Shown: piece by piece, positions 1 through 64,000 of the stretch
How the letters are laid out: every line of letters starts with the position of its first letter
Position numbering within the stretch: position 1 is the first letter of the stretch
Origin: Candidatus Tayloriibacteriota bacterium
GTDB taxonomy: Bacteria; Patescibacteriota; Minisyncoccia; Phycocordibacterales; PALSA-1337
Length of the DNA stretch: 64,000 nucleotides
Assembly (NCBI GenBank): GCA_028286665.1
Contig: JAQBRD010000012.1
Coordinates: 841 to 64,840 of the forward strand
Reading direction: 5' to 3'
Translations under genes and position numbers: made by a program
Notes under the pieces: model-generated
Seen by the model: the letters and a program-made list of their open reading frames with translations, nothing else
What the model was told of the DNA's origin: nothing
Database searches by the model: none

Positions 1-1
1 T

Positions 2-1009
2 CTCTCGAGCTACATCATCTTCTTCTCGCTTCTCGCATATGTGCATACGATCGCTGGGAAGAAAGCGCTTCTCCCGAAGCTTGAGAACAGCCAATCGCAT
101 GCCGCAGTCTTCGACCCGGTCATCGTCGGATACGTCTGCGTTCCAGTCATCGTGATCCTGCTCGGCGCCTCGATCTATTTCATCAATGTGAAGAGCCTCA
201 AAGCGAATTTCACGCTCATCACTTCCATGATATCCTGCCGCGATCGGAGATATGACGAGGCGAGCGCGCAATTCAAGAAAGCTCTCGCGTACGGCACGTA
301 TGACGGACGCTCGGAGATCCGCGAGCAGCTGCTGAGCTGCACGACCAACGTGATAGGCGATCCGAAGGCATCCAACGAATTGAAGGGCGTCTGGTTCAAT
401 GATGCGATGGCTGCAATGAAAGCGCAGATCGCTGAAACCCCGGCAGATCCGAGGCCGTACATGATCACCGGATCATTCCTCAATTCGATCGGCCGCTATG
501 AGGAATCTATTCCGTATCTCGAGCAGGGCTTGAAGACTGCTCCAGGAAAGCAGCAGATGATGCTTTTGCTCTCGCTCGATTACCTGAATTTGAAGCAGAC
601 GGACAAGGCTATCGCGCTTCTCAAAGACGCGTACGACATCACTCCGAACAATGAGCAGATCAAGCTCGCGTATGCAGCAGGCCTCATCTTCGCAGGAAAG
701 AAAGCTGAAGCCGATGCGATCTTCGGAGCGACATCGACGATCATGACGAACGATCAGGTCATCTCCGCATATCAGCAGCGAAAGGAATACGGATATGTCA
801 TCGATGCATACCGTGCCCGCGCAGCTCGGACTCCGGACGATGTTCAGGCGGCCATCGTTCCCGGAATCATCTATTTCAAGATGGGGGACAAGTCTTCGGC
901 GATCCGCGAATTCCGCCAAGTCGCAATCGCATTTCCGAAATACGCCAAAGAATTCAGCCAGATCATCAATGAAATCCAAGCCGGCAGGGATCCTTTCGTG
1001 CAGAAGTAG
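2..1009 (+). CDS. TPR-repeat protein (5' partial; the frame is open to the window edge)
   Basis: Open frame with no stop from position 2. Helical, TPR-like repeat composition. A GC hairpin plus T-run follows at 1137-1157. Confidence 0.55.
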   Translation, partial: LSSYIIFFSLLAYVHTIAGKKALLPKLENSQSHAAVFDPVIVGYVCVPVIVILLGASIYFINVKSLKANFTLITSMISCRDRRYDEASAQFKKALAYGTYDGRSEIREQLLSCTTNVIGDPKASNELKGVWFNDAMAAMKAQIAETPADPRPYMITGSFLNSIGRYEESIPYLEQGLKTAPGKQQMMLLLSLDYLNLKQTDKAIALLKDAYDITPNNEQIKLAYAAGLIFAGKKAEADAIFGATSTIMTNDQVISAYQQRKEYGYVIDAYRARAARTPDDVQAAIVPGIIYFKMGDKSSAIREFRQVAIAFPKYAKEFSQIINEIQAGRDPFVQK

Positions 1010-1136
1010 CAGGGGGGGCAGGTTGCCCTTGCACCGAAGCGGCGCTATACTGAAGAAGTGTGAGTATTAACACGGCTAAATCTTCCAAGATTTTCACCGA
1101 GAAATGTTAGTCTTCCAAAATAAATGTCTACATGAA

Positions 1137-1160
1137 ATCCTGCCTCGGCGGGATTTTGTG
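1137..1160 (+). terminator. Rho-independent terminator after the TPR gene
   Basis: Stem ATCCTGC/GCGGGAT (1137-1154) followed by TTTT. Confidence 0.5.
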
Positions 1161-1275
1161 TTATAATGCGCGAGGTTGTTCCAAGCGATGGCGGCGGCTG
1201 TACTCACATTTTAATTTAGACATTATATTGGAGCTAACACCCGTCGCCATCAGTTGGCGCAATCATATTCCTGCC

Positions 1276-2400
1276 ATGATAAATATCCAGAACAACATCT
1301 CGCTTCGAGAATATACGACATTCAGAGTGGGAGGGCCCGCTCGTTTTTTTGCATGCGTGAAATCGGTCGATGAATTGAAGGAGGCCGTCGCTTGGGCGAA
1401 AGGGCAGCGGGGCAGCGATGGCGACGCGCTGCAGATCTTTGTTCTCGGCGGCGGTTCGAATATCGTCGTCTCGGATGCAGGGTTCGGCGGACTCGTGATC
1501 AAGAATGAGATTCCAGGCATGGAGTTCTCAGATGAAACGGCAGGCATAGTCATGGCGACTGTCGGCGCAGGAGAAAATTGGGACTCATTCGTCGCGAAGA
1601 GCGTCGAGCTCGGACTTTCAGGAATCGAGAATCTTTCGTTCATTCCCGGAACCGTAGGCGGAGGCGCGGTCCAGAATATCGGCGCGTACGGCGTCGAAGT
1701 GCAGGGCGCCGTCGATTCGGTCGAAGTTCTCGATGTCGCTCGGAATGAGATCGTCGATTTCGCAGCTGCTGACTGCGGATTCGAATACCGCGACAGCATG
1801 TTCAAGAAGAATCCGGGCGAATTCATCCTCACCAGGATCCATTTCAATCTCAAGAAATTCGATCCAGCATATGCTGCCGTGAATGTTTCATACAGAGATC
1901 TCAAGGAATATTTTTCAAAGATACCGGAAAAGTCCGCAGCTCCCGAATCGATCACTCCGGCCGATGTCCGCGAGGCAGTCATCGACATCCGCAAGCGCAA
2001 GCTTCCGGATTGGACGAAGCTCGGCACCGCCGGATCTTTCTTCAAGAATCCCGTAATCACCGAAGCAAAATTCGTCGAACTCAAGGCTGCATATCCTGAT
2101 CTTCCATCGTTCCCGGCAGGGAAGGCGACAAGTGAAGTCGTTCAGGGCTTCGTGAAAGTCCCGCTCGCATGGATCCTCGACAATGTCTGCGGCTACCGGG
2201 GAAAGATACACTCCGGCGCGATCGGCGTGTATCAGAATCAGGCGCTTGTCATTGTCAACGATTATCTTTCGGCAGGAAACGAAGCGGACAAAGCGGCAGG
2301 CACTGCGGAGCAGATCAAATCGCTTGCCGCTGAAATGGCTCAGTCCGTTCGTGAAAAGACCGGCATCGATATCGCGCCGGAGGTGCAGTATATCGGCTGA
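1276..2400 (+). CDS. murB: UDP-N-acetylenolpyruvoylglucosamine reductase MurB
   Basis: FAD-binding N-terminus (TFRVGGPARFF...VLGGGSNIVVSD) and MurB C-terminal domain. Start set at ATG 1276 because the upstream in-frame ATG 1132 lies inside the terminator hairpin and promoter region. Confidence 0.9.
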   Translation: MINIQNNISLREYTTFRVGGPARFFACVKSVDELKEAVAWAKGQRGSDGDALQIFVLGGGSNIVVSDAGFGGLVIKNEIPGMEFSDETAGIVMATVGAGENWDSFVAKSVELGLSGIENLSFIPGTVGGGAVQNIGAYGVEVQGAVDSVEVLDVARNEIVDFAAADCGFEYRDSMFKKNPGEFILTRIHFNLKKFDPAYAAVNVSYRDLKEYFSKIPEKSAAPESITPADVREAVIDIRKRKLPDWTKLGTAGSFFKNPVITEAKFVELKAAYPDLPSFPAGKATSEVVQGFVKVPLAWILDNVCGYRGKIHSGAIGVYQNQALVIVNDYLSAGNEADKAAGTAEQIKSLAAEMAQSVREKTGIDIAPEVQYIG

Positions 2401-2469
2401 TATGCTATAGTGGTTTTCTGTAAAAGTCGGCTTTTTTCCGTTAATTCCAACATCACTTTTCTACCAAAT

Positions 2470-4986
2470 ATGGCATTTTCACTCAAAACTATCTTCGGAG
2501 ATCCGAACAAGAAGAATCTCAAGAAATACGAATCGCTCCCGGCTCAGGTGAACGCGCTCGAGTCGATCGTTTCGGCGTTGTCCGATCAGGATCTGAAGGG
2601 AAAGACTGCGACTTTCAAGAGGCGTCTCTCTGAAGCAAAAAATCTTGAAGATGAAAAGAAGGTCCTTGCCGAAATCCTCCCTGAGGCTTTCGCAGTCGTT
2701 CGCGAAGCGGCGAAGCGAACGCTCGGACAGCGGCATTTCGACGTGCAGCTCATCGGAGGCGCGATCCTTCATAACGGCAATATCGCCGAGATGCGAACCG
2801 GAGAAGGAAAGACGCTCGTCGCGACGCTTCCGGTGTATCTGAATGCGCTCACCGGCAAGGGCGTGCATGTCATCACGGTCAACGATTATCTCTCTCGACG
2901 AGACGCTGTCTGGATGGGCCAGATCTACAATTTTCTCGGAATTTCTACTGCAGTCATCAATCACGACAGCTCGTATGTCTATGATCCGGAGCATAAGGCT
3001 GCGGTTGCTGCCGCTGCTCCTGCGAAAGAGGGCGATGAGCTCGACAAGGTCCGCGATCTGACCGGCTCATTCCATGTCGTCCATGAATTCCTGAGGCCGG
3101 TAAGCCGACGAGACGCATATCTCGCAGACATTACCTATGGAACGAACAACGAGTTCGGCTTCGACTATCTCCGAGACAATCTCGAATACAATTCCGCGAA
3201 CATCCGCCAGCGCGAATTCAACTATGCTGTTGTCGACGAAATCGACTCGATTCTCATCGATGAAGCTCGAACGCCGCTCATCATTTCATCTCCTACCACT
3301 GATTCGGAAAATCTCTATCAGCAGTTCGCCGAGATGGCCCGCGGCTTCATCGCGGAAGAGGATTTCACCGTCGATGAGAAGCGAAAGCAGATCTCGCTCA
3401 CCGACAAAGGCATCGAGAAGGCGGAGAAGATCCTCAACGTTGGAAATATCTATACCGACAAAGGCATCAAATACGTGCACCATCTCGAGACTGCGGTCCG
3501 AGCGAAGGCCCTTTTCAATCTCAATAAGGAATACGTCATAAAGGAAGGACAGATCGTCATCGTCGACGAATTCACCGGACGACTGCAGCCGGGACGACGC
3601 TGGTCAGAAGGCCTCCATCAGGCAATCGAAGCGAAGGAAGGCGTGCCTGTTCAGAAGGAATCTCGCACATTCGCATCGATCACGTTCCAGAACTATTTCA
3701 GACTTTACCGGAAGCTTTCCGGAATGACAGGTACCGCGGTCACATCAGCTGAGGAATTCTATAAGGTATACGGCCTCGAAACCATCACGGTTCCGACGCA
3801 TCACGCAGTCCAGCGAATCGACCGCAATGACCTCATCTTCCAGACAGAGAAGGGCAAATACAAGGCTGTTGCCCGCAAGGTGAAAGAACTCAACAAGAAA
3901 GGCCAGCCGGTGCTCGTCGGTACGGTCTCGATCGAAAAGAACGAAGTGCTCTCGCAATTCCTCAAGGCAGAAGGCGTTCCTCATGAAGTCTTGAACGCGA
4001 AGAACCATGAACGCGAAGGAGAGATCATCGCTCAGGCAGGAAAGAAAGGCGCAGTCACCATCGCTACCAACATGGCAGGACGCGGAGTCGACATCAAGCT
4101 CGGCGGAAATCCAGGCTCGAAGGATCTCTATGAGGAAGTGAAATCGGTCGGCGGACTTTTCGTCCTCGGCACCGAACGCCATGATGCGCGACGCATCGAC
4201 AACCAGCTCCGCGGACGAGCCGGACGACAGGGAGATCCGGGCGAGACGCAGTTCTTCGTATCGCTCGACGACTCGCTCATGCGCATCTTCGCAGGAGACA
4301 CGATCAAGAATCTCATGGGACGCCTCGGCGTCGCAGAAGATGAGCCGATCGAGAACCGCATCATCACGCGATCGCTCGAAAGCGCGCAGTCGAAGATCGA
4401 AGGCCTCAACTTCGATTCGCGAAAGCATGTGCTCGAATACGACGACGTCCTCAACCACCAGCGAAAGACCGTCTACGAACGACGACGCAAGATCGTCATG
4501 GGCACGATCGACGAAGTCGCGGCGAAGCTTGATGAAGTGGTCGCATTGGCGGATGCCGATACGAAGGCTCTCATCGAGAAATCCATCGCTGACAAGATCG
4601 CGCAGCTCGGCCGCGACGTCTTCTACGGCGTAGCTCGCCAGGTCATGCTCCAGACGATCGACATGTTCTGGGTTGAACACCTCGAAGTCATGGATTACAC
4701 CCGATCAAGCGTCAATCTCCGTGCCTACGGCCAGCGCGATCCGCTTGTCGAATACAAGAAAGAGGGCCTCCGCCTCTTCAAGGAAATGAATGAAGCCGTG
4801 AACGGCCAGATCCTCGGCCTGATCCAGCATGTCGGCGCGCAAGTCGCGGCACCTCAGCAGGTGGAGCTCAAGGAAGTCCACGAAGGAGCAGCGAAAGCTA
4901 TCGAATCGAGCAATGCAGCCGGCGGCGATGGCGAAGCGGCAGGCAATCGCCACGCTCGACGCGCGATGAAGAAGGCGCAAAAATAA
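2470..4986 (+). CDS. secA: Preprotein translocase ATPase SecA
   Basis: Full-length SecA with DEAD-like motor motifs (GEGKTLVATLP, VDEIDSILIDEARTPLIIS, TNMAGRGVDIKLGG). Confidence 0.95.
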   Translation: MAFSLKTIFGDPNKKNLKKYESLPAQVNALESIVSALSDQDLKGKTATFKRRLSEAKNLEDEKKVLAEILPEAFAVVREAAKRTLGQRHFDVQLIGGAILHNGNIAEMRTGEGKTLVATLPVYLNALTGKGVHVITVNDYLSRRDAVWMGQIYNFLGISTAVINHDSSYVYDPEHKAAVAAAAPAKEGDELDKVRDLTGSFHVVHEFLRPVSRRDAYLADITYGTNNEFGFDYLRDNLEYNSANIRQREFNYAVVDEIDSILIDEARTPLIISSPTTDSENLYQQFAEMARGFIAEEDFTVDEKRKQISLTDKGIEKAEKILNVGNIYTDKGIKYVHHLETAVRAKALFNLNKEYVIKEGQIVIVDEFTGRLQPGRRWSEGLHQAIEAKEGVPVQKESRTFASITFQNYFRLYRKLSGMTGTAVTSAEEFYKVYGLETITVPTHHAVQRIDRNDLIFQTEKGKYKAVARKVKELNKKGQPVLVGTVSIEKNEVLSQFLKAEGVPHEVLNAKNHEREGEIIAQAGKKGAVTIATNMAGRGVDIKLGGNPGSKDLYEEVKSVGGLFVLGTERHDARRIDNQLRGRAGRQGDPGETQFFVSLDDSLMRIFAGDTIKNLMGRLGVAEDEPIENRIITRSLESAQSKIEGLNFDSRKHVLEYDDVLNHQRKTVYERRRKIVMGTIDEVAAKLDEVVALADADTKALIEKSIADKIAQLGRDVFYGVARQVMLQTIDMFWVEHLEVMDYTRSSVNLRAYGQRDPLVEYKKEGLRLFKEMNEAVNGQILGLIQHVGAQVAAPQQVELKEVHEGAAKAIESSNAAGGDGEAAGNRHARRAMKKAQK

Positions 4987-5009
4987 TCCGAAAAAGGTAC
5001 AATGAAGGG

Positions 5010-6221
5010 ATGAAGAAAACAGCACTGTTCCTCATTCCTTTTTTGTTTTTCATGATCGCGATTTCGCAATCGGTTCCTTTGCGCGCGGATGCGCAGGCTT
5101 CGAAAGCTTCCGAGGTCGCGCTCCTTCAGGATACGGTAACTACGGTGAAAGCGAAGGTCGTCAGCATCGAAAGCGAAGAAGTGAGGGCGGTGCCGGGCAC
5201 CGACATCACGAGCAATTATCAGACGATCAAAGTCCGAATTCTCGAGGGCGCAGAAAAGGACAAGACGATCACTGTCGCCAACGATTACCTGAGCCTGAAG
5301 AAAGGCGAGACTTTCTATCTGACGATCACTATCCGCGGAGAAGACGGCAGGGAAATGTATGCGGTTTCAGAGCCATACCGTCTACCTGCGGTACTTTTTT
5401 TCGTGGGGCTTTTCATCGCGCTCGTCATCATCTTCGGCGGCATCCAGGGAATCAGAGGACTGCTCAGCCTTGCTGGCAGCCTCATCCTCATCATCTATGT
5501 CCTATTGCCCGGAGTGCTGCACGGATATTCGCCGGTGCTCGTCAGTCTCGGTGTCGCTGCGCTCATCATCATCGTCGGCTCGTACATAACGCACGGTTTC
5601 AATAAGACGACATCTGCCGCAGTCATCGGCATGATCGTCACGATCGCGTTCACTGGCGTGCTCGCATATGCCGCGGTGCACTGGAGCAGGCTTTCCGGCT
5701 TCAGCAATGAGGAGGCAGTTTACTTGAATCTCGATACTCGAGGCTCGATCGATTTCGTCGGACTGCTGCTTGGCGGGATCCTCATCGGATTGCTCGGCGT
5801 GCTGTACGATGTGGCGATCGGCCAGGCGATCTCCGTCGAAGAATTGAATCGGGTCGCGCCGCATCTGCCGCGAAGCGTCATATTCAAGCGATCGATCCGC
5901 ATCGGCAGGGAACATATCGGCGCGCTCGTGAATACGCTCGCGATCGCGTATGTCGGCGTATCGCTGCCGCTCCTGCTGCTCTACATGAAGTCGTCCGACA
6001 GTTCGATCGCGCTCACGCTCAATCGCGAGCTGTTCGCGACCGAAATCATCCGCACGATGATCGGCAGCATCGGCCTCGTTCTCGCGGTGCCGATCACGAC
6101 GCTCATCGCGGTGTGGATGCTCATGAAGCGAGAGAACGACGCATCCGAGGAAGATTCTGTTTCAGCTGAAAAGATCGCGAAGGAACAGGAGGCGATCGAG
6201 CACGTCGGCCATAGCCACTAG
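5010..6221 (+). CDS. YibE/F-family integral membrane protein
   Basis: Signal or anchor sequence, a soluble N-terminal domain, then a multi-helix YibE/F-like hydrophobic core. TACAAT lies 6 nt upstream of the ATG. Confidence 0.65.
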   Translation: MKKTALFLIPFLFFMIAISQSVPLRADAQASKASEVALLQDTVTTVKAKVVSIESEEVRAVPGTDITSNYQTIKVRILEGAEKDKTITVANDYLSLKKGETFYLTITIRGEDGREMYAVSEPYRLPAVLFFVGLFIALVIIFGGIQGIRGLLSLAGSLILIIYVLLPGVLHGYSPVLVSLGVAALIIIVGSYITHGFNKTTSAAVIGMIVTIAFTGVLAYAAVHWSRLSGFSNEEAVYLNLDTRGSIDFVGLLLGGILIGLLGVLYDVAIGQAISVEELNRVAPHLPRSVIFKRSIRIGREHIGALVNTLAIAYVGVSLPLLLLYMKSSDSSIALTLNRELFATEIIRTMIGSIGLVLAVPITTLIAVWMLMKRENDASEEDSVSAEKIAKEQEAIEHVGHSH

Positions 6222-6254
6222 TCCTGCATTCGAGGTGTGCTAGAATAAGCCAAT

Positions 6255-7313
6255 ATGGAAACACGCTCCCAATATTACATGTTCGTCGGATTGCTTATCG
6301 GCGCATTCTGCCTCGCTGCGCTCGTCTTCCTGCCGTACATGACGGCGATCGTCATCGCGATCGTGCTCTCGGTCATCTTCAGGCCAGTCCATCGTCTCGT
6401 CGCGAGATTCGTCGCAAAAGGAGATCAGGGAAGCACGTGGGCAACGATCGTGTCGATCATCGTCATCGCGATCATCGTCATCACGCCGCTCACATTCCTC
6501 GCGATCAGGCTCTATACTGAAACAGGAACGCTCTATCTGAGCCTCACTGACGAAGGCGAACGCGCGCACATCATCTCATCTCTCAACAAGGGCCTCAGCG
6601 GCATCGCGCACACCTTCGATGTCACTCCGACATTCAATTTCGATTCGTTCAACGTGACCGAATACATCCAGAGCTTCTTCGATTGGCTGCTGTCGAACAT
6701 GGACACGGTCTTCTCGAGCGCTGCGAAGATCGGCTTGAATATCTTCGTCATCCTCCTCGCGCTCTTCTATCTGCTCCGCGACGGCAATGCGCTCCGCAAG
6801 CAGCTCATCCTCTTCAGTCCGCTCAAGGACGATCATGAGTCCCAGATTCTTGATAAGCTCAAGCAGGCGATCCATTCGGTCGTCTCCGGCAGCATCGTCG
6901 TCTCCATCATGCAGGGAATCCTTTCGGGCATCGGCTTCTCGATATTCGGAGTGCCGAACCCTGTGCTCTGGGGAACGATCGCGATGATCGCCGCTTTCAT
7001 TCCAGGCATCGGCACCTCGCTCGTCATGATTCCTGCGATCCTCTATCTCTTCGTCATGTCGACGCATCTGCACGCGCTCGGCATGCTTATCTGGGCGATA
7101 CTCGCAGTCGGTCTCGTGGACAACCTGCTTTCGAGCTTCCTCATAAATAGGAAGGTGCGAATCCATCCGTTCCTCATCCTGCTCTCGGTGCTCGGAGGCC
7201 TTTCGTTCTTCGGACCGGTCGGTTTCATCCTCGGCCCGCTCATACTCGCGTTCCTATTCGCCTTGATTGAAATATACAAGACGAATCATTCGGCACCATC
7301 GCATAATAGCTAA
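6255..7313 (+). CDS. AI-2E family transporter (UPF0118/PerM-like permease)
   Basis: Eight-helix permease topology with the conserved C-terminal G-rich helices. Extended -10 TGCTAGAAT at 6238-6246, 8 nt before the ATG. Confidence 0.75.
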   Translation: METRSQYYMFVGLLIGAFCLAALVFLPYMTAIVIAIVLSVIFRPVHRLVARFVAKGDQGSTWATIVSIIVIAIIVITPLTFLAIRLYTETGTLYLSLTDEGERAHIISSLNKGLSGIAHTFDVTPTFNFDSFNVTEYIQSFFDWLLSNMDTVFSSAAKIGLNIFVILLALFYLLRDGNALRKQLILFSPLKDDHESQILDKLKQAIHSVVSGSIVVSIMQGILSGIGFSIFGVPNPVLWGTIAMIAAFIPGIGTSLVMIPAILYLFVMSTHLHALGMLIWAILAVGLVDNLLSSFLINRKVRIHPFLILLSVLGGLSFFGPVGFILGPLILAFLFALIEIYKTNHSAPSHNS

Positions 7314-7366
7314 ATTGGCATCGTGTGTGCTAGACTCTTATTTCTTCATAATTTTCTCAAAACCAT

Positions 7367-8497
7367 ATGTCTTTCATCGACGAAATCACAATTCATGCTC
7401 GGGCAGGACGTGGCGGCGACGGCGTCGTGCTGTGGCGCCATGAGCGCGCGAAGGAATTCGCAGGAGCCGCCGGCGGCAATGGCGGAAGGGGAGGCGACGT
7501 ATACATACGGGCTGTCCGCGATCTTTCGATACTCAACAGATACCGCAACTCGAAGGAATTCGAGGGAGGCAACGGCACCGACGGCATGAGGAACAGCATG
7601 CATGGAAAGGACGGAGACGACATCACGATCGATCTTCCGATCGGTTCCATCGTGAAGGATATGCGGAATGGCCGGCTCGTCAGCCTGCTCAGTGACGGCC
7701 AGCTCATCAAGATCCTGAAGGGAGGCCGCGGAGGTCTCGGCAACGAGCATTTCAAGGCTTCGACGAATGTCACGCCGCTGCAATCGACTCCCGGAAAGGA
7801 GGGCGAAGAATCCGATTTCCATATCGAACTCGAACTCGTGGCGGACGGCGGACTCATCGGCTTGCCGAATGCGGGAAAGTCGTCGCTCCTGAATGCGCTC
7901 ACGAATGCCGATGCGAAAGTCGGCAGCTACCAATTCACCACGCTCGAACCGAACCTCGGCGCATTGCCGGGAGGCTTCATCCTCGCTGACATTCCCGGAC
8001 TCATCGAAGGCGCTTCGGAAGGCAGGGGCCTCGGCATCAAATTCCTCCGCCACGTGAAGCGCACCCGCATGCTTTTCCATCTCATTTCTCTCGAAGGCGT
8101 CGTCGATATCACCAAAAAGGCCGACAAGGTCTCGAAGTTCGACGCTGATAGCGTCGCCGAAGTATACGAGACGATCCGAGAAGAGCTCAAGAAATACAGC
8201 GACGCGCAGGCGAAGATCGCAGAGGAGAGTATCGATGGCGTGCTCGACGAGCAGGCGTCGAATCTCGATCAGAAGCCTGAGACGATCATCTTCACCAAGA
8301 CCGACGTATTCGGCACTGACAAGAAGGTCATCGCGGCAGGACTCGCAGCTGCGAAGAAATCGATCATGAAAGTCGCCAATGCCGGCAAGAAGCCTGCGAA
8401 CAAGATCAAGGAAAGCGATATCCTTTCAGTCACCATCCTCGACGATGTCTCAGTGAAAGTCCTCATGGATGAAATCGTGAAGCGGCTCCGGGCATAG
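7367..8497 (+). CDS. obg: GTPase Obg/CgtA
   Basis: Obg fold with GGDGG/GGNGG repeats, followed by the G-domain motifs GLPNAGKSSLLNA and DIPGLIEGA. Confidence 0.95.
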   Translation: MSFIDEITIHARAGRGGDGVVLWRHERAKEFAGAAGGNGGRGGDVYIRAVRDLSILNRYRNSKEFEGGNGTDGMRNSMHGKDGDDITIDLPIGSIVKDMRNGRLVSLLSDGQLIKILKGGRGGLGNEHFKASTNVTPLQSTPGKEGEESDFHIELELVADGGLIGLPNAGKSSLLNALTNADAKVGSYQFTTLEPNLGALPGGFILADIPGLIEGASEGRGLGIKFLRHVKRTRMLFHLISLEGVVDITKKADKVSKFDADSVAEVYETIREELKKYSDAQAKIAEESIDGVLDEQASNLDQKPETIIFTKTDVFGTDKKVIAAGLAAAKKSIMKVANAGKKPANKIKESDILSVTILDDVSVKVLMDEIVKRLRA

Positions 8498-8544
8498 CTC
8501 CTGCTCCCTTTTTTATTTGGCGAATTTGAAGTACACTAGCGAGC

Positions 8545-10080
8545 ATGAAATACGTACCGACGATCGGACTCGAAGTGCACGCTGAACTTGCGACGAAGAG
8601 CAAGATGTTCTGCGCGTGCGTCAATGATCCCGATGAGGAAAAGCCGAACGCGAATATCTGCCCGGTCTGCATGGCGCACCCGGGAACTTTGCCCGTGCTC
8701 AATCACGAGGCGATCAAGCATGTGCTCAAGATCGGCCATGCGGTGAAAGGGAACATCGCTGACTTCACCGAATGGGATCGCAAGCAGTATTTCTACCCTG
8801 ACATCCCGAAGGGCTACCAGATCAGCCAGTACAAATATCCGCTCGTCTCCGGAGGCGAGCTTGCCGGCGTGGCGCTCACGCGCATCCATCTCGAGGAAGA
8901 CACTGCGCAGTCGACGCATGATGCGCCAGGCCTGCATGTCGCAGACAAGTCGCTCGTGAATTACAATCGCGCAGGCGTGCCGCTCATGGAGCTCGTGACC
9001 GAGCCGGTCATTCATGATGCCGAGACCGCGCTCCGATTCGCGAAAGAACTGCAGCTCCTCCTCCGATGCCTCGGCTCAGGCGAAGCGAATATGGAAAAAG
9101 GCGAGATGCGAGTCGAGGTGAATATCTCGATCGCTACCCCAGAGGATACTGCTGCGCGGAAATTCGGCACGAAGACCGAGGTGAAGAACATCAATTCATT
9201 CCGTGCCGTCGAGCGCTCCATCGTCTATGAAATCGCGCGCCATACGCGCATTCTCGAAGCAGCGGAAATCGAGCGAGCAGCAGGGAAGGAGCCGATCGAA
9301 AAAATCGTTCAGGAGACTCGCGGTTGGGACGAATCGTCCCAGAAGACTTTCTCGCAGCGGGCAAAAGAAAGCGCGCATGACTATCGGTATTTTCCGGATC
9401 CTGACATCCCGAAGTTGAAGGTGAGCGAGGTCGCGGATTTTGCTCCTGCAGCGCTCACGAAAGAGATGCCCGAACTCCCATGGGAGAAGCGTGCTCGATA
9501 TAAGACCGCATACGAAATGACCGATAAGGAAGTCGCGGTGTGCGTCGAGTCTGAAATCATTTCTGAATATTTCGAAAAGACGATTGCTCCGTTCTCGTCA
9601 GACAAGAAGCTTGTGCGTCTCGCGATCAACTACATCCTTTCCGATTATGTCGGCACGCTCAAGAAGGAATTCGGCGAAGGGGAATTCGTTTCGCACATGT
9701 CGATCGTCCCGCCGGAGCAATTCGCGAAGCTCATCCAGCTCATCGGATCCGGCAAAGTGAATTCGCGCGGAGGAAAGGATACGCTCTCGATCATGTATGC
9801 CGAAGGGAAGGTTGCGATCGCGGCTGCGGCTTCCGGCGCTCCGGTTTCATTCGTCGATCCCGAAATGCTCGCCGAGAAGAACGGCTTCATACAGAAAAAT
9901 GACGAAGGCGAAATCAAAAAGATCGCTGAAGCTATCGTCGCGGCGAATCCCGCGGTAGCTGCCGATTACAAAGCCGGAAAAGCCGCCGCTCTCCAGTTCT
10001 TCATCGGCCAAGGCATGAAGGCGACGAAGGGAAGCGCCAACCCAGAACTCCTGAAGACCATTTTCATGTCAATTCTCTAA
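8545..10080 (+). CDS. gatB: Asp-tRNA(Asn)/Glu-tRNA(Gln) amidotransferase subunit B
   Basis: GatB signature residues (PTIGLEVHAELATKSKMFC, CPVCMAHPG) and the C-terminal GatB/YqeY domain. Confidence 0.95.
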   Translation: MKYVPTIGLEVHAELATKSKMFCACVNDPDEEKPNANICPVCMAHPGTLPVLNHEAIKHVLKIGHAVKGNIADFTEWDRKQYFYPDIPKGYQISQYKYPLVSGGELAGVALTRIHLEEDTAQSTHDAPGLHVADKSLVNYNRAGVPLMELVTEPVIHDAETALRFAKELQLLLRCLGSGEANMEKGEMRVEVNISIATPEDTAARKFGTKTEVKNINSFRAVERSIVYEIARHTRILEAAEIERAAGKEPIEKIVQETRGWDESSQKTFSQRAKESAHDYRYFPDPDIPKLKVSEVADFAPAALTKEMPELPWEKRARYKTAYEMTDKEVAVCVESEIISEYFEKTIAPFSSDKKLVRLAINYILSDYVGTLKKEFGEGEFVSHMSIVPPEQFAKLIQLIGSGKVNSRGGKDTLSIMYAEGKVAIAAAASGAPVSFVDPEMLAEKNGFIQKNDEGEIKKIAEAIVAANPAVAADYKAGKAAALQFFIGQGMKATKGSANPELLKTIFMSIL

Positions 10081-10156
10081 AATCTGCTTATTTTGCTTCA
10101 TTTATCCCCACTTTTTTGCTCAAAAAAGCCGCATTTCCGTGCTAAACTACTGGGGA

Positions 10157-13100
10157 ATGAACGAGCTACCCTCAAATTTCAGGAAATCTTTCCTCATAAC
10201 GGCAATTTTGCTCGCCTTTTTTCTCGTTTCATCGAATATTTCATACGCATTTTCTTTCAATGACCTGCTGCAGCCCGCGAATAAGGGCATGCAGGTCGTC
10301 GGCAATTCCGCTCTCCAGGCGCTTTCCTTCGAGTCGATCAAATCCTTCATCCCGGATGTCATCAATAGGTTCGCCTCGAATCTTAACTGTACGGTCGATG
10401 AAGTCATCGGGCGAGACCTGACTGCGGTGTGCGCGAAAAGTCCCGCAATCCTCGCCTCTCGGAAGGTTCCTGCTTCTCATAATTTGGCTTCTGTCGATCC
10501 TGGAAAGGGCGCGCTTGCGTCCAAGGACAAGCCTGCTGCAAATCCAGCTGCTGCAGCTCCGGATCAAACAGTAGCCGCTGCGCCCGCAGTCACTCCAAGA
10601 CCTCAGACGACAACAGTCCAGACGCAGACAGTTCAGGTCGCTTCTGTTTCTTCGAATCTTTCATCGGCAGAATTCGCAGCTATCCAGCGGCAGCTTGCGG
10701 ATGTTTTCGAAAGCATCAGGCTGCAATCGCGCCAGATCACCTCGACTGTCGATCATCTCGGATCGGCGTCGAGCGGCGGCGGTGGCAGCGTGAACTCGGA
10801 CCAGATCAATGGCTCGATCTCAGGCCTCTCATCACGGATATCTTCATTGGCTGCAAGCTCTACTGACGCGGGCAACATCACCGCTGGCATACTCTCAATT
10901 CCGTATGGAGGCACGGGGACATCGACCGCTCCGGCATTCGGCCAGCTTCTCCTTGGAAATGCGAATGGCGGATACGATCTTGTTTCGACATCATCCCTCG
11001 GAATCGTAGGCGCCGGTTCGGTCGGAACAAGCACGATCAATTTCGGCACGACAGGTCAGCTCGCATATTATGCTTCAGACGGCACAGCCGTTTCAGGAAT
11101 CTCGACTTCGTCGCTCGGCCTCACTACTTCGAACATTGCCGAAGGATCGAACCTCTACTTCACCGCCCTCCGCGCCTCCACCACCGCCGGCCAGGTCGTC
11201 GCCGCCGCGACCTCGACCGTCCGCAATTTCATCTCGTCCTCGGCTTCAGGCCTTACGTACGCACCGAGCACGGGAATATTCTCGCTGACTTCCGGCTTCA
11301 ATATCCCGCTGTCGGCTTCGAGCACCGAATGGGCTTCCTTCTTCAATGCGCCCTCGTCGCGGATCACGGCAGGCAATCTCCTCTCGTGGACGGGGAACAC
11401 GCTCAATGTCTCGACCTCGTCGCTCGGCCTCACTACTTCGAACATCGCCGAAGGGTCGAACCTCTACTATACCGATGCCCGCGCCTCGACGACCGCGATC
11501 AATGTTCTCGCAGCCACGACCTCGCTGCCGAATATCGCTACATTGGCGGGGCTGACGTCGGCTCCCTCGCTCGCGCTCTCCGCTTCGAACATCACGTCCG
11601 GCGTCCTCGCGGTCGCCCGCGGCGGCACCGGCACGACGACTGCGCCGACGCTCGGGCAGATACTCCTCGGAAACTCGGCAGGCGGATACAATCTCGTCGG
11701 GACCTCGACGCTCGGGTTCCTCACTACGGATGTGAGCGAGGGATCGAATCTCTACTACACCGACGTTCGCGCAGATGCCCGCATCGCCGCCGCGACCTCG
11801 ACCGTCCGCAATTTCATCTCGTCCTCGGCTTCAGGCCTTACGTACGCACCGAGCACGGGAATATTTTCACTGACTTCCGGCTTCAATATCCCGCTGTCGG
11901 CTTCGACAACTGACTGGAATATTGCATTCGTCAACAGGATCACCGGCGTGAACGGCCCTCTCTCGCTCCTTTCGAATGCGCTCTCGATCACTCGGGCCTC
12001 AAGCACTGCAGACGGATATCTCGCTTCGACCGACTTTGCGGCATTCACTGCGAAGGAATCTGCGATCGCCGCTTCTACTACAAGTTCATATTTCAGGGGA
12101 GACAAGACATTCCAAGCACTCGATACGTCAGCCGTTGCTGAAAATGGAAACCTCTACTTCACCGCCCTCCGCGCCTCCACCACCGCCGGCCAGGTCGTCG
12201 CCGCCGCGACCTCGACCGTCCGCAATTTCATCTCGTCCTCGGCTTCCGGACTGACGTATGCTCCGAGCACCGGCATCTTTTCACTGACTTCCGGCTTCGC
12301 CATTCCGCTCACTGCGTCGACGTCTGACTGGGCTTCTTTCTTCAACACTCCTTCATCGAGAATCACTGCAGGTGGCGCCCTCGCATGGACGGGGAACACG
12401 CTTAGCGTCGCGACATCGTCGCTTGGATTGACGACGACGAACGTCGCTGAAGGGAATAATCTGTACTATACGACAGCCCGTGCCTCGACCACCGCGATCC
12501 AGGTGCTTGCCGCTACGACATCTCTTCCGAACATAACGACACTATCAGGAATCACTTCATTCGGAACCGCAAATATTACGACGACTGCTGCCGGCAGCTT
12601 CGCAGCAGGCACTACGACCGTGTCAGGTCGCCTCAGCGTCGGCACTACTCCACCGGCAGCGACGCTCGGCGTGAAGGGAACTGCAGGCACGAGCCCGTTC
12701 GTTGTCGCTTCATCGACCGGTTCACAGCTGCTCACGCTGCTCCAGAGTGGAAATCTCGGTGTAGGCACTACAAATCCTCTCTACAAATTTGATATCACCC
12801 AATCAGGTTCGGCCAGCGGTTTCCATCTCGGCGGAGATTCGACAGATAAAGGATTGTATATAACGAACGTGCCCGGAACGAATGATACATATTTCGGAAA
12901 TGTTGCTTTCAATTCAAGCGGTCAATGGGTCTTAAAATCTACATACGGATCATTTACCGGGTTTGATTCCTCAGGCACATCTTTTTATAGCGACAGTGGC
13001 TTAACTACCGGCGCTGCATATACTCCGACCCGTCGAATGCTCATTACTCCTACGGGGAACGTAGGAATCGGAACCACCCCTTCGACTGCGAAGCTCGAAG

Positions 13101-16100
13101 TGGCAGGAGAGACTCTCGGCCAATACTTCACAGCCAATACGCAGACGGAATCTACGCTCCCTCGGCTTGTAAGCACAAACGCAACTTCTACCACGCTCGC
13201 AGCACTGACCTCGGTTGATATCGGAAGCGGGAATCTGATGCTTGCTGCCGGCGAGATTGGATTGACTAATACCTTGAATATCTGGGATCCTATCAACGGT
13301 GCAAATTCATCATTCATAGGATATGGTGGACAAAATGACGCGTCATATAATCATGAATTCTTCGGGACTATTCATGCGAACAGTGACCTATTTGTGAGCG
13401 GCACTTTGGCAAGCGATAACTGGAGCATTGATACCAACGGAAATTTCAACGGAACAGCGTCTAATGCTGGTTACGCGTATGGTGCAGGCTATGCATTTAA
13501 CGCAGGTTCAGATTTCAATAGTTTTTTTCATGCTAATGGATACCTAGGAGGCACCAACCTCTATGATGATGGCACCGCGTCTTTCGGAGGCGCTGTGAGC
13601 GGAGGTTCTTTTGCAGGCAATGGCTTCATTGGCTACAATTTCGGCAATAGCAATATCATGAATTCGGACGCTCCGAATGCGGCAACGGGGTACGTCACGC
13701 TTACTGGGGTACCTTCCGATGGTGACATGGTCACCATCTCAGACGGAATCGTTACATATAATTTCGAATTCGATAATGACAGCAATCTCCAGAATGGAGG
13801 AGATTATGGAGTGACGATCGGCGGCGGCACGACTGCGACAGCATACGCATTGTATGCGTCTGTGGGTAGTTCCGGGATGAATATGTCATATAGCATCGAC
13901 GATACGATCGATACGGTTTATTTCACTAATAGTTCATATGGCATAGCTGGAAATGTCACTATTACCAGCACGGCGGCGGATATTACCCTATCGGGCATGT
14001 CGGGCGGGTATGATGGCGGAGGCTATACCGGAAGCTATGCGTTCGGAAGCGGAAATACCATTCTTGCCAGCGGCGCGCACATTTTGGGAAGCAGCATAAC
14101 GAATAATATCGCAGATTCTGTCCAGATCGGCCCAAACAATGCGTCAAAAATAACCATCAACTCGAGCGGGAATGTCGGTATCGGCACGACTACCCCTTCG
14201 AATCGACTTTCAATCGGTTCTCGTAACCCAACGGATTCGACTGACAGGAAGGCTATCGAGCTGAATGCCGGAGGTTACGGAGCTCCCGGCGCATACGGCT
14301 CGAATTCAAACGGAGACAAGATCATTCTCTATAGGGATGCTGCCGCGAACTATGACTCGACGATCGGCGTCGGCGCTGCGGGGGACACCTGGTTCAAATC
14401 TTTCGGTCCTTCTACGACAGGGCAATTCGGCTGGTATACCGGCGGCAGCAGCACAGCGAGGATGGTTCTGGATCCTTTGGGAAATCTCGGCGTCGGCACG
14501 ACTACTCCTGGGTCGAAGCTTTCAGTCGGCGGCGACATCAATTTCACCGGCGATATATACAGGAACGGCGTGCTGTATTCTCAGACGCTTGCAACAAGCC
14601 AGTGGACGACTTCCGGGTCGAATATTTATTACAATACAGGGAGTATAGGAATCGGCACCGCAGCGCCTGATTCGCAATTCCATGTCTCAGGAAGCTCTAC
14701 CGGAGCGACGATTGTTCAGGGGAAGTTTGAGAATGTGAATGATTTCGGCAGAAGCCAATTCATCGTCACAAGCGGAACTTATCCGAACAATTTCTTTGCT
14801 CTGATGACCCATGGCAGTTCCTTCGCGAGCGACAACTATCTGAATGACGGAACTTCGGACGCGGGACTAGGATTGCTCCTCGGTCAGGGCACGCAGATGA
14901 CTAAATTCGCAGTCGGCACATATGATGCGAAGCCGCTGGCATTATTTACGAGCAACACGGAACGATTGAGTATCACATCGAGCGGCACTGTCGGCATCGG
15001 CACCACCACTCCCGCGGCAAAGCTCGCGGTCTCCGGAACCGCAGGCGTCACCACCGACATCTTCTCGGTGGCATCGTCGACGAACGCCAAATTCTTCACG
15101 GTCACTGCTGCAGGCAATGTCGGCGTCGGGTCATCGACTCCTTCCGCTAAGTTCGCCATCACCGGCACCGCGGGAACAGCAGACATATTCGCAGTAGCTT
15201 CGTCTACCGACGCGCGTCTTTTTACGATCACGAGTGACGGAAAGGTGGGAATCGGCACCACCACGCCGTCGGCTCGTCTCGGCCTTTACGGTATCGCTGG
15301 CACGTCGGATATCTTTGCAATCTCGTCCTCGTCGAATTCTCGACTCCTTACATTCACTTCTGCAGGAGAACTCGGCGTAGGAACTTCGACTCCTTCAGCG
15401 AAGCTCGCGGTCTCCGGAACCGCAGGCGTCACCACCGACATCTTCTCGGTGGCATCGTCGACGAACGCCAAATTCTTCACGGTCACTGCTGCAGGCAATG
15501 TCGGCGTCGGGTCATCGACTCCGATCGGCACTCTTTCAGTGAAAGGATCTGCTGCGCTCGATCCGTTTATCGTCGCATCCTCTACTGATAGCAGGCTCCT
15601 CACGCTTAATGCGCTCGGCAACCTCGGACTCGGGACCACCACCCCTTCAGCGAAGCTCGCAGTCTCCGGAACCGCAGGCGTCACCTCCGACATCTTCTCG
15701 GTCGCTTCATCGACGGACGCGAAGCTATTCACGGTGAAGAGCACCGGCTTCGTGGGCATCGGAACAGCCGTTCCTACTTCTGCGCTTACATTCGCTGACG
15801 CAAGCACGATCGATTCGATCGGAAGCTTGACGATCAAGTCGACGACGACGAATGCCCTCACGCTCGATTCCGGAACGACCGGAGCGATCGGCATCGGTAC
15901 GAGTGCAAACGCCAAGACGATAACTCTTGGAAACGGCACTGGCGCGACATCGCTCGTCCTCAACGCAGGAACGGGCAACATCGATATCGGCGTCAATGAC
16001 TTCGCTCGCAATATCAATATCGGCACCGGAGGTACCGCTGTTCAGACTATAGCAATAGGTGGTGCCGCAGCCAACGTCATCACGATCGGAACGACGCAGA

Positions 16101-17611
16101 CCGCAGGCTCCATCTCCCTCGGCGACGCGATGACCGGCGGCACGATCAACATCGGCGGCACCGGCCTCCAGACCGGAACGATCGGCCTCGGCACGGGCAC
16201 GGGCGCGCAGACCATCAGCCTCGGCACGGGCACGGGACTCAAGACGCTTTCGATCGGAGGAACGGGCGCGAACGTGATCGCCATCGGCAACACGCAGACC
16301 GGCGGATCGATCGCGATGGGCGCGGCCATGACCGGAGGCACGATCACCATCGGAGGCACCGGCCTCCAGACCGGAACGATCGCAATCGGCACCGGAACCG
16401 GCGCGCAGACCATCAACCTCGGAACCGGAGGCACGGGAGCGAAGACCATCGCGATCGGAACGGCTGCTGTCGCAAACACCATTACTATCGGTAACTCGAC
16501 AGGCGCTACTTCGATTGCCCTGACTGCAGGAACCGGCGGAATCTCACTCACAGGCAATACCGGCGTCGGCACGACAACTCCGGTAGCTAAGCTCGATATT
16601 TATGGAACTGCAGGTGCTGCCGACATTTTCGCAGTCTCATCTTCGACGAACTCGCGACTCATCACTGTTACCGCGGCAGGCCGCATGGGCATCGGCACAT
16701 CGACGCCCCTGTATCCTTTCCATGTGCAGACAACAGTTGCCGGCGGCGTGGCAGGCTTCACTGATGCTGATGGTACATGTACCGTCGACCCGACCTCGAC
16801 ATCCCTCGTCTGCTCCTCTGACCGACGCCTCAAGAAGGATATTGTTTCTATAAATAGCATCACGGCGCTCGACAAGATCAATCAGCTCCAGGGAGTCAAT
16901 TTCCGATGGAATAATCAGACGAGCGATACGCTCCGATACGGCTTCATCGCGCAGGACCTTGAACAGATATTCCCAGAGCTCGTTCAGACCGATATCAACG
17001 GCTTCAAGAGCGTCGCATACACCGCGCTCACTCCGGTCCTCGCAGAAGCGATCAAGCAGCTCGACGTGAAGGTCAATGATCTCAATGCCCGAGTAAGCAC
17101 TTCGACATTGAAATCAATGATTCTCGATATGGGTGATTGGGTGGTGACGAAGATCACTGCGCCGTTCGCTTCATTCAAGCATGTCGAAACCGAAACAGCT
17201 TCAGTTTCAAATGGACTTGAGATGAAGGATTCGGCGAGCGGACAAGTATGGTGCGTGCGGATTACGAATGGAGAATGGGCAAAGGTTCCTGGCAAGTGTT
17301 CGGATGCGGCTCCGGCAGTTTCGACAACTCAGCCTTCAGTAACGCCGGCATCTCCCGCACCAGCAGCAACTACGACGCCGCCAGTTGCGCCGGCTCCAGC
17401 TGCTTCTGCAAGCTCGACCGAAGCTGTGCCTGCTACGACTACTCCGGCAACTGCAGATACGACAGTCGCCGCATCTTCGACAGCGCCTTCGGCGATGTCT
17501 GCAGCCGATGCGACCTCGACTCCGGTTTCTGCCGCAACTCAGCCTGAACCGACACCCGCGCCTGACTTGCCGGCTGTTCCTGCGCAGGGAAGCACCGAAG
17601 CTTCTCAATAA
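10157..17611 (+). CDS. Giant secreted tail-fibre-like repeat protein with C-terminal peptidase S74 (intramolecular chaperone autoprocessing) domain
   Basis: Signal peptide. Multiple about 60-aa and about 40-aa repeat families, then a Gly-rich GTGxxTIxIGT block. Near the C-terminus, the motif SDRRLKKDIVSI...ALDKINQLQGVNFRWN...GFIAQDLEQIFPELV...GFKSVAYTALTPVLAEAIKQL is diagnostic of the S74 chaperone-of-endosialidase domain. A two-Cys mini-domain and a Pro/Thr/Ala-rich tail follow. Start set at ATG 10157, which sits 8 nt after TGCTAAACT; the ORF-track start 10139 is a GTG inside the -10 box. Confidence 0.8.
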   Translation: MNELPSNFRKSFLITAILLAFFLVSSNISYAFSFNDLLQPANKGMQVVGNSALQALSFESIKSFIPDVINRFASNLNCTVDEVIGRDLTAVCAKSPAILASRKVPASHNLASVDPGKGALASKDKPAANPAAAAPDQTVAAAPAVTPRPQTTTVQTQTVQVASVSSNLSSAEFAAIQRQLADVFESIRLQSRQITSTVDHLGSASSGGGGSVNSDQINGSISGLSSRISSLAASSTDAGNITAGILSIPYGGTGTSTAPAFGQLLLGNANGGYDLVSTSSLGIVGAGSVGTSTINFGTTGQLAYYASDGTAVSGISTSSLGLTTSNIAEGSNLYFTALRASTTAGQVVAAATSTVRNFISSSASGLTYAPSTGIFSLTSGFNIPLSASSTEWASFFNAPSSRITAGNLLSWTGNTLNVSTSSLGLTTSNIAEGSNLYYTDARASTTAINVLAATTSLPNIATLAGLTSAPSLALSASNITSGVLAVARGGTGTTTAPTLGQILLGNSAGGYNLVGTSTLGFLTTDVSEGSNLYYTDVRADARIAAATSTVRNFISSSASGLTYAPSTGIFSLTSGFNIPLSASTTDWNIAFVNRITGVNGPLSLLSNALSITRASSTADGYLASTDFAAFTAKESAIAASTTSSYFRGDKTFQALDTSAVAENGNLYFTALRASTTAGQVVAAATSTVRNFISSSASGLTYAPSTGIFSLTSGFAIPLTASTSDWASFFNTPSSRITAGGALAWTGNTLSVATSSLGLTTTNVAEGNNLYYTTARASTTAIQVLAATTSLPNITTLSGITSFGTANITTTAAGSFAAGTTTVSGRLSVGTTPPAATLGVKGTAGTSPFVVASSTGSQLLTLLQSGNLGVGTTNPLYKFDITQSGSASGFHLGGDSTDKGLYITNVPGTNDTYFGNVAFNSSGQWVLKSTYGSFTGFDSSGTSFYSDSGLTTGAAYTPTRRMLITPTGNVGIGTTPSTAKLEVAGETLGQYFTANTQTESTLPRLVSTNATSTTLAALTSVDIGSGNLMLAAGEIGLTNTLNIWDPINGANSSFIGYGGQNDASYNHEFFGTIHANSDLFVSGTLASDNWSIDTNGNFNGTASNAGYAYGAGYAFNAGSDFNSFFHANGYLGGTNLYDDGTASFGGAVSGGSFAGNGFIGYNFGNSNIMNSDAPNAATGYVTLTGVPSDGDMVTISDGIVTYNFEFDNDSNLQNGGDYGVTIGGGTTATAYALYASVGSSGMNMSYSIDDTIDTVYFTNSSYGIAGNVTITSTAADITLSGMSGGYDGGGYTGSYAFGSGNTILASGAHILGSSITNNIADSVQIGPNNASKITINSSGNVGIGTTTPSNRLSIGSRNPTDSTDRKAIELNAGGYGAPGAYGSNSNGDKIILYRDAAANYDSTIGVGAAGDTWFKSFGPSTTGQFGWYTGGSSTARMVLDPLGNLGVGTTTPGSKLSVGGDINFTGDIYRNGVLYSQTLATSQWTTSGSNIYYNTGSIGIGTAAPDSQFHVSGSSTGATIVQGKFENVNDFGRSQFIVTSGTYPNNFFALMTHGSSFASDNYLNDGTSDAGLGLLLGQGTQMTKFAVGTYDAKPLALFTSNTERLSITSSGTVGIGTTTPAAKLAVSGTAGVTTDIFSVASSTNAKFFTVTAAGNVGVGSSTPSAKFAITGTAGTADIFAVASSTDARLFTITSDGKVGIGTTTPSARLGLYGIAGTSDIFAISSSSNSRLLTFTSAGELGVGTSTPSAKLAVSGTAGVTTDIFSVASSTNAKFFTVTAAGNVGVGSSTPIGTLSVKGSAALDPFIVASSTDSRLLTLNALGNLGLGTTTPSAKLAVSGTAGVTSDIFSVASSTDAKLFTVKSTGFVGIGTAVPTSALTFADASTIDSIGSLTIKSTTTNALTLDSGTTGAIGIGTSANAKTITLGNGTGATSLVLNAGTGNIDIGVNDFARNINIGTGGTAVQTIAIGGAAANVITIGTTQTAGSISLGDAMTGGTINIGGTGLQTGTIGLGTGTGAQTISLGTGTGLKTLSIGGTGANVIAIGNTQTGGSIAMGAAMTGGTITIGGTGLQTGTIAIGTGTGAQTINLGTGGTGAKTIAIGTAAVANTITIGNSTGATSIALTAGTGGISLTGNTGVGTTTPVAKLDIYGTAGAADIFAVSSSTNSRLITVTAAGRMGIGTSTPLYPFHVQTTVAGGVAGFTDADGTCTVDPTSTSLVCSSDRRLKKDIVSINSITALDKINQLQGVNFRWNNQTSDTLRYGFIAQDLEQIFPELVQTDINGFKSVAYTALTPVLAEAIKQLDVKVNDLNARVSTSTLKSMILDMGDWVVTKITAPFASFKHVETETASVSNGLEMKDSASGQVWCVRITNGEWAKVPGKCSDAAPAVSTTQPSVTPASPAPAATTTPPVAPAPAASASSTEAVPATTTPATADTTVAASSTAPSAMSAADATSTPVSAATQPEPTPAPDLPAVPAQGSTEASQ
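11108..12310 (+). repeat. Intragenic near-identical direct repeats (about 150-180 bp units, at least three copies)
   Basis: DNA-level identical blocks (aacctctacttcaccgccctccgcgcctccaccaccgcc...cgcaatttcatctcgtcctcggcttc) near 11150, 11780 and 12141. The shorter SSLGLTTSNIAEGSNLY unit also repeats at 11108 and 11411. Confidence 0.8.
15020..15522 (+). repeat. Intragenic 122-bp perfect direct repeat (15020-15141 and 15401-15522)
   Basis: Identical sequence aagctcgcggtctccggaaccgcaggcgtcaccaccgacatcttctcggtggcatcgtcgacgaacgccaaattcttcacggtcactgctgcaggcaatgtcggcgtcgggtcatcgactcc at both sites. Confidence 0.85.
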
Positions 17612-17679
17612 TAGAAGTATTTCAACAACTGAGGATAAGTCAGCATTTCCATATTTCAATCATGGTATAATTACGTCGA

Positions 17680-20600
17680 ATGAAGCAGCGACTACCAAAT
17701 CAACGATGGTTATTTGCGCTAATAGCTTTTGCGATCGCGCTTTTTTCTATTTCTCCGAAAATTTCCCAGGCGTATTTCTCAGACATCTTCAAGGAAGGAG
17801 CTTCTGTCGTCATGTCCAGCACTTTGAATGGGATGAATGCTGTCGGAAAATCGACGATCCAGGCATTCTCATTCGAATCGATCAGGTCCTTCATTCCGAA
17901 CTTCATCAATTCAGCCGCATCAGGAATGAATTGCGGCGTAAATAAAATCGTCGGCGCTCCTCTTCCTGTTGTCTGCATGAAAAATCCGGCATCCGTCCTC
18001 GCAGCCGCATCAGCAGACGCATTTGTGCCTGTGCCTATGCCTGCGCACGCGTACGTTGCGGCTGTTCCGGCACCAGCATCAATATCAAAACCGTCTTCGG
18101 CATTATCGTCAGCCTCGATACCGACGCGACTCCCGCCTCCGTCTGCGCCGCAGGTCTCGACTCAGACGCAGCTTACTTCAGCAGAGTACGATGCTATTCA
18201 GCAGCAGCTTGCGAATATCGCCTTGGGCACCAGGAGTCAGCTTATCCGGCAGACGGACTCCACAGTCGATCATGTCGGCCAGTCCATGTCGAATCTCGCG
18301 ACGTCGGTCGCGTCTGCAGCGGCGAATGCATCGAACGCTGGCAATATCACTTCAGGCGTTCTGTCGGTCGCGCACGGAGGCACCGGAGCGACGTCAACTC
18401 CGACGTTCGGACAGGTCCTTCTCGGCAATGCAAGCGGCGGATATGATCTCGTATCGACATCGTCGCTCGGGATCACGAGCGGCGCCAGTTCGCAATGGAC
18501 CACATCAGGTTCCAATATCAGCTTCATTGCTGGCAATGTGGGCATCGGCTCATCGACGCCGATCGCGACGCTTTCAGTGAAGGGAACTGCAGGCACGAAC
18601 CCTTTCGTCGTCGCTTCGTCGACTGACGTGCAGCTCCTTACGCTCCTCCAGAATGGAAGCTTCGGCATCGGCACAAGTTCACCGGTATCGACCCTGTCCG
18701 TTGCGGGAAGCGGAACATTCACCGGAGGCGCAAGCTTCGGCGGCAGCGTCGGCATCGGCACGTCTACGCCGATCGCGACGCTTTCAGTGAAGGGAACTGC
18801 AGGCACGAACCCCTTCGTCGTCGCTTCGTCGACCGGCGCGCAGCTCCTTACGCTCCTCCAGAATGGAAGCTTCGGAATCGGAACTGCAGCTCCGAATGCA
18901 AACGCGATCCTCGACGTATTCCAGGGAGCGAGCACGACGCGCATCAGCAGAACGACGACGCAGTATATACAGTTCACCACGGACGGAGTGGTCAATGAAG
19001 TGAGGGGCGTGAGCGTTTCAGGAGGCGCGAAGCCTTTCCGAATCGCGAGCGATTCGAATAGCAGCGGCCTCCGCCTCTTCACCGGCACGACGGATAAAGT
19101 GTTCATCGACAACAACGGCTTGGTCGGCATCGGCTCGACGACGCCTTCTGCGCTGCTCACGCTGCTCGGATCAAATGCTGCGACAACGACGCTTTCGATC
19201 AGGCCTGCAGCATCGCAGACTGCGAGCCTCGTCAATTTCTATGATACTACTGGAGCGATCTCATCGGTCATCGCCGCTGGCGGAAACTTCGGCATCGGCA
19301 CGACGACTCCGGGATCCAAGCTTGTGGTGAACGGAGACATCAATCTCACCGGCAATATTTATCAGAACGGCGTCCTTTTCACGGGCGGCGGTGGAAGCTC
19401 GCAATGGACGTCTTCGAGCACTGATATTTATTACAATACCGGCAACGTCGGCATCGGCACCAATTCCCCGATATACAAGCTAGACATAGCCGGAACCGCT
19501 CATGTCTCAAGCGACCTCACTGTCGGCGGAATCTTCACGACGACCGCATTCACCGCAAATGGAACAGCCACATCCTTCAATGATGCGATAACTATAAATC
19601 AGTCTACAAGCTCGACGCGATTTGTCCGTCCTGGAACTCCTGTGTTGCAAGCTATCGACATCACGACTGACAGCAATTCGAATAGGATAAAAGCATTCGC
19701 TGGACCCGGCACGAACAAGCAATTCCGAATCGAAGCCGATATCGGAATGACTGGACTTTCGCTGAGAACAGGAGGTTCTGAACGAGTCCTCATCGGCCCG
19801 AGCGGAGACGTATCCGTCGGAACGGCATCGACGAGCGCAAGGTTCACTCTCATGGCGTCCTCATCTCCGACGTATGCGATATTCGATGTGACTGACACAT
19901 CGCGCAATTCTTTTTTCAAAGTCTTCGGCAACGGCTTTGTCGGCATCGGCACGACGACCCCTTCGGCAAGATTCGCGCTCGACGGATTCAGCGGCGCGGA
20001 TAATGCTAACGCATCGCAAGCACTCGCGATCTATGGTGGTAAGGGGGGTCTGAACAACAACGCGACTCCGGGCGGATTCAGCGGAGGAGGCATAGATCTT
20101 TTTGCCGGTCCGGGCGGAGATTCGAGCGGAGGCGGCGTCGACGGCGGCAGCGGAGGTGTCGTCAATATATTCGGCGGAGCAGGCGCATCGAACGGCGATG
20201 GTACCGAAAACGCAGGACTCGGAGGCGCAGTCAACATCGGCGCGGGCAACGGAGCTGCTTCTCTGGGCGGCGGCTTAGGAGGGGCGCTTACGCTCGCATC
20301 AGGAAATGGCGGCAATGATACTGCGAGTGGATTCGGTCAGCCTGGCGATGGCGGCCTCCTGAGCGTCATTGCAGGTTTTGGCGGATCAAGCAACGATAAT
20401 TCCGTGAATGGCGCGAATGGAGGAAATGTCATCATCAGCGGCGGAGCACCCGGGGCTGGTCTTGTCGCAGGCTCGTATGGAAATATCATCATGAATCAGA
20501 ACGGAGGAAAGGTCGGCATCGGCACCTCTACGCCTCTGTACAGACTTCATATCCAGCGATCCGGAGACGGACCGGTCGCAGGCTTCACCGATGCCAACGG

Positions 20601-21456
20601 CACATGTACCATCGATCCGACGTCGACATCGCTCATCTGTTCGTCCGATCGCCGACTCAAGAAAGATATCGTTTCAATAAATGGCGCAACAGCGCTCGAC
20701 CAGATCAATCAGCTCCAAGCTGTCAATTTCCGATGGAACAATCAATCGACTGATACGCTCCGCTTCGGATTCATCGCGCAGGATTTCGAAAAAGTATTCC
20801 CGCAGCTCGTCCAGACTGACGTCAACGGCTTCAAGAGCGTCGCATACACAGCGCTCACGCCTGTGCTCGCCGAAGCAATCAAGCAGCTTGATGTGAAAGT
20901 GAATGCGCTCACGATAGCGACGAGCACTTCGACTTTGAAGTCCATGATACAGGGCATAGGGGATTGGACTGTCGGAAAGATCACCGGAACAGTCGCGTTG
21001 TTCGGCGACCTGAAGGCCGACGCGCTGACGGTCGGATCGCCATCGAAGCCTTCGGGCATTACGCTGTATGACGGGGTCACCGGCCAGCCGTATTGCCTCA
21101 AGGTGATGAATGGAACAATGCAGAATTTCCCAGGGGATTGTGCAACTCCTACCTCGATTCAGCCTTCAAATCAGCCTTCGACCCCTGGAAACGTCCCTAT
21201 GAGCACTGTTTCCGATCCAAATACCGCAACAACGACAGTTACCACAGCCGGAACCGCTTCATCAGGCGAAACAAGCACTTCTACGGCTCCAGCAGCCACA
21301 TCCACCGAATCGGCAGTTACGACTGAAATAGCCACTTCTACAGCCCAGATGCCTGCACCGGAGCCAGAAATAGCCCCAATTACAGCCACGCCTGATCCAA
21401 CGCCCACACCAGTTTCAGAGCCTGCCGCGCCTGCGCCAGAGGTTCCAGTTCAGTAA
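17680..21456 (+). CDS. Paralogous giant secreted tail-fibre-like protein with C-terminal peptidase S74 domain
   Basis: The N-terminal about 90 aa are homologous to the upstream giant protein. Same repeat families. Gly-rich GGxGG block. The S74 motif SDRRLKKDIVSINGATALDQINQLQAVNFRWNNQSTDTLRFGFIAQDFEKVFPQLV is about 85% nucleotide-identical to the region of gene 1 around 16,740-17,080. A Cys mini-domain and PT-rich tail follow. TATAAT lies 8 nt before the ATG. Confidence 0.8.
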   Translation: MKQRLPNQRWLFALIAFAIALFSISPKISQAYFSDIFKEGASVVMSSTLNGMNAVGKSTIQAFSFESIRSFIPNFINSAASGMNCGVNKIVGAPLPVVCMKNPASVLAAASADAFVPVPMPAHAYVAAVPAPASISKPSSALSSASIPTRLPPPSAPQVSTQTQLTSAEYDAIQQQLANIALGTRSQLIRQTDSTVDHVGQSMSNLATSVASAAANASNAGNITSGVLSVAHGGTGATSTPTFGQVLLGNASGGYDLVSTSSLGITSGASSQWTTSGSNISFIAGNVGIGSSTPIATLSVKGTAGTNPFVVASSTDVQLLTLLQNGSFGIGTSSPVSTLSVAGSGTFTGGASFGGSVGIGTSTPIATLSVKGTAGTNPFVVASSTGAQLLTLLQNGSFGIGTAAPNANAILDVFQGASTTRISRTTTQYIQFTTDGVVNEVRGVSVSGGAKPFRIASDSNSSGLRLFTGTTDKVFIDNNGLVGIGSTTPSALLTLLGSNAATTTLSIRPAASQTASLVNFYDTTGAISSVIAAGGNFGIGTTTPGSKLVVNGDINLTGNIYQNGVLFTGGGGSSQWTSSSTDIYYNTGNVGIGTNSPIYKLDIAGTAHVSSDLTVGGIFTTTAFTANGTATSFNDAITINQSTSSTRFVRPGTPVLQAIDITTDSNSNRIKAFAGPGTNKQFRIEADIGMTGLSLRTGGSERVLIGPSGDVSVGTASTSARFTLMASSSPTYAIFDVTDTSRNSFFKVFGNGFVGIGTTTPSARFALDGFSGADNANASQALAIYGGKGGLNNNATPGGFSGGGIDLFAGPGGDSSGGGVDGGSGGVVNIFGGAGASNGDGTENAGLGGAVNIGAGNGAASLGGGLGGALTLASGNGGNDTASGFGQPGDGGLLSVIAGFGGSSNDNSVNGANGGNVIISGGAPGAGLVAGSYGNIIMNQNGGKVGIGTSTPLYRLHIQRSGDGPVAGFTDANGTCTIDPTSTSLICSSDRRLKKDIVSINGATALDQINQLQAVNFRWNNQSTDTLRFGFIAQDFEKVFPQLVQTDVNGFKSVAYTALTPVLAEAIKQLDVKVNALTIATSTSTLKSMIQGIGDWTVGKITGTVALFGDLKADALTVGSPSKPSGITLYDGVTGQPYCLKVMNGTMQNFPGDCATPTSIQPSNQPSTPGNVPMSTVSDPNTATTTVTTAGTASSGETSTSTAPAATSTESAVTTEIATSTAQMPAPEPEIAPITATPDPTPTPVSEPAAPAPEVPVQ

Positions 21457-21559
21457 TTTCATTGACATAACCTGTCAAGTCAGTTACCATTATGTATAAG
21501 TAAGTTTTCTCAGTCGCTTACGAAGTTAATAATATATAGACGAGGTATATAGAACCCAA

Positions 21560-21874
21560 ATGGCAAAGAAGCTATACGTAGGAGGAATTTCATACGGCAC
21601 CAGCGAAGAGACTCTCAAGAATCACTTCGCTCAGGCCGGAGCAGTTGAATCAGCAAGCATTATCATGGACAAGATGACGGGCCGATCAAAAGGTTTCGGA
21701 TTCGTTCAGATGAGCAATGATGCTGAGGCAGACAATGCTATCAACATGTTCAACGGCAAGGAACTCGAAGGCCGAACTCTTACGGTTAACGAAGCGCGAC
21801 CAATGGAACCACGAGCTCCACGACGTGATTTCAACCGAGGTGGAAACGGAGGTGGCTCACAGAGCAACTGGTAA
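21560..21874 (+). CDS. RRM-type RNA-binding protein with Gly-rich tail
   Basis: RNP-2 (LYVGGIS) and RNP-1 (KGFGFVQM) motifs. TATATA lies 8 nt before the ATG. Confidence 0.85.
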   Translation: MAKKLYVGGISYGTSEETLKNHFAQAGAVESASIIMDKMTGRSKGFGFVQMSNDAEADNAINMFNGKELEGRTLTVNEARPMEPRAPRRDFNRGGNGGGSQSNW

Positions 21875-21892
21875 TCTCACCAACCTCTAAAC

Positions 21893-21920
21893 AAAAAATC
21901 CCCGAAAGGGGATTTTTTGT
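21893..21920. terminator. Bidirectional rho-independent terminator between convergent genes
   Basis: AAAAAATCCCC GAAA GGGGATTTTTT: a GC stem flanked by an A-run and a T-run. It sits between the + strand RRM gene and the - strand LOG gene. Confidence 0.8.
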
Positions 21921-21965
21921 TTGTATAATTTTGTAACCTGGCATCCAAATGCGCTTTCCTTTCTC

Positions 21966-22664
21966 CTAGTCGAGCATTTCCCACCAGTTGGAAACCGGCG
22001 CATGCTTCACGACATTCACGATCTTCTCGATGTCCTCGGTGATGATGAAGAGATTCTCGTCGCCGAGAGAGATGGTCTGATGCTCGGTGAGCATCTGGTG
22101 CTTGATGAATACTGCAAGCGGCTTCCAGAAATCGTTTCCGACGAGGATGACCGGAACCCGCGGGATCTTGCGAGTCTGGATGAGCGTGATTATGCCGAAG
22201 AGCTCATCGAACGTTCCGAAGCCTCCGGGGAAGAAGAGGTATGCTTCTGCGGCAAACGTGAGGAGCGCCTTTCGCGTGAAGAAATAATCGAGACGCAATT
22301 CCGAATCTACGAACTTGTTGGTCGACTGCTCCTGCGGAAGCTTGATGCAGATCCCGAGCGAGCTTCCGTGAGCGGCGCCGTTCGATTGCGCATCGCGGGC
22401 GCCTTTGTTCGCGGCTTCCATGATGCCGGGTCCTCCGCCAGTGATGACCGAGTAGCCGAGGTCCTTCACGATGCGATATGCGAGATGCTCCGCAGCATGA
22501 TAGTGCGAGCTTGTCGGCGTCAATCGGGCAGAACCGAAGATCGTCACGGATTTCGGATATTTCTTGAGGAATTCGAAGCCTGCGCGGAATTCGTCATTGA
22601 TGTCTTTCAGGTGCAGCTCGATATTGTCCTGGATCGCTTTCGCTGTGAATTGCTCTGGTTTCAT
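21966..22664 (-). CDS. LOG-family (TIGR00730) cytokinin riboside 5'-monophosphate phosphoribohydrolase-like protein
   Basis: GGGPGIMEA and PGGFGTFDE motifs. TGATATACT lies 6 nt upstream of the ATG on the - strand. Confidence 0.8.
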   Translation of the reverse strand: MKPEQFTAKAIQDNIELHLKDINDEFRAGFEFLKKYPKSVTIFGSARLTPTSSHYHAAEHLAYRIVKDLGYSVITGGGPGIMEAANKGARDAQSNGAAHGSSLGICIKLPQEQSTNKFVDSELRLDYFFTRKALLTFAAEAYLFFPGGFGTFDELFGIITLIQTRKIPRVPVILVGNDFWKPLAVFIKHQMLTEHQTISLGDENLFIITEDIEKIVNVVKHAPVSNWWEMLD

Positions 22665-22734
22665 GGCGACAGTATATCATATTCGGCCAGGCGCATTCCT
22701 CGGCGGCGCACGCATGTGCTATGATAGCCGCATC

Positions 22735-24144
22735 ATGAAATTTTCGATCGAAAAAAGGCTGAAAGGCCTGGCAGGCGAGGACAAGAATCGCCTCGGGCGA
22801 GTCGGTGTCATCGAGACTCCGCACGGCTCGATAGAGACGCCGGCTTTCATCGTGGTCGGAACGAAGGCTACCGTGAAAGCGCTCTCGGCTGACGATATCG
22901 CCGAGCATGTCGGCGCGCATGCGGTCCTTGCGAATACCTACCACCTCTATCTTCAGCCGGGATATGAGCTCATCAAGCGTGCGGGCGGTCTCGGCAAATT
23001 CATGAACTGGAAAGGGCCGACATTCACTGACTCCGGAGGATTCCAGGTCTTTTCGCTCGGCGCGGCATTCAATGCAGGCGGCGCTCGTAAAGGCGGCGTG
23101 AGCAAGATCGGCCAGCGCGGAGCGAATTCCACTGCCCATCTCGCGCCAGAACTTCAAATTGCAAACGCAGCAGCCGTTTCAACTCTGAGCGCTTCCGGCG
23201 CGACTGTCGACCTCGCTCGGCCGGACCATCGTTCTGACGATGAGCCGTCGCAGCATGAAGCGCTCGCGAAGATCGATGAGGAAGGCGTCACATTCAAATC
23301 AGTGCTCGACGGCAGCACGCACCGCTTCACTCCCGAGCGATCGATCGAGATTCAGCACGGCATCGGCGCCGATATTATTTTCGTATTCGACGAATGCACG
23401 TCGCCGCTCGCATCATATGAATATCAGAGAGCTGCGATGGATCGCACCCACCGCTGGGCGCAGCGTTGCCTCGATTTCCATCAGGAAGCAGAGGCAAAGA
23501 AAGTCGCTGACGGCATCTTGCCGCAGGCATTGTTCGGTATCGTGCAGGGCGGCCGCTATGAGGATCTCCGCAAGGAAAGCGCTCAGATCATCGGCAGCAT
23601 GACGACTACGGCAGGCGATGGCACGGAGCGCGGCTTCGACGGCTTCGGCATCGGCGGGTCTTTCGACAAGGAAGACATGTATACGACGGTCGGTTGGGTG
23701 AACGAAGTCCTTCCTGAAGGGAAGCCTCGGCACCTTCTCGGCATCGGCGAACCCGCGGACTTCTTCGGCGGAATCGAGAACGGCGCCGACACGTTCGATT
23801 GCGTCATGCCGACACGCATGGCTCGCAATGGCACGCTCTATACGAGCACCGGAAAGATCCATATAAAGAATGAAAAATACACCGATCGTCTCGGTCCGAT
23901 CGATATGGATGAAACAGGGAAGAGCCTCTGCGATTGCTATATGTGCGCGAATTATACCGCTGCTTATGTCGCGCATCTTTTCCGCGCGAATGAGATGCTT
24001 GCCGGCACGCTCGCCTCGATCCACAATCTCTATTTCATCGTGAACCTCGTGCGAAAGATCCGGCAGTCCATCCTCGATGATCGCTTCGACGAATACAAGC
24101 AGGAATTTTTCAGCAAATACAAATCTCCCGGGTCGACGGAATAA
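22735..24144 (+). CDS. tgt: Queuine tRNA-ribosyltransferase (tRNA-guanine transglycosylase) with an about 65-aa low-complexity insertion
   Basis: Tgt core motifs (GGFQVFSLG, GIGADIIFVFDECT, zinc site CDCYMCANY...H). An insertion after FSLG, at roughly nt 23065-23265, is absent from canonical Tgt. TGCTATGAT lies 9 nt before the ATG. Confidence 0.9.
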   Translation: MKFSIEKRLKGLAGEDKNRLGRVGVIETPHGSIETPAFIVVGTKATVKALSADDIAEHVGAHAVLANTYHLYLQPGYELIKRAGGLGKFMNWKGPTFTDSGGFQVFSLGAAFNAGGARKGGVSKIGQRGANSTAHLAPELQIANAAAVSTLSASGATVDLARPDHRSDDEPSQHEALAKIDEEGVTFKSVLDGSTHRFTPERSIEIQHGIGADIIFVFDECTSPLASYEYQRAAMDRTHRWAQRCLDFHQEAEAKKVADGILPQALFGIVQGGRYEDLRKESAQIIGSMTTTAGDGTERGFDGFGIGGSFDKEDMYTTVGWVNEVLPEGKPRHLLGIGEPADFFGGIENGADTFDCVMPTRMARNGTLYTSTGKIHIKNEKYTDRLGPIDMDETGKSLCDCYMCANYTAAYVAHLFRANEMLAGTLASIHNLYFIVNLVRKIRQSILDDRFDEYKQEFFSKYKSPGSTE

Positions 24145-24147
24145 ATT

Positions 24148-25173
24148 TTATATCTCCCTCGGCTTATAGTTCTCCGGAGCGTGCTTCAATAGGTCTTCGA
24201 TCTGTTCTCGGGTGAGGAGGCCTTGCTGCGCGCCGACGTACTGCACGACGGACATCGGATTGACCGGAGCCCAGACGAGCGCTTCGAGCGGAGTATGACC
24301 GAGGAGGAGCGCCGAGACGAATGTCGAAGCGAAAGCGTCGCCGCAGCCAGTTCGCTCGTATGGTGGCTTCGGATCAGGATATATCGGCATGAAATAGTAA
24401 TGGTCGCCATCGAACATATAGGCGCCCTTCGGTCCGTCGGTGATGAGGACGATCTTCGGTCCGAGCGCGCGGCAGCTCTTGAGCAGTTCCTTCATCGCAG
24501 CGATATCGGTGAAGCCTTTTTCCTCGAGTCCGAGCACGCGCTGCGATTCCTCGGTGTTCACGATGAAGACTTCGGTTTCAGCATAGATGTCTTTCAGCTG
24601 GCTTGCGCCGATCTTCATCTGGAATGTTCCGGGCTGGAAGGCGAGCTTCGTTTCAGGATGCCTCTTCATATATTCTGCGATCTCGACGTGATACGGGTAT
24701 GACGATGATCCGACCGAGCTCAGATATATCCACTTCGGAGCGGGACCGTTCACGAATGCTTTCGGCAGCTTGTAGTTGTAGTCTTCGTGATGGACGAGGA
24801 TGGTGCGGTCGACGTCGTACCAGAGGACGTAATGGAAGTTCGTGACCTTGGTCTTGTCGAGGTCGACGAATTTCGCGCCGACATCATTTTTCTTCAGCTC
24901 TGCGACGCAATCGCGGCCGTTCTGATCGTCGCCGACATTGGTGATGAGCGAGCTTGAGAGGCCGAGGCGGGCAGCGGAGACGGCTGCATTCGGGGAATTT
25001 CCGACTGATTTCACGATATGGACTTCCTCGAAGGGAACCTTGTCGCCGAATTTCATGCAGAGCTCGCATGCGGAGGTGTTGATGCTGCAATTCACATGCG
25101 CCTCCTTCAATTTGATGAATGCATCCGTGGTAATGTCGCCGATCGCTATGAAATCGAGTTGTTTGTTGAACAT
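24148..25173 (-). CDS. PfkB-family carbohydrate kinase (ribokinase/phosphofructokinase-B/tagatose-6-P kinase-like)
   Basis: PfkB signature TGCGDAF near the C-terminus and a GG dipeptide region near the N-terminus. The first in-frame ATG (25179) abuts TGCTATACT, so the ATG at 25173, 6 nt downstream, is the likelier start. Confidence 0.8.
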   Translation of the reverse strand: MFNKQLDFIAIGDITTDAFIKLKEAHVNCSINTSACELCMKFGDKVPFEEVHIVKSVGNSPNAAVSAARLGLSSSLITNVGDDQNGRDCVAELKKNDVGAKFVDLDKTKVTNFHYVLWYDVDRTILVHHEDYNYKLPKAFVNGPAPKWIYLSSVGSSSYPYHVEIAEYMKRHPETKLAFQPGTFQMKIGASQLKDIYAETEVFIVNTEESQRVLGLEEKGFTDIAAMKELLKSCRALGPKIVLITDGPKGAYMFDGDHYYFMPIYPDPKPPYERTGCGDAFASTFVSALLLGHTPLEALVWAPVNPMSVVQYVGAQQGLLTREQIEDLLKHAPENYKPREI

Positions 25174-25179
25174 GTGCAT

Positions 25180-25221
25180 AGTATAGCATCCTGCAGAAAT
25201 CGCTTATGCTACAATATCCCC
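25180..25221. promoter_or_regulatory. Back-to-back divergent promoters (leaderless type)
   Basis: TGCTATACT on the - strand (reverse complement of 25180-25188) and TGCTACAAT on the + strand (25207-25215). Each lies 6 nt from its ATG. Confidence 0.6.
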
Positions 25222-26199
25222 ATGAATACACAGATCAAATCATTGCGGGAGTATGTGAAGGACGCGCTTGCGCGAAAGGTGGGCGTCGGCCATTTCAATA
25301 TCGCGAGCCTCGACGCCTTCTGGGCGGTCGTGAATGCGCAGGACGAAATGACGAAGGCTGCGCGAAATCTGCCGGACGGAGCGCCTGGCAAGATCGGCGC
25401 TGACGAGCAGATCCCAGTCATTATCGGCGCATCGGAAGGCGAGCGCGATTTCATTGGCGTCGATCAGGTCGTCGCACTGGTGCGCAGCGTTCGCGAGCCG
25501 TCTGCCGCGAATACGAAGCTCGGTTATCCCAACGGCCGGGCAGTTTTCCTCAATGCTGATCATACCTACTCATTCGAGCGTGTCGCCGAGGCTGCTGATG
25601 CAGGCTTCGATGCAGTCATCATCGATCAGACCGAACTTCCATTCGATCAGAACGTCGCCATCACGAAGAAATGCGTCGAGTATGTCCATGAAGTCACGAA
25701 GAAGACCGGCCGCGACATCATGATCGAAGCTGAGATCGGTTTCATCGGAAAATCCTCGAAAGTCCTCGATGCTGTTCCTGAAGGTGTGAAGATCAGCGAA
25801 GAATTCCTCACAAAGCCTGAAGAGGCGAAGGCATTCGTCGATGCGACCGGCGTCGACATGCTCGCGCCTGCAGTGGGGAATATCCACGGCATGCTCAAGG
25901 GCGGCGTCGATCCGGCGCTCAACACGAAGCGCATCGCGGAGATAAGCGCAGCTGCGGGCGTGCCGCTCGTGCTTCATGGCGGATCAGGCGGTTCTATCGC
26001 AGATTTCTTGGGAGCTATCGACGGCGGCTGCGGAATCGTGCATATCTCTACTGAGCTCCGCGTGGCTCTCCGCGCTGGCCTCGTGAAGGCGCTTCAGGAT
26101 AATCCCGACGAAGTCGCTCCATACAAATATCTCAAGCCAGCTCGCGCTGCGATGCAGAAGGCTGTGGAGGATAAGCTCAAGTTATTCAACAAAATTTAA
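25222..26199 (+). CDS. Class II fructose/tagatose-bisphosphate aldolase
   Basis: Class II aldolase fold with the LVLHGGSG motif and a zinc-binding His pattern. Divergent from the pfkB-like kinase. Confidence 0.8.
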   Translation: MNTQIKSLREYVKDALARKVGVGHFNIASLDAFWAVVNAQDEMTKAARNLPDGAPGKIGADEQIPVIIGASEGERDFIGVDQVVALVRSVREPSAANTKLGYPNGRAVFLNADHTYSFERVAEAADAGFDAVIIDQTELPFDQNVAITKKCVEYVHEVTKKTGRDIMIEAEIGFIGKSSKVLDAVPEGVKISEEFLTKPEEAKAFVDATGVDMLAPAVGNIHGMLKGGVDPALNTKRIAEISAAAGVPLVLHGGSGGSIADFLGAIDGGCGIVHISTELRVALRAGLVKALQDNPDEVAPYKYLKPARAAMQKAVEDKLKLFNKI

Positions 26200-26215
26200 T
26201 TTCAGACAAACAGCA

Positions 26216-27205
26216 ATGAAGAAGATATTCGTCACGCACGTCATTCCAGAAATCGGGTTGAAGATGCTCCGAGACAAGGGGTATGAAGTCGCCGTCAGCG
26301 ATGCGGTAAATCTCGAGCAGAAGCATCTCATCAAGGCGCTCAAGAAGGACAAATACGATGCGGTGCTCTCGCTCCTTACCGACAAGATCGACGCGTCGGT
26401 TTTCGACGCGTCGCCTACCGCCAAGATATTCGCGAACTATGCCGTCGGTTTCAATAATTTCGATGTCGCTGAAGCGAAGAAGCGAGGAATCGCGCTCACC
26501 AACACTCCAGGCGGAGGAACCGAACGCGTTGCCGAGCATGTATGGGCGCTCATCCTTGCGATGTCGTGCCGGATCGTCGAAGGCGACAGCTATATTCGCT
26601 CGAACAAGTACAAGGGCTGGGATCCGATGCTCCTCCACGGAGTGAAGCTCGCAGGCATGACACTCGGTATCATCGGCAGCGGGGCGATCGGTGGCGATGT
26701 CGCGCGGAAGGGCAAAGGCTTCGGCATGAACATCATTTATTTCGACGTGAAGCGCAATGAGAAGATCGAGGCTGAAACCGGCGCGACATTCTATCCGAGC
26801 GTCGACGATGTCGTGAAAGCAGCCGATGTGGTTTCAATCCATGTGCCGCTGCTCGATTCGACGCATCATCTCATCGATGCTCGACGCCTTTCGATGATGA
26901 AGCCGAGCGCATACCTCGTGAATACATCCCGCGGTCCGGTCGTCGATGAGGTCGCGCTCGTCGAAGCTCTCAAGAAGGGCATCGCGAGCGGCGGCAAGGA
27001 AGGCATCCGCGGCGCAGGCCTCGACGTCTTCGAATTCGAACCGAAACTGGCCAAAGGCCTCGCGAAGCTTCCGAATGTCGTCTTCACGCCGCACATCGCT
27101 TCAGCGTCCGATGAATCCCGTGCAGATATGGCGATCAAGGCAGCGACCAACATCATCGAATTCCTTGAAACAGGCACGCCTCGCAACCCCGTCCTTGTGA
27201 TATAA
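26216..27205 (+). CDS. D-isomer-specific 2-hydroxyacid dehydrogenase (glyoxylate/hydroxypyruvate reductase-like)
   Basis: NAD-binding motif GIIGSGAIGG and the catalytic R/E/H arrangement. It starts 17 nt after the aldolase stop. Confidence 0.85.
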   Translation: MKKIFVTHVIPEIGLKMLRDKGYEVAVSDAVNLEQKHLIKALKKDKYDAVLSLLTDKIDASVFDASPTAKIFANYAVGFNNFDVAEAKKRGIALTNTPGGGTERVAEHVWALILAMSCRIVEGDSYIRSNKYKGWDPMLLHGVKLAGMTLGIIGSGAIGGDVARKGKGFGMNIIYFDVKRNEKIEAETGATFYPSVDDVVKAADVVSIHVPLLDSTHHLIDARRLSMMKPSAYLVNTSRGPVVDEVALVEALKKGIASGGKEGIRGAGLDVFEFEPKLAKGLAKLPNVVFTPHIASASDESRADMAIKAATNIIEFLETGTPRNPVLVI

Positions 27206-27212
27206 TTTTGTC

Positions 27213-27452
27213 ATGTCTAATGTAGAATTCGATGCTGATGAGCAGGGAGGCGGAAAACTCCAGCGCTTCAGCTCACAATACGCCTCTCAGTACGACGCTC
27301 AGCAGCCGAAACGCGCTTCCGGCATGGCTTCGTTGCTGATCAAGATGCACATCATCGACGATCCTGATCAGGCAAAAAACGTCTACGTCGTCGTCCTCAT
27401 CCTCAATTTCATCGCAGCGGGACTCATCTTCTATTTCTACGTACTCAGATGA
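27213..27452 (+). CDS. Small hypothetical protein with a C-terminal transmembrane helix
   Basis: 79 aa. Its stop overlaps the ATG of the pilin gene (ATGA), implying translational coupling. Confidence 0.4.
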   Translation: MSNVEFDADEQGGGKLQRFSSQYASQYDAQQPKRASGMASLLIKMHIIDDPDQAKNVYVVVLILNFIAAGLIFYFYVLR

Positions 27453-27997
27453 AAACGAATCGAGGCTTCACGCTTATCGAGCTTCTGGTCGTGATTTCAA
27501 TAGTAAGTCTTTTGTCGAGCATCGTTCTCGCATCGCTGACTTCAGCACGTGCAAAGAGCCGGGATACTCAGCGCATGCGCAATTTCCACGAGATCCAGAC
27601 TGCGCTGCAGCTGTATGCGACAGACAATGGCGGAAAGTTTCCTGATTCTTCGGCCATATTGCTCGACGATTTCATCGACAGCGTCGATGTTGCTCACCCC
27701 GGAGGCTGGTCGACGCTCAAGACTCAACTCGGCAGGTATATACGGAAGCTTCCGGTCGACCCGATGAATAACGGCAGATGGAGCGATGCTGTGGGGAATT
27801 ATTCCTACTCGTATTATTACAACGTGAATACCGATTCTGATTATGATCTGGTCGCGAAGCTCGAAAATGCCAGCAGTCCGTATCGGGCGACTGTACGGCA
27901 TTACTCTCGCCATTCGAGCGTCCTTCCGGGGTCCAGCGTGCTTTGGGAAAGCGTCCTTCCGAGCGCCGGTTCCAACCTCTTGTACTCTGATCATTGA
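27449..27997 (+). CDS. Type IV pilin / pseudopilin (prepilin-type N-terminal cleavage/methylation domain)
   Basis: N-terminal MKTNRG-FTLIELLVVISIV is the classic prepilin peptidase site (G|FTLIE). Confidence 0.8.
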   Translation: MKTNRGFTLIELLVVISIVSLLSSIVLASLTSARAKSRDTQRMRNFHEIQTALQLYATDNGGKFPDSSAILLDDFIDSVDVAHPGGWSTLKTQLGRYIRKLPVDPMNNGRWSDAVGNYSYSYYYNVNTDSDYDLVAKLENASSPYRATVRHYSRHSSVLPGSSVLWESVLPSAGSNLLYSDH

Positions 27998-28058
27998 AAA
28001 CGCTTGAATTGCCGTTTCTACTTGATTTTTTCAGGCGGCTATAGTACCATGGCCTCCT

Positions 28059-28745
28059 ATGGCAATGCTAACACTTACGACAGAAAAGCGAGACACGAAG
28101 GCGGATCTTACGAAGGTCCGAGCGAGCGGGAAGATGCCGGCTGTTTTTTATGGCCCAAAAGAAGCATCGACCTCGATCACCGTATCTCAGACCGAGTTCG
28201 CCAAGGTATGGAAGAAGGCGGGCGAATCAGCAGTTATTATCCTTAAGGACGGCTCTAACGAGCATGAGGCTCTTATCCACGAAGTCGACGTTCATCCGGT
28301 ATCAGGCGCTCCTCGCCATGCCGATTTCTATGTCATCGAAAAGGGAAAGAAGGTAAAGGTTCACATCCCGATCGTCTTCAACGGCGTCGCTCCGGCAGTC
28401 AAGGACTTCGGCGGCATCCTCGTGAAGGTCCTCCGAGAAGTCGAAATCGAAGCAGCTCCGAAGGATCTTCCTCATGAGCTCGCAGTCGATCTTTCGACTC
28501 TTGTCGAAATGACAAGCACGATCACGGTGAAGGACATCAAGCTCCCAGCAGGCGTCACGCTCGTCGCAGCTCCAGATGAAATCGTCGCTTCAGTCGCAGT
28601 CGCGAAGGAAGAAGTCGAAGAAGTCGCTACCGCAGTCGACATGTCGGCTATCGAAGTCGAAAAGAAGGGCAAGGAAGCGAAGGAGGGTGCAGAAGGCGAA
28701 GAGGGCGCAGCTCCTGCAGATGCGAAGAAGGAAGGAAAGAAATAA
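28059..28745 (+). CDS. rplY: 50S ribosomal protein L25 / general stress protein Ctc
   Basis: L25/Ctc N-terminal beta-barrel (KMPAVFYG...) and C-terminal Ctc domain, with an acidic tail. Confidence 0.85.
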   Translation: MAMLTLTTEKRDTKADLTKVRASGKMPAVFYGPKEASTSITVSQTEFAKVWKKAGESAVIILKDGSNEHEALIHEVDVHPVSGAPRHADFYVIEKGKKVKVHIPIVFNGVAPAVKDFGGILVKVLREVEIEAAPKDLPHELAVDLSTLVEMTSTITVKDIKLPAGVTLVAAPDEIVASVAVAKEEVEEVATAVDMSAIEVEKKGKEAKEGAEGEEGAAPADAKKEGKK

Positions 28746-28769
28746 TCTCGAGCAATATCAATACGAAGG

Positions 28770-28800
28770 AACCCCCGCGATCTGCGGGGGTTTTCTTTTC
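28770..28800 (+). terminator. Rho-independent terminator after rplY
   Basis: CCCCCGC gatct GCGGGGG followed by TTTTCTTTTC. Confidence 0.8.
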
Positions 28801-28819
28801 GTGCTAAAATTAGCTGCAT

Positions 28820-31800
28820 ATGGCCGCAAATCGGATCTATTCAAAAAAAGCTTTTTTCAGCATATTTCTTTCTGTGCTTATGCCGCTGCTTCTCCTTTCT
28901 GTTCTGATCTCTGATCCGGCAAGTTCGGACGCTGCGGGGGGCTGCGCTCCTTCCATCTATTGGTATAAGACTGGAGCGGATGCGTACTGGACTACGCTCG
29001 CCGGCAATTGGTGGACGGATGAAGCGCATACTTCGCAAGCGTCAGCATTGCCTGCTTCAGGCGCTTGCGTCGGCACTGTTCCTGACAGTGAAATTCCCAT
29101 CGTCGTCGTCGATGACGTTCCTGAGGTATCTACCCTTGCCGGGATAGATGCGACAGCTACAGGAATCATTTTTACGAGCAGCGACGGTGCCTCGTTTCCA
29201 AACATACATTACGAAATTCAAGGCGATGTCACGCTCAAAGGTTCCGTCGTTCTTCAGGGCGAACTTCACGCTGCGGGCACCATCACATTCGATGGTACGA
29301 GCGTCAATCAAGGCTCGCCGGATCGCAATTCGCTCGTGTTCAGCGGAGCGAGCCATAATGAGGCGAATTTTCCTGGAGGCTCCGGAACATTTACGTTCAA
29401 CGGTTCGAGCTACAATACGGGATTTCTCGATGCAGCCTTCGTCACTTTCAATGGTTCGAGCCATAGCGACGGGGGTATTTTCGGCAGCATAACATTCAAT
29501 GGATCAAGCTACACTACTAACCAGATAGCCGGCGGCAGCCATACAATACTCAATACTGATCATTATGGCGGAGTGGTGCCTATCGGCGGCGTGCTCACGC
29601 TCAATGGAAACCAGAATTGGTGGGCAACTGAAGGAGGCAATGCGTATGATTCGAATGATCAGCTGATCACGTCATTCATATTCAACGGATCAAGCTATCT
29701 GCATCAGGATTCACAAGTCAGCGGCGATGCGGTATTCAACGATTCCAGCCATATCGATGGGAGTGTATCCGGCAATGCGAAGATGAACACAGATTATTAT
29801 GGCGGAGTAGTGCCGACCGGCGGCGTGATCACATTGAATGGGACGCAGGTATGGAATGCACCAGTCACCATGATTACGGATTCGAATGATGAACCGATCA
29901 CGTCAATCATTTTCAATGAATCAAGCTATAATGCGGGCACTGTTAATGCCATGGCCGCATTCAATGGCTCCGCGTATAATGCAGGTTACATATACGGCAC
30001 CTCGACCTTCAATGGCGTCAGCTTTAATGGCGCGGGCGGCACTCCTGGTTCGGTAGCGATTTTCAATGCTTCGAGCAGCAACCGGAGCGATGTTATGGGG
30101 GAAGCAACCTTCAATGACTCAGCTTATAATACCGGCAACCTCTATAACACCGCCACATTCAATGCATCGAGCAGCAACCTGTACGGAGCATCGATCTACA
30201 GTCCTGCGACTTTCAATGGTACGAGCTACAATGAAGGCTACATCGAAGCGCTGACGACATTCAATGCATCGAGCAGCAATGCGGGAGGAGGAATTATCAA
30301 TGGCGATGCCGAATTCCATGGTGTGAGCTATAACGGCGGCAGCGTGACCGGCAGCGCGACATTCAACGACTCGACGTATAACATATTCAACGTTGCGGTC
30401 TTGGCGACATTCAATGACTTCAGCCATAATGACGCAGCTACTGATTTTCCTGCTGATGCGATATTCAATGATTCGAGCTTCAATCAGACCAATGCGGTCG
30501 TGTATGGACATGCGACATTCAATGACCTGAGCTATAACCTGGGAACTATCGATTCGGATGCGACATTCAACACGGCATATTACGGGGGAGTCCTTCCTGC
30601 GGGCGGGCTTTTCACGATAGGCGGCGGAAAATCCTGGTACGGCAGCGTTGGAAATATTGCATTCGGTTCAGACGATGCCACTATCACGGCATTCGCATTC
30701 ATGGGAACGAGCACCAACGAGGGCACGGTTTTCGCGACTGTTCCTGCGAATGCGACGACCACCTTCTATGAAGACCTGTCAGAGAACCATGGCATCGTCA
30801 ATGGAACGAAAGTTCGGCGATACACGTCGAACGCCACGACGACCCGCAATTTCATCACCAGCGGTCCTTGGACGGTGATCGCTGACGGGGCGACGGTCGA
30901 TCTTTCCGGATCGAGTTTCAATGCGACGACGACTTTCCGGACTCTGAATGGCGGAGCGTTCGGGGTGCTTTCGACTGCTTGCGCCGCTCCATTGCCAGGA
31001 ACCCTCTCGTACGTCCTCTCCGGGGATATTTCAGGAAGCTGTACTGTAGCTTCGAGCGACGTCACGATCGATGGAAATGATCATGCGATCTCCGGCAATG
31101 TCATCGCCAACGGCATCGCAAGCGGCGCATCCGGTTTCAATCTGAATCTTGCCCGCGTCACGGTCGGCGGCACGGTTTCTTCGAACGGTGCCAACGGCAC
31201 GATCGGAGGATCAGGTGGCACGATCACCATATCCAGTTCGACGGTTGCGGCGGTGAGAGCGAACGGAGGAAATGGAACAGGGAATGGCGGCAACGGAGGA
31301 ATCATCGCACTGGTAGATTCGACGAGTACGGCATTGAGCGCGAATGGAGGCAATAGCTCGAATAACGGAGCGGGAGGTTCCGGCGGCACGATAAGTCTCG
31401 AAAACTCGACATCAACCTCGATCTCGGTCTCTGCGGGAACGGACGGTCCGAATAAGAATCCAGCGCAAGATTCCGGCCATGGCGGCACAAGCCATGCGAC
31501 AGATACCGCGCCTCCGGTCATAACTCTGAATGGAAGCAGCGCCGTCTCGATCGCCTTCGGCGGCACGTATGTCGAATTGGGCGCGACTGCGGTGGATGCG
31601 GTTTCAGGCTCGCGTACCGTGGTCATTTCCGGATCGGTGAATACTGCCGTTGCCGGAGTCTATGTGAAAACATACACTGCTGCTGACGCTGCCGGAAACA
31701 GCGCAAGCAAGACGAGAACGATCACCGTGCGTGCCCAAGCTACAGCAGCCAATACTAATCCTCCAGGAGGAGCTGCGACGCCAGCGCATGCTTCATCGCG

Positions 31801-32515
31801 ATCATCCGGTTCTGCTGCCATGCTTCCGACGCTCAATTTGGCTCCGCTTCCTTCATTCAGCAATAGCGTTTCAAACAATCTCGGAGTCTCGCATCTCGGC
31901 AACCCTCTCGAAGGCCTCAAGGCTTTCAGTTCGCTGAAGCTTTCCACGCTCTCGTTCAAGTTCGTGCCGCAGATCTCGACATTCGTCTTCGCGCCGCTTC
32001 CAGCATCGGTTGCGAAGATACTCGGCAGATCTCCGAAGCTGTCGAACCTCGTCGCATCCGTCGGCGTCTCTCGCGAGCAGGATCTCGTCGCGCTTCTCCG
32101 GAACCCGATCCTGATCCCGAAGCCTGCTGCAGGCGACATTCCGCCAGGACTCTTCATCGCGACTGCCTCCAGCACGCCGCTCGAGCTGTATCTCGCCGGA
32201 GACGCTGAGCATCGTCTTGCGGAACTTGTCCGGACGCAGCCGGGAACTGTTCTCGATATCGCATTCGTGCCGCTGAGCAAGAGCAGCGTACAGGCCAAAT
32301 TCCGCGGCAGCCCGATCAAATTCTTCGCATCGCGCACGGCAGAGGTGCATGCAGTAATCGCTGCTCCTGATGTTCCCGGCAGATATTTCATGACTACTTC
32401 CGCCGCTCCATTTCCGCTCATCATCGAAGTTGTCGCACTGAAGCAGCAGTCTGCGCCGGCGAAGCCTGAGGCGAAAGGGAAGTTCGGCAGCTGGCTGAGC
32501 GGACTGTTTCATTAA
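28820..32515 (+). CDS. Large secreted protein with tandem about 20-aa N-x-S/T-sequon repeats, a Gly-rich block and a DUF5011-like Ig domain
   Basis: Signal peptide. At least 20 units of the form ATFN[GDA]SSYN-G between about 29390 and 30560. A Gly-rich GGxGG region at about 31080-31440. The segment DTAPPVITLNGSS...GATAVDAVSG...YVKTYTAADAAGN...TRTITV matches the bacterial Ig-like DUF5011 pattern. TGCTAAAAT lies 9 nt upstream. Confidence 0.8.
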   Translation: MAANRIYSKKAFFSIFLSVLMPLLLLSVLISDPASSDAAGGCAPSIYWYKTGADAYWTTLAGNWWTDEAHTSQASALPASGACVGTVPDSEIPIVVVDDVPEVSTLAGIDATATGIIFTSSDGASFPNIHYEIQGDVTLKGSVVLQGELHAAGTITFDGTSVNQGSPDRNSLVFSGASHNEANFPGGSGTFTFNGSSYNTGFLDAAFVTFNGSSHSDGGIFGSITFNGSSYTTNQIAGGSHTILNTDHYGGVVPIGGVLTLNGNQNWWATEGGNAYDSNDQLITSFIFNGSSYLHQDSQVSGDAVFNDSSHIDGSVSGNAKMNTDYYGGVVPTGGVITLNGTQVWNAPVTMITDSNDEPITSIIFNESSYNAGTVNAMAAFNGSAYNAGYIYGTSTFNGVSFNGAGGTPGSVAIFNASSSNRSDVMGEATFNDSAYNTGNLYNTATFNASSSNLYGASIYSPATFNGTSYNEGYIEALTTFNASSSNAGGGIINGDAEFHGVSYNGGSVTGSATFNDSTYNIFNVAVLATFNDFSHNDAATDFPADAIFNDSSFNQTNAVVYGHATFNDLSYNLGTIDSDATFNTAYYGGVLPAGGLFTIGGGKSWYGSVGNIAFGSDDATITAFAFMGTSTNEGTVFATVPANATTTFYEDLSENHGIVNGTKVRRYTSNATTTRNFITSGPWTVIADGATVDLSGSSFNATTTFRTLNGGAFGVLSTACAAPLPGTLSYVLSGDISGSCTVASSDVTIDGNDHAISGNVIANGIASGASGFNLNLARVTVGGTVSSNGANGTIGGSGGTITISSSTVAAVRANGGNGTGNGGNGGIIALVDSTSTALSANGGNSSNNGAGGSGGTISLENSTSTSISVSAGTDGPNKNPAQDSGHGGTSHATDTAPPVITLNGSSAVSIAFGGTYVELGATAVDAVSGSRTVVISGSVNTAVAGVYVKTYTAADAAGNSASKTRTITVRAQATAANTNPPGGAATPAHASSRSSGSAAMLPTLNLAPLPSFSNSVSNNLGVSHLGNPLEGLKAFSSLKLSTLSFKFVPQISTFVFAPLPASVAKILGRSPKLSNLVASVGVSREQDLVALLRNPILIPKPAAGDIPPGLFIATASSTPLELYLAGDAEHRLAELVRTQPGTVLDIAFVPLSKSSVQAKFRGSPIKFFASRTAEVHAVIAAPDVPGRYFMTTSAAPFPLIIEVVALKQQSAPAKPEAKGKFGSWLSGLFH

Positions 32516-32560
32516 GCAGAGATGGGATATACTTAGGGGCATACTAATCTTTAATTTCAT

Positions 32561-32947
32561 ATGTTCAAATTCACCACAGGGCTTCTCGAAAAAACTCGTC
32601 TCATGTCGAATATCCTGATGTTCCTTCTGCTCATCGGCAACATCTTCTTCAGCGTCCAGTATACGGAGCGGATGAAGGAGCAGGTTTTCGAAAATCAGCT
32701 CACAAGCCAGACTGAAGCCGACCGCGCCCAGATATCCCATTTTCTCAAGTTCTTCATCGACACCGTCATCAATACGCAGGGAACCGTTTCCTTCGATGAC
32801 CGAGTCAAGCTCGAGAACGATATCCGTCAGATCCACAATCCGGAACTCACCAAGCAGTGGGAGGATTTCGTCGGCAGCAAGGATAGCAAGACAGCCCAGC
32901 AGAATGCCGTGAAGCTCATGTCGATGCTCGTCGGCAAGATGGTCTAG
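32561..32947 (+). CDS. Hypothetical protein with an N-terminal transmembrane anchor
   Basis: 128 aa with no recognisable domain. A perfect 32-nt palindromic terminator follows. Confidence 0.5.
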   Translation: MFKFTTGLLEKTRLMSNILMFLLLIGNIFFSVQYTERMKEQVFENQLTSQTEADRAQISHFLKFFIDTVINTQGTVSFDDRVKLENDIRQIHNPELTKQWEDFVGSKDSKTAQQNAVKLMSMLVGKMV

Positions 32948-32961
32948 GCAATACGCGAAGG

Positions 32962-32996
32962 AAAATGCCGTCGCATGCATGCGACGGCATTTTCGC
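32962..32996. terminator. Palindromic (bidirectional) terminator
   Basis: AAAATGCCGTCGCATG|CATGCGACGGCATTTT, a perfect 16-bp inverted repeat with A and T flanks. Confidence 0.75.
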
Positions 32997-33123
32997 AATG
33001 ACCCTTACAAGGTCTTGGCATGCCAAATCCAGCCCCGAGTCCATACTGGATTTTTCGTCAGAAATATTCTATAGTGTTGTGGCGCTTCAGCTATCGGCCG
33101 AAGCGGCATCGAAGCTCATATAT

Positions 33124-33197
33124 TGCGGGATCATCTAATGGTAGGATAGACGCCTCTGAAGCGTTTCATCTTGGTTCGAGTCCAAGTCCCGCAGCCA
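33124..33197 (+). tRNA. tRNA-Gln (anticodon CUG)
   Basis: Cloverleaf folded by hand. Acceptor TGCGGGA/TCCCGCA with U1-A72 and G73 (Gln identity elements). D-stem ATCT/GGAT with a GG loop. Anticodon stem GACGC/GCGTT with loop CT-CTG-AA. T-arm CTTGG-TTCGAGT-CCAAG. CCA is encoded. Confidence 0.85.
33177..33195 (+). repeat. 19-bp direct repeat, copy 1 (the 3' end of tRNA-Gln), attL-like
   Basis: The sequence cgagtccaagtcccgcagc recurs exactly at 34082-34100. Confidence 0.75.
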
Positions 33198-34081
33198 ACT
33201 TGAGGTAGGTTCGGAGTCCGAGGAGCATCGAATCTGATATAATTACCAATATGAATAACTTATATCTCATCGGCGGCTCTCCGCGTTCCGGAAAGACCAT
33301 CATCTTTAAGGAGATGATAAATAGGAAACCGATGATCGCCATTTCTTCCGATGCGCTGCGAGAATCCGCTAGATATACATTGACTGAAGAACCATTTGTC
33401 AGCATACAAAAACTTTCTTTTGAAGGAGATGTTTCTTTCCATCGGGCGGGAGAGAATAAAGACATATCTCATGCAAAACATTTTTCATACGATATCGACC
33501 AAGAAGAACTGACTTGGAAAGCGATTGTCGGATTGATCAACTTTTATGACCGAAAGTCCGGCAACTCTCTCATTATTGAAGGAATGGCGATTACTCCTGA
33601 GCGAGTCAAAAGCCTGTCTCTTAAGAATCTGAAGATAAAAGCTGCTTTTGTAGGGTTTACCGATGATTCTCATCTTAAGAATATTCTTGAATATGCCCAT
33701 GCGAATGAAGATTGGGTTCATAAGAAAATTACGCTTGAGGATGGCGGAGATGATTCTTCCGTAAGGAAATGGTTTAATGAAGAACTTGGCAAGAATAAAG
33801 AGGATGCTACTCTCGCAAAGGAATATGGTTACGAATTTTTCTCTCCTCATGAGGGTTCTTTTGAGGAATATACAAATAAGGTGGTGGAGTATCTTCTTGG
33901 TTAGTTGGTCATTCCGAGGAAGGTCAAAATGCCATATTCAAACATCTCAGAAAACCCTTGTGGGGTCTAACGGCAGAAGTTCCGAACCCGAGAAGGCCGG
34001 AGCGCAGCCGCCATGTTGCGCAGCAACGGCGGCAAGCGAGGCGGGGTCGAGCAAAATCTGCGAAGCAGATTTATGCGTGAC
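33198..34081 (+). mobile_element. Putative remnant of an integrated element between the tRNA-Gln direct repeats (no integrase present)
   Basis: The segment is bounded by perfect 19-bp repeats of the tRNA 3' end. Its coding sequence is visibly more AT-rich than its surroundings, with frequent TTA, ATA, AAA and TTT codons. This was judged by reading the sequence, not computed. Confidence 0.45.
33251..33904 (+). CDS. P-loop kinase-like protein (AAA_33 / zeta-toxin-like Walker A)
   Basis: Walker A motif LIGGSPRSGKT near the N-terminus. AT-richer codon usage than the flanking genes. TATAAT lies 7 nt before the ATG. Confidence 0.65.
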   Translation: MNNLYLIGGSPRSGKTIIFKEMINRKPMIAISSDALRESARYTLTEEPFVSIQKLSFEGDVSFHRAGENKDISHAKHFSYDIDQEELTWKAIVGLINFYDRKSGNSLIIEGMAITPERVKSLSLKNLKIKAAFVGFTDDSHLKNILEYAHANEDWVHKKITLEDGGDDSSVRKWFNEELGKNKEDATLAKEYGYEFFSPHEGSFEEYTNKVVEYLLG

Positions 34082-34100
34082 CGAGTCCAAGTCCCGCAGC
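34082..34100 (+). repeat. 19-bp direct repeat, copy 2 (displaced tRNA 3' fragment), attR-like
   Basis: Identical to 33177-33195. An AAATCTGC-gaa-GCAGATTT hairpin precedes it. Confidence 0.75.
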
Positions 34101-34127
34101 TCGTAATTTACGTGTTAAGATTCGCAT

Positions 34128-34550
34128 ATGAATAGCGAACAAATCATAAAGGTTGGGATTGGTGTAACCGTTTTTAAAGACGGCAAGATACTTATGGGAA
34201 AAAGAAAGAAAGCGCATGGAAGCGGAGAGTATGCATACCCCGGGGGTCATTTCGAATATATGGAATCCTTCATTGATTCTGCTCAGAGAGAGGTGCGGGA
34301 AGAGACCGGTATAGAAATAGATAACATCAGATTTCTGGGTTTGCTCAATCTCAAGAATTACGCTCCGAAACATTACGTTCATATCATGCTTGCGGCAGAT
34401 TGGAAAAGCGGTGAACCGCAAGTACTAGAACCTGAAAAGTGCGAAGGGTGGGATTGGTATGAAGTTGATAATTTGCCTTCACCGCGATTTGCTACTGCTG
34501 ATAAGCATATCGAGGCAATAAAAACAGGAGTTAATTTCTTCGATAATTAG
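34128..34550 (+). CDS. NUDIX hydrolase
   Basis: Nudix box GGHFEYMESFIDSAQREVREETGI (Gx5Ex7REUxEExGU). AT-richer composition. TAAGAT lies 6 nt before the ATG. Confidence 0.85.
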   Translation: MNSEQIIKVGIGVTVFKDGKILMGKRKKAHGSGEYAYPGGHFEYMESFIDSAQREVREETGIEIDNIRFLGLLNLKNYAPKHYVHIMLAADWKSGEPQVLEPEKCEGWDWYEVDNLPSPRFATADKHIEAIKTGVNFFDN

Positions 34551-34667
34551 TTAAAAGGGCTCCAACTTCCTACCACACGGCCAGCCAAAGAGGCGGATAT
34601 TAAATTCGACGATGGCGTTTCTGCGCTTCCCGTTTCCTTCTGACGAAATCGCGTTATACTATAGCCC

Positions 34668-35570
34668 ATGTGGATCCTATTCGCCTTCCTCGCGCCAGCG
34701 CTCTATGCCGTCGGAGAAATATTCGATGAATATCTGAGCAATCAGGGCTTCAAGAACATCTCGTCGCTCATATTCTTCGCATGCCTCCTCAATTTCATAT
34801 TCATACCCGTCATCTTCCTCATCGAGCGGCCGATGCTGCCGCCGCTGCACCTGATCTGGCCGCTCATCGGCGTCGCGCTCACGAATCTCCTCTACCTCTA
34901 TCCGTATTATAAATCCCTGAAGATCGAGGATACCTCGGTCGTCTCGGCATTCTTCTCCTTCGGCAAGATCATCATTCCGATATTCGCATTCGCCTTCATC
35001 GGGGAAGTGCTGCAGCTGCGCGAATATGTCGGCATCGCGATCATCATCCTCGGAAACATATTTCTCGCATTCCATGCGACGAAGAAGAAATTGACTCTGA
35101 GCAAGGCTTTCTACCTCATCATCTTCGCGTCGACGCTCCTCGCGATCGAAGGCATCCTCTTCAAATACATGTTCGAGCAGGGAATGAATTGGAGCACGGC
35201 AGTCGGCGGTCAGCTCCTCATCTCGGGCGTTCTTGGCTGCACGACGCTCCTGCTTTTCAAGAAATCGAGAACCCGCATCATGGAAGACCGCGGGCATTTC
35301 AGGAAGAATTCGGTATTCTTCTTCACTGAGGAGCTCTTCACATTCCTCGCACTTGCTGCAGAAACCTACGCCATCAGCCTCGCGCCGGTGAGCCTCGTCA
35401 AGGGAATCGGCATGGCCATTCCGATATTCGTGCTTACGTATACCGTCGCAGTCAAGAGATTCAGGCCGAAAGCTTTCCACGAAGACACGCATCGCGGCAT
35501 CGTGGCGAAGAAAGTCTTCACGTTCGGACTGATCATCGTCGGGCTGCTGCTTATCGGGGTCGCTGATTAG
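34668..35570 (+). CDS. DMT-superfamily (EamA-like) membrane transporter
   Basis: Ten predicted helices arranged as two EamA-like halves. TATACT lies 7 nt before the ATG. Confidence 0.65.
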   Translation: MWILFAFLAPALYAVGEIFDEYLSNQGFKNISSLIFFACLLNFIFIPVIFLIERPMLPPLHLIWPLIGVALTNLLYLYPYYKSLKIEDTSVVSAFFSFGKIIIPIFAFAFIGEVLQLREYVGIAIIILGNIFLAFHATKKKLTLSKAFYLIIFASTLLAIEGILFKYMFEQGMNWSTAVGGQLLISGVLGCTTLLLFKKSRTRIMEDRGHFRKNSVFFFTEELFTFLALAAETYAISLAPVSLVKGIGMAIPIFVLTYTVAVKRFRPKAFHEDTHRGIVAKKVFTFGLIIVGLLLIGVAD

Positions 35571-35640
35571 ATAGCTGATTCCAACAGCAAAACGCACCCA
35601 ACAATGCGTTTTGCTTCATTATAGATTTTGCTTCAGACGC

Positions 35641-36585
35641 TTAGAGTCCGAGAGCGGTCGTAATACTGAACTGAGTTGTCGTTCGCGTGTTTCCTGCAGC
35701 ATCCTTCGATTCCGCTACCATATAGTACTTGGTCGATGTGCTGAGTCCTGAGAGGGCAATCTCGTGGTTCGTCACAAGAGAAGCATTATCAACGCGTGCG
35801 GTGCTTGTCGAATTCACATTGACTGGATTCGTCGCTGAGAAATAGACTCGCGTCGTCGCAGCTTCATTCGTGTTCCAGAAAACCTTCGCTGATGTCGATG
35901 CTACGGTCGCGTACAGGCTGGTCATGACTGGTGCTCGGGTGTCTGAAACCGTCGAGCTTGCCTGAGTCGTGAAAGAGAATTGGCCAGATGTCGTCGCATT
36001 TCCGGCGTTGTCTCGCACTTCGATGAGCGCATAGTACGTAGTGCTTGCGCTGAGGTTTGAAATCGTTACGTCGTGATTTTTCGTCATCTCATTTCTCACG
36101 GCGATTCGCGTAGTCGAAGCTGTCTTCGATGCCGGCGTACTCGTGCTTACGAAGATCTTCGCATCAGATCTCTCATTCGTCGACCATCGAATTTCTGCAG
36201 CACTGCCTGTGGTCTGAGTCACGATGGCGCTTATGACCGGCGCGAGCGTATCGTGGGCATCGCGGTCCTCGTTGTTTCGATTTTCATTGTCGCGATCATC
36301 ATGCGTGCGGTCTTCATTTTGAAATTTATTTGCGATGCCGTTCGGAATATGGCATCGGCCTGACATGTCTGCTGCAGTGACTGCTCCGTTGAGCTTGATC
36401 CATCCAGGAGCGATGAGATGTCCGTACGCATGGAAGCAGCTTTCTTTCTGGAGCACTTTGTCAGCGCCTCGGTCATTGCCCTTGCCATTCTCCTTTGCGA
36501 AGCTGACGCTCGGGCTCATCGCGATCGTCGCTGCGAGCGCTGTTATGGCTGCAAGCTTGCTGAAAGTCATATTGTGTTTATTCAT
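35641..36585 (-). CDS. Secreted protein with two fibronectin type III-like domains
   Basis: Signal peptide MNKHNMTFSKLAAITALAATIAMSPSVSFA. Two FN3-like units (DT-APV...W-T-E...LS-STTYY...D-AGN...F-T). The start was trimmed from the ORF-track start (36762) to Met60 (36585). Confidence 0.65.
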   Translation of the reverse strand: MNKHNMTFSKLAAITALAATIAMSPSVSFAKENGKGNDRGADKVLQKESCFHAYGHLIAPGWIKLNGAVTAADMSGRCHIPNGIANKFQNEDRTHDDRDNENRNNEDRDAHDTLAPVISAIVTQTTGSAAEIRWSTNERSDAKIFVSTSTPASKTASTTRIAVRNEMTKNHDVTISNLSASTTYYALIEVRDNAGNATTSGQFSFTTQASSTVSDTRAPVMTSLYATVASTSAKVFWNTNEAATTRVYFSATNPVNVNSTSTARVDNASLVTNHEIALSGLSTSTKYYMVAESKDAAGNTRTTTQFSITTALGL

Positions 36586-36733
36586 GATGTTTGGGTTATT
36601 GGTAATGGTACAAGGCCGATGACGCGGGGCAGCGGCAATCCTTACATCGACAAATAATGGATTATGTTGTATTTTAGTAAATGTAAGAAAGTCATTCCAA
36701 GGACGTCTGCCCATATAGGGTCTCCACATACTG

Positions 36734-37264
36734 ATGAACTCAAGCCTCGAAAAAGCATTCATAGACCTCTATGCAAAGGAAGCCGACGCTGTCTTTCGCT
36801 TCTGCCTTATGCGCACATCGAATCGCGACGTGGCAAGGGATCTCACGCAGGAAGCATTCACGAAGATCTGGACAAGCATGCAGGACGGCATCGATATTCA
36901 GAATATGCGGGCATTCGTATTCAAGGTCTCAAGGAATCTCCTGATCGACTGGTACCGGAAGAAGAAGCCGTCATCTCTCGATGCGATGGCAGATGAGGAT
37001 ATCCATGGTGAGATCGCTCTCGTCGAGGACGGCGCCGAAATGGCCGCAGAGATGAGCGCGGAAGCGAGATTCCTCATAGCGAAGATCGGGGAACTGGAAC
37101 CGGCGTATCAGCAGGTCGTCTATCTCAGGTTCGTCGAAGACTTGAAGCCGCAGGAGATCGCAGATGCTCTCGGAGAATCGGTGAATGTCATATCGGTGCG
37201 GATAACGAGAGGGATCGAGAAGCTTCGGCAGATGACAGGATATGAGAAAGAAAATTCCAAATGA
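36734..37264 (+). CDS. ECF-family RNA polymerase sigma factor
   Basis: Region 2 (FRFCLMRTSNRDVARDLTQEAFTKIW) and region 4 (VVYLRFVEDLKPQEIADALGESVNVISVRITRGIEKLR). Confidence 0.85.
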   Translation: MNSSLEKAFIDLYAKEADAVFRFCLMRTSNRDVARDLTQEAFTKIWTSMQDGIDIQNMRAFVFKVSRNLLIDWYRKKKPSSLDAMADEDIHGEIALVEDGAEMAAEMSAEARFLIAKIGELEPAYQQVVYLRFVEDLKPQEIADALGESVNVISVRITRGIEKLRQMTGYEKENSK

Positions 37265-37902
37265 AAAACTTCAATCTACAAAACGCGATACAGGATTTCA
37301 AGAAAGCAGGCCTCTCTCAGGATGAAAAGAGGGATATGCTGGCGCGCATCATGCAGAAGCCGGCAGCGCTTCCGATCAAGTCTCCTTTCCTCACCTTTTT
37401 TCCGAGGAGGATGGCATATGCGATGGTCGCTCTGTTATTTGTTGCAGGGAGCGTCGGCACATCATATGCAGCGGAAAGGGCCGTTCCGGGAGACGCGCTC
37501 TATCCGGTGAAGATACATGTGAACGAATCGCTCAGAGGTGTACTCTCAATCAAGAAAGAGGCGAAGATAGAATGGGAAGCGGAGAAAGCCGAACGCCGCC
37601 TTGCAGAAGCTCGCGTGCTCGCGTCGCAAGGCAGGCTCGATGAAGGTGCGCGCAAAGGCATCGAAACTAAGTTCAATCTCCACGCTGAAAAGTTCAGCGA
37701 AATTTCCAATGAAGATGGAAGAAGCGACACTAACGAGAAGAACGCCGAGCATCTGCATGATAAGTTCGAAGCCGGAATAAAGGCTGAGACCGGCAAGCTC
37801 GACCTCATCAAGGGTTCCTCCGGCGATGTCCAGAAGCATGAGATCCAGGAGCTTGAGAATGCCATCAAGGGAAAGATGCAGAAGATACAGAAGCATATAT
37901 GA
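37261..37902 (+). CDS. Putative anti-sigma factor (DUF5667-like, single-pass membrane protein)
   Basis: ATGA overlap with the sigma gene. One transmembrane helix, then the PGDALYPVK motif typical of DUF5667 proteins that sit downstream of ECF sigma genes. Coiled-coil C-terminus. Confidence 0.55.
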   Translation: MKNFNLQNAIQDFKKAGLSQDEKRDMLARIMQKPAALPIKSPFLTFFPRRMAYAMVALLFVAGSVGTSYAAERAVPGDALYPVKIHVNESLRGVLSIKKEAKIEWEAEKAERRLAEARVLASQGRLDEGARKGIETKFNLHAEKFSEISNEDGRSDTNEKNAEHLHDKFEAGIKAETGKLDLIKGSSGDVQKHEIQELENAIKGKMQKIQKHI

Positions 37903-38474
37903 AAAAAATCACCGTATTCAATTTCATAAGTGTCGACGGCTACTACGCGGGACCGAATGACGAGATCGATTGGTTCAAAGCGATCGGCAAGGATGCTGAA
38001 TATGATGCATATACGCATAGCCAGTCGAGCTCGAATCACACGCTCATGTTCGGGCATACGACGTACGATATGATGAAGAGCTTTTGGCCGACGCCGATGG
38101 CGATGGAGAGCGATCCGCATATGGCGAAGATCATGAATGAAAGCATGAAGATCGTCTTCTCGAAAGAGCTGCAGCACTCGGACGATATCCCGGGCTGGGA
38201 CGATGTCATCATCCTCCGCGATATCCGCGCCGAAGAGATCTTGAAGCTGAAGCGGGAATCGGCACATGATATCACGATCCTCGGCAGCGGCAGCATCGTG
38301 CAGCAGCTTTCGAACCTCGGCCTGATCGACAGCTATCAGCTCATGGTCGTTCCGATCGTGCTCGGTGCTGGCAAGAGCCTTTTTGCGAATGCGAAGAGCT
38401 TGAATCTGAAATTGCTCGAGGCGAAGTCGTTCAAGAACGGGGTCGTTTCGCTTCAGTACGAGCCGATGAGGTAG
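37899..38474 (+). CDS. Dihydrofolate-reductase-like protein (RibD C-terminal domain family)
   Basis: ATGA overlap with the previous gene. Segments VFNFISVDGYYAG and ILGSGSIVQQL match the RibD_C fold. Confidence 0.65.
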   Translation: MKKITVFNFISVDGYYAGPNDEIDWFKAIGKDAEYDAYTHSQSSSNHTLMFGHTTYDMMKSFWPTPMAMESDPHMAKIMNESMKIVFSKELQHSDDIPGWDDVIILRDIRAEEILKLKRESAHDITILGSGSIVQQLSNLGLIDSYQLMVVPIVLGAGKSLFANAKSLNLKLLEAKSFKNGVVSLQYEPMR

Positions 38475-38520
38475 ATTCCTGATCAGGAATCCAGAGCTTT
38501 GAAAGCGTGCCTGATATGCT

Positions 38521-40296
38521 ATGCTTCATGCAATACGGCTTATGAAAATATCTCTCGATTCCGCCCGCCATACCAAGCCTTTAGGCTTCTATCTCAAGGT
38601 AAACCGTCAGGACCTCGGCTGGTTCTTTGGCAATGCATCGCTGTATGCGCTCGGTCAGGTCATCATGCTCACGGCGACATACATGCTTGGCAGGACGATC
38701 GACGCGCTCTCGAATGACCCGACGCATGCAAAGTTTTTCGCATGGATGTTCATCGCTTGCGTCGTCGGCCATGAAGTCTCGTGGCGCTTCGGCCATATGT
38801 GCGAAATGCAGATACTCGGACGCATCCGCAGGAATTCGCAGAAGGCATTGTTCGATCACACGACATCGCTCTCATTCGGCTATTTCGCCGATCGTTTCGC
38901 GGGAGAGATCGCGCACAAGATCTCGAGCATCGCTGACAATTTCGAGCGCATGAATATCATCATGACCAACGGCTTCATCGAGGATAGCGTCCTCATTCCG
39001 CTTACCGCTATCGCTCTCGGCATGATCCATTGGTATTACGGAGCATTCGTCATCGTCTGGGGAATCGTCATGATTTTCGGCTCGCGGTTCCTCGCGAAAG
39101 AGATGAACCGCCGCTCAGAAAAGCTCGCTACCGAAGAGGCAAAGACCATAGGCACCATCGTCGATGTCTATGGAAATATCGGCACGGTGAAAGTATACGG
39201 GAAAGCAGGGGATGCGAACCGGGCGCATCTGCAGATAGATGCGGAACGCCGAGCGTATGCCCGATTCGGCTGGTGGGATGTCGTCATGTTCCATTTTCAA
39301 GGATGGTCGATCATCATTTTGTGCTCAGGACTCGTGCTCATCACGAGCATCTTGCACGGTCAGCATGCGATAACGGTAGGACAGATCGTATTCGTCTCGA
39401 CGGCAGGACTTCGACTTTTCAGCATGTCGTGGGAGATGGCACGCAATATCGCCGACTTCATCAGGTATCGCGGCGAATGTTCCCAGAATCTCGCTGATCT
39501 CGTAGTCGCACCCGCGATCATCGACGGCAATCACGCTCAGGCGCAAGGCAAGGAAGCGATCATTGTCCATTACGATCATATCGCATTCGGATATGTCGAG
39601 GAGCGTCCGATACTCGATGATTTTTCAATCACGATCAAGCCAGGCGAAAAAGTGGGCATCGTCGGACTCTCGGGAGCGGGGAAGACGACGTTCGCAAACC
39701 TCCTCCTTCGATTCTTCGATCCGCAATCAGGCACGATCCGCTTCAATGGCACTGATATCCGCAATTTTACCCAGGAATTCCTTCGTTCGCACATCTCGTA
39801 TATCTCACAGGATACATCTCTTTTTCATGCGACGATATCTGAAAACATTGCCTATGGTTCTTCGGCAGCATCTGAGGAGAATATCGAAACAGCTGCCCGG
39901 CTCGCATACGCCGACGATTTCATCATGAAGCTGCCGCACGGCTACAAGAGCATCGTCGGCGAGCGCGGAGTGAAGCTTTCTGGCGGACAACGCCAGCGGA
40001 TCGCCATCGCCCGCGCACTTCTCGCCGATCGGCCGATATTCCTCCTCGATGAAGCGACGAGCGCGCTCGATAGTGACAGCGAAGGGAAGATACAGAAAGG
40101 CCTCTCGATCCTCATGGAGAACAAGACGGTCATCGCCATCGCCCACCGCCTCTCGACGTTGTCTCATATGGATCGGATCATCTTCCTCGAAAATGGAAAG
40201 ATTGCCGAAGACGGAACTCATGAGCAGCTGCTTGCGCAGAAAGGCAGGTATGCCGCACTGTGGCAGATGCAGGCCGGTGGTTTCCTTCCAGCTTAG
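38521..40296 (+). CDS. ABC transporter, fused permease/ATP-binding protein (MsbA-like exporter)
   Basis: Six-helix transmembrane domain. Walker A GLSGAGKTT, signature LSGGQRQR, Walker B IFLLDEATSALD. Confidence 0.9.
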   Translation: MLHAIRLMKISLDSARHTKPLGFYLKVNRQDLGWFFGNASLYALGQVIMLTATYMLGRTIDALSNDPTHAKFFAWMFIACVVGHEVSWRFGHMCEMQILGRIRRNSQKALFDHTTSLSFGYFADRFAGEIAHKISSIADNFERMNIIMTNGFIEDSVLIPLTAIALGMIHWYYGAFVIVWGIVMIFGSRFLAKEMNRRSEKLATEEAKTIGTIVDVYGNIGTVKVYGKAGDANRAHLQIDAERRAYARFGWWDVVMFHFQGWSIIILCSGLVLITSILHGQHAITVGQIVFVSTAGLRLFSMSWEMARNIADFIRYRGECSQNLADLVVAPAIIDGNHAQAQGKEAIIVHYDHIAFGYVEERPILDDFSITIKPGEKVGIVGLSGAGKTTFANLLLRFFDPQSGTIRFNGTDIRNFTQEFLRSHISYISQDTSLFHATISENIAYGSSAASEENIETAARLAYADDFIMKLPHGYKSIVGERGVKLSGGQRQRIAIARALLADRPIFLLDEATSALDSDSEGKIQKGLSILMENKTVIAIAHRLSTLSHMDRIIFLENGKIAEDGTHEQLLAQKGRYAALWQMQAGGFLPA

Positions 40297-40315
40297 TTAA
40301 AAATAATAAAATACC

Positions 40316-40702
40316 ATGAACACCATCGCATATTTCGAAATACAGGCATCTGAACCTACGAAGGCCGTAGATTTCTATGGCGCAGTCTTCGGCTGGAAAT
40401 TCGCGAAGGAAGAACTTGTCCCGATCGAATACTATCGGATGACGGACACCGGCGGCGCAGGTATCATGGGTGCAATTCTCAAGCGTCCCGCAGCGACACC
40501 GCCGCTCGAATGTGGAACGAATGCTTTTACTTGTTCTGTGCAGGTTGAAAGTTTCGATCAGACAGCCGCAGTCATTCTCAAAAACGGCGGCCAGGTCGCG
40601 CTGCCGAAATTCGCCATTCCAGGCCGATGCTGGCAGGGCTATTTCATCGACATCGACCACAATGTCTTCGGCATATTCCAGGCAGACGAGCGTGCGAGAT
40701 AG
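40316..40702 (+). CDS. VOC / glyoxalase-bleomycin-resistance family protein
   Basis: Paired beta-alpha-beta-beta-beta modules (YFEIQASEP...FYGAVFGW). Confidence 0.7.
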   Translation: MNTIAYFEIQASEPTKAVDFYGAVFGWKFAKEELVPIEYYRMTDTGGAGIMGAILKRPAATPPLECGTNAFTCSVQVESFDQTAAVILKNGGQVALPKFAIPGRCWQGYFIDIDHNVFGIFQADERAR

Positions 40703-40740
40703 TGCTTCCATTTTCAGGCGAGATTTGCCATACTTATTAT

Positions 40741-41127
40741 ATGAAACCAAAAACAATAAAAGTCACGTATTGGATCGCAACGGTTCTCTTCGCGCTCTTC
40801 ATGGTATTCTCGGGAGTTTCTGAACTCATGATGACTGAAGAAGGAAAGCAGATCATGATCCATCTCGGATATCCGATCTACATGCTGTACATGCTCGGCA
40901 TCGCGAAGATCCTCGGCACGATCGCGCTTCTGCAGACGAAGTATCAGGTCATCAAAGAATGGGCGTACGCCGGTTTCGCGATCGATATTCTCAGTGCTTC
41001 CATTTCAATGTTTTTCGTGGGAGATAATGTCGGCTTGTCTCTCATGCCGCTCATCTTCCTCGTCGTCATGTTCATCTCGTACGGCTTCTGGAAGAAAATG
41101 GAACGGTTGAAGACTGCATCCGTGTAA
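40741..41127 (+). CDS. DoxX-family membrane protein
   Basis: Four-helix, 128-aa DoxX-like hydrophobic protein. Start trimmed to ATG 40741. Confidence 0.6.
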   Translation: MKPKTIKVTYWIATVLFALFMVFSGVSELMMTEEGKQIMIHLGYPIYMLYMLGIAKILGTIALLQTKYQVIKEWAYAGFAIDILSASISMFFVGDNVGLSLMPLIFLVVMFISYGFWKKMERLKTASV

Positions 41128-41160
41128 TGATGCATTTATTCTGTCGGCCTCTTCGTATTC

Positions 41161-43803
41161 ATGGATACGACCGCCAGCAGACAACCTTTTCTTGTCGACG
41201 TGCTCGGCAGAAGGCAGAAAATCCACTTGCGGGTTCTCATAACTCTCTGGCTGTTGAGCGTATCCGCATTCTGGATCTGGTGGCTGTCACCGCTGCATAT
41301 GGGAGACATGGCAAGGTTTGCGATAAACACCGTCATCCTGGCATGGAATTCGCTGCTGCCCGGTTTCTATTTTTATTTCCTGAACCGGATGAAGAAGCAG
41401 AATCCGGATCTGAAGATTCCTCGGCATTGGAGGATCGCCATGGTCGTCACCCGCGCTCCGTCGGAGCCTTTCGAACTCGTGAAGAAGACGCTCATCTCCA
41501 TGAAATTGCAGGACTTGCCGCATGATACGTGGTTGGCTGACGAGGATCCTACTCTTGAAATACGAGAGTGGTGCGCGAAGCACGGAATATGCATCTCGAC
41601 ACGCAAAGGGAATGCCGAATATTATCAGCAGAATTGGCCGAGAAGGGAGAAGTGCAAGGAGGGCAATCTCGCCTATTTCTACGATCATTACGGCTATCGG
41701 AGATATGATTTCGTGTCGCAGCTCGATGCGGATCATGTTCCAAGTCCGGGCTATCTGCATGAAATGATCTTGCCGTTCGTCGATCCGAAAGTCGGGTACG
41801 TTTCGGCGCCGAGCATATGCGATGTGAATGCACAGGGAAGCTGGGCCGCCCGCGGGCGGCTTTTCGCCGAGGCGACGCTTCACGGAACGCTTCAGGCCGG
41901 ATACACCAATGGCTGGGCGCCGCTTTGCATCGGCTCTCATTATGCGGTGCGCACGGAAGCGCTGAGCGAAATCGGAGGACTCGGCCCGGAGCTCGCCGAA
42001 GATCATTCGACCACGCTCATGATGAATGCCTTCGGCTGGAAGGGAGTCCATGCGCTGAATGCTGAAGCGCATGGCGATGGCCCGACCACTTTCATGGATT
42101 CGATGACGCAGGAATTCCAGTGGGCGAGGAGCCTCGTCATGCTCCTGCTTACAGTCACTCCGGGATGCTGGAAGCGCCTCACTCCGAAATTCCGATTCCA
42201 GTTCATTTTCTCGCAGCTCTGGTATCCTATTTTCGGAGTACTGATGCTTGCGGCATACATGTCTCCGCTGGTAGCGGTCATGACCGGCGTACCGTGGGTG
42301 CATATTTCATATATTCAATTTCTCGCCTATTCTTTCTTTCCGTTCACGACCGCTCTGCTCGTCGTCGCTTGGGTGAGGAGACAGCATCTGATGCGTCCGG
42401 CCGATGTGAAAATATTGAGCTGGGAAGGCGCAATCTTCCAGCTCGTCCGATGGCCGTGGGTGCTATGGGCGACATGCGATGCTATCCGCACTGCGGTCTT
42501 CAAGAAGAAATGCGTCTGGCGCATCACTCCCAAGGGCCGAGTCGAAGAGGTCGCGATTTCCCTCAAGGCAATATGGCCGTACGCATCGATAGTCTGCCTC
42601 TCCGGCCTGAGCGTGCTTCTCGCGGTGAGGAACCCTGAGATAAAGGGATATTACTGGTTCGCCTTCATCAATTGCTTCGCATATCTCGCCTGCATCGGGA
42701 TCATCATCGTCCGGCATGTGTTCGAAAATAAGATAGCGATGAATTTCAGGAACGTTTTCCTGCGATGGGGGAAACATCTCGTCATGATGCTCATCCTGAT
42801 GTTCCTCACCGGCTCGGCAGTGTACGTGCATGGAGAAGACGCGTGGAGCGGAATCACTTGGAATAGCGGCTCGATCCTCAACTGCCGGAACTTTTCTTCC
42901 ATCTGCGAGCTCGGCGGGACGACGACGCTGGTTGCTGAAAAGAATCGCATCGGATTCGGCGCATACGATCCATCGGAAGTCTTTCAGGGCAAGCAGTTGG
43001 CCATCGAGCACGTATTCATTTCCTGGAATTCGTATGGGAAAGGCAGCATCGCGCGCGATCTCGCTGGAATCGAAGGCCGCGGAAGAGAGCCGCTTCTGAC
43101 CATCGAGCCGTGGCTGGATCCGTCGGTGAGCAGCAGCACGGATGTGCTGAGCGATGTCGCAGCCGGAATATACGATAGCAAGATCAATGACATGTGTTCT
43201 GAAATAGCAGCTTCCGAAGCTCCCGTATTCGTCCGTTGGGGACATGAAATGGAAACGATAAGCAACCGAAGCCGTTATCCGTGGGCAGTCGAAGATGCGC
43301 CGAAGTATCAGCGGGCGTATCGGCATTTCGTAGAGCAATGCAGGGCAAGCGCGAAGAATGTCCTCTATGTCTGGTCGCCGGCTGGAGATAAGGGTTTGGA
43401 AAGATATTGGCCTGGCTCCGAGTATGTCGATTCCGTCGGAATCTCTATCTATGGATTCCCGGAGTGGGATCTGCATTATTTCAAGAAAGTCCGCTCATTC
43501 GCGGAGATAATGAAGGAAAAATATGCCCGAGTCGAAAAGTATCGGAAGCCGATAATGATCGCGGAGCTCGGCGTGGCAGGCGACAAGGCGCATCAGCTCA
43601 CATGGATGCTCATCGCGCTCGACGAGCTGCGCGGCTTTCCGCTCGTCACGAATGCGGTATATTTCAATTCTCTGGATAATCCGAAGGCTTGGGGCGATGG
43701 CTATTCGACGCCGGACTGGAGCATGGATCCGAAAGCCTTTCCCACGACGATGCCGATCACTGCGCCGATGATCGCTCCTGCAGCGAACTCCGAGAACCAG
43801 TGA
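41161..43803 (+). CDS. Fusion protein: processive family-2 glycosyltransferase (cellulose-synthase-like, QxxRW) with transmembrane region and a C-terminal GH26-like glycoside hydrolase domain
   Basis: GT2 motifs (D...QLDADH... and QEFQWARS, the QxxRW motif). At least six transmembrane helices. In the C-terminal domain, VRWGHEME and IMIAELGV match the GH26 acid/base (HE[MF]N) and nucleophile (ITELG/D) motifs. Confidence 0.75.
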   Translation: MDTTASRQPFLVDVLGRRQKIHLRVLITLWLLSVSAFWIWWLSPLHMGDMARFAINTVILAWNSLLPGFYFYFLNRMKKQNPDLKIPRHWRIAMVVTRAPSEPFELVKKTLISMKLQDLPHDTWLADEDPTLEIREWCAKHGICISTRKGNAEYYQQNWPRREKCKEGNLAYFYDHYGYRRYDFVSQLDADHVPSPGYLHEMILPFVDPKVGYVSAPSICDVNAQGSWAARGRLFAEATLHGTLQAGYTNGWAPLCIGSHYAVRTEALSEIGGLGPELAEDHSTTLMMNAFGWKGVHALNAEAHGDGPTTFMDSMTQEFQWARSLVMLLLTVTPGCWKRLTPKFRFQFIFSQLWYPIFGVLMLAAYMSPLVAVMTGVPWVHISYIQFLAYSFFPFTTALLVVAWVRRQHLMRPADVKILSWEGAIFQLVRWPWVLWATCDAIRTAVFKKKCVWRITPKGRVEEVAISLKAIWPYASIVCLSGLSVLLAVRNPEIKGYYWFAFINCFAYLACIGIIIVRHVFENKIAMNFRNVFLRWGKHLVMMLILMFLTGSAVYVHGEDAWSGITWNSGSILNCRNFSSICELGGTTTLVAEKNRIGFGAYDPSEVFQGKQLAIEHVFISWNSYGKGSIARDLAGIEGRGREPLLTIEPWLDPSVSSSTDVLSDVAAGIYDSKINDMCSEIAASEAPVFVRWGHEMETISNRSRYPWAVEDAPKYQRAYRHFVEQCRASAKNVLYVWSPAGDKGLERYWPGSEYVDSVGISIYGFPEWDLHYFKKVRSFAEIMKEKYARVEKYRKPIMIAELGVAGDKAHQLTWMLIALDELRGFPLVTNAVYFNSLDNPKAWGDGYSTPDWSMDPKAFPTTMPITAPMIAPAANSENQ

Positions 43804-44390
43804 ATGCTCATCGAGACGCCGAAGCCGATATAGAAAGCATAGAGCAATGCGCCGCATCGCGCGATAGCGCGCTGCCGAGCGCTCGCGCTTTTCGGATAGA
43901 CATATATGAATGCGAAAGCCATGGCGAAGGCGATCGTCGTGTGCGATGACGGCCAGCCCCAGAATACGCCGTGCTTCAGCAAGCCGAAATTAAAATTGCC
44001 GCTGATGTCGGTGATGACGTTATGGATATCCGGCTGCACTCTGCCGGTGAGGGCTTTGTATGCGGATGAAATGACCGAACCGATGATCGCTGCTTGCGCA
44101 AGCGCATATCCGGCATTCAGTGCAGCGGTTGATCCCGATGCGCGCTTCCGCAGCCAGCCGATCGCGAGCATGCAGATCGGCACTATGATCGGAACAAGTC
44201 CGCCGATAACGACCGCAGGGAAGAATATGCGATCGAGTCCGCTGCTTCTCGTTGCAAGGAAATATTGCCAGTCGAAACCGCTCGCCACGATGATATAGGT
44301 GAGCGCGATCGCAGCGAGATGCCATGGCAGATTGCGCATTGAGAAGCAGCGGATGATATTTCGGGGAAGCGAATAGAGGAATCTTTTCAT
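43701..44390 (-). CDS. PAP2-family phosphatase (membrane)
   Basis: PAP2 motifs KALTGRVQP, PSSHTT and SMSIHWFSEF. Its 3' end overlaps the convergent GT2-GH26 gene by about 100 bp. Confidence 0.7.
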   Translation of the reverse strand: MKRFLYSLPRNIIRCFSMRNLPWHLAAIALTYIIVASGFDWQYFLATRSSGLDRIFFPAVVIGGLVPIIVPICMLAIGWLRKRASGSTAALNAGYALAQAAIIGSVISSAYKALTGRVQPDIHNVITDISGNFNFGLLKHGVFWGWPSSHTTIAFAMAFAFIYVYPKSASARQRAIARCGALLYAFYIGFGVSMSIHWFSEFAAGAIIGAVIGIVVGKAFGSMLQSGVE

Positions 44391-44404
44391 TAGGCAAGTA
44401 TAGC

Positions 44405-44440
44405 AACAAATAAAAAACTTCCAGCCGGGATGGCGGGAAG
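44405..44440 (-). terminator. Rho-independent terminator downstream of the tRNA-like gene (- strand)
   Basis: On the - strand: CUUCCCGCC-AUC-CCGGCUGGAAG followed by UUUUUU. Confidence 0.6.
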
Positions 44441-44600
44441 TGGTGCAGGAGGCGGGAATCGAACCCGCATGGATGGGGGGTCACACCCTTTGAAGGAAGC
44501 TAGAAGAAGTAGTCAAAAACCTTCATCGGTAGCAATTTAGCCGTCCCGCTTGCGCGTGCATCAACGCAGTTGATGTGCTCTGCCGTTAAGCTACTCCTGC
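44441..44600 (-). tRNA. tRNA-like gene with an 85-nt insertion (intron-containing or disrupted tRNA; anticodon uncertain, candidate UGC)
   Basis: On the - strand, the 5' half is canonical: GCAGGAG-UA-GCUU-AACGGCA-GAGC-A-CAUCA-ACUGCGU-UGAUG, with U8, A9, A14, G18G19, A21 and A26. The 3' half is canonical too: GCGGG-UUCGAUU-CCCGC-CUCCUGC-A-CCA, and the acceptor strands are perfectly complementary. The halves are 85 nt farther apart than in a standard tRNA. Confidence 0.5.
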
Positions 44601-44679
44601 ATCTTCCATGGAAACATACCCTACGTGTAACTATATGTCAATGGATATCATTGAGTAAGCTGCCTGCTATAATGAGCCG

Positions 44680-45723
44680 ATGAAACAGATCCTAAAAAGC
44701 GCATTTGTATTGCTTGCCATCGCGACCTTCTTCCGCATCAGCGTTCCGCAGGTTTCAGCTCATGAGGTATATGTACTCGATCATTCAGAAATAAATACCG
44801 CCATGCAGGCGCCGCGTCCCGATTTCATGCAGAGCATGCGGGATCACCTCGGACAGTTCATCGTATGGGGCCTGATCTTCACGATCCTGATTCTCATTGT
44901 CTTCTACGTATCGATAAGCCGTCCCATCGAGCGCCTCATCGATCCTGCGCTCATGTATCTGAAGAAATTCGCTCCGCACGTAGCTCAGGCGACCCTCGGC
45001 CTCGCGCTCATGGCAAGCGGCTACTATCATGCGGTCTTCGGAATCGAAATTCCGCTCGGTCCGACATTCGGCTCGCTCGAGCATCTCGTCTCATTCTGCC
45101 TCATCGTCGCCGGCGCGATGCTCGCGTTCGGGCTTTTCCCCCGGATCGCAGCGATGTTCACGGTCGCGTTCTTCATCGGCCTCGCAGTCCATTTCGGAGC
45201 ATACATGCTCAATTACGCGACGTATCTCGGAGAAGCGATCACCATCGCGATCTTCGGCGGGGCGCATACGATCTTCGCGAATAAGCGGCTGTCGCAGATC
45301 GCTGCGCGAGTCATCAGTCCTTCATTTCATGCGTACAAGTTCCTGATCATGCGCGTCCTTTTCGGGTCCTCGCTCATCTATGCCTCGGTATATGCGAAAT
45401 TCATCCATGGCGCGCTCGCGCTCGAAGTCGTCTCGAAATACAATCTGACGCATTATTTCCCGTTCGATCCGGTCTTCCTCGTGCTCGGCGCGATGCTCAC
45501 CGAAATACTCCTCGGAGTCTGCTTCGCGATCGGATTCGAGATTCGCTTCGCTTCGCTTTTCTTCCTCGCATTCCTCTCGATGTCGCTCGTCTTCTTCGGT
45601 GAAGCTGTCTGGCCGCATATCATCCTCATCGGAACTGCGCTCGCCATGTTCCTTCACGGATATGATCGCTTTACATTCTCTGTGCAGATGGAGAAGGACA
45701 AGAGCCTCGAGCCGGTGCTCTAG
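44680..45723 (+). CDS. Hypothetical polytopic membrane protein with signal peptide
   Basis: Signal peptide plus about eight transmembrane helices. TGCTATAAT lies 6 nt before the ATG. Confidence 0.6.
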   Translation: MKQILKSAFVLLAIATFFRISVPQVSAHEVYVLDHSEINTAMQAPRPDFMQSMRDHLGQFIVWGLIFTILILIVFYVSISRPIERLIDPALMYLKKFAPHVAQATLGLALMASGYYHAVFGIEIPLGPTFGSLEHLVSFCLIVAGAMLAFGLFPRIAAMFTVAFFIGLAVHFGAYMLNYATYLGEAITIAIFGGAHTIFANKRLSQIAARVISPSFHAYKFLIMRVLFGSSLIYASVYAKFIHGALALEVVSKYNLTHYFPFDPVFLVLGAMLTEILLGVCFAIGFEIRFASLFFLAFLSMSLVFFGEAVWPHIILIGTALAMFLHGYDRFTFSVQMEKDKSLEPVL

Positions 45724-45787
45724 CGAGAAAGTCCAGCTCTGGATAACTCGCGTGTACGTTTCCTTGCGAATAGGCTATACTTATCTC

Positions 45788-45889
45788 ATGCCACGAAGAA
45801 CAACAACACCAAAGAAGGCATCTCGATCGAAGAAGACGAAGAAGCGTCTCGCGACCAAGAAAGCGCGTTTGGCAGCAAAGAAGAAATAG
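45788..45889 (+). CDS. Putative 33-aa highly basic small protein
   Basis: MPRRTTTPKKASRSKKTKKRLATKKARLAAKKK. TATACT (45776-45781) lies exactly 6 nt before the ATG, the same promoter geometry seen for about 20 other genes here. Confidence 0.4.
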   Translation: MPRRTTTPKKASRSKKTKKRLATKKARLAAKKK

Positions 45890-45948
45890 TTTTGTTTCAA
45901 AATGGCTAGTTGGACGAGAATGGAGCCCCAAAGGCTTCATTTTCGTAT

Positions 45949-46524
45949 CTACTCGCGAACGATCTTGAGGCCCCACTTGGTCGCGTTCGGGAGACGTTCT
46001 TTTTTTGAAACTCTCAATTGATAGAAAGCGAATACGGTCGTCGTCACAGTCGCAAAGCCTTTGAATATGACCCACTCATCAGGCGTGAGCGATATGCGGG
46101 CGATCTCATTGGCGATCGTGAGCAGGGTGAAAAGCACCGCCCATCGGAGCGACATGATCTTCCAGCCGCGATCGCTTATCGAGAAGACTTCCTTGAAGAG
46201 CGGCTTCAGGAGCGGATGCCCGAAATAAAGTCCGGTGAAGAGGACGATGGCGAAAGCTGCATTGTAGATCGTGTCTTTGATAATGAAGAAGAACGGGCTG
46301 TCGAGGATGATCGTGAGGAGTCCGAAGCCGATGATGCTTGCGCTCACGATGACGGGGAACCATGCGAGCTCTCTCCGCTCGATATATCCGACGACGAGGG
46401 CCATCGCGGTGAGCGCGACGAAGATCGCTGTCGCTTTCACGAAGCTGAGCAATTCCGAGGCGATGAGGAAGGCGAGGATCGGCCCGAATTCGATCGAGAG
46501 GTTCAGTATCAGCTTGTTTTTCAT
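45949..46524 (-). CDS. Intracellular septation protein A-like (YciB/IspZ family) membrane protein
   Basis: Five transmembrane helices. The C-terminal segment LRWAVLFTLLTIANEIARISL...WVIFKGFATVTTTVFAFYQ resembles the YciB consensus. Confidence 0.55.
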   Translation of the reverse strand: MKNKLILNLSIEFGPILAFLIASELLSFVKATAIFVALTAMALVVGYIERRELAWFPVIVSASIIGFGLLTIILDSPFFFIIKDTIYNAAFAIVLFTGLYFGHPLLKPLFKEVFSISDRGWKIMSLRWAVLFTLLTIANEIARISLTPDEWVIFKGFATVTTTVFAFYQLRVSKKERLPNATKWGLKIVRE

Positions 46525-46563
46525 AAAAAATACAATACCATACTATCATGAGTATGGCAATAT

Positions 46564-47199
46564 ATGTCATTTCGCATTCGTGTGAGATGTAGTACTATGG
46601 ATCTCATGAAGAAGACCTACGAAATCCTCGGCGAAATGCTCAAGCTCAATCCATCGATCACGCACCTCTGCCTGCGGCTGTACGAAAGCAAGACCGGTCT
46701 CGCTGCGACGCATGACGATGCGTTCCGGTATGAATGGATCAGCACTGATCTCGCCTCGGATGTTTCAGAAATCAGCGCGCTCATATCTGAGTTCGAAAAG
46801 GAGGGCTGGACAGTCGGCCTTGCGAGCATGGTCATGACGACCGAGGGCATCATGCACCTGCTCATGCTCGACTATCTCGTCGCGCCATCGGCCAATGCTG
46901 AAGGCGATCTCGCGTGGAAGCTCTCGACCTTCAATCAGAGCGGCGACGTGAACTATCGAATGGACGGCTATCTCATACGAACGAAGAATTCATATCATTA
47001 CCTGAGCAAGTACATCACGACCGAAGCGAATTTCATCAACTTCCTCGGCAGCGCGCTCTTATTCCGGCATTCTGAAGAAGGCGAGTCGCACATCGTCGAT
47101 GACATCTGGCTCGGCCGATCCATCAAGCGGCGTTTCGGCACCATCCGCCTCGGCAAAAAAGAAGGAATCTATCCCACGGTCGCAAGCGAGGTGAAATGA
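46564..47199 (+). CDS. Hypothetical protein
   Basis: 211-aa ORF with no recognisable motifs. An alternative start is at 46597. Confidence 0.45.
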   Translation: MSFRIRVRCSTMDLMKKTYEILGEMLKLNPSITHLCLRLYESKTGLAATHDDAFRYEWISTDLASDVSEISALISEFEKEGWTVGLASMVMTTEGIMHLLMLDYLVAPSANAEGDLAWKLSTFNQSGDVNYRMDGYLIRTKNSYHYLSKYITTEANFINFLGSALLFRHSEEGESHIVDDIWLGRSIKRRFGTIRLGKKEGIYPTVASEVK

Positions 47200-47319
47200 A
47201 TTATTCTGAATTGAAATACTGAAACTGTCGAGTTGTGGATAACTGTTTGCATTTCAATCGTCAAAGAGTAGACTGTATTCAGTATATTTTCCCTGTTCTT
47301 CAAAGAAGAATATTTGTCA

Positions 47320-47428
47320 GTGGTCGTGGATTTCGGTGCGGGTCAGTCAGCGCGCTTCGAAATCCACGACCACTTCAGACATTTCACGTTAGTGAGATTG
47401 CGACTGAAAGGGTCGTGGAAAAAACAAG
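47320..47428 (+). promoter_or_regulatory. Structured 5' leader with a 16-bp perfect inverted repeat and alternative-pairing GGTCGTGG/CCACGACC elements
   Basis: GTGGTCGTGGATTTCG (47320-47335) pairs with CGAAATCCACGACCAC (47358-47373). A third GGTCGTGG copy at 47411-47418 could pair instead with CCACGACC. The ATG of the downstream gene is at 47451. Confidence 0.4.
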
Positions 47429-47450
47429 TAGTTGCGGTGTTTCAAATACA

Positions 47451-47897
47451 ATGAAAACGTTAATTCCACGGCATAGCCTATCCTCGCGAATGCGAGGAAG
47501 CGGCTTGTTTGCCTCGATAGTCGCTATCGCGATATGTGGCGCATTTGCCACCCAGACCGTCCAAGCTTCGCCTCCGCAGACATCTCATGGAAGTGCTGCG
47601 CAGATGGTCGCTTCGGCTCCGTCAACAACGCTTGTCGCGAATGATCGGCTTGTTGCCTCAGAACCGCCAGTGCTCGTCGATTCCGATCAGTTCGGATCGA
47701 TCACCCAAATCGCGAGTATCATTGCGAGTCCTCAACGGCAAAATTCCGCCGTGACGACTATCGGACATGCATTATTGACCGCCACCGGCTCGGATTGCGT
47801 TGCTCAAGCCACGATCGGCATTGATCAATCGTTTACCACTGCAAAGGAGGTTGTTGGGCACGACCACGAATCGGTAGGTCAGATTCTCGCATCCTGA
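47451..47897 (+). CDS. Secreted hypothetical protein
   Basis: Signal peptide MKTLIPRHSLSSRMRGSGLFASIVAIAICGAFATQTVQA. Ser/Ala/Thr-rich mature region. Confidence 0.55.
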   Translation: MKTLIPRHSLSSRMRGSGLFASIVAIAICGAFATQTVQASPPQTSHGSAAQMVASAPSTTLVANDRLVASEPPVLVDSDQFGSITQIASIIASPQRQNSAVTTIGHALLTATGSDCVAQATIGIDQSFTTAKEVVGHDHESVGQILAS

Positions 47898-47983
47898 TAA
47901 TAATCGCGCGAGTAATCGCTCAACCTTCAACCCTTAACCATGCGGTCGCAGGTATCAGTCTAATCAATGACAAATATTCTTAA

Positions 47984-48023
47984 GGCAGGGGAACGCAAAG
48001 CCGTCCCCCTGCCTTTTGATTTT
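47984..48023 (+). terminator. Rho-independent terminator
   Basis: GGCAGGGG followed by a 14-nt loop, CCCCTGCC, then TTTTGATTTT. Confidence 0.8.
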
Positions 48024-48074
48024 CCTGCATAAGCCCCTGTGCTACACTATTCTTATTACCATTCATCTATCTCT

Positions 48075-48785
48075 ATGAATACTTTCAATGCGAAATTCCG
48101 CAGCGCCGCTTCAAAGATAGCATCATTTTGTGCAGTTGCAGCGATCATGCTCGCGCCTGCCGTTTCATCTGCGCATGTCGTCGTAACTCCCAATACGGCA
48201 GCAGGCACGTCCTATCAGACATTCTCGATAGGAGTTCCGTCGGAACGCGAAAGCTCGACAGTCTCGATTCGTCTCGCCATTCCAGAGTTGCTCTCAAGCG
48301 TCCGTCCGAATGTGAAGCCTGGCTGGAAGATCGATATCCATTCTGCGCAGAAGGGAACATCGACTGTCGTGACGGAGATCGTCTGGAGCGGAGGATCGAT
48401 CCCTGCAGGTTTCAGAGACGATTTCGCCTTCAGCGTGAAGACTCCGGCATCCGGTTCCATCATCTGGAAAGCGTATCAGACCTATGCCGATGGCAAGACC
48501 TTCGCCTGGGATGCGCAGCCGGCCGCTGAGCATGGACACGATCATGAAAGCGTATCCGGGCCGTACTCGACGACGAAGATCATTGCTGCTCCTGCGGGCG
48601 CGATGATGCGTGACGATGATGGTGGAGATATGCATATGGATAGCGACATGCATGACAGCGATGCTTCTGCTGCGCCCAGCCATGCCGATCACTCGACGCA
48701 TGACCTCATCCTGCCGCTCATCGCTATCGGGCTGGCGCTCGTCGCGCTCATGGAGATCGAGAAGCTGCATAAGAAGATCAAATAA
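48075..48785 (+). CDS. YcnI-like (DUF1775) copper-binding protein with His/Asp/Met-rich tail and C-terminal membrane anchor
   Basis: Signal peptide. The mature N-terminal HVVVTPNTAAGTSYQTFSIGVPSE is the DUF1775 signature. A metal-binding-like tract MHMDSDMHDSD is followed by a transmembrane helix. Confidence 0.7.
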   Translation: MNTFNAKFRSAASKIASFCAVAAIMLAPAVSSAHVVVTPNTAAGTSYQTFSIGVPSERESSTVSIRLAIPELLSSVRPNVKPGWKIDIHSAQKGTSTVVTEIVWSGGSIPAGFRDDFAFSVKTPASGSIIWKAYQTYADGKTFAWDAQPAAEHGHDHESVSGPYSTTKIIAAPAGAMMRDDDGGDMHMDSDMHDSDASAAPSHADHSTHDLILPLIAIGLALVALMEIEKLHKKIK

Positions 48786-48791
48786 TTCGAA

Positions 48792-49574
48792 ATGAACTCA
48801 AGGATCAATGCGCAAATCATCGCCAACTGCCGCCTCGTCATGGAGGCGTTCAAGGCCGGCAAGCTCGGCCAGACGCGCATGCCGGAGGATTCGAATCCAT
48901 GGTTTTCGAGCAGAGCGGCTCCGACAGGGAAAACTTCTGCCAAAGACTGCGAGATGCGCCTCGCGTATTTCACGCTGCCCATGGCGCTCAACTATCAGCG
49001 CGACAGCTACAAGCTGTGGGAAGCCGCGCTCAAGACCTTCAATGATCCTGAAACGAGGTTCGTATTTGATGTCGCCGCATTGACGAAGGCATCAGAAAGC
49101 GAAGTGCGTGCGGCGCTCACGAAGCACAAGGTCGCGCTCCAGCCGAACAAGCATATCGCGACATGGCGGACGATCGCGCGCACCATTCATGAGCATTGGG
49201 GATCGTTCGAGAAATTTTTCGATGCAGTCGATGGAGATTTCCTGATACTCAAGCGCCTCGTGAATATCGATCACAAGAAAGGCTTCCCGTATATTTCCGG
49301 CCCGAAGATATTCAATTACTGGTCATTCATCATCACGACGTATGGCGGCGTGCGGCTCACGAATCGAGGTCATATCGAGATCGCGCCTGATACGCATATC
49401 ACGCAATGCTCGGTGAAGCTCGGCGTCATAACCGCGCTCGAAGCAGAAGCGCTCGGCAAGGAAGCCGTCTCGCTCCGATGGCGAGAATTGCTCAGCGAAA
49501 GCGGCATCGATCCGATCGACATGCATCCGCCGCTCTGGTTCTGGAGCAGGAACGGGTTTATTTTCGAGCTTTGA
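48792..49574 (+). CDS. Hypothetical protein with a helix-hairpin-helix-like motif
   Basis: FPYISGPKIFNYW resembles an HhH GxG hairpin. No confident family assignment. Confidence 0.45.
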   Translation: MNSRINAQIIANCRLVMEAFKAGKLGQTRMPEDSNPWFSSRAAPTGKTSAKDCEMRLAYFTLPMALNYQRDSYKLWEAALKTFNDPETRFVFDVAALTKASESEVRAALTKHKVALQPNKHIATWRTIARTIHEHWGSFEKFFDAVDGDFLILKRLVNIDHKKGFPYISGPKIFNYWSFIITTYGGVRLTNRGHIEIAPDTHITQCSVKLGVITALEAEALGKEAVSLRWRELLSESGIDPIDMHPPLWFWSRNGFIFEL

Positions 49575-49577
49575 TTT

Positions 49578-49895
49578 TCAGCTGATTTTATTGAAGAAGC
49601 AGGTGGCGCTTCCGGTGTGGCATGCTCCGATGCCATTCTGCTCGACGACATATATGAGAGCGTCGCTGTCGCAATCAGCATATATTTCTCTGATGATCTG
49701 GGTGTTGCCGCTCGTCGCGCCTTTCACCCATAACTCATTCCGCGATGTCGAATAATAGGTCGCGATGCCGGTTTCGATAGTCTGCTGCAGCGCTGCATCG
49801 TCTGCATATGCGAGCATGAGCACTGCGCGCGTCTGCGAATCCTGCGCGATCACGGGAACAAGCCCGCCGCGCTTCTTGAAGTCGATAGTTTCCAT
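49578..49895 (-). CDS. hisI: Phosphoribosyl-AMP cyclohydrolase
   Basis: HisI motifs (LVPVIAQD, the cysteine pair in DCDSDALIY...GACHTG). Confidence 0.9.
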
Positions 49896-49900
49896 GATTC

Positions 49901-50779
49901 TTAATAGATTATCTTATTGAGCGGATACTCGATGATGCCTTCGGCGCCGAGGCGCTTCAATTCAGGGATGATCGATTTGACCGTCGTTTCGGGAAGGATT
50001 GATTCGAGCGAGATCCAGCGCCTGTCCGCGAGCGGGGAGATCGTCGGCTTGCGAAGCGCCGGCAGCGAGCTCAGGATCTTCGGCAGGGAACATTTGCGAA
50101 TGTTGAGCTTCAATCCGACCATGCCTTGCGCATCAAGCGCGCTCTTCAGAAGAAGCGAAATCGCTTCCATTTTCTGACGCTTCCAGCCATCTTTGAAGCT
50201 TTCCTCGTTTGCGATGACGCGCGTAGTGGATTCGAGGATCGTTTCGATGACTCGGAGGCTATTCGCACGAATGGACTTGCCGCTGTCTGAAAGCTCGGCG
50301 ATGGCGTCGACGAGGTAGGGGGCTTTCGATTCGGTCGCGCCCCATGAGAATTCGACCTTCGCATCGATGCGATTCTTCCTCAGGAATTTCTTCGTCACAT
50401 TGACGAGTTCGGTGGCTATCGTTTTTCCTTCGAGGTCCTCGATCGTCCGGATCTCTGACTTTTCAGGAACGGCGAGGACGAGCTTCACCGGGTTGCTGCC
50501 TTGCTTCGAGTAGATCAGTTCTGAGAGCTCGCGTACCTGCGCGTCGTTTTCCTCGATCCAGTCCTTTCCGGTGATGCCGAGATCGAATTTGCCTTGCTCG
50601 ACATAGCGGGGGATTTCCTGCGCTCGGATGAGCGTGCACTCGATCTCAGGATCATCGATGCGCGGCGCATATGATCGGCTGTCGGCATCGATCCTGAAGC
50701 CGGCCTTGGCGAATAATGCGATCGTCGCTTCCTTGAGGCTGCCTGCGGGGAGGGCGATCCTGAGCTTGTTCGTTTTCAT
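49901..50779 (-). CDS. hisG: ATP phosphoribosyltransferase (long form with C-terminal regulatory domain)
   Basis: HisG catalytic domain ([10 protein letters not shown]...DLGITGKD) plus the roughly 75-aa C-terminal ACT-like regulatory domain. Confidence 0.9.
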
Positions 50780-50854
50780 CTTGTTTTTTGTTAGTTATTT
50801 TTGTAAGTAGATTTATCATGTCTGCGCAGAGAAAAGCGCGAGAAATATGCAGAG

Positions 50855-50932
50855 AAAAAGCCTCTTGCAGGAGAGGCTTTTTCTGGAGATTGGATTCCGA
50901 CGGAAAAATGCCTCTTTACTGCAAGAGGCTGC
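50855..50932 (-). promoter_or_regulatory. Two tandem terminator-like hairpins with interchangeable stem arms upstream of hisG (candidate attenuator)
   Basis: In - strand reading order: GCCUCUU-GCAGUAA-AGAGGC + AUUUUU, then AGCCUCU-CCUGCA-AGAGGCU + UUUUU, about 75 nt before the hisG ATG. Confidence 0.45.
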
Positions 50933-51049
50933 TATGGATGTTCCCTTGTCGGATTACTGCTGTCATGAGAATGAGGATATCATGCTGATCGCTCCTTGTC
51001 ATCTCGGAGCAGTCTTGACACGGAATTTAAGATGCTGCATCATATCTAA

Positions 51050-51790
51050 ATGAAACACGCCATCAGGCAGCGTTTTCCAAAAAAAGCCGCTTCTGTCAGC
51101 ATTCCGACGCAAGAAGACATTCTCAAGGAACCTCTGTTCCGAAGGGCAACCGCGGGGTTCGTGCGGCAGCATGGCGGAAGATTCGCTCAGGAATTCCTCG
51201 CGCATGCCGAAAAGCTCGGCTTGGTCAGCGAAAAATCCCGCTTCATGTGCCAGAGAAGCCGCTTCGTAGAAGGAGCATATCCGAGCTCTCCGGACTGGCA
51301 TTTCGATGTCATTCCCGGTCTCCCGAGCTCGATCGAGGAGCATGTCACCAATCCGATCGTCTCGGCGATCTTGTGCGCATGCTCGCCTGATCGGGTTTCG
51401 ACTACCGAATTCATCAGCGAAGGAACGGTCATCATTGACGATGGCTCGAATGAGCGGCAGCACTACAAGGGCGGAGAATATCTCCACGGTACCGGGGGCA
51501 AGGTCAACTTCTTCCATCGGCAGATCGAGGACGCGATCAGCAGGGGAGAAATATCGGCGCAGTCGCTCGAGCCGAATCATATCTACGTCTACGATTCATC
51601 GTCGCTTCACCGAGCTTCGAAATTTACCGTGTCAGGAGGCTACCGCCTGATCATCCGCATCACCAATGCTCCTGATGGCTTCATGCAGGAAATTCCGATA
51701 AATGATCAGATCTTGACGCCCGAGCGCGATCAGTACATCGTATTCGTCGACGGATCCTCGGAGGTGTTCGAGAAGCGCTTCATTTCCTAG
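51050..51790 (+). CDS. Hypothetical protein
   Basis: 246-aa ORF with consistent codon usage. A TTGACA -35-like hexamer sits at 51016-51021. Confidence 0.5.
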   Translation: MKHAIRQRFPKKAASVSIPTQEDILKEPLFRRATAGFVRQHGGRFAQEFLAHAEKLGLVSEKSRFMCQRSRFVEGAYPSSPDWHFDVIPGLPSSIEEHVTNPIVSAILCACSPDRVSTTEFISEGTVIIDDGSNERQHYKGGEYLHGTGGKVNFFHRQIEDAISRGEISAQSLEPNHIYVYDSSSLHRASKFTVSGGYRLIIRITNAPDGFMQEIPINDQILTPERDQYIVFVDGSSEVFEKRFIS

Positions 51791-51817
51791 TCGGCCCCCG
51801 TCTGCTATGATGGATAT

Positions 51818-52255
51818 ATGCCTCCGGAAATAACCCAAGAACATATCGATCGCCATGTCCACAGGGGCCTGAAAGCCAGAGTCCGCATCTATTTGTGCAT
51901 ATCCGTATTGATCGTCATAGCGATCGTCTATCGGATCGTCGCGCATGGAAGCGCAGGCTTCTATCCGGTGATCATCTTCATCGTCGGCATCGTGATCGGG
52001 GTCTTTCTCTCGAAGATGTTCAAGATCTCGTGGGATGAGCAGGCGCAGAAAGTCATCTCTCGCATCGATATCTACGGCTTTCTCCTGCTCGCTGCATATA
52101 TCGCATTCGAATTCCTCGGCGAGCGTTACATACACGAGCAATTCTCAGGCTATGATGCCGCGACGATCGTCCTCGCGCTTGCCGGCGGCGCCATCCTCGG
52201 ACGAGGATGGGGAATAGGCCGCAAGATGCTCCAGGTGCTCGGCGAGAATATATAA
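51818..52255 (+). CDS. Hypothetical membrane protein (about four transmembrane helices)
   Basis: TGCTATGAT lies 6 nt upstream. Confidence 0.5.
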   Translation: MPPEITQEHIDRHVHRGLKARVRIYLCISVLIVIAIVYRIVAHGSAGFYPVIIFIVGIVIGVFLSKMFKISWDEQAQKVISRIDIYGFLLLAAYIAFEFLGERYIHEQFSGYDAATIVLALAGGAILGRGWGIGRKMLQVLGENI

Positions 52256-53041
52256 ATGCGCATGAAAGAATTCCTCATCTTCGGCTTGAAACAGGCGCAA
52301 GCCTGCGTATTCGCGGGGTCATTCTTCGTGCTCCTTTTCCTATCGAATCACATCCCGCTCGAAATGCTCGGCATCGCCCGATACGATTTCCTGTTTGTCG
52401 CCGCACTCCTCATCCAGCTCGTCCTGTATCTCACGAAGCTCGAGACGAAAGACGAGGTGAAAGTCATCTTCCTGTTTCATATCATCGGCCTCGTCCTCGA
52501 GCTCTATAAGACCAGTCCCGGAATCGGATCGTGGAGCTATCCAGAATCCGGGTTCTTCAAGATCGCGACCGTTCCGCTCTATAGCGGCTTCATGTATGCT
52601 GCGGTCGGCAGCTACATGAGCCAGGCCTACAAAATATTCAAGATGGAATTGAAGGATCAGGGCAAATATATCTACAGCATCATCCTGGGCGTATTGATCT
52701 ATGCGAATTTCTTCACCAATCATTTCATCCATGACATCCGCTTCATCCTCATTCCTGCCGTCTTCGTCTTGTATTGGAAGACCCGTGTCTATTTCACCGT
52801 GACGGAGAGGCGCCGCTCGATGCCGCTCAGCATCGCATTCCTGCTCGTCGCATTTTTCATCTGGATTGCGGAGAATATCTCGACGTATCTCGGCGCGTGG
52901 CAATATCCCGATCAGGTGCATGCCTGGACAGTCATCTCGACGCAGAAAGTCAGCTCGTGGTTCCTCATGGTCATCATCAGCTTCATCATCGTCGCGTACC
53001 TGAAGCATTACAAGAAAGACGTGCTGAAAATAGGGAATTGA
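52256..53041 (+). CDS. DUF817-family membrane protein
   Basis: Start coupled to the previous stop (TAAATG). Multi-pass hydrophobic protein with a DUF817-like YPESGFFKIATVPLYSGFMY segment. Confidence 0.55.
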   Translation: MRMKEFLIFGLKQAQACVFAGSFFVLLFLSNHIPLEMLGIARYDFLFVAALLIQLVLYLTKLETKDEVKVIFLFHIIGLVLELYKTSPGIGSWSYPESGFFKIATVPLYSGFMYAAVGSYMSQAYKIFKMELKDQGKYIYSIILGVLIYANFFTNHFIHDIRFILIPAVFVLYWKTRVYFTVTERRRSMPLSIAFLLVAFFIWIAENISTYLGAWQYPDQVHAWTVISTQKVSSWFLMVIISFIIVAYLKHYKKDVLKIGN

Positions 53042-53042
53042 T

Positions 53043-53399
53043 ATGTTGGCGGATTTGGCTATACTTAGCCATATCACTATGCGAACACTTAAGGAAAACC
53101 CAACCCTCGCGGATATCCAGGAATACGTCGGGGTTCTTGAGCGTGAGCTCGGCTTCGACAAGACGACTACGAATCTGCAGAGCGCACTCCAGCTCGGCGA
53201 GGAAGTGGGCGAGCTCTTCAAGGCGATCAGGAAGGCTGAAAAGATGCGCGTCGCCGGCGATGCGAAGATCGGTTCGATAGACGAAGAGCTGGCAGATATT
53301 CTCATATTCATTTCGGCAATCGCAAACCGCTACAGCATCGATCTCGAGAAAGCCCTCCGCAACAAGGAAGAAATCAATAAGAAGCGGGAGTGGAAATAA
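53043..53399 (+). CDS. MazG-like nucleotide pyrophosphohydrolase
   Basis: EEVGELFKAIRK and EELADILIF, the MazG EExxE metal-binding helices. Confidence 0.7.
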   Translation: MLADLAILSHITMRTLKENPTLADIQEYVGVLERELGFDKTTTNLQSALQLGEEVGELFKAIRKAEKMRVAGDAKIGSIDEELADILIFISAIANRYSIDLEKALRNKEEINKKREWK

Positions 53400-53412
53400 T
53401 CTACAATCATCT

Positions 53413-53982
53413 ATGAACACGAAACCATCGAAAGTTTTCATTATTCATGGATTTGACGGAAGTCCGAATGGCGGATGGAGACCTTGGCTTATGGGCGAAT
53501 TAGAGAAATCCGACATATACGCGTGCGCCCTCTCGATGCCGACTCCAGCTGAACCTCTTTGCGACGAATGGGTGGAAGAGATAGGTCGGCATGTGCAGCG
53601 GAACAGCGACGCAAATATTTATCTGGTCGGCCATAGCCTCGGAGTTCCTGCGATACTCCGTTATCTCGAATCCATGCCTGATTCAACGAAGCTCGCCGGG
53701 ACGGTCCTTGTTTCAGGTCCGTGTACTCAGACGAAGAATGAGAAGCTCAAGCATTTCTTGGAGAAGCCCTTCGATTTCAGCTCGATACGATCGAAAGCTG
53801 GTAAAGTCGCAATCATTCACGGAGATAATGATGAAGTCGTTCTTGTCACCGAAGCGCACATCCTTTGCGAAAAGCTTGGTGGGGAATTGCACATTGTGAA
53901 GAACGGAGGCCATCTCAATGGCTCATCAGGATGGTTCGCGCTTCCGGATTGCCTCGCGGTTCTTAAAAACTGGATCGACTGA
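53413..53982 (+). CDS. Serine hydrolase of the YdeN/RBBP9 alpha/beta-hydrolase family
   Basis: IIHGFDGSP...GHSLG nucleophile elbow. About 190 aa, the size typical of PF06821. Confidence 0.65.
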   Translation: MNTKPSKVFIIHGFDGSPNGGWRPWLMGELEKSDIYACALSMPTPAEPLCDEWVEEIGRHVQRNSDANIYLVGHSLGVPAILRYLESMPDSTKLAGTVLVSGPCTQTKNEKLKHFLEKPFDFSSIRSKAGKVAIIHGDNDEVVLVTEAHILCEKLGGELHIVKNGGHLNGSSGWFALPDCLAVLKNWID

Positions 53983-54014
53983 AAGAGCCCCGCCCGTTCT
54001 GCGGCATCGGCCGT

Positions 54015-54998
54015 ATGCAGGAAAAACCCCTCAAGCCTTTCAAGAAAATCGGCCCGCTTTTCATCTCGGCGCATTTCAAGGACGCGAAAGATCCATGCAT
54101 CGTTTTTGACGGCCGCATCTGGCATATCTACGGTTCCGGCGGCAATGTCCGCAAGGAAGAATGGAAAGTCCTCCATGCGACCGCGCAGTCGATCGAAGGT
54201 CCATGGACGGAACAGGAACCGGCGATCCTGCTCGGCCTCGACGGTCCGCATGTCGCCGCGCCGAGCGTCGTCTACGATCCGGCTGACAAGCTTTTCCATA
54301 TGGCCATCCAGAAAGACTTCATGATGATCGGCGGGGGAATCGAGTATCTTGTCTCGGCTGACGGGAAGAAATTCACCCTGACGCATACGCTCCTGGACCC
54401 GATCTCGGATTCGTCGGAGGCCGGCCTGTATGACCCGCATTTTTCTGAAGCAGACGGCAAGAAATACATGGTCTATGCCGGCATGCCGTCGAAGATGACG
54501 TATGCGCGCGCATTCACGCCGCAGCCCGATGCGTATCTCGCCGAAAGCGAATCCGGCCTCTGGTCCGGTCCGTGGAAGCGCCTCAAGAAGATCCTCGATC
54601 ATGACGATATCGCCTGGCATCACAATAGCCGCGAGCACGTCGATTATGAATGGGGCATCGAAGGCCCGCAGATCGTCGCCCTGCCGAACGGGAAAGTCCT
54701 GCTCAATGCGACCTGCTTCATCGAAGGCGAGCGGCGGGGAACCCGTCAGCGGGTTTTCTTCGCGCTCGCCGATCGCCCCGAAGGTCCGTATCGAAGCCTC
54801 GGCCCGGTCATTCCTCCGGGCGCTTCGGATTCTGCAGATCAGGAATGGGAATCCGGAGAGAACGGCCACGCGAGCGCGTACGTGAAAGACGACATCCTGC
54901 ATCTTTTCTATCAGGCTCGCTCGCGGAAAGATCCTGATCCGAGGGCCAATAATTGGCAGTACGGCCTCGCGCTTTTCAGGCTCGATGACATGCGGTGA
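54015..54998 (+). CDS. Beta-propeller glycoside-hydrolase-like protein (GH43/GH32/GH130 fold)
   Basis: Repeated DP/D-x-x-W blade motifs (KDPCIVFDGRIWHIYGSG, YDPADKLFHMAI, YDPHFSEADGKKYMVYAG). Confidence 0.45.
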   Translation: MQEKPLKPFKKIGPLFISAHFKDAKDPCIVFDGRIWHIYGSGGNVRKEEWKVLHATAQSIEGPWTEQEPAILLGLDGPHVAAPSVVYDPADKLFHMAIQKDFMMIGGGIEYLVSADGKKFTLTHTLLDPISDSSEAGLYDPHFSEADGKKYMVYAGMPSKMTYARAFTPQPDAYLAESESGLWSGPWKRLKKILDHDDIAWHHNSREHVDYEWGIEGPQIVALPNGKVLLNATCFIEGERRGTRQRVFFALADRPEGPYRSLGPVIPPGASDSADQEWESGENGHASAYVKDDILHLFYQARSRKDPDPRANNWQYGLALFRLDDMR

Positions 54999-55038
54999 TT
55001 TTCTGTAATTTTTGCTTTTGCGGAACGACTTCATCAGT

Positions 55039-55584
55039 ATGAAACATTTAATCACAGGAATTTTCGAATCAAGGGACGCAGCCGAAAAGGCCATTAATCA
55101 TATTCATAACGAATTGAAGATTCCGAATGAGGATATTTCCTTCATCTATCGGAATACGAAGGGGGAGATACGCGAAGTCGATACGAGCGCCATCAGCACG
55201 AATACTCCTGCCGAAGGAGCGAAGACGGGAGCCGCAGTCGGCGGAACTCTCGGAGCCATCGCCGGCCTTGCGGTCGTAGCCGGACTCATCCCGGTCATCG
55301 GACCGGTCTTTGTCGCCGGAACGCTCGCATCAGCTTTGGGAATCGGACTTACCGGAGCAGTCGGCACGACCATCGCAGGAGCGCTCACCGGAGCTGCCGC
55401 TGGCGGACTTGTCGGAAGCCTCGCGAGCATGGGCGTCGGAAAGGAGAATGCACAGCGTTACGCTGACCGCGTCCTTGCGGGAGACATTCTGGTTGCGGTA
55501 TATTCGACGGACCCTGCGAACGTCGCGACGCTCATGGACAAGACCGGCGCGGTCGAGATCAACAAATACGCTCCGAAGATCTAA
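55039..55584 (+). CDS. General-stress-protein YflT-like (heat-induced) protein with Gly/Ala-rich membrane-like segment
   Basis: N-terminal ITGIFESRDAAEKAINHI matches the YflT/GSP17M domain. The central part is a G/A-rich hydrophobic stretch. Confidence 0.55.
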   Translation: MKHLITGIFESRDAAEKAINHIHNELKIPNEDISFIYRNTKGEIREVDTSAISTNTPAEGAKTGAAVGGTLGAIAGLAVVAGLIPVIGPVFVAGTLASALGIGLTGAVGTTIAGALTGAAAGGLVGSLASMGVGKENAQRYADRVLAGDILVAVYSTDPANVATLMDKTGAVEINKYAPKI

Positions 55585-55613
55585 TCAGCGCGGCTTCCGC
55601 GCATTCCGAACCA

Positions 55614-55829
55614 ATGAACCGCTACGGACCGAAAGCTTCGAAGAAAGTCGGGAAAGCCATGCATGAATACAAGCGCGGCGATTTGAAGATGGGCAGAAGC
55701 GGAAAGAAGGTGAAGAGCCGCAAGCAGGCCATTGCCATCGGCCTCTCCGAAGCGAAGAGATCCGGAGCGAAAGTGCCTCCGGCGCCGAAGCGTTCCGTAT
55801 CGCGCAGCAAGCGAAAACCTATCAGATAA
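55614..55829 (+). CDS. Small basic conserved protein (DUF6496-like)
   Basis: MHEYKRGDLKMGRSGKKVKSRKQAIAIGLSEA matches the widespread small DUF6496 pattern. Confidence 0.5.
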   Translation: MNRYGPKASKKVGKAMHEYKRGDLKMGRSGKKVKSRKQAIAIGLSEAKRSGAKVPPAPKRSVSRSKRKPIR

Positions 55830-55842
55830 TCATTTCAACCAC

Positions 55843-56331
55843 ATGAAACAGCCGACGAATCTAGCTGATCTTTTCGTGATCAAGCTGAAGACGCTCTACG
55901 ACATCGAAATCGAGCTTGTGAAGGCTATTCCGAAGATGATCAGGAAGGCAACGGACGAAGAGCTCGCTGAAGGCCTGTCGATGCATCTCGACGAAACCAA
56001 GCAGCATGTGCAGCGTCTCGAGAACATCTTCGAGATGCTCGACGTGAAGCCGGGCAAGATCAAATGCGAAGCGATCCGCGGGCTCGTCGCAGACGCGCAA
56101 TGGGTAATGGATACCATCGAAGACTCGATCCTGCTCGACATCAATATCTGCGCAGCAGCAGGCTATATCGAGCACTATGAGATCGCGGGCTATACGACTG
56201 CATACGAGTGGGCGAGCAGCCTCGATGAGGAAGAGATCGCCGATATCCTCGGTGAGACCCTCGCTGAAGAGAAGTCCGCCAATGAATCGCTTCTCGAGCG
56301 TTCAAGCGCGCTTATTACTGGAACGCTCTGA
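55843..56331 (+). CDS. Ferritin-like DUF892 (YciE/YciF-family) protein
   Basis: Helical bundle with spaced E...E...H and E-x-x-H pairs. Start trimmed to ATG 55843. Confidence 0.6.
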   Translation: MKQPTNLADLFVIKLKTLYDIEIELVKAIPKMIRKATDEELAEGLSMHLDETKQHVQRLENIFEMLDVKPGKIKCEAIRGLVADAQWVMDTIEDSILLDINICAAAGYIEHYEIAGYTTAYEWASSLDEEEIADILGETLAEEKSANESLLERSSALITGTL

Positions 56332-56433
56332 ATTCATCGATGCAGATCGCATGAAAGCCCCGTACGTACGGGGCTTTCATGCGTACTCGCTTGGTGTGCT
56401 CGAGATCAATTGGTCCGAAGGCCAAGAGGTCTT

Positions 56434-56847
56434 CTATCTTGTAGCGTTGGTGCTTGTCCCGTACAAGAGCGAGAGCCATCCGCGCGCTGCAAAATCATTG
56501 GTCATTCCTTGTCGCGTCATCGGTCCGAAATATCCGGTCGATGGGACATTGATGCTTGCCTGATACTGCGCGAGCGCCGCCTTCGTCATCGGTCCGAAAT
56601 ATCCGAGCTGCACGGTTGCCGGCACGTTGAGATATCCGAGCTCGGAGAGGATTCCCTGAAGCTGGACGACGTCATTGTTCGACGAGCCGGTCGTGAGATT
56701 CATATTGTCGGCGAGAAGAGTGAATTGAGGCTGCGATGCGAGCGTAACGGACATGTATTGAGCATGAGCTCCTTTCACGAATGCTCCGGCGCTTGCTGCT
56801 GCCGCAATGATGGCTGCTGCGGCTAGAACTCCCTTGATATGTTTCAT
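56434..56847 (-). CDS. Secreted protein with peptidoglycan-binding-like repeats
   Basis: Signal peptide. Two repeats of GYFGPMT...AL..YQ, a PG_binding_1-like motif. Confidence 0.55.
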   Translation of the reverse strand: MKHIKGVLAAAAIIAAAASAGAFVKGAHAQYMSVTLASQPQFTLLADNMNLTTGSSNNDVVQLQGILSELGYLNVPATVQLGYFGPMTKAALAQYQASINVPSTGYFGPMTRQGMTNDFAARGWLSLLYGTSTNATR

Positions 56848-56976
56848 AGTATTTGATGAATTTAATTATAGGGCATACATTACTGATAATACGTGCCTTT
56901 ACGTGACCTTTATACTCTATATATGACGTATGTTCTTCTGCTGGATTACATGCCTTCTGAGTGCTACAATTCGGCC

Positions 56977-57150
56977 ATGGAAATGCAAATGGATATGAAA
57001 GGATTGGACAAGGCGTGCGCATGCAAGTCGGACAAGGTCGCCGGAGCATGCTGCAAGAAGGACGAGAAATGCCCATGCGGTTCGAACGAGAAGGTGAGCA
57101 AATGCTGCGTTGAGCGAATGACTGAAACCGCTCAATCATCAAATGCCTAG
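56977..57150 (+). CDS. Cys-rich 57-aa protein (metallothionein-like candidate)
   Basis: Nine Cys in CxC, CC, CPC and CC arrangements. TGCTACAAT lies 6 nt before the ATG. The 3' end overlaps the folC start by 8 nt. Confidence 0.45.
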   Translation: MEMQMDMKGLDKACACKSDKVAGACCKKDEKCPCGSNEKVSKCCVERMTETAQSSNA

Positions 57151-58495
57151 CCGATCGAATACCCCACAGCAGCAGACTCGCATCTTCGAAGACTACAGGA
57201 AAGCTGTGGCGTTTGTTGAGAGCTTCTCGAATACGTCCCTCCGCAATAACTTCGGCCCCGAGAAGCGCGATCCCTCCTTCTATCTCGACCGTCCTCGCTG
57301 GTTCTGCAAGCTCATCGGCAATCCCGAAGCTGCTTTCAAGTGCGTTCATATCACCGGCACTGCCGGCAAAGGCAGCGTCTCGACGATGACGCACGAGATC
57401 CTGCTCGCTGCAGGGAAGAAAGCCGGCCTCTTCACTTCGCCCTATGTCACGACGACGATCGAGAAGTTCCGCGTCGGCAATGCATATATTTCTCCGAAGG
57501 AATTCGTCGAGACAGTCGAATATCTGAAGCCATTCATCGAGCAGGCGAAGTCCGGTCCGTACGGCGCGCCCTCGGCATTCGACATATTCGTCGCTATCGC
57601 TTTCATCTTCTTCAAGAATCACGGATGCGAATGGGTCGTGCTCGAGGTCGGCCTCGGCGGCAGATATGATTCGACGAATGTCATCGAGCGTCCGGCAGTC
57701 ACCGCGATCACCAATATCGACTACGATCATACGGAAATTCTCGGCAAGACCCTCGGCCTCATCGCGTACGACAAGGCTGGCATCATAAAGAACGGCAGCG
57801 CATTCTTCACGACCGAACAGCGCCCTGCGCTGCTCTCGCTCTTCCGGAAGATCTGCAAGGAGCAGGGGGCGACTTTCAATCATATTCCGAAACAGAAAAG
57901 CTATGCCGACTACAACCGCCTTCTCGCGAGCAGCATCGCCAAGGCTGCCGTCAGCGCGTATGGAGGCGAAATCACCCAGGCGCAGATCGATGCGGGACTC
58001 GCCCATGCCAAGCTCCCGTGCCGCTTCGAAATCATCCAGGAGAATCCGCTCATCATCCTCGACGGCGCGCATAATCGCGCGAAGATACAGAGCACTGTTG
58101 AAAACTTGAAGCAGCTTCGCCGAAAGACAAAGACGGCGGGCGGCTTCAAGCGCCTCATCGCCATCGTCGCTATTTCGGATACGAAGAAGGACAATCGCGC
58201 GATCCTCGAGCCGCTCGCCGCCGTCGCTGACGTGATCTACGCCACCTCGATCGAGAAAGGCGAGCGGCGGTCAGTCCACCCTGCGGCACTCCTCCCGTAT
58301 ATAGAGAAATACAAGAAATCAAAAGCCACCGTCGAGGTCGTTCTTGATGCGCATATGGCGCTCAAGAAAGCCCGCGCCGCCGCAGCGGCTTCAGACTGCA
58401 TCATCGCCACCGGTTCTTTTTTCCTTGCCGGAGAACTCCGCACCGAATGGTATCCGGAGGAATGGGTACTCGAGCATCTGAAGAGCTTCAGATAA
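57143..58495 (+). CDS. folC: Bifunctional folylpolyglutamate synthase / dihydrofolate synthase
   Basis: Mur-ligase P-loop HITGTAGKGS and FolC middle and C-terminal domains. Confidence 0.85.
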   Translation: MPSRSNTPQQQTRIFEDYRKAVAFVESFSNTSLRNNFGPEKRDPSFYLDRPRWFCKLIGNPEAAFKCVHITGTAGKGSVSTMTHEILLAAGKKAGLFTSPYVTTTIEKFRVGNAYISPKEFVETVEYLKPFIEQAKSGPYGAPSAFDIFVAIAFIFFKNHGCEWVVLEVGLGGRYDSTNVIERPAVTAITNIDYDHTEILGKTLGLIAYDKAGIIKNGSAFFTTEQRPALLSLFRKICKEQGATFNHIPKQKSYADYNRLLASSIAKAAVSAYGGEITQAQIDAGLAHAKLPCRFEIIQENPLIILDGAHNRAKIQSTVENLKQLRRKTKTAGGFKRLIAIVAISDTKKDNRAILEPLAAVADVIYATSIEKGERRSVHPAALLPYIEKYKKSKATVEVVLDAHMALKKARAAAAASDCIIATGSFFLAGELRTEWYPEEWVLEHLKSFR

Positions 58496-58501
58496 GAAGT
58501 C

Positions 58502-59011
58502 TTACTTTTTCGCAATTTTCGATCGCGAGAATTCTCCCCACTCTTTCAGGAAATCAGAGCTGCTCCACAGCTTGCTCAAGCCGACGCCGGATACGATCTC
58601 GATGCCATGATCCTGACAGACCTTCCATTCGGGAATCGTCGATTCGTCGATCCGATCGCCGCCTTTGGTGAAGACGTGCGGACGGATTCTTTTCAATGCT
58701 TCGCATACTGTCTGATCGCCTTCGATCTCGAAGGGAATGACATAATCCACGCCTTTCAGATATGAAACGATCTGGCAGCGCGTCTTGATATCCATGAACG
58801 GCTTGCCTTTTTTCGCTTTCAGGAAGCTGTCGCCATTCACGATGACGACGATGGTATCGCCGTATCGCTTCGATTCATGGATGCAGGAGATGTGCCCGGG
58901 ATGGATCGGATCGAAGCCGCCGGAGGTGCAGACGATCGTGCCGAGCCTTTTGCCAAGCTTGAGCCGCAGCGCGTCGAATTCTTCGAAGGAGATGATCGGA
59001 GCAGGTTTCAT
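58502..59011 (-). CDS. Cytidylyl/adenylyltransferase (nucleotidyltransferase superfamily, RfaE domain II / TagD-like)
   Basis: GGFDPIHPGH, an (H/T)xGH motif, in a 169-aa Rossmann-like protein. Confidence 0.75.
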   Translation of the reverse strand: MKPAPIISFEEFDALRLKLGKRLGTIVCTSGGFDPIHPGHISCIHESKRYGDTIVVIVNGDSFLKAKKGKPFMDIKTRCQIVSYLKGVDYVIPFEIEGDQTVCEALKRIRPHVFTKGGDRIDESTIPEWKVCQDHGIEIVSGVGLSKLWSSSDFLKEWGEFSRSKIAKK

Positions 59012-59118
59012 CTGGTGTTCGTTATGGAATCAGTATATCGCGGCTTCGAAAAAGAGAGTAGCCCGATCCGGATATGATATAATAGCTGGAACTTGCCACT
59101 TCGTAATCAATGTAAGAG

Positions 59119-60975
59119 ATGAAACCAGTCACTAATTCATATGCGCGCGCTGATTTTGCGATAGCAATTCTCATTGCTGCGATATTGTTCGTCGGCTTCG
59201 TGCTCTACACCGTCCAGCCGGTATCGGCCAGCATGCAGCTCTGGTTCCTCCTGCTCCCGATCGTCATCATCATCGGCTCGCTGCCGCTTCTTTTCGAGAT
59301 CATCAGCTCGCTTTCGCGCGGGCATTTCGGCGTCGACATCATCGCGCTCGTCGCTATCATTTTTTCCCTTTCCACGGGCGAGACGATCGCGGGAGCCATC
59401 GTGCTGCTCATGCTTTCCGGAGGGGATTCGCTTGAGCATTTCGCCCAGCGCCGAGCGAGATCGTCCATCGAACGCCTCCTGCAGCGGGCGCCGACGATCG
59501 CTCATCTTCATCGTCGCCAAGAGATCGTCGATGTGCCGGTAAGCGAAATCAGAGCCGGAGATATCCTCATCGTGAAGCCTGGCGAGATCATCCCGCTCGA
59601 CGGAACGATCATCGAAGGCATGTCCATCATCGATGAGTCCGTCATCACCGGAGAGCCGCTTCCTCGGGATGTCCTCGCGGGAAGCCAGATCGTGAGCGGC
59701 ACGACCAATGGCGCGGGTCTCATCAAGTTCCAAGCGTCGGACTCATACGAGAAGAGCGTCTTCGCCGGCATCCTTCGGCTCACAAGCCAGGCCGAAGCTC
59801 AGAAAGCACCCATCATCCATCTCGCCGATACCTACAGCGTATTCTTTACCGCAATCACGTTCGCGATCGCATGCTTCGCCTGGATCATCAGTCCGAAGCT
59901 CGCTACTGCAGTGCTTGTCGTCGCCACTCCGTGTCCGCTCATCCTCGCGGCGCCAATCGCGTTCATCGCCGGCATGGGCCGCGCCGCGAGGAAGGGCATC
60001 ATCGTGAAGCATGGCGGCGTCTTCGAGACGCTCGTGAAGGCAAAAGCTTTCTTCTTCGACAAGACCGGAACGCTCACCTTCGGCATACCGTCAGTCGAGA
60101 AGGTCATCGTGCTCAGCTCTTCTTCCGAAGGCAAGAAGGATCTGACTGAAAAGCAGATCATTCGGGACGCTGCTTCGCTCGAGCAATTCTCGACGCATGT
60201 CCTCGCGCAGGGAGTCGTGACGTTGGCGAAGGAACTCGGCATATCGCTCATGACCCCTGACAATATCCAGGAAACTGTCGGCGGCGGCATTATCGGAACC
60301 ATCGACGGCCGGCAGTACGCGATCGGAAAGCTTTCATTCATCGCGTCATTCGGCATCGCCATGCCGCAGCTCGCGCAGCTGGAGAAGCCCGGCAAGCCTG
60401 CAGTCTACATCGCCTGCGACGGCAAGCTCATCGGCCAGCTCATCTTCTCCGATAAGGTCCGAGCGAACGCGCCTGAAGTCCTCAAGCGCATTTCCGATGC
60501 CGACGTCGAAACGATTCTCATCACCGGCGACGCGCAGGAGCGGGCAGCGGAAGTCTCGAAAGCTCTCGGGTTCACTGGCGTGCGCGCGAATTGCCTTCCT
60601 TCTGACAAGGTCGCCTGGGTCCAGGAATTCGAATTGCGGAATAAGCCCGTCGCGATGATCGGCGACGGCGTGAATGATGCGCCAGCTCTTGCTGCAGCTT
60701 CCGTCGGCATCGCTCTCGGATCGCATGGCGCGACTGCCGCCACAGATGTCGCCGACGCGGTCATCATCGTCGACGACATCAGCAAGGTCGCCGATCTCGT
60801 CGACATCAGCCGCCGCACCATGCGGATCGCGCGCCAGTCCATGGTCGCCGGAATGATACTGAGCCTGATCGCTATGGTCGCCGCTTTCCTCGGCTTCATA
60901 CCGCCGGTCCAGGGCGCGATCCTTCAGGAAGTCATCGATGTGCTCGTCATTTTCAATGCGCTGAGAGCCTTGTAA
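59119..60975 (+). CDS. Heavy-metal-translocating P1B-type ATPase (PCP motif, P1B-5-like; no N-terminal metal-binding domain)
   Basis: DKTGTLT, GDGVNDAPAL and TGES (ITGEPLP) motifs. A transmembrane helix carries ATPCPL, the TPCP motif. Confidence 0.9.
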   Translation: MKPVTNSYARADFAIAILIAAILFVGFVLYTVQPVSASMQLWFLLLPIVIIIGSLPLLFEIISSLSRGHFGVDIIALVAIIFSLSTGETIAGAIVLLMLSGGDSLEHFAQRRARSSIERLLQRAPTIAHLHRRQEIVDVPVSEIRAGDILIVKPGEIIPLDGTIIEGMSIIDESVITGEPLPRDVLAGSQIVSGTTNGAGLIKFQASDSYEKSVFAGILRLTSQAEAQKAPIIHLADTYSVFFTAITFAIACFAWIISPKLATAVLVVATPCPLILAAPIAFIAGMGRAARKGIIVKHGGVFETLVKAKAFFFDKTGTLTFGIPSVEKVIVLSSSSEGKKDLTEKQIIRDAASLEQFSTHVLAQGVVTLAKELGISLMTPDNIQETVGGGIIGTIDGRQYAIGKLSFIASFGIAMPQLAQLEKPGKPAVYIACDGKLIGQLIFSDKVRANAPEVLKRISDADVETILITGDAQERAAEVSKALGFTGVRANCLPSDKVAWVQEFELRNKPVAMIGDGVNDAPALAAASVGIALGSHGATAATDVADAVIIVDDISKVADLVDISRRTMRIARQSMVAGMILSLIAMVAAFLGFIPPVQGAILQEVIDVLVIFNALRAL

Positions 60976-61207
60976 ATCAAGGGTATTCGGAATCTTTTCC
61001 GTACCGCGGGATATGCGAAATATCCTTGCTTTTTATTTTTAATGGTGGTATAGTATATACGTAGGCGAGCACATCGAATGTTCACCACCCTCCTCATCAT
61101 TTTGAGGATTCGCCAGGATCATTTCATCTTTGAAATCTTCCTCCGGCATTGATCTGTCTGTCATTTTTTGTTTTGTTTCCAGCCTGTTCCTCGGTTCCTC
61201 CATGCAT

Positions 61208-61241
61208 GGCCACGACTCTCCTAGTCGTGGCCAGCTTTTTT
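61208..61241 (+). terminator. Rho-independent terminator
   Basis: GGCCACGACT ctcct AGTCGTGGCC followed by agcTTTTTTT. It lies 230 nt after the ATPase stop. Confidence 0.75.
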
Positions 61242-61272
61242 ATATTTATGCCGATAGCGGTATACTATCCAT

Positions 61273-63195
61273 ATGATCTACTTCATCCTCTCATTCGTCG
61301 GCGGAATCCTCACGGTCCTCGCGCCATGCGTGCTGCCGCTCTTGCCAGTCATCGTCGGCGGTTCGATCTCGAATGGGGCAAATGACAAAGGCCAGGCTGG
61401 AACGCAGCCTGCTGACAGGAAGCGCGCGCTGATCATCACGATATCGCTCGGCATCTCGGTCATGCTCTTCACCTTCATCTTGAAGGTGAGCACGCTGTTC
61501 ATCATGATCCCGCAGTCTGTCTGGACATGGATCTCGGGCGGCATCATTGTCATCTTCGGCGCGATCACGCTGTTCCCGAGCCTCTGGGAAAAAGTGAAAT
61601 TCATGTCGAAGCTCAATCGCTCGTCGAACAAGGCGATGGGCGCAGGCTACATGAGAAAGAGCGTGCTGGGCGACATCATCATCGGCGCGTCGCTCGGTCC
61701 GGTCTTCTCGACCTGCAGTCCGACGTATTTCGTGGTCCTCGCGACGGTGCTTCCGATGAGCCCGCTCGCCGGCTTCATCGATCTTCTCGCATATACCGCC
61801 GGCCTCTGCGGAGCGCTTCTCATCATCTCGCTTGTCGGACAGAAAGTCATGGCGAAGCTCGACATCGCAGCTGATCCGAAAGGCTGGTTCAAGAAGACGC
61901 TCGGCATCATCTTCATCATCGTCGGCTTCATGATCCTCGGCGGCGCGGACAAGAAGCTCGAGGCATGGCTCCTCACGTCCGGATTTTTCGATGTCACGAA
62001 GATCGAGCAGAGCCTCCTGCGTTCGGCTGACCAGACTGATATGCCGATTCCGCCGTCGACGACCGATGTCATCATGGGAACTTCGACCGAATCGAGTGCA
62101 GGGCAGGCGTCATTCCTAAGCGCTGCCGAAAAGGCAGTCCGGTTCAAGAAATCTCCCGAGATCGTCGGCGCGAGCGGCTTCATCAATACGAAAGGCCTCG
62201 GTGCAAATCCCGCTGACGATCATGCGTCGATTACCGTCGCGCAATTCAAGGGAAAGAAAGTCGTGCTTCTCGATATCTGGACATACAGCTGCATCAATTG
62301 CCAGCGCACGCTTCCGTACGTCGAAAGCTGGTACGACAAGTATGCCGATACGGGCCTCGAGATCATCAGCATCCATACGCCGGAATTCTCATTCGAGAAA
62401 GTGCAGAAAAACGTAGAGGATGCCGCGAAGCGTCTCGGCGTGAAATATCCGATCGTTCTCGACAACGACTACTCGACATGGAACGCGCTGCACAATCAAT
62501 ACTGGCCGCGCAAATATCTCGTCGATATCGACGGCTACATCGTCTATGATCATATCGGCGAAGGGAATTACGATGAAACCGAGAAGGCGATTCAGAAAGC
62601 CCTTATCGAGCTCCATGGTCGCAATGGCGAAACGATGCCGATGCCGGCAGTGACTTCGTTCTCGACGCCGGCTGCTGGCAGCATGAAGCCCGTGAGCTAT
62701 GACGGCGCGCGAGTCGGCAGTCCCGAAGTGTATTTCGGTGCCGGCAGGAACGAGTACTTGGCGAATGGCCGACAAGGCATGAGTGGCGATCAGTCTCTTG
62801 TCGCGCCGGATGCTTCGAAGGCTCAAAAAAATGCTCTCTATCTCGGCGGCACCTGGTCATTCGAGAGCGAATTCGCTGAGGAGAAATCAGCGAGCGCAGC
62901 AGCTCCGGCTACCGTTCTCTTCAGATACAATGCGAAAAATGTGTACATGGTCGCGAGTGCCGACAAAGCCATCGCGCCGAACGGCGTCGAGATCGAGGTG
63001 TATAAGGATGGCGTGAAGCAGTGCGGCGTAAGCGGTGCCGGCAATTTCTGTTCAGCTAATTCATCAGCCCCTTCGGTGATCATCAATGCCGAGCAGCTCT
63101 ATCAGCTTATCGAAGGCGACAGCTACGGCGAGCACACCCTCGAGATCCGCATCAAGAAGGGCGGACTGAAAGCCTTCACGTTCACCTTCGGCTAG
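61273..63195 (+). CDS. Thiol:disulfide interchange fusion protein: CcdA/DsbD-type transmembrane domain, thioredoxin-like (redoxin, CxxC) domain and an extra C-terminal beta-rich domain
   Basis: CVLPLLP (DsbD_2) in the first transmembrane helix. WTYSCINCQRTLPY is a TlpA/ResA-like CxxC motif. The C-terminal roughly 240 aa has no known homolog. TATACT lies 6 nt before the ATG. Confidence 0.8.
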   Translation: MIYFILSFVGGILTVLAPCVLPLLPVIVGGSISNGANDKGQAGTQPADRKRALIITISLGISVMLFTFILKVSTLFIMIPQSVWTWISGGIIVIFGAITLFPSLWEKVKFMSKLNRSSNKAMGAGYMRKSVLGDIIIGASLGPVFSTCSPTYFVVLATVLPMSPLAGFIDLLAYTAGLCGALLIISLVGQKVMAKLDIAADPKGWFKKTLGIIFIIVGFMILGGADKKLEAWLLTSGFFDVTKIEQSLLRSADQTDMPIPPSTTDVIMGTSTESSAGQASFLSAAEKAVRFKKSPEIVGASGFINTKGLGANPADDHASITVAQFKGKKVVLLDIWTYSCINCQRTLPYVESWYDKYADTGLEIISIHTPEFSFEKVQKNVEDAAKRLGVKYPIVLDNDYSTWNALHNQYWPRKYLVDIDGYIVYDHIGEGNYDETEKAIQKALIELHGRNGETMPMPAVTSFSTPAAGSMKPVSYDGARVGSPEVYFGAGRNEYLANGRQGMSGDQSLVAPDASKAQKNALYLGGTWSFESEFAEEKSASAAAPATVLFRYNAKNVYMVASADKAIAPNGVEIEVYKDGVKQCGVSGAGNFCSANSSAPSVIINAEQLYQLIEGDSYGEHTLEIRIKKGGLKAFTFTFG

Positions 63196-63223
63196 CATCA
63201 TATGCTATCGAAATAAAAAATAT

Positions 63224-63802
63224 ATGAATAAAGAAATAAAAAATAATGAAGTCGCGATTTTCGGAGGAGGCTGCTTCTGGTGCACGGAAGCGGTCTTCAA
63301 GATGCTCAAAGGCGTTTCCGCAGTCATGCCTGGCTATGCAGGCGGCAAATTCGCCAACCCCACGTACGAGCAGGTCTGCGATGGCAATACTGGCCATGCC
63401 GAGGTCATTCATATCGAATACGATCCGTCTGTCGTCGGCTACGACAAGCTCCTCATGGTCTTCTTCGGCTCGCATGATCCGACTACCCGCAACCGACAGG
63501 GGAACGACGTCGGCACGCAGTATCGTTCCGTCATTTTCTATACGACGCCAGAACAGAAGGCGATCGCAGAGAAATTCATCGCAGACATCAATGCCTCGAA
63601 CAAGGACGGCAAGCCGATCGTGACAGAGGTCGTGCCGCTCGAGACCGGAGCTGACGCACCAGGCGGCTTCTATCCAGCCGAGTCATATCATCACGACTAT
63701 TTTGCCCGCAACAAGGGCAATCCGTACTGCGAAGTGATCATCAATCCGAAGCTCGAAAAAGTTCAGAAAATGTTCGCAGATCTTATCAGCGATAATCAAT
63801 AA
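63224..63802 (+). CDS. msrA: Peptide methionine sulfoxide reductase MsrA
   Basis: [12 protein letters not shown] active-site motif. Confidence 0.9.
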
Positions 63803-63807
63803 AATAT

Positions 63808-64000
63808 ATGGAAACAAATATGAATGAAGACGAATTGAAAGCGAAGCTCACGCCCGAGCAATACAAAGTTCTCCGCGAGCATGGCACCGAGGCTCCTGGC
63901 AGCGGCAAATATCTCCATGAGAAGCGCGAAGGGAAGTATCATTGCGCAGCGTGCGGCAATGCGCTCTTCTCGTCCGATGCGAAATTCGAATCCGGCACCG
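63808..64000 (+). CDS. msrB: Peptide methionine sulfoxide reductase MsrB (3' partial at window edge)
   Basis: [12 protein letters not shown] and CAACGNALF (zinc-site Cys, the SelR fold). An alternative start is at 63820. Confidence 0.8.

Follow-up and report, generated by a model that had tools for sequence, protein, structure and literature searches.

Roughly 40% of the genes, corresponding to about half of the transcription units, very probably give rise to leaderless transcripts in the window, i.e. the whole analyzed stretch of 64,000 nucleotides from Candidatus Taylorbacteria (Parcubacteria/Paceibacteria, CPR), an uncultured ultrasmall bacterium. Transcript 5' ends were deduced from promoter geometry. 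The architecture is the known bacterial leaderless type (GeneMarkS-2 "group C"), found here in a new lineage and together with a complete lack of Shine-Dalgarno (SD) use. Leaderless gene starting is known elsewhere, but seems to be undescribed for the Candidatus Taylorbacteria lineage. The motif was observed directly, as were its spacing, a TG signature, its distribution over gene classes and its conservation in relatives; the lack of SD sites is likewise a direct observation.

A TANNNT hexamer at a gap of 5-9 nt before the ATG was present in 23 of 55 curated genes, and 22 of these cases were credible. Internal ATGs were preceded by such a hexamer at the same distance in 21 of 980 cases (2.1%; P = 4e-24 for the comparison with starts). 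The commonest box-to-ATG gap in the window was 6 nt, with a sharp peak, so that the usual start of transcription, the 7th nucleotide after the hexamer, would fall on the A of the ATG. The sites are as follows (coordinates, strand, gene, box, gap, start codon):

4998..5012 (+), YibE/F-like, TACAAT, 6 nt, ATG 5010
6238..6257 (+), AI-2E transporter, TGCTAGAAT, 8 nt, ATG 6255
8532..8547 (+), gatB, TACACT, 7 nt, ATG 8545; Pfam domain from residue 6
10140..10159 (+), 2484-aa protein, TGCTAAACT, 8 nt, ATG 10157
17663..17682 (+), 1258-aa protein, TGGTATAAT, 8 nt, ATG 17680
22662..22679 (-), LOG-like, TGATATACT, 6 nt, ATG 22664; diverges from tgt
22717..22737 (+), tgt, TGCTATGAT, 9 nt, ATG 22735
25171..25188 (-), pfkB Met3, TGCTATACT, 6 nt, ATG 25173
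25207..25224 (+), class II aldolase, TGCTACAAT, 6 nt, ATG 25222; annotated start identical
27198..27215 (+), 79-aa protein, TGATATAAT, 6 nt, ATG 27213; added here
28802..28822 (+), 1231-aa surface protein, TGCTAAAAT, 9 nt, ATG 28820
33235..33253 (+), gene 33251, TGATATAAT, 7 nt, ATG 33251
34113..34130 (+), NUDIX, TGTTAAGAT, 6 nt, ATG 34128
34655..34670 (+), EamA, TATACT, 7 nt, ATG 34668; Pfam domain from residue 1
44388..44405 (-), PAP2 (229 aa), TGCTATACT, 6 nt, ATG 44390; added here
44665..44682 (+), gene 44680, TGCTATAAT, 6 nt, ATG 44680
45776..45790 (+), candidate 33-codon Lys/Arg-rich ORF, TATACT, 6 nt, ATG 45788
46522..46540 (-), IspA-like, TGGTATTGT, 7 nt, ATG 46524; added here
51803..51820 (+), gene 51818, TGCTATGAT, 6 nt, ATG 51818
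53402..53415 (+), serine hydrolase, TACAAT, 5 nt, ATG 53413
56962..56979 (+), 57-aa Cys-rich protein, TGCTACAAT, 6 nt, ATG 56977
61261..61275 (+), DsbD-thioredoxin, TATACT, 6 nt, ATG 61273; terminator 61207-61233 just 5'
21546..21562 (+), weak case, RRM protein, TATATA, 8 nt, ATG 21560
40726..40743 (+), near-consensus variant, DoxX_2, TGCCATACT, 6 nt, ATG 40741; annotated start identical
51015..51052 (+), near-consensus variant, TTGACA-17-CATCAT, 6 nt, ATG 51050

All 20 boxes and ATGs of the original prediction were found at their coordinates, with gaps of 5-9 nt. Its box at 21546 is unlike TANNNT, which makes the case of the RRM gene weak. Three other sites (27213, 44390(-), 46524(-)) and the two variants (40741, 51050) had been overlooked. 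Three boxes described as plain hexamers, TGGTATAAT at 17663, TGATATAAT at 33235 and TGTTAAGAT at 34113, were correctly placed, but are in fact extended.

The spacing was also assessed independently of gene calls. For the 61 TGNTANNNT sites on both strands, we counted ATGs opening an ORF at gaps of 6, 7, 8 and 9 nt. When the ORF had to span 50 codons or more, the counts were 10, 2, 3 and 3, respectively. Raising the minimum to 80 codons gave 8, 2, 3 and 3, or 16 altogether, where the background amounts to 0.44 at each gap (P = 7e-11). A -10 spacing peak before starts was absent from a 50-kb E. coli control.

Alignment of the 22 sites by the hexamer revealed a G at position -14 in 20 of them (background 31%, P = 8e-9; it is missing in the other two) and a TG at -15/-14 in 16 (background 7%, P = 3e-14). 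These upstream bases had not been used in choosing the sites, and the TG enrichment is the signature of an extended -10 element. A conserved -35 element was not found among the aligned sites. The motif preceded 22 of the 45 genes that are not operon-internal, but only 1 of the 10 that are (P = 0.03 in a Fisher test with just 10 internal genes). The same extended box also occurs 26-58 nt 5' of leadered genes, at variable distances, and a non-coding gene, a tRNA, has a promoter whose plain -10 hexamer likewise conforms to TANNNT:

2403..2472 (+), secA, leadered, TGCTATAGT 58 nt before ATG 2470, no SD
7328..7369 (+), obg, leadered, TGCTAGACT 30 nt before ATG 7367, U/A-rich leader, no SD
48040..48077 (+), DUF1775, leadered, TGCTACACT 26 nt before ATG 48075, no SD
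59075..59121 (+), P-type ATPase, leadered, TGATATAAT 35 nt before ATG 59119
44601..44641 (-), tRNA promoter, canonical, TTGACA-17-TATGTT, 12 nt before the tRNA gene

Taken together, the data support the view that the boxes are sigma-70-type -10 promoter elements positioned for leaderless transcripts.

None of the 55 window genes had GGAG, GAGG or AGGA at a gap of 4-12 nt, and the spacing of SD-like sequences did not peak in the window, although it did in the 50-kb E. coli control. This bears out the earlier statement that GGAGG-like sequences are lacking. A comparison of SD frequencies had been proposed as a check; when every long ORF was assumed to start at its first ATG, SD-like 4-mers were found at 5% of window starts and at 55% of starts in the E. 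coli control. The upstream regions of window genes without a box are A-rich and G-poor.

From this geometry we infer the positions of transcription starts and the mode of ribosome loading. An extended -10 promoter of consensus TGCTAyAMT, without a conserved -35 element and 6 nt (sometimes 5-9 nt) 5' of the ATG, would let RNA polymerase start at the A of the AUG or 1-3 nt ahead of it. The prediction that these mRNAs begin at or near the AUG is supported by the spacing mode, the TG, the gene-class distribution and the absence of SD sites. Where the gap is 8-9 nt, as at five sites, a leader of 1-3 nt is expected unless the start position shifts. The leaderless mRNA would have neither a 5' UTR nor an SD site, and the ribosome with initiator tRNA presumably binds the 5'-terminal AUG directly. 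Operon-internal genes overlap or abut the previous stop (-8 to +7 nt), which fits termination-reinitiation coupling, and the leaders of leadered first genes are A/U-rich and G-poor; neither class uses an SD.

Spacers are compressed in the order terminator, extended -10 box, ATG, and a divergent pair can fit into only 39-70 nt. The box of gene 28820 is immediately preceded by a terminator hairpin and T-run, and the PAP2 box (44390) is directly 3' of the terminator downstream of a tRNA. The aldolase and pfkB boxes stand back-to-back, and the two ATGs are 48 nt apart. The boxes of genes 5010, 6255, 27213, 51818 and 53413 lie 7-33 nt past the upstream gene and no terminator intervenes; for 27213, the hexamer includes the upstream gene's stop codon. 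For these five genes, leadered read-through transcripts probably exist as well.

The pattern extends to relatives. In a sample of 63 Parcubacteria loci (983 kb), the motif was enriched 5-9-fold at gaps of 6-7 nt in each GC bin. Enrichment at the box spacing was limited to ATG and was not seen for GTG or TTG. At least one case was present in 52 of the 63 loci, and many orthologues of tgt that are first genes have TGNTANNNT 6-9 nt before the start.

Three other explanations were considered. The boxes might be real but minor internal promoters, with longer polycistronic or upstream-initiated transcripts dominating and translation occurring mainly from leadered mRNA. Dense gene packing, mostly on one strand, and the five boxes that follow a same-strand gene without a terminator would be in line with this explanation. 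However, a clear terminator precedes many sites (28820, 44390, 61273), and the divergent spacers of 39-70 nt (22664/22735, 25173/25222, 46524) fit no other promoter. Moreover, the strict ATG-only 6-nt spacing across the 63 Parcubacteria loci argues for selection on start-at-AUG geometry, and we regard dominance of leadered transcripts as unlikely.

We assign a still lower probability, only a few chances in a hundred, to the idea that TANNNT is not a promoter, but acts within leadered mRNAs as an A/T-rich motif that binds ribosomes or enhances translation without an SD, like that of the Bacteroidetes-type "group B" genomes. The genome does not use SD sites, the A-rich and G-poor upstream regions of the other genes imply that some SD-independent leader recognition must exist, and some boxes are only 7-33 nt from the previous gene, all of which could be accommodated by such a motif. 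It would not explain the TG one base 5' of the hexamer in 16 of 22 sites, which is an RNA polymerase contact, nor the same box 26-58 nt before other genes and the -10 hexamer of the same form before a tRNA. The motif is also nearly absent (1 of 10) from operon-internal genes, which would have the greatest need for a ribosome-binding site, and the distinction between first and internal genes is GeneMarkS-2's own criterion for dividing promoters from ribosome-binding sites (PMC6028130). Finally, chance occurrence in A/T-rich pre-start sequence, combined with a choice of starts that fit the motif, could be suspected, as the sites were originally chosen by eye and one (21546) is off-motif. This explanation is refuted by the internal-ATG, gene-call-free and first-ATG tests and has a negligible probability: the same peak appears when starts are picked blind to the motif, only 2.1% of internal ATGs have the motif, E. 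coli shows no peak, and the P values lie between 1e-10 and 1e-24.

The leaderless reading can be compared with known systems. In M. tuberculosis, start-site studies reportedly found a TANNNT-type -10 element and little conservation of the -35 region, and leaderless genes with a GTG start occur in mycobacteria. In group C genomes, a gap of 6-8 nt separates a Pribnow box from the start codons of first genes, without an SD there, in 25-50% of operons, and leadered and operon-internal genes keep SD sites (PMC6028130); examples are Actinobacteria (Mycobacterium, Streptomyces, Corynebacterium) and Deinococcus-Thermus. The window resembles group C in the Pribnow box near first-gene starts, the lack of an SD before leaderless genes, the TANNNT-type -10 and the weak -35 conservation. 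It differs in that group C's other genes have SD sites, found in 0 of 55 window genes, and in the Parcubacteria loci ATG alone is enriched, unlike in mycobacteria. The lineage, CPR, is outside the groups named for group C (PMC6028130). Group B genes are leadered and have one common non-SD motif, whether they are first or internal in the operon (PMC6028130). They share with the window the disuse of SD sites and the A-rich, G-poor upstream regions, but the window motif is a promoter, largely confined to first genes, with the transcript expected to start at the AUG.

In Haloferax volcanii and Halobacterium salinarum, most gene starts are leaderless, and leadered mRNAs are largely without SD. Haloarchaea have leaderless transcripts at high frequency (PMC6028130). 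Frequent leaderless transcripts and SD-independent initiation on the remaining mRNAs are common to them and the window, but their promoters have an archaeal TATA box some 26 nt upstream instead of a bacterial sigma-70 extended -10, and their translation machinery is archaeal. Within the same lineage as the window, the CCTCCT anti-SD motif was detected in only 48% of Parcubacteria 16S rRNAs, and SD helices were suggested not to form where it is lacking; leaderless mRNAs and the mode of initiation were not mentioned (Tsurumaki et al., 2022; PMC9297842). The missing SD sites of the window may be the mRNA-side counterpart of this anti-SD loss.

The box also bears on the choice of start codons. In many box-preceded proteins, Pfam domains start at residues 1-9, and relatives of Tgt align from residue 1 (M-x-F). 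ATG 10157 had been preferred over GTG 10139, which overlaps the -10 box; the public annotation starts at 10157 as well (2484 aa). The choice of Met3 (25173) for pfkB is plausible, as the box abuts Met1 (25179), but the public annotation uses Met1. The 48-nt spacer between pfkB and the aldolase leaves no space for a further promoter. The 33-codon ORF at 45788, a candidate gene that is too short for a homology search, had no family match. For the 57-aa Cys-rich gene 56977, the public annotation adds 18 N-terminal residues. Yet the N-termini of four of four homologues coincide exactly with the leaderless ATG, and one orthologue keeps TGCTACAAT+6+ATG, so that this gene provides independent support for the leaderless start.

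The original prediction had listed 20 TANNNT or extended -10 boxes ahead of ATG codons, and all 20 were found in place, with 5-9 nt between hexamer and ATG (referred to below as the gap). The sequence at 21546 (TATATA) does not fit TANNNT, which leaves the RRM gene at 21560 as a weak leaderless case. Three boxes that had been given as plain hexamers (17663, 33235 and 34113) are in fact extended -10 boxes. A scan of every TGNTANNNT in the window brought up sites that had been missed:

27213, plus strand: TGATATAAT, 6 nt, ATG
44390, minus strand: TGCTATACT, 6 nt, ATG of a PAP2 gene
46524, minus strand: TGGTATTGT, 7 nt, ATG
40741 and 51050: near-consensus variants

The gene for bL25 (28059) was considered as a further leaderless case and rejected. 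It has TACCAT at a gap of 8 nt, probably by chance, because a better box, TATAGT, sits 13 nt upstream of the ATG (28040-28061, plus strand). The short leader predicted from this box is GCCUCCU, which resembles the anti-Shine-Dalgarno (anti-SD) sequence and not an SD site.

Among the 55 curated genes of the window, 23 carried TANNNT at a gap of 5-9 nt (22 credible), compared to 21 of 980 internal ATG codons (P = 4e-24). Without any gene calls, the 61 TGNTANNNT sites were followed by an ATG opening an ORF of at least 50 codons at gaps of 6, 7, 8 and 9 nt in 10, 2, 3 and 3 cases, respectively. Raising the ORF minimum to 80 codons gave 8, 2, 3 and 3 cases, a total of 16, with a background of 0.44 per gap (P = 7e-11). 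With starts chosen blindly to the motif, as the first ATG in each ORF of 150 codons or more, TGNTANNNT was present at a gap of 5-9 nt before 11.7% of the window starts and 2.1% of the starts in a 50-kb E. coli control. The spacing pattern between motif and ATG is far beyond chance. At the 22 credible sites, the gap was 6 nt in 12 cases, 7 nt in four, 8 nt in three, 9 nt in two and 5 nt in one. At a gap of 6 nt, the usual start position, the seventh nucleotide after the hexamer, is the A of the ATG, and with 7-9 nt transcription would begin either at this same A or 1-3 nt ahead of it. Promoter geometry would therefore place transcription starts at or near the ATG.

Alignment of the 22 sites on the hexamer yielded the consensus T(16) G(20) C(12) TA y A M T. 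Although it was not a selection criterion, TG at -15/-14 was present at 16 of the 22 sites compared to a background of 7% (P = 3e-14), and G at -14 alone at 20 of 22. A TG before the hexamer is the extended -10 contact of sigma-70-type holoenzymes. No conserved -35 element was visible in the 22-promoter alignment, a TTGACA-like hexamer being present at few sites only. The motif preceded one of 10 operon-internal genes, defined as genes lying no more than 12 nt behind a gene on the same strand, versus 22 of the 45 other genes (Fisher P = 0.03). The same box was found 26-58 nt upstream of the leadered genes secA, obg, DUF1775 and P-type ATPase, and a hexamer of the same form is part of a textbook promoter (TTGACA-17-TATGTT) 12 nt upstream of a tRNA gene. 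Judged from these sequence features, the TANNNT element is a promoter. The leaderless reading of the original prediction is thus borne out by the spacing, the TG signature and the distribution over gene classes, with the transcription starts deduced from geometry.

The start codons could be assessed separately for many genes. Pfam domains begin at residues 1-9 of the gatB, aldolase, EamA, serine hydrolase, DsbD, NUDIX and IspA products, and alignments of tgt with its relatives run from residue 1. The public annotation used for comparison (Candidatus Taylorbacteria bacterium MAG, NCBI, locus tags JWO73_*, on a 67.4-kb contig) agrees on the starts at 25222, 40741 and 44390, and also has the identical start at ATG 10157, which had been put forward as a true start. 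The best single case for a leaderless ATG as start is the following gene:

56977-57150, plus strand: Cys-rich protein of 57 aa

The public record opens it 18 codons further upstream (75 aa). All four homologues (49-63 aa) open with MEMxxDMKGLDK, exactly at the leaderless ATG. The sequences upstream of the orthologues are as follows:

L066: TGCTACAAT, 6 nt, ATG
L072: TGCTATAAA, 8 nt, ATG
L067: operon-internal, after rplK
L071: leadered, TATAAT 29 nt upstream, no SD

The protein has a CxC...CC...CPC...CC pattern with a faint SEC-C motif. Its gene lies directly 5' of folC, an arrangement kept in four or more other contigs of Paceibacteria (L066, L067, L071 and L072).

The box had also been taken to support a 33-codon gene, which remains a candidate only:

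45788-45889, plus strand: orf33, MPRRTTTPKKASRSKKTKKRLATKKARLAAKKK, with a TATACT box 5' of it

The peptide is very basic and rich in Lys and Arg, a size and charge which we take to be reminiscent of small ribosomal proteins such as bS22. Searches of Pfam and NCBIfam gave no match, tblastn against the relatives returned low-complexity noise only, and the exact sequence was absent from the public collection.

The claim that GGAGG-like sequences are missing was upheld, as GGAG, GAGG or AGGA at a gap of 4-12 nt was found before none of the 55 genes. Without gene calls, SD motifs had no spacing peak in the window, and GGAG in E. coli peaked at gaps of 6-8 nt. The comparison of SD frequencies that had been proposed gave the same picture: with motif-blind starts, an SD-like 4-mer preceded 5% of the ORFs in the window and 8% of those in the relatives, compared to 55% in E. 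coli. Positions -10 to -1 of the 32 motif-less genes are rich in A and poor in G. Operon-internal genes start -8 to +7 nt relative to the preceding stop codon, overlapping or abutting it, which suggests that they use termination-reinitiation coupling.

Spacers between genes are minimal, and the hexamer can even contain the stop codon of the preceding gene (27213). Divergent pairs are separated by 48 nt (25173/25222), 70 nt (22664/22735) and 39 nt (46524/46564). At 28820, 44390 and 61273, terminator hairpins with T-runs adjoin the box. Read-through leadered transcripts probably coexist with the leaderless ones at some sites, because some boxes are near the upstream gene with no terminator in between. 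Three features were noted in addition:

44444-44600, minus strand: tRNA gene spanning 157 nt (Rfam RF00005, 41 bits), with its own promoter, the TTGACA-17-TATGTT element
50780-50990, minus strand, within 270 nt upstream of hisG: TGATATCCT, 7 nt, then a 16-codon ORF (MTAVIRQGNIHSSLLQ)
61046-61240, plus strand, between the P-type ATPase and DsbD genes: orphan extended -10 box TGGTATAGT, with a strong terminator (61207-61233) about 150 nt later

The tRNA gene carries about 86 inserted nucleotides behind the anticodon arm and was not called by ARAGORN. The 16-codon ORF is followed by two similar terminator-like hairpins, and the region may act as an attenuator or give rise to a small transcript. 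The ORF was considered as the leader peptide of a histidine attenuator and rejected, since it has a single His and is not His-rich. The third region could encode a small RNA of about 170 nt or a small-ORF transcript. Neither this region nor the one before hisG had a match in Rfam.

The window has a GC content of about 54% and contains ordinary bacterial housekeeping genes, among them secA, obg, gatB, tgt, class II aldolase, folC, hisG/hisI, bL25 and msrA. The best relatives of tgt among GTDB species representatives have at most 64% identity, and nearly all have CPR names (Parcubacteria, Paceibacterota, Nomurabacteria, Kaiserbacteria and similar), with a few records under other names. Together with several proteins identical to entries of the one Candidatus Taylorbacteria MAG, this identifies the organism as an uncultured member of the Parcubacteria (CPR/Patescibacteria).

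In 63 loci of Parcubacteria relatives (983 kb), an ORF-opening ATG followed TGNTANNNT in 62 cases at a gap of 6 nt, in 46 cases at 7 nt, and in about 10 at other gaps. The enrichment was 5-9-fold in each GC bin (P = 5e-12 to 4e-21) and limited to ATG, GTG and TTG being without it. The arrangement was present in 52 of the 63 loci. Many tgt orthologues that are first genes have the box 6-9 nt before the start, and those directly behind another gene lack it. Leaderless spacing is, as far as the sequences of these loci indicate, a lineage-wide trait in Parcubacteria. Three related contigs (L067, L068 and L070) have the order secE-nusG-rplK(L11), followed by the Cys-rich gene and folC, and no rplA (uL1) after L11. 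This gene order, which is suggestive only, fits a uL1-lacking Parcubacteria subgroup that reportedly overlaps the anti-SD-lacking lineages. No rRNA was found in the window or the 63 loci with Rfam or by fuzzy matches to conserved 16S/23S segments.

In group C, the GeneMarkS-2 class of leaderless genomes, 25-50% of operons have a Pribnow box 6-8 nt upstream of their first gene, and the class is typical of Actinobacteria and Deinococcus-Thermus (PMC6028130). The window genes have the same architecture. A -10 element precedes the start codon at a short, fixed spacing of about 6-8 nt, the ATG after it is the true translation start (for orf33 only a putative one), first-gene bias and RNA polymerase contact bases mark it as a promoter rather than a ribosome-binding site, and the leaderless genes have no SD. 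Unlike in typical group C genomes, the remaining genes also lack SD sites, none being found before the 32 motif-less genes. In this respect the window resembles haloarchaea, and its leadered fraction, without SD, resembles Bacteroidetes (the non-SD group B). The data support a known leaderless organization, here in a CPR lineage, joined with a total absence of SD use.

In the work of Tsurumaki et al., no more than 48% of the 16S rRNAs of Parcubacteria had a detected anti-SD motif, and bS21 was frequently missing; leaderless mRNAs were not discussed (PMC9297842). Our mRNA-side evidence is consistent with the reported anti-SD loss. Leaderless starts in CPR bacteria were found as incidental mentions only, with no paper describing them, in a literature search covering few subscription journals. 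We consider the chances evenly balanced that Paceibacteria-type Parcubacteria as a group have abandoned SD/anti-SD pairing, relying instead on leaderless mRNAs (about half of transcription units), termination-reinitiation in operons, and A/U-rich, G-poor leaders. The leaderless mRNAs would be made from promoters consisting only of an extended -10 box fused to the ATG. If so, SD-independent initiation would match, on the functional side, the anti-SD loss described for their reduced ribosomes, and would be a bacterial parallel to haloarchaea. The leaderless starts of the window also bring a deep-branching, ribosome-reduced lineage into the debate over an ancestral origin of leaderless initiation or its emergence through genome reduction.

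What is known of CPR genomes comes almost solely from metagenomes, and their gene starts, small genes and promoters are set by software. A -10 box 6 nt upstream provides a rule for start correction, as for the Cys-rich protein, whose annotated form is too long by 18 residues, and also a lead to small genes. For expression in the few CPR bacteria that can be cultivated, a construct with TGnTAnnnT, 6 nt and ATG should suffice, with no ribosome-binding site.

Two further parts of the window were noted:

47200-48040: about 850 nt without a convincing gene
10157-17611 and 17680-21456, plus strand: adjacent genes for very large proteins of 2484 and 1258 aa

The first contains an ORF (47235-47897) with a GTG start, which had no Pfam match and was not selected by the codon-usage gene caller. 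Near its C-terminus, each of the two large proteins has a Peptidase_S74 (endosialidase chaperone) domain, and both genes are of the leaderless type.

Follow-up and report, generated by a model that had tools for sequence, protein, structure and literature searches.

The Fibre Locus

Two same-strand open reading frames stand in tandem in the window (the whole 64-kb stretch of DNA analyzed here), which comes from a Candidatus Taylorbacteria MAG (Patescibacteria/CPR). Both frames, of 2484 aa (gene 1) and 1258 aa (gene 2) in the ORF list, are present where the original prediction had placed them (Table 1). The gene 1 frame is open from a GTG at 10139, and the ATG at 10157 is preferred as the start because M1 then aligns with gene 2 and the orthologue P0002. 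In BLASTP comparisons, the two proteins share 54% identity over the C-terminal 304 aa (E 3e-92) and 40% over the N-terminal ~290 aa (E 6e-44), and shaft repeats are also common to both; gene 1 and gene 2 are true tandem paralogues. The claim that they share a signal peptide, an N-terminal region, and fibre repeats agrees with both hydrophobicity and BLASTP. The ~100-aa repeats of gene 1 reach 84% protein identity, and its GGTG module recurs at aa 462-522.

Table 1. Features of the fibre pair, with window positions
Feature	Position	Strand	Basis or remark
Gene 1, fibre precursor, 2484 aa	10157..17611	+	ORF list, translation
Gene 1 signal peptide, aa 1-31	10157..10249	+	Sole hydrophobic segment; basic n-region, hydrophobic core
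Gene 1 N-terminal module, aa 32-100, Cys pair C78/C92	10250..10456	+	Conserved only with gene 2 and P0002
Gene 1 Pro/Ala-rich linker, aa ~101-165	10457..10651	+	Translation, alignment
Gene 1 predicted helical stalk and GGTG module, aa 166-285	10652..11011	+	Helix prediction of low confidence
Gene 1 array of ~100-aa repeats, aa ~290-801	11024..12559	+	Protein self-comparison; DNA repeat families D2, D4, D6
Gene 1 non-repetitive central region, aa ~900-1330	12854..14146	+	No internal repeats, no gene 2 match
Gene 1 shaft repeats (about seven, 42 aa), aa ~1590-1880	14924..15796	+	Pattern …VASST…F.VT..GNVGIGTTTPSAKLAV…
Gene 1 Gly/Thr/Ile-rich short-repeat region, aa ~1881-2135	15797..16561	+	Translation, self-comparison, DNA repeat D7
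Gene 1 tip loop C2208-x10-C2219-S-S, up to predicted scissile bond S2221↓D2222	16778..16819	+	Disulfide inferred
Gene 1 S74 domain, aa 2221-2315, Ser2221-Lys2226 dyad	16817..17101	+	Pfam, PDB sequence matches, invariant Ser/Lys
Gene 1 post-S74 linker helix and two-Cys module, aa 2316-2381 (…GLEMKDSASGQVWCVRITNGEWAKVPGKC)	17102..17299	+	Alignment A1
Gene 1 Ala/Pro/Thr/Ser-rich tail, aa 2382-2484	17300..17608	+	Composition
TGGTATAAT, extended -10-like element	17663..17671	+	Read from sequence, 8 nt before gene 2 ATG
Gene 2, fibre precursor, 1258 aa	17680..21456	+	ORF list; identical to NCBI 'hypothetical protein JWO73_282', Candidatus Taylorbacteria
Gene 2 signal peptide, aa 1-31 (…ISQA↓Y)	17680..17772	+	Hydrophobicity, alignment
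Gene 2 N-terminal module, aa 32-107, Cys pair C85/C99	17773..18000	+	Alignment with gene 1, P0002
Gene 2 stalk and GGTG module, aa 161-268	18160..18483	+	BLASTP, sequence
Gene 2 fibre shaft, aa 269-975	18484..20604	+	Nine GIGTxxPxxxL motifs; Gly-rich distal part aa ~760-940
Gene 2 tip loop C976-x10-C987-S-S, up to predicted scissile bond S989↓D990	20605..20646	+	Sequence, alignments
Gene 2 S74 domain, aa 989-1083, Ser989-Lys994 dyad	20644..20928	+	Pfam, invariant dyad, AF2 model, Foldseek
Gene 2 post-S74 linker and two-Cys module, aa 1084-1154 (…GITLYDGVTGQPYCLKVMNGTMQNFPGDC)	20929..21141	+	Alignment; AF2 model
Gene 2 Thr/Pro/Ala/Ser-rich tail, aa 1155-1258	21142..21453	+	Composition

The pair is flanked upstream by MurB, SecA, YibE/F, AI-2E, Obg, and GatB and downstream by RRM, TGT, PfkB, FBA, and L25. 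The first terminator past the pair lies at 21888-21923, with none earlier, and the fibre genes are possibly co-transcribed with these housekeeping neighbours. The TGGTATAAT element, which is not among the sites listed by a consensus promoter scan, may be gene 2's own promoter and would then give a near-leaderless transcript.

The shaft and S74 domain have matches among phage tail-fibre PHROGs (gene 2 aa 394-1078; phrog_18345 at gene 1 aa 1564-1716), some relatives carry automatic names such as 'virion structural protein' or 'baseplate wedge initiator', and a genuine phage contig, L162, encodes a fibre with an S74 domain and the identical type of two-Cys module. That the locus is nonetheless an ordinary phage tail-fibre module left in the chromosome by a prophage or mobile element, or carried as cargo, is very improbable and already largely refuted. 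Portal, capsid, terminase, tail tube, and integrase genes were not found within the 64-kb window, as originally claimed for structural genes, and the base composition of the pair is not distinct from that of its flanks. In a survey of synteny, three other genomes (L001, L003, and L027) also had a fibre gene in this place, ahead of RRM-TGT-PfkB-FBA, and two further CPR homologues (P0024 and P0100) are likewise surrounded by housekeeping genes. Both proteins, moreover, carry Sec signal peptides. The locus is a stable chromosomal one and no prophage.

The S74 Domain and Predicted Self-Cleavage

The S74 domain that had been read from motifs was recovered by PF13884 (Peptidase_S74; gathering score 22) at aa 2221-2276 of gene 1 (67.2 bits, E 1.6e-18) and aa 989-1044 of gene 2 (62.5 bits, E 4.7e-17). 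The Ser-Lys dyad is intact in both proteins, with Ser53 and Lys58 of alignment A2 invariant across 18 homologues. In the AF2 model of gene 2, the S74 part has a pLDDT of 78-91, and Foldseek searches with this C-terminal model retrieved the MyRF ICA domain (7dc3, E 7.8e-6) as the best match as well as the endosialidase chaperone (3gw6, E 6.5e-3). PDB sequence matches comprise the phage-fibre chaperones 6f45, 8jov, and 8hqz. The HMM matches, the invariant Ser/Lys, and the 7dc3 and 3gw6 fold matches support a genuine S74 intramolecular-chaperone domain in both proteins. PF12789 and the phage tail-fibre repeat families of Pfam, which the original prediction had also named, gave no match at E <= 0.01 in either protein.

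By homology, both proteins would be expected to trimerize and to cleave themselves. Cleavage at the predicted Ser↓Asp bond would release D2222-Q2484 from gene 1 (263 aa, 27.3 kDa) and D990-Q1258 from gene 2 (269 aa, 27.9 kDa), in keeping with the roughly 28 kDa proposed before. CPR and Bdellovibrio homologues retain the tip-loop motif that adjoins the cleavage site; a part that determines specificity would not be expected to stay so constant across distant lineages, which would place any binding site higher on the shaft.

The Two-Cys Module and C-Terminal Tail

Alignment to phage PHROGs and to the solved chains of phage chaperones reaches no further than aa ~1077-1091 of gene 2 and aa ~2315 of gene 1, where these profiles and chains themselves stop. 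In the fibre pair, as the original prediction had recognized, the chain instead continues past S74 into a two-Cys module (C2366/C2381 in gene 1, C1139/C1154 in gene 2) and a tail of 103 aa (gene 1) or 104 aa (gene 2). The module, modelled in gene 2 as a three-stranded sheet (pLDDT ~80), has no counterpart in Pfam, NCBIfam, or the PDB. Since it is carried behind S74 by 2250 representative protein clusters, an S74 domain away from the C-terminus is the norm for a large CPR family and no quirk of this pair. Every module locus with a named lineage is CPR; the module is absent from all 80 viral S74 loci, and pattern-based scans gave one match among 2.9 million viral contigs. It appears to be a new, undescribed domain that is conserved and common in CPR.

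Both tails are of low complexity and highly variable, with Ala, Pro, Thr, and Ser accounting for 79% of residues in gene 1 and 68% in gene 2. Pro/Thr-rich C-terminal tails are a typical feature of wall-spanning segments and could argue for an orientation opposite to the one favored below.

Export and the N-Terminal Module

A single N-terminal hydrophobic stretch with an A-x-A-type site is the only membrane segment of either protein. I28, S29, and A31 are invariant in gene 1, gene 2, and P0002, and signal peptidase I is predicted to cut after I-S-x-A31 in both (I-S-x-A↓F in gene 1). All Cys of either protein, six in each, fall into three conserved pairs, as would be expected of extracytoplasmic disulfides. 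Searches for relatives of the N-terminal module detected none beyond the one orthologue, P0002, and the module appears to be new and lineage-specific, unlike the N-domain of Bdellovibrio MAT fibres. By analogy with those fibres it is a candidate cell-proximal anchor, a role that is a guess because the predicted structure (pLDDT 37) gives no usable model and relatives are confined to that orthologue.

Homologues and Shaft Exchange

The searches retrieved 511 homologues at E <= 1e-5, mostly S74 proteins of 1000-2200 aa. A minority are named, most of these from Patescibacteria, where PGAP labels them 'tail fiber domain-containing protein'. CPR genomes encode hundreds of S74 proteins of 1000-6000 aa, with many paralogues per genome (e.g., three matches on one 340,823-nt contig), and some family relatives (P0197 and P0026) contain YadA-head repeats. 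With chromosomal S74 fibres also described from Bdellovibrio, the original view of the locus as unusual was overstated.

In L001, the genes flanking the fibre are 76-95% identical to those of the window, yet its fibre aligns with gene 2 only over 260 aa at each end (36% at the N-terminus, 39% at the C-terminus). Conserved ends around an exchanged shaft make a mosaic pattern typical of receptor-binding proteins. This swap between close relatives bears on whether the fibres are instead structural envelope proteins, such as an S-layer or spacer fibres, with a part in building or protecting the surface and none in recognizing a host. We consider that unlikely, even if it would suit very large, repeat-rich secreted proteins abundant in Thr, Ser, Gly, and Ala, their multiplicity in CPR genomes, the cross-lineage conservation of the tip loop, and genes placed amid, and possibly co-transcribed with, housekeeping genes. 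A shaft replaced while both ends are conserved is more in line with diversifying pressure on a binding protein than with a lattice protein, and the nearest characterized relatives are adhesive fibres.

Comparison with Known Systems

Those relatives are the mosaic adhesive trimer (MAT) fibres of Bdellovibrio bacteriovorus, which are chromosomally encoded proteins of the cell surface in which a signal peptide and conserved N-domain precede a trimeric shaft, with an SDxxxK-bearing S74 domain at the end; Bd3182 self-cleaves at S782 (Caulton et al. 2024, PMC10769870). The S74 subgroup of MAT fibres (e.g., Bd3182) resembles gene 1 and gene 2 in its chromosomal location, signal peptide, S74 domain with SDxxxK in the C-terminal region, long repeat-rich shaft with GIGTxxPxxxL-type loops, and mosaic exchange of parts, and its carrier likewise lives by attachment to other bacteria. 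The Bdellovibrio homologue P0083 is 39% identical to gene 2 (E 3e-30) over the pre-S74 motif, tip, and S74 domain, sharing the GIGTxxP motif and a C-x11-C-S-S-D tip. The beta-rich ~130-aa N-terminal domain that defines MAT fibres is not detectable in gene 1 or gene 2, which have a ~70-aa two-Cys module and then a Pro/Ala spacer instead. MAT S74 proteins end at the chaperone (P0083 with a coiled-coil-like end), whereas gene 1 and gene 2 add the two-Cys module and ~104-aa tail. The envelopes are probably different too: that of Bdellovibrio includes an outer membrane, and Patescibacteria are generally held to be without one.

Phage fibres and tailspikes (K1F endosialidase 3gw6, T5 pb1 4uw8/8hqz, S16 gp37 6f45) share S74 sequence, Ser-Lys dyad, and fold with the pair and contribute the PHROG matches to parts of the shaft, but they stop at the chaperone end, have no Sec signal peptide, and their genes belong to virion modules. 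Trimeric autotransporter adhesins of the YadA family are functional analogues, being long, repeat-rich, trimeric surface adhesins. YadA head, stalk, and beta-barrel anchor have no Pfam match in gene 1 or gene 2; trimerization here would depend on a cleavable chaperone, not on a membrane anchor, and the organism bearing these fibres is not known to possess an outer membrane.

The MyRF ICA domain provides a precedent for an S74-type domain off the C-terminal end, with cleavage parting two functional halves: a DNA-binding domain before ICA and a transmembrane helix plus luminal domain after it. Gene 1 and gene 2, by contrast, encode exported fibres with no membrane segment after S74. MyRF cleavage frees an N-terminal trimer from its anchor, and as the best fold match it raises a comparable release switch, in which the C-terminal fragment grips the cell wall until self-cleavage frees the fibre trimer as a soluble or host-directed factor. 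Pro/Thr-rich tails resembling wall-spanning regions, a signal peptide that looks cleavable, and a post-S74 module whose strong conservation suggests some function would all accommodate such a switch. We give it little credence: the C-termini contain neither membrane segment nor sorting motif, a hydrophobic end occurs in only 6 of 167 long homologues, the tails vary freely at low complexity, and the conserved N-terminal module with its Pro/Ala spacer mirrors the anchoring proposed for MAT fibres.

Proposed Function

The adhesin or S-layer role originally proposed for the two proteins is an inference. We favor, at a probability of about 0.7, trimeric, autoprocessed cell-surface fibres that are chromosomally encoded, are composed of phage-tail-fibre-like modules, and probably serve host attachment. 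Each chain would be exported by Sec via its signal peptide, removed after I-S-x-A31. The S74 chaperone domain would then set three chains in register and nucleate folding of the trimeric shaft, whereupon the Ser-Lys dyad would cleave S2221↓D2222 (gene 1) or S989↓D990 (gene 2). This would free an acidic 27-28 kDa fragment consisting of the chaperone, two-Cys module, and Pro/Thr/Ala tail, leaving the disulfide-stapled tip loop C-x10-C-S-S as the new C-terminus. Module and tail may, as a guess, serve as a pro-region, holding the end exported last in solution or close to the envelope while three chains meet.

The mature chains, of 217 and 94 kDa, would be held on the cell by the N-terminal module and Pro/Ala-rich spacer, while the variable shaft and distal part would bind to a ligand whose likeliest place is the surface of the host bacterium that carries the ultrasmall cells. 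Host binding is suggested by analogy with the MAT fibres. Cultivated Patescibacteria are all described as episymbionts, with host recognition and binding largely unknown (PMC12206443). If the host-attachment reading is true, this fibre pair would offer candidate tools for gripping host cells.

Paralogous Fibre Genes in a Housekeeping Neighbourhood

Two open reading frames on the forward strand, located as originally predicted, encode large secreted proteins whose layout is summarized in the table. The frame of gene 1 opens at a GTG at 10139, and the alignment of its relatives begins at the ATG at 10157. A Candidatus Taylorbacteria MAG contains a protein identical to the gene 2 product, "hypothetical protein JWO73_282"; NCBI taxonomy assigns Taylorbacteria to the Parcubacteria group within the Patescibacteria group. 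The two genes are indeed paralogues, displaying 54% identity over the C-terminal 304 aa, 40% over the N-terminal ~290 aa, and common shaft repeats; no third copy of any of their modules is encoded in the window.

Coordinates of the fibre genes, their protein features, and the neighbouring and comparison loci (aa, protein numbering; otherwise nucleotides of the window or of the named contig)
Feature	Position	Strand	Details
Gene 1	10157-17611	+	2484 aa
Gene 2	17680-21456	+	1258 aa
Pre-S74 and S74 coding, gene 1	16688-16987	+	
Pre-S74 and S74 coding, gene 2	20515-20814	+	
First strong terminator-like site	21888-21923		after the RRM gene
Pilin-like gene	27449-27997	+	N-terminal methylation motif
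Secreted protein gene	28820-32515	+	1231 aa; bacterial surface Ig-like domain
Rfam tRNA match	44444-44600	-	41.4 bits; 71 model positions over 157 nt
AEP-like primase gene	46564-47199		
DsbD-type fusion gene	61273-63195	+	transmembrane domain fused to redoxin/thioredoxin domains
Hydrophobic segment, both proteins	aa ~11-29		basic stretch before it
I-S-x-A, both proteins	aa 28-31		invariant, also in a relative
Gene 1 shaft, unit array	aa ~290-801		~100-aa units, up to 84% identical (chunked self-comparison)
Gene 1 shaft, unique region	aa ~900-1330		
Gene 1 shaft, 42-aa repeats	aa ~1590-1880		about seven
Gene 1 shaft, short-repeat block			Gly/Thr-rich
Peptidase_S74, gene 1	aa 2221-2276		67.2 bits, E 1.6e-18
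Peptidase_S74, gene 2	aa 989-1044		62.5 bits, E 4.7e-17
Ser-Lys dyad, gene 1	S2221/K2226		SSDRRLKK
Ser-Lys dyad, gene 2	S989/K994		SSDRRLKK
End of PHROG matches, gene 1	aa ~2314-2317		
End of PHROG matches, gene 2	aa ~1077-1091		
Two-Cys module cysteines, gene 1	C2366/C2381		
Two-Cys module cysteines, gene 2	C1139/C1154		
Syntenic fibre gene, contig L003	7-1803		Candidatus Taylorbacteria bin-01970
Tail fibre gene, viral contig L162	6465-8126		553 aa; IMGVR_UViG_3300009285_005118

The sole hydrophobic segment of each protein, together with the I-S-x-A that follows it, represents a Sec signal peptide with a likely signal peptidase I site. Next come a ~70-aa module with a Cys pair (N-module), a ~55-65-aa Pro/Ala-rich spacer, a predicted helix, a "GGTG" module, and the shaft. 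Gene 1 carries 13 copies of the motif G[IVLF]G[TS]x2-3P and gene 2 nine; the motif is also found in P0083, a homologue from Bdellovibrio. Each protein contains exactly six cysteines, conserved between the paralogues as three pairs: one in the N-module, one in a C-x10-C loop directly before S-S-D-R-R-L-K-K (with the predicted cut between the second Ser and Asp), and one in a module beyond the S74 domain. An AF2 model of the N-terminal 290 aa built from three sequences was unusable (pLDDT 37).

As had been claimed, the genomic context is not that of a phage: a Pfam scan of the ORFs judged likely genes across the 64-kb window revealed no portal, capsid, terminase, tail, or integrase gene. The pair is preceded by genes for a TPR protein, MurB, SecA, YibE/F, an AI-2E transporter, Obg, and GatB, and followed by those for an RRM protein, TGT, PfkB, a class II aldolase, a dehydrogenase, a pilin-like protein, L25, an Ig-like surface protein, and further housekeeping functions. 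Its base composition does not stand out from that of the flanks. No terminator-like site was found between the two genes, the first strong one lying after the RRM gene, and a TGGTATAAT element is positioned 8 nt ahead of the gene 2 start.

Downstream of homologue P0002, encoded on metagenome contig L001, lie RRM, TGT, PfkB, and aldolase genes that share 76-95% identity with their counterparts in the window, and the same gene order succeeds a fibre gene in L003, from a Taylorbacteria MAG, and in L027. A fibre gene has therefore long occupied this position. A prophage tail-fibre module was rejected on the lack of adjacent phage structural or integration genes among the scanned ORFs and on the synteny in three genomes; two further CPR homologues, P0024 and P0100, are likewise encoded amid housekeeping genes. 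Despite the conserved flanks, the alignment of P0002 with gene 2 is confined to the ends (36% and 39% identity over ~260 aa each); its middle has been replaced. The syntenic L003 fibre retains the Cys-loop tip and S74, and carries a different short two-Cys motif (…KELCLDDVCVTKSELQALL…) in place of the usual module, before a Pro/Thr-rich tail.

Several other features of the window merit mention. The pilin-like and Ig-like genes, further cell-surface genes, flank the L25 gene 6-7 kb downstream of the fibre pair. The DsbD-type fusion gene adjoins a methionine sulfoxide reductase gene and may be relevant to extracytoplasmic disulfide handling, given the three conserved Cys pairs per fibre. The tRNA match, which was not called by ARAGORN, displays a ~86-nt insertion between the anticodon stem and the T-arm and is close to unknown ORFs and the AEP-like primase gene; a small integrated element is possible there.

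An Intact Chaperone Domain That Is Not the C-Terminus

The original prediction of a Peptidase_S74 domain (PF13884; gathering score 22) was upheld by HMM matches in both proteins. It is the only Pfam family found in either; PF12789 and the phage tail-fibre repeat families, also suggested as search targets, gave no Pfam match at E <= 0.01. The Ser of the S-D-x-x-x-K dyad and the Lys five residues on are both invariant across 18 aligned homologues. An AF2 monomer model of gene 2 aa 936-1156 reached a pLDDT of 78-91 over S74, with the linker not confidently modelled. Foldseek against the PDB matched the gene 2 model to the intramolecular chaperone autoprocessing (ICA) domain of eukaryotic MyRF (7dc3, E 7.8e-6) and to the endosialidase intramolecular chaperone (3gw6, E 6.5e-3). 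The S74 domain is intact in both proteins. A membrane tether of the MyRF type was considered and rejected, with no transmembrane segment after the ICA and no hydrophobic segment past the signal peptide in either protein.

Phage tail-fibre PHROGs match the S74 domain and parts of the shaft, with every match running to the end of the phage profile and no further; the solved phage chaperone chains 6f45 and 8jov end at this point as well. The last 169-175 residues are extra, because phage profiles and solved chains end before them. As had been noticed, S74 is therefore not at the extreme C-terminus; a linker, a two-Cys module, and a low-complexity tail (103-104 aa, rich in Pro/Thr/Ala/Ser) lie beyond it. 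The extreme C-terminal location is the usual phage arrangement rather than a property of the domain itself, and the pair departs from it. Cleavage at the predicted Ser-Asp bond would release fragments computed at 27.3 (gene 1) and 27.9 kDa (gene 2), in keeping with the ~28 kDa proposed, and would leave mature chains of 217 and 94 kDa, respectively.

The segments coding for the pre-S74 and S74 regions share 77% DNA identity between the two genes, and the S74 domains are 82% identical as proteins, far above the N-terminal 290 aa (40%) and the post-S74 module (36%). This pattern points to strong constraint or gene conversion, and makes it worth asking whether the two proteins might assemble into mixed trimers.

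A Large Family and Its Post-Chaperone Module

Although the prediction was right about the S74 domain and the non-phage context, the proposed rarity of the locus was not borne out. A whole-protein search retrieved 511 matches at E <= 1e-5, mostly proteins of 1000-2200 aa with PF13884. The pair is one instance of a family-wide pattern. The named matches belong chiefly to Patescibacteria, with some from Elusimicrobiota and Bdellovibrio, and the usual name is "tail fiber domain-containing protein". The family is a very large set of phage-like self-processing fibres in Patescibacteria genomes that is apparently uncharacterized; our literature search turned up no publication that connects S74 or intramolecular chaperones with the candidate phyla radiation (CPR).

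The N-termini are more varied. Among the best 120 of the 511 matches, the N-module was found only in the query protein itself and in P0002; as a single-sequence query of the word index it missed even its own protein, which looks like a limit of that index. Many other CPR fibres that end in this C-terminal cassette have yet another N-domain ("INYQGKL…"), which is present in 27 of the 257 proteins collected, as counted by HMM from first-round matches, the second round being polluted by shaft repeats.

The two-Cys module follows S74 in about a quarter of the first 120 matches. An alignment of 25 sequences (A1) yielded the pattern G[IL]x[LM]xDxxTGxx[YW]C[VL]x[IV]xNGxxxxxxGxC, in which G, C, G, G, and C are invariant and G and D nearly so. 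In the gene 2 AF2 model, the module forms a small three-stranded sheet (pLDDT about 80). It is not recognized by Pfam or NCBIfam, and its profile matched no PDB sequence below E 0.2; a weak match between the gene 1 hairpin and a scorpion toxin (6ohx, E 0.22) was treated as chance. When 1.84 billion representative proteins were searched exhaustively with HMMER, 2250 carried the module at E <= 1e-3 (864 at E <= 1e-10). Querying the 5.8-billion-protein word index with a profile of the module alignment gave no match, a blank that looks like an index limit because the exhaustive search succeeded.

Among the collected proteins, the module occurs once per protein and always near the C-terminus. The tail after it has a median length of 118 aa and consists of at least 70% P/T/S/A/E/D/G/N/Q in 138 of 166 cases. 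S74 is recognizable just upstream in roughly two-thirds of complete proteins (median gap, 27 aa); in the remainder, the upstream regions are degenerate or different and carry no Pfam name. Eight proteins with the module and no recognizable S74 (P0142, P0157, P0176, P0182, P0184, P0197, P0198, and P0207) share a conserved upstream region (…GRVPVKV..ENGPIKAGDYITSS..GVGMKAT…), also without a Pfam name, which may represent an additional type of chaperone or tip domain. A phi29-type Peptidase_G2 chaperone was rejected for such S74-less proteins, with neither PF11962 nor PF13884 detected by Pfam in the eight tested. Folded Ig-like domains were observed beyond the module in P0157 (PF16403) and, by eye, in P0101, P0176, and P0257; their placement within the would-be cut-off fragment is a hint that this fragment may be functional once released.

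A scan of GTDB species genomes located the module in 20 of the 80 best loci. By their labels as deposited, the 17 with a lineage in the title are all CPR (Zambryskibacteria, Paceibacterota, Parcubacteria, Wolfebacteria, Patescibacteria group, and "Saccharibacteria"), and the other three are titled only "bacterium isolate". Loci with S74 and no module derive from Bacteroidota, Bdellovibrio, Gracilibacteria, Aenigmatarchaeota, and others. These locus scans used alignment A3; the broader alignment of homologues, A2, was too diverse. Named members of module-bearing clusters all belong to the Parcubacteria or Patescibacteria group; automatic annotation had called some of them "virion structural protein" or "hemagglutinin". 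On viral contigs, the module was absent from all 80 S74 loci, and direct scans for two module sequence types, being pattern-based and liable to miss divergent copies, returned one locus (L162) and none, respectively. The post-chaperone module is widespread and unannotated, appears specific to CPR, and is a new domain for the databases.

L162, which gave the sole viral case detected, carries portal and major head genes and is a genuine phage contig. The tail fibre it encodes starts with a signal-peptide-like stretch and closes with S74 and, directly behind it at the very C-terminus, the two-Cys module; it lacks a low-complexity tail. The phage possibly infects a CPR host.

Relation to Bdellovibrio Fibres and Proposed Function

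Chromosomal surface fibres terminated by S74 are known from Bdellovibrio bacteriovorus as the mosaic adhesive trimer (MAT) family (PMC10769870). Of its 21 fibres, 13 end in S74 with SDxxxK, and in all of them a signal peptide precedes a conserved, beta-rich N-domain of ~130 aa (PMC10769870). Bd3182 cleaves itself at S782, and the fibres reside on the predator surface, where their tips bind prey (PMC10769870). The relatives listed there include other predators and Omnitrophica, and none in Patescibacteria (PMC10769870).

A signal peptide and an S74 end are common to our pair and the S74-terminated MAT fibres, and the alignment of P0083 with gene 2 (39% identity, E 3e-30) takes in the GIGTxxP motif, the Cys-loop tip, and S74. 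The P0083 N-terminus, where the MAT-type N-domain would lie, shows no similarity to either protein; the "INYQGKL…" domain of other CPR fibres gave an hhalign probability of 22% against the MAT N-domain. Because S74, the tip, and the GIGTxxP motif are shared with P0083 and the N-domain is dissimilar, the pair is best described as MAT-like yet outside the family, and by analogy would work as MAT fibres do. A trimeric autotransporter adhesin was rejected, no YadA-type head/stalk or beta-barrel anchor giving a Pfam match at E <= 0.01. Both proteins are probably S74-processed bacterial surface fibres, a known class, and the useful addition is the post-chaperone module.

Homology suggests the following sequence of events. 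After Sec export and signal-peptide removal, the S74 domain would register three chains and the trimeric shaft would fold. Ser-Lys cleavage would then release the acidic C-terminal fragment of ~28 kDa and expose a disulfide-stapled tip, with the N-terminal module and Pro/Ala spacer holding the fibre on the cell and the variable shaft or distal region binding a ligand. Mature Bd3182 comprises 782 aa and measures ~550 Å (PMC10769870); in proportion, gene 2 might give a fibre of ~70 nm and gene 1 one of ~150 nm.

For the extra module and tail, we favour a pro-region that aids assembly after export. Alternatively, cleavage could act as a release switch of the MyRF kind, with the module and tail as its wall-bound half, but the C-terminus of neither protein carries any anchor motif. 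Extended to the family, the pro-region reading holds that the cassette of chaperone, G..D..TG..C..NG......G.C module, and tail serves a large family of phage-like host-recognition fibres across Patescibacteria as an undescribed assembly/sorting pro-region, a tentative proposal to which we assign a probability of roughly 0.3.

How ultrasmall Patescibacteria find and bind their host bacteria is an open question, with type IV pili alone implicated to date (PMC12206443). The main value of the pair, as an instance and not a singular oddity, is that its likeness to Bdellovibrio prey-recognition fibres makes it a concrete candidate, open to testing, for a role in host recognition by Patescibacteria. 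It also poses a mechanistic question, in that a folding chaperone discarded in phages carries extra conserved baggage in CPR cells. If the pro-region reading is true, the cut fragment would have a function of its own, perhaps holding the last-exported end at the envelope to let three chains come together, or acting as a released factor, and the fibres would be major determinants of the host to which an episymbiotic CPR cell can attach.

Follow-up and report, generated by a model that had tools for sequence, protein, structure and literature searches.

A probable envelope-tethered beta-helical stalk of Candidatus Taylorbacteria whose regular N-x-S/T motifs most likely mark structural corners

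INTRODUCTION

Type Va autotransporters (Hap, IgA1 protease) and TPS adhesins (HMW1, EtpA, HxuA) display on the cell surface a long single-chain parallel beta-helix of short repeats, and one of them, HMW1 of Haemophilus influenzae, is a known N-glycosylated adhesin that is likewise described as beta-helical. Bactofilins, a family of short, cytoplasmic, polymer-forming proteins, have likewise been solved as three-sided beta-helices, whose turns are about as long as the rungs described below. In the WxL-domain/Csc clusters of Firmicutes, non-covalent C-terminal surface-anchoring modules are co-encoded with small membrane proteins. Bacteria of the CPR are generally described as having no outer membrane. 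For a cultivated patescibacterium, multiple adhesins were found to be needed for epibiotic growth (PMC10633639). In chlamydial Pmp proteins, which carry FxxN and GGA[ILV] repeats, every coil of the predicted beta-helix is reported to hold a short signature motif with Phe and Asn (PMC11166332, PMC10715098).

Here, we describe a large gene of Candidatus Taylorbacteria, lying in a 64-kb stretch of DNA (the window), whose product resembles each of these systems in part. Its top Foldseek neighbours, albeit non-significant, are autotransporter and TPS adhesin passengers, but no beta-barrel (PF03797), TPS domain or PATR repeats are found in it by Pfam, its rungs measure 16–18 aa, and its putative attachment end is an uncharacterised domain of helices and an Ig-like part, encoded beside a small membrane protein. 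A type Va autotransporter was rejected because the C-terminal 12-strand beta-barrel PF03797, which is present in homologue P0012, is missing. With HMW1/HMW1C the protein shares large size, export, a beta-helix-type fold and many N-x-S/T sites; however, the TPS domain (Haemagg_act, PF05860) was not found in a Pfam scan of the entire protein at E ≤ 1, the sequon is not the best-conserved rung position, and no HMW1B (Omp85) or HMW1C (GT41) gene is adjacent or present among the window ORFs scanned, so that an HMW1/HMW1C-type TPS adhesin is not supported either. As in Pmp proteins, a short motif with Phe and Asn recurs once per coil in a family of surface proteins, but the motif and register differ (G-[ND]-A-T-F-N-x-S-S-Y-N), Pmp proteins are autotransporters, and Pfam reports no Pmp family match in the target.

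Bactofilin (PF04519) is the sole recurrent Pfam signal on the repeats, appearing in 8 of 21 family members; some homologues pass its gathering threshold of 27.9 bits, for instance P0015 with 58.5 bits (E = 8e-16) on aa 560–637, while the target, at 17.4 bits (E = 0.0054), stays under it. The target was not assigned to the bactofilins because of this score, its 1,231 aa, its signal-peptide-like N-terminus and its extracellular Ig-like domain; with ~40 rungs it is also exported rather than cytoplasmic, and its conserved F-N/S/N positions are absent from the bactofilin consensus. An RTX or Ca2+-dependent beta-roll (GGxGxDxUx) was dismissed given a period of 16–18 aa (27 aa in the Gly-rich section), the lack of a conserved Asp in the Gly-rich motif and the lack of a Pfam RTX family. 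The likeness to WxL/Csc clusters lies in a conserved C-terminal domain on diverse exported proteins, a small membrane-anchored partner and several cassettes per genome, but neither partner shows a sequence relationship (no Pfam/NCBIfam match), the predicted folds are unlike, and only one 128-aa bitopic protein serves as the partner here.

RESULTS

The gene and its surroundings

The ORF at 28820–32515 on the (+) strand encodes 1,231 aa, which bears out the coordinates and length given in an earlier sequence-only reading of this DNA, and its product is identical to JWO73_292, a hypothetical protein from a MAG of Candidatus Taylorbacteria. The pilin gene and rplY that had been placed upstream are both seen there, the former as a pilin-like gene with an N_methyl motif (27449–27997) and the latter as an L25/TL5 gene (28059–28745); the other neighbours are the gene for the 128-aa membrane protein, tRNA-Gln and a NUDIX gene. 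An intrinsic-terminator-like hairpin with a T-run (28768–28794, (+) strand; a 12-pair stem with 7 G-C pairs, then TTTTCTTTTC) stands between rplY and the beta-helix gene, directly 3′ of the rplY stop (28745). The terminator context ascribed to the beta-helix gene exists as a hairpin, but upstream, where it follows rplY; a terminator scan found none 3′ of the beta-helix gene, and the next ORF begins 45 nt on. The extended −10 promoter claimed for the gene corresponds to the element TGcTAAAAT at 28801–28809 on the (+) strand, a motif match only, which was not among the reports of a two-hexamer promoter scan. Since this element ends 10 nt ahead of the ATG, the 5′ leader would be very short or absent.

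Modular architecture

All features below lie on the (+) strand. The protein begins with a putative Sec-type signal peptide (aa 1–38; 28820–28933) composed of KK, the hydrophobic core FFSIFLSVLMPLLLLSVLI and a polar stretch to ASSDA, after which the cleavage site would fall. The 19-residue hydrophobic stretch that follows KK is the sole hydrophobic window of the protein, which agrees with the secretion proposed previously. The N-terminal cap module (aa 39–189; 28934–29386), with a W-x3-G-N-W motif and the first irregular rungs, is common to 40 other proteins among the homology-search matches, and in three of the segments taken from homologues the motif occurs twice, both times preceding a helical segment. 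The FN-repeat array of 23 rungs (aa 190–596; 29387–30607) is followed by a middle beta-helix section of degenerate rungs (aa 597–740; 30608–31039), conserved in 46 other proteins among these matches.

The Gly-rich section (aa 741–895; 31040–31504), also of predicted beta structure and conserved in 58 other proteins among the matches, consists of three ~27-aa repeats of the form NGGxGxxGGxGGxIxI-STxxxx, with GGxGG at aa 796, 823 and 852. Its claimed resemblance to the product of a second giant gene of the window (giant gene 2; 17680–21456) holds for the motif, which occurs three times in each, but not for the alignment (E = 0.66). Next to it lies a bacterial surface Ig-like domain (PF16403, Bact_surface_Ig-like, DUF5011; aa 901–970; 31520–31729), detected with E = 8.8e-16 and 58.2 bits against a gathering threshold of 27 and matching PDB 2kpn (E = 8e-06), so the DUF5011-like domain suspected earlier is present; it was the only match in a Pfam scan of the entire protein at E ≤ 1. 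An Ala/Ser/Pro low-complexity linker (aa 971–1034; 31730–31921; AF2 pLDDT below 50) leads to the C-terminal domain, and a homology search with its aa 976–1010 returned the self-match only.

The FN-repeat array and its predicted fold

The array has the consensus G-[ND]-A-T-F-N-[DG]-[ST]-S-Y-N-x-G-T-[VI]-x. Its rungs are mostly 16–18 aa long, rather than the ~20 aa proposed before; two with insertions reach 26–27 aa, and a related third segment lies at ~aa 597–624. The tandem array itself, previously located near 29390–30560, was recovered: F-N pairs 16–18 residues apart occur 11 times in the protein, compared with a maximum of 2 in 2,000 shuffles. No repeat was found at the DNA level, indicating that the array is old and diverged. 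Among 599 homologous rungs from 67 homologues, the best-conserved positions were F4 (99%), N5 (96%), S8 (90%; S/T/A 100%) and N10 (88%), with the apparent F-N conservation inflated by a rung HMM seeded from the target protein. Thr occupies position 3 in 59% and position 13 in 41% of these rungs.

AlphaFold2, run on a 21-sequence alignment, gave a mean pLDDT of 82, with most array rungs above 90. Each 16–18-aa rung was modelled as three short strands (A-T-F, Y-N and x-[IV]) in constant register, i.e., as a three-sided beta-helix, so that the array rungs are predicted to stack as short parallel strands in the manner of the beta-helix/solenoid fold class. The modelled strands begin at ~aa 115, run through the middle section to ~aa 715 (pLDDT about 85–93) and carry on through the Gly-rich section (pLDDT 89–97 for aa 741–840). 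Foldseek neighbours in PDB and BFVD were all beta-helix or solenoid proteins, none significant (best E = 0.077 in PDB and 1.2e-3 in BFVD), and included IgA1 protease, Hap, RsaA, PL6 lyases, a phage neck appendage and parallel beta-helix proteins. When the repeats were compared with the PDB, both as profiles and as single sequences, they matched no solved structure, bactofilin included. Together with the conservation of F4, N5, S8 and N10, the model and its neighbours support the beta-helix reading offered from the sequence, and the solenoid stacking that had been suggested for structure prediction is what AlphaFold2 returned.

The FN-repeat module is widespread, with 1,749 representative clusters matching at E ≤ 1e-3, and neither Pfam-A nor NCBIfam holds a model for it. 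Homologue P0011 combines the same repeats with a C-terminal PG_binding_1, while P0012 carries the FN repeats, PATR repeats and a PF03797 barrel and is an autotransporter in a diderm context beside RND/OEP genes. These C-terminal envelope-binding and membrane-anchor modules point to the C-terminus as the attachment end.

Linkage of the C-terminal domain to a small membrane-protein gene

The conserved C-terminal domain (aa 1035–1215; 31922–32464, (+) strand), delimited by the family alignment and AF2, comprises four short helices and then an Ig-like beta-sandwich, and it bears an FLFAPLP motif; its pLDDT exceeds 90 for aa 1060–1200, and its Foldseek matches were limited to generic Ig/filamin/IPT folds, all with E above 0.02. 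It ends in a C-terminal tail (32465–32512, (+) strand) with a short amphipathic helix, G-K-F-G-S-W-L-S-G-L-F-H, supported by the alignment, by AF2 (aa 1222–1229) and by the computed hydrophobic moment; in the family alignment, the motif W-[FL]-x-x-[LIW]-F-[RKHN] is found at the extreme C-terminus. BLAST detected the C-terminal domain in 26 other proteins among 88 homology-search matches, and the 230-aa domain described earlier is accordingly recognizable as a conserved module of ~200–230 aa.

Directly downstream, at 32561–32947 on the (+) strand, a gene encodes a 128-aa bitopic membrane protein whose short basic N-terminus leads into a single TM helix (aa about 14–34) and then a soluble domain of ~90 aa. 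Its family comprises 717 clusters, all about 124–136 aa among the matches listed, and neither this protein nor the C-terminal domain has a match in Pfam or NCBIfam. In CPR loci the C-terminal domain is nearly always coupled to the small gene: a C-terminal-domain HMM matched the gene upstream of it in 26 of 31 informative loci, and in the other five the small gene was present with no such domain upstream. The small gene lies immediately downstream in the window and in loci L001 and L004–L006. Several paralogous cassettes occur per genome, with very different N-terminal parts. Synteny and position suggest an anchoring role for the domain and the small protein.

N-x-S/T motifs and alternative functions

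About 20 units, each with an N-x-S/T sequon, had been reported from the sequence; the tandem units are there (23), but the sequon is not in every one, occupying its canonical place in 15. The second interpretation derived from them, an N-glycosylation substrate of the HMW1C or PglB type, would require at least 15 regularly spaced Asn to be glycosylated, giving a glycan-coated rod, and an enzyme encoded elsewhere in the genome, either a relaxed-sequon PglB/AglB-type oligosaccharyltransferase or a cytoplasmic HMW1C-like N-glycosyltransferase. The protein is exported, as HMW1 is, and contains 26 sequons, 17 of them in the array; its density of 21 per 1,000 aa is the top value among the large ORFs of the window, and the sequon is kept in 452 of 599 homologous rungs (~75%). 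These counts, however, lie near, and only modestly above, those set by composition, since composition-matched shuffles gave 20.5 ± 3.7 for the whole protein (~1.5 sd) and 10.9 ± 2.7 for the array (about 2.3 sd). Furthermore, the +2 position is Ser/Thr in ~78% of homologous rungs, below the conservation of F4, N5, S8 and N10, of which S8 and N10 lie outside the sequon; positions 7 and 8 can be compared fairly, as the HMM seed weighted them similarly. Ser is commoner than Thr at +2 (54% versus 25%), and the Asp/Glu at −2 of the PglB-type extended sequon (D/E-x-N-x-S/T) is seen in none of the 26 target sequons and in 9 of the 452 from homologues. The proposed search for a GT41 or PglB enzyme yielded none: GT41, STT3/PglB and Omp85 genes were found neither among the ~40 ORFs scanned in the 64-kb window, the part of the genome that was searched, nor in the precomputed Pfam tables of six homologue loci. 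We found no paper tying CPR to an N-oligosaccharyltransferase in such a context, and the FN repeat in the autotransporter passenger of P0012 shows that this module also serves where export takes an unrelated route. We therefore regard glycosylation of the array as very unlikely, and the regular N-x-S/T motifs are most likely structural corners of a long beta-helix stalk rather than designed glycosylation sites.

Two other functions would keep the beta-helix and change its use. Flat helix faces with lines of Thr and Tyr could build a lattice, as in an S-layer or sheath subunit, or bind ice, a mineral or another crystalline surface; the Thr frequencies at positions 3 and 13 imply regular Thr lines on two faces, and the S-layer protein RsaA and the ice-binding protein 5uyt are among the Foldseek neighbours. 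Both matches are non-significant (E above 0.3), the within-strand T-x-T pairs typical of ice-binding beta-helices are missing from the sequence, and the paralogous cassettes with divergent N-terminal parts better fit a variable adhesin repertoire than a lattice, making a structural or surface-binding array of this kind unlikely. A carbohydrate-active enzyme, i.e., a polysaccharide lyase or hydrolase attacking the host envelope in the manner of pectate-lyase-fold proteins or phage tailspikes, could also be imagined from the PL6 alginate lyases, GH55 glucanases and phage tailspikes among the Foldseek neighbours, but all of these matches are non-significant and Pfam and NCBIfam detect no catalytic family. 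Pectate-lyase-fold enzymes have rungs of ~22 aa or longer, whose long T3 loops create active-site clefts; the 16–18-aa rungs here are thinner, and insertions are limited to the two longer rungs and the related segment. Catalysis is thus highly improbable.

DISCUSSION

This gene of a Candidatus Taylorbacteria (CPR/Patescibacteria) cell probably encodes a beta-helical stalk or adhesin that is exported by the Sec route and tethered to the envelope. In the arrangement that we favor, each 16–18-residue unit would form one rung of a three-sided beta-helix, with strands A-T-F, Y-N and x-[IV] and a core in which Phe4 and [IV]14 would pack with Ala2 and Ser8, both small. Asn5 and Asn10 would sit at strand-turn corners, like the Asn ladders of other beta-helices, with their side chains oriented accordingly. 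The sequon would then be a by-product of the fold rather than a feature selected for glycosylation, its regularity arising from a preference for Ser/Thr at position 7 of the N-[GD]-[ST]-S turn.

The helix would extend from ~aa 115 to ~aa 880, taking in the FN array, the degenerate middle section and the three Gly-rich 27-aa rungs, which at ~40 rungs of 4.8 Å each suggests a rod roughly 15–20 nm long. The W-x3-G-N-W cap would form the distal tip, and the Ig-like DUF5011 domain and flexible linker would join the rod to the C-terminal domain. With its four helices, beta-sandwich and amphipathic tail, this domain is a candidate for fixing the protein to the cell envelope, probably via the co-encoded 128-aa bitopic membrane protein. 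The protein as a whole may serve in adhesion or host contact.

More tentatively, and with somewhat less than even confidence, we propose that the C-terminal domain (aa 1035–1231) and the 128-aa protein constitute a previously undescribed, Patescibacteria-specific system that tethers large surface proteins of many kinds at the cytoplasmic membrane or assists their export there. If so, every cargo gene would come with a separate copy of the membrane partner, and the FN-repeat beta-helix would be one cargo of many.

Periodic FN units in a predicted 1,231-aa surface protein

The reading frame at 28820-32515 (+) is open over 1,231 codons, and a database homology search identified its product as identical to [quoted passage not shown], which places the window in a CPR/Patescibacteria MAG. 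A paralogue (P0003) is encoded in the same MAG. The FN-repeat array spans residues 190-596 (nt 29387-30607, + strand) and comprises 23 units, the majority of which are 16-18 residues long, while two units with insertions measure 26-27 aa. A unit length of ~20 aa, as proposed in the sequence-only reading, is therefore too long, and the N-x-S/T sequon that it assigned to every unit is found at the canonical place in 15 of the 23. The periodicity of the array is far beyond chance: F-N pairs spaced by 16-18 residues numbered 11, compared with a maximum of 2 in 2,000 shuffles. Tandem Repeats Finder revealed no 48- to 54-nt tandem repeat in the DNA of the array, indicating that the array is old and maintained as a protein pattern. 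An HMM of the unit collected 599 repeat units (rungs) from 67 homologues, in which F4 (99%), N5 (96%), S8 (90%; S, T, or A in 100%) and N10 (88%) were strongly conserved.

The repeats are predicted to form a three-sided beta-helix

Residues 36-740, aligned with 20 segments from homologues, were modeled with AlphaFold2, which yielded a mean pLDDT of 82, with values of >90 across most of the array. According to DSSP, the register was near-constant from unit to unit: a strand (A-T-F), a turn (N-G-S-S), a strand (Y-N), a turn (x-G), a strand (x-[IV]), and a further turn. In the model, the three short strands per rung thus define a three-sided beta-helix. The earlier proposal of a beta-helix is supported by this register, and the Foldseek neighbors of the N-terminal model in PDB and BFVD, none of them significant, were all beta-helices or solenoids, including IgA1 protease, Hap, RsaA, PL6 lyases, HxuA, tailspikes, and phage neck appendages. 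Specifically, no match reached E ≤ 0.001, either for the N-terminal model against PDB and BFVD or for the C-terminal model against PDB. Sequence searches of PDB with the whole protein, a 21-sequence profile, and a bactofilin-scoring homologue segment found no solved structure for the repeats and matched the Ig-like domain only (2kpn).

Among Pfam families, Bactofilin, a beta-helix family, was the only one to recur on the repeats (8 of 21 family members). It scored under the cut-off on the protein studied here (E = 0.0054) and reached E = 8e-16 over a stretch of FN-type rungs in one homologue, P0015. A second AlphaFold2 model (residues 741-1231) showed the Gly-rich block as a confident beta structure of three ~27-aa repeats (pLDDT, 89-97).

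Sequons or scaffold

The regular sequons had also been read as a possible substrate for N-glycosylation. Asn, Ser, and Thr abound in the protein, and the number of sequons is near what this composition gives: 26 were observed over the whole length (20.5 ± 3.7 in shuffles) and 17 in the array (10.9 ± 2.7 in shuffles). Across the 599 homologous rungs, the +2 position of the sequon (position 7) is Ser or Thr in only ~78%. Since positions 7 and 8 carry similar weight in the HMM seed, their comparison is fair, and the better conservation of F4, N5, S8, and N10 points to selection on a structural F-N-x-x-S-x-N pattern that merely overlaps the sequon. The bacterial PglB sequon requires D or E at −2, which was found in none of the 26 sequons here and in 9 of 452 sequons in homologues.

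A search for the enzymes gave a similar picture. Pfam scans of ~40 ORFs in the window returned no STT3/PglB, GT41, or Omp85, precomputed Pfam tables for six homologue loci listed none of them either, and no TPS domain was detected in the protein by the Pfam scan. The only glycosyltransferase among the window ORFs scanned is a GT2-GH26 fusion (41161-43803 [+]), an 880-aa membrane protein with a cellulose synthase-like GT2 domain, which looks like a polysaccharide synthase and not a protein glycosyltransferase. Literature searches found nothing relevant on N-glycosylation or oligosaccharyltransferases in CPR. One top Foldseek match of the C-terminal model, 6s7t_G (E = 0.028), belongs to the human oligosaccharyltransferase complex as one of its subunits; the match extends over a generic beta-sandwich only, and we did not count it as evidence for glycosylation. 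Taken together, the near-compositional number of sequons, the weaker conservation at +2, the lack of D or E at −2, and the absence of a transferase among the ORFs scanned do not support the substrate reading. The regular sequons are most likely beta-helix corners and not the sign of a hidden N-glycosylation system, which disposes of an attractive but misleading clue. By analogy with other beta-helices, we take the array Asn residues to be corner or ladder residues.

Modular architecture and an unannotated rung family

The protein consists of, in order, a signal peptide, a cap, the FN array, a middle helical section, Gly-rich rungs, a DUF5011 Ig-like domain, a disordered linker, and the C-terminal domain. 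When single segments were compared by BLAST with the 88 homology-search hits, the FN array was found in 72 other proteins, the Gly-rich rungs in 58, the middle helical section in 46, the W-x3-G-N-W cap module in 40, the C-terminal domain in 26, and the DUF5011 domain in 24. The latter, anticipated from the sequence, was confirmed as PF16403 at residues 901-970. Searching for homologues with only the last 222 aa produced zero matches and missed the protein itself; given that BLAST detects this domain in 26 others among the 88 full-length hits, we attribute the empty search to a candidate-selection artifact.

The suggested likeness of the Gly-rich block to giant gene 2 holds for the GGxGG motif, which both share (residues 786-864 in the giant gene 2 product), but not for the alignment, which was not significant with either giant gene of the window. 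The two giant genes (10139-17611 [+], 2,490 aa; 17680-21456 [+], 1,258 aa) adjoin each other, and each encodes a Peptidase_S74 domain near its C-terminus. Peptidase_S74 is an intramolecular chaperone of the endosialidase or tail-fiber type, which suggests that both giant genes encode self-cleaving trimeric fiber proteins in a CPR genome.

When 1.84 billion representative proteins were searched with a profile, 1,749 were recovered at E ≤ 1e-3, 517 of them also at E ≤ 1e-30, and neither Pfam-A nor NCBIfam contains a model for the repeat. A rung family of ~1,750 representative clusters, previously without annotation, is hereby defined. In family members, the repeats are combined with LamG, PG_binding_1, or bactofilin-scoring stretches and, in P0012 (locus L003, 8001-12629), with PATR repeats and an autotransporter barrel (PF03797), for which the FN-type rungs form the passenger. 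P0012 resides in a diderm genome and adjoins RND/OEP efflux genes, so that the rung module is not confined to CPR. In P0012 and another homologue, P0011, the C-terminus bears a known envelope-binding or membrane-anchor module, which argues that the C-terminus of our protein would be the attachment end and its N-terminal cap the distal tip.

Gene context

A scan of neighboring ORFs confirmed the pilin-like gene and rplY upstream. Pilin adjacency proved inconsistent as a conserved context, being present in the window and at the P0011 locus (L002) only, and none of the 270- to 333-aa genes that precede the homologues has an equivalent in the window. A plausible extended −10 element (TGcTAAAAT, 28801-28809), as previously suggested, ends 10 nt 5′ of the ATG, and no Shine-Dalgarno sequence is visible (28801-28822); the transcript may be leaderless or nearly so. 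As for the proposed terminator context, a strong hairpin lies directly past the rplY stop codon (28768-28794), but the terminator scan found none 3′ of the gene.

Elsewhere in the window, a 373-aa ORF with FN3/purple-acid-phosphatase-N-like repeats (35641-36762 [−]), in which sequon density is also raised (13 per 1,000 aa), is divergent from an ECF-type sigma factor gene (36734-37264 [+]), and their 5′ ends overlap. A 211-aa ORF of an AEP-like (archaeo-eukaryotic primase 1D-like) family (46564-47199 [+]; E = 1e-12) may be a mobile-element remnant.

A conserved pair of C-terminal domain and small membrane protein

Located 45 nt downstream, a small gene (32561-32947 [+]) encodes a 128-aa bitopic protein with a short basic N-terminus, one transmembrane helix, and ~90 soluble residues, and with no match in Pfam. 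Homologues of 53-64% identity are encoded directly downstream of P0008, P0014, P0006, and P0004, all of which are large proteins with the same type of C-terminal domain. For P0006 (locus L005), the database places the downstream gene on the wrong strand (10501-10887 [−]), and the real homologue lies at 10456-10833 (+).

The small protein, used as a query against one genome per species, retrieved 35 CPR loci, 31 of which had enough upstream sequence to be informative. In 26 of these 31, an HMM of the C-terminal domain matched a same-strand frame ending just 5′ of the small gene, with a gap of 18 to ~260 nt where measured. The upstream frames ranged from 288 aa to >2,650 aa, some being cut by the contig end, and most lacked FN rungs, indicating that it is the C-terminal domain, not the beta-helix, with which the small gene is paired. 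The loci of FN-repeat proteins that end differently (P0011 and P0012) had no small gene, and several MAGs each carried two such cassettes. Clustered at 90% identity, the small-protein family comprises at least 717 clusters, and all named clusters are "hypothetical" except P0284, which JGI/IMG lists as a "predicted component of type VI protein secretion system", probably through an error of automated annotation.

We also considered whether the gene pair encodes a toxin and its immunity protein. The C-terminal domain and, above all, the small protein show conservation (42-64% identity between loci of many CPR MAGs), and variation lies in the N-terminal parts; polymorphic toxins have the reverse pattern, and we rejected that reading. 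At the remaining five loci, the small gene had no C-terminal domain upstream. One of these (L013) has a frame whose C-terminus appears SecY-like by eye (6541-7830), followed by the small gene (8001-8384), which hints that the small protein could act in export instead of, or besides, anchoring.

Proposed role at the cell surface

From the repeat as observed, its predicted beta-helical fold, the modular build of the protein, and the pairing of the two genes, we propose that the protein would be exported by Sec and fold outside the membrane into a ~15- to 20-nm rod (~40 rungs × 4.8 Å). Its C-terminal domain and amphipathic tail would hold it at the envelope, probably via the portion of the co-expressed 128-aa membrane protein that lies outside the cytoplasm, leaving the cap and the helix faces available to touch a host cell or another surface. 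It would thus work like beta-helical adhesin stalks, whereas it falls outside the autotransporter, TPS/HMW1, bactofilin, RTX, and Pmp families, as each of their defining features that we tested for was missing. Adhesins are required in epibiotic Patescibacteria, and a role in host contact fits this (PMC10633639).

By fold, the beta-helix is of a well-known class; its sequence family has no annotation, which is nothing unusual in large surface proteins of CPR. The cassette is the less expected result: neither the family libraries nor the literature searched contained a description of it. Much of bacterial diversity belongs to the CPR/Patescibacteria, whose members cultivated to date are all known to live attached to host cells. 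The cassette is a concrete candidate for the means by which CPR cells retain large proteins at the surface.
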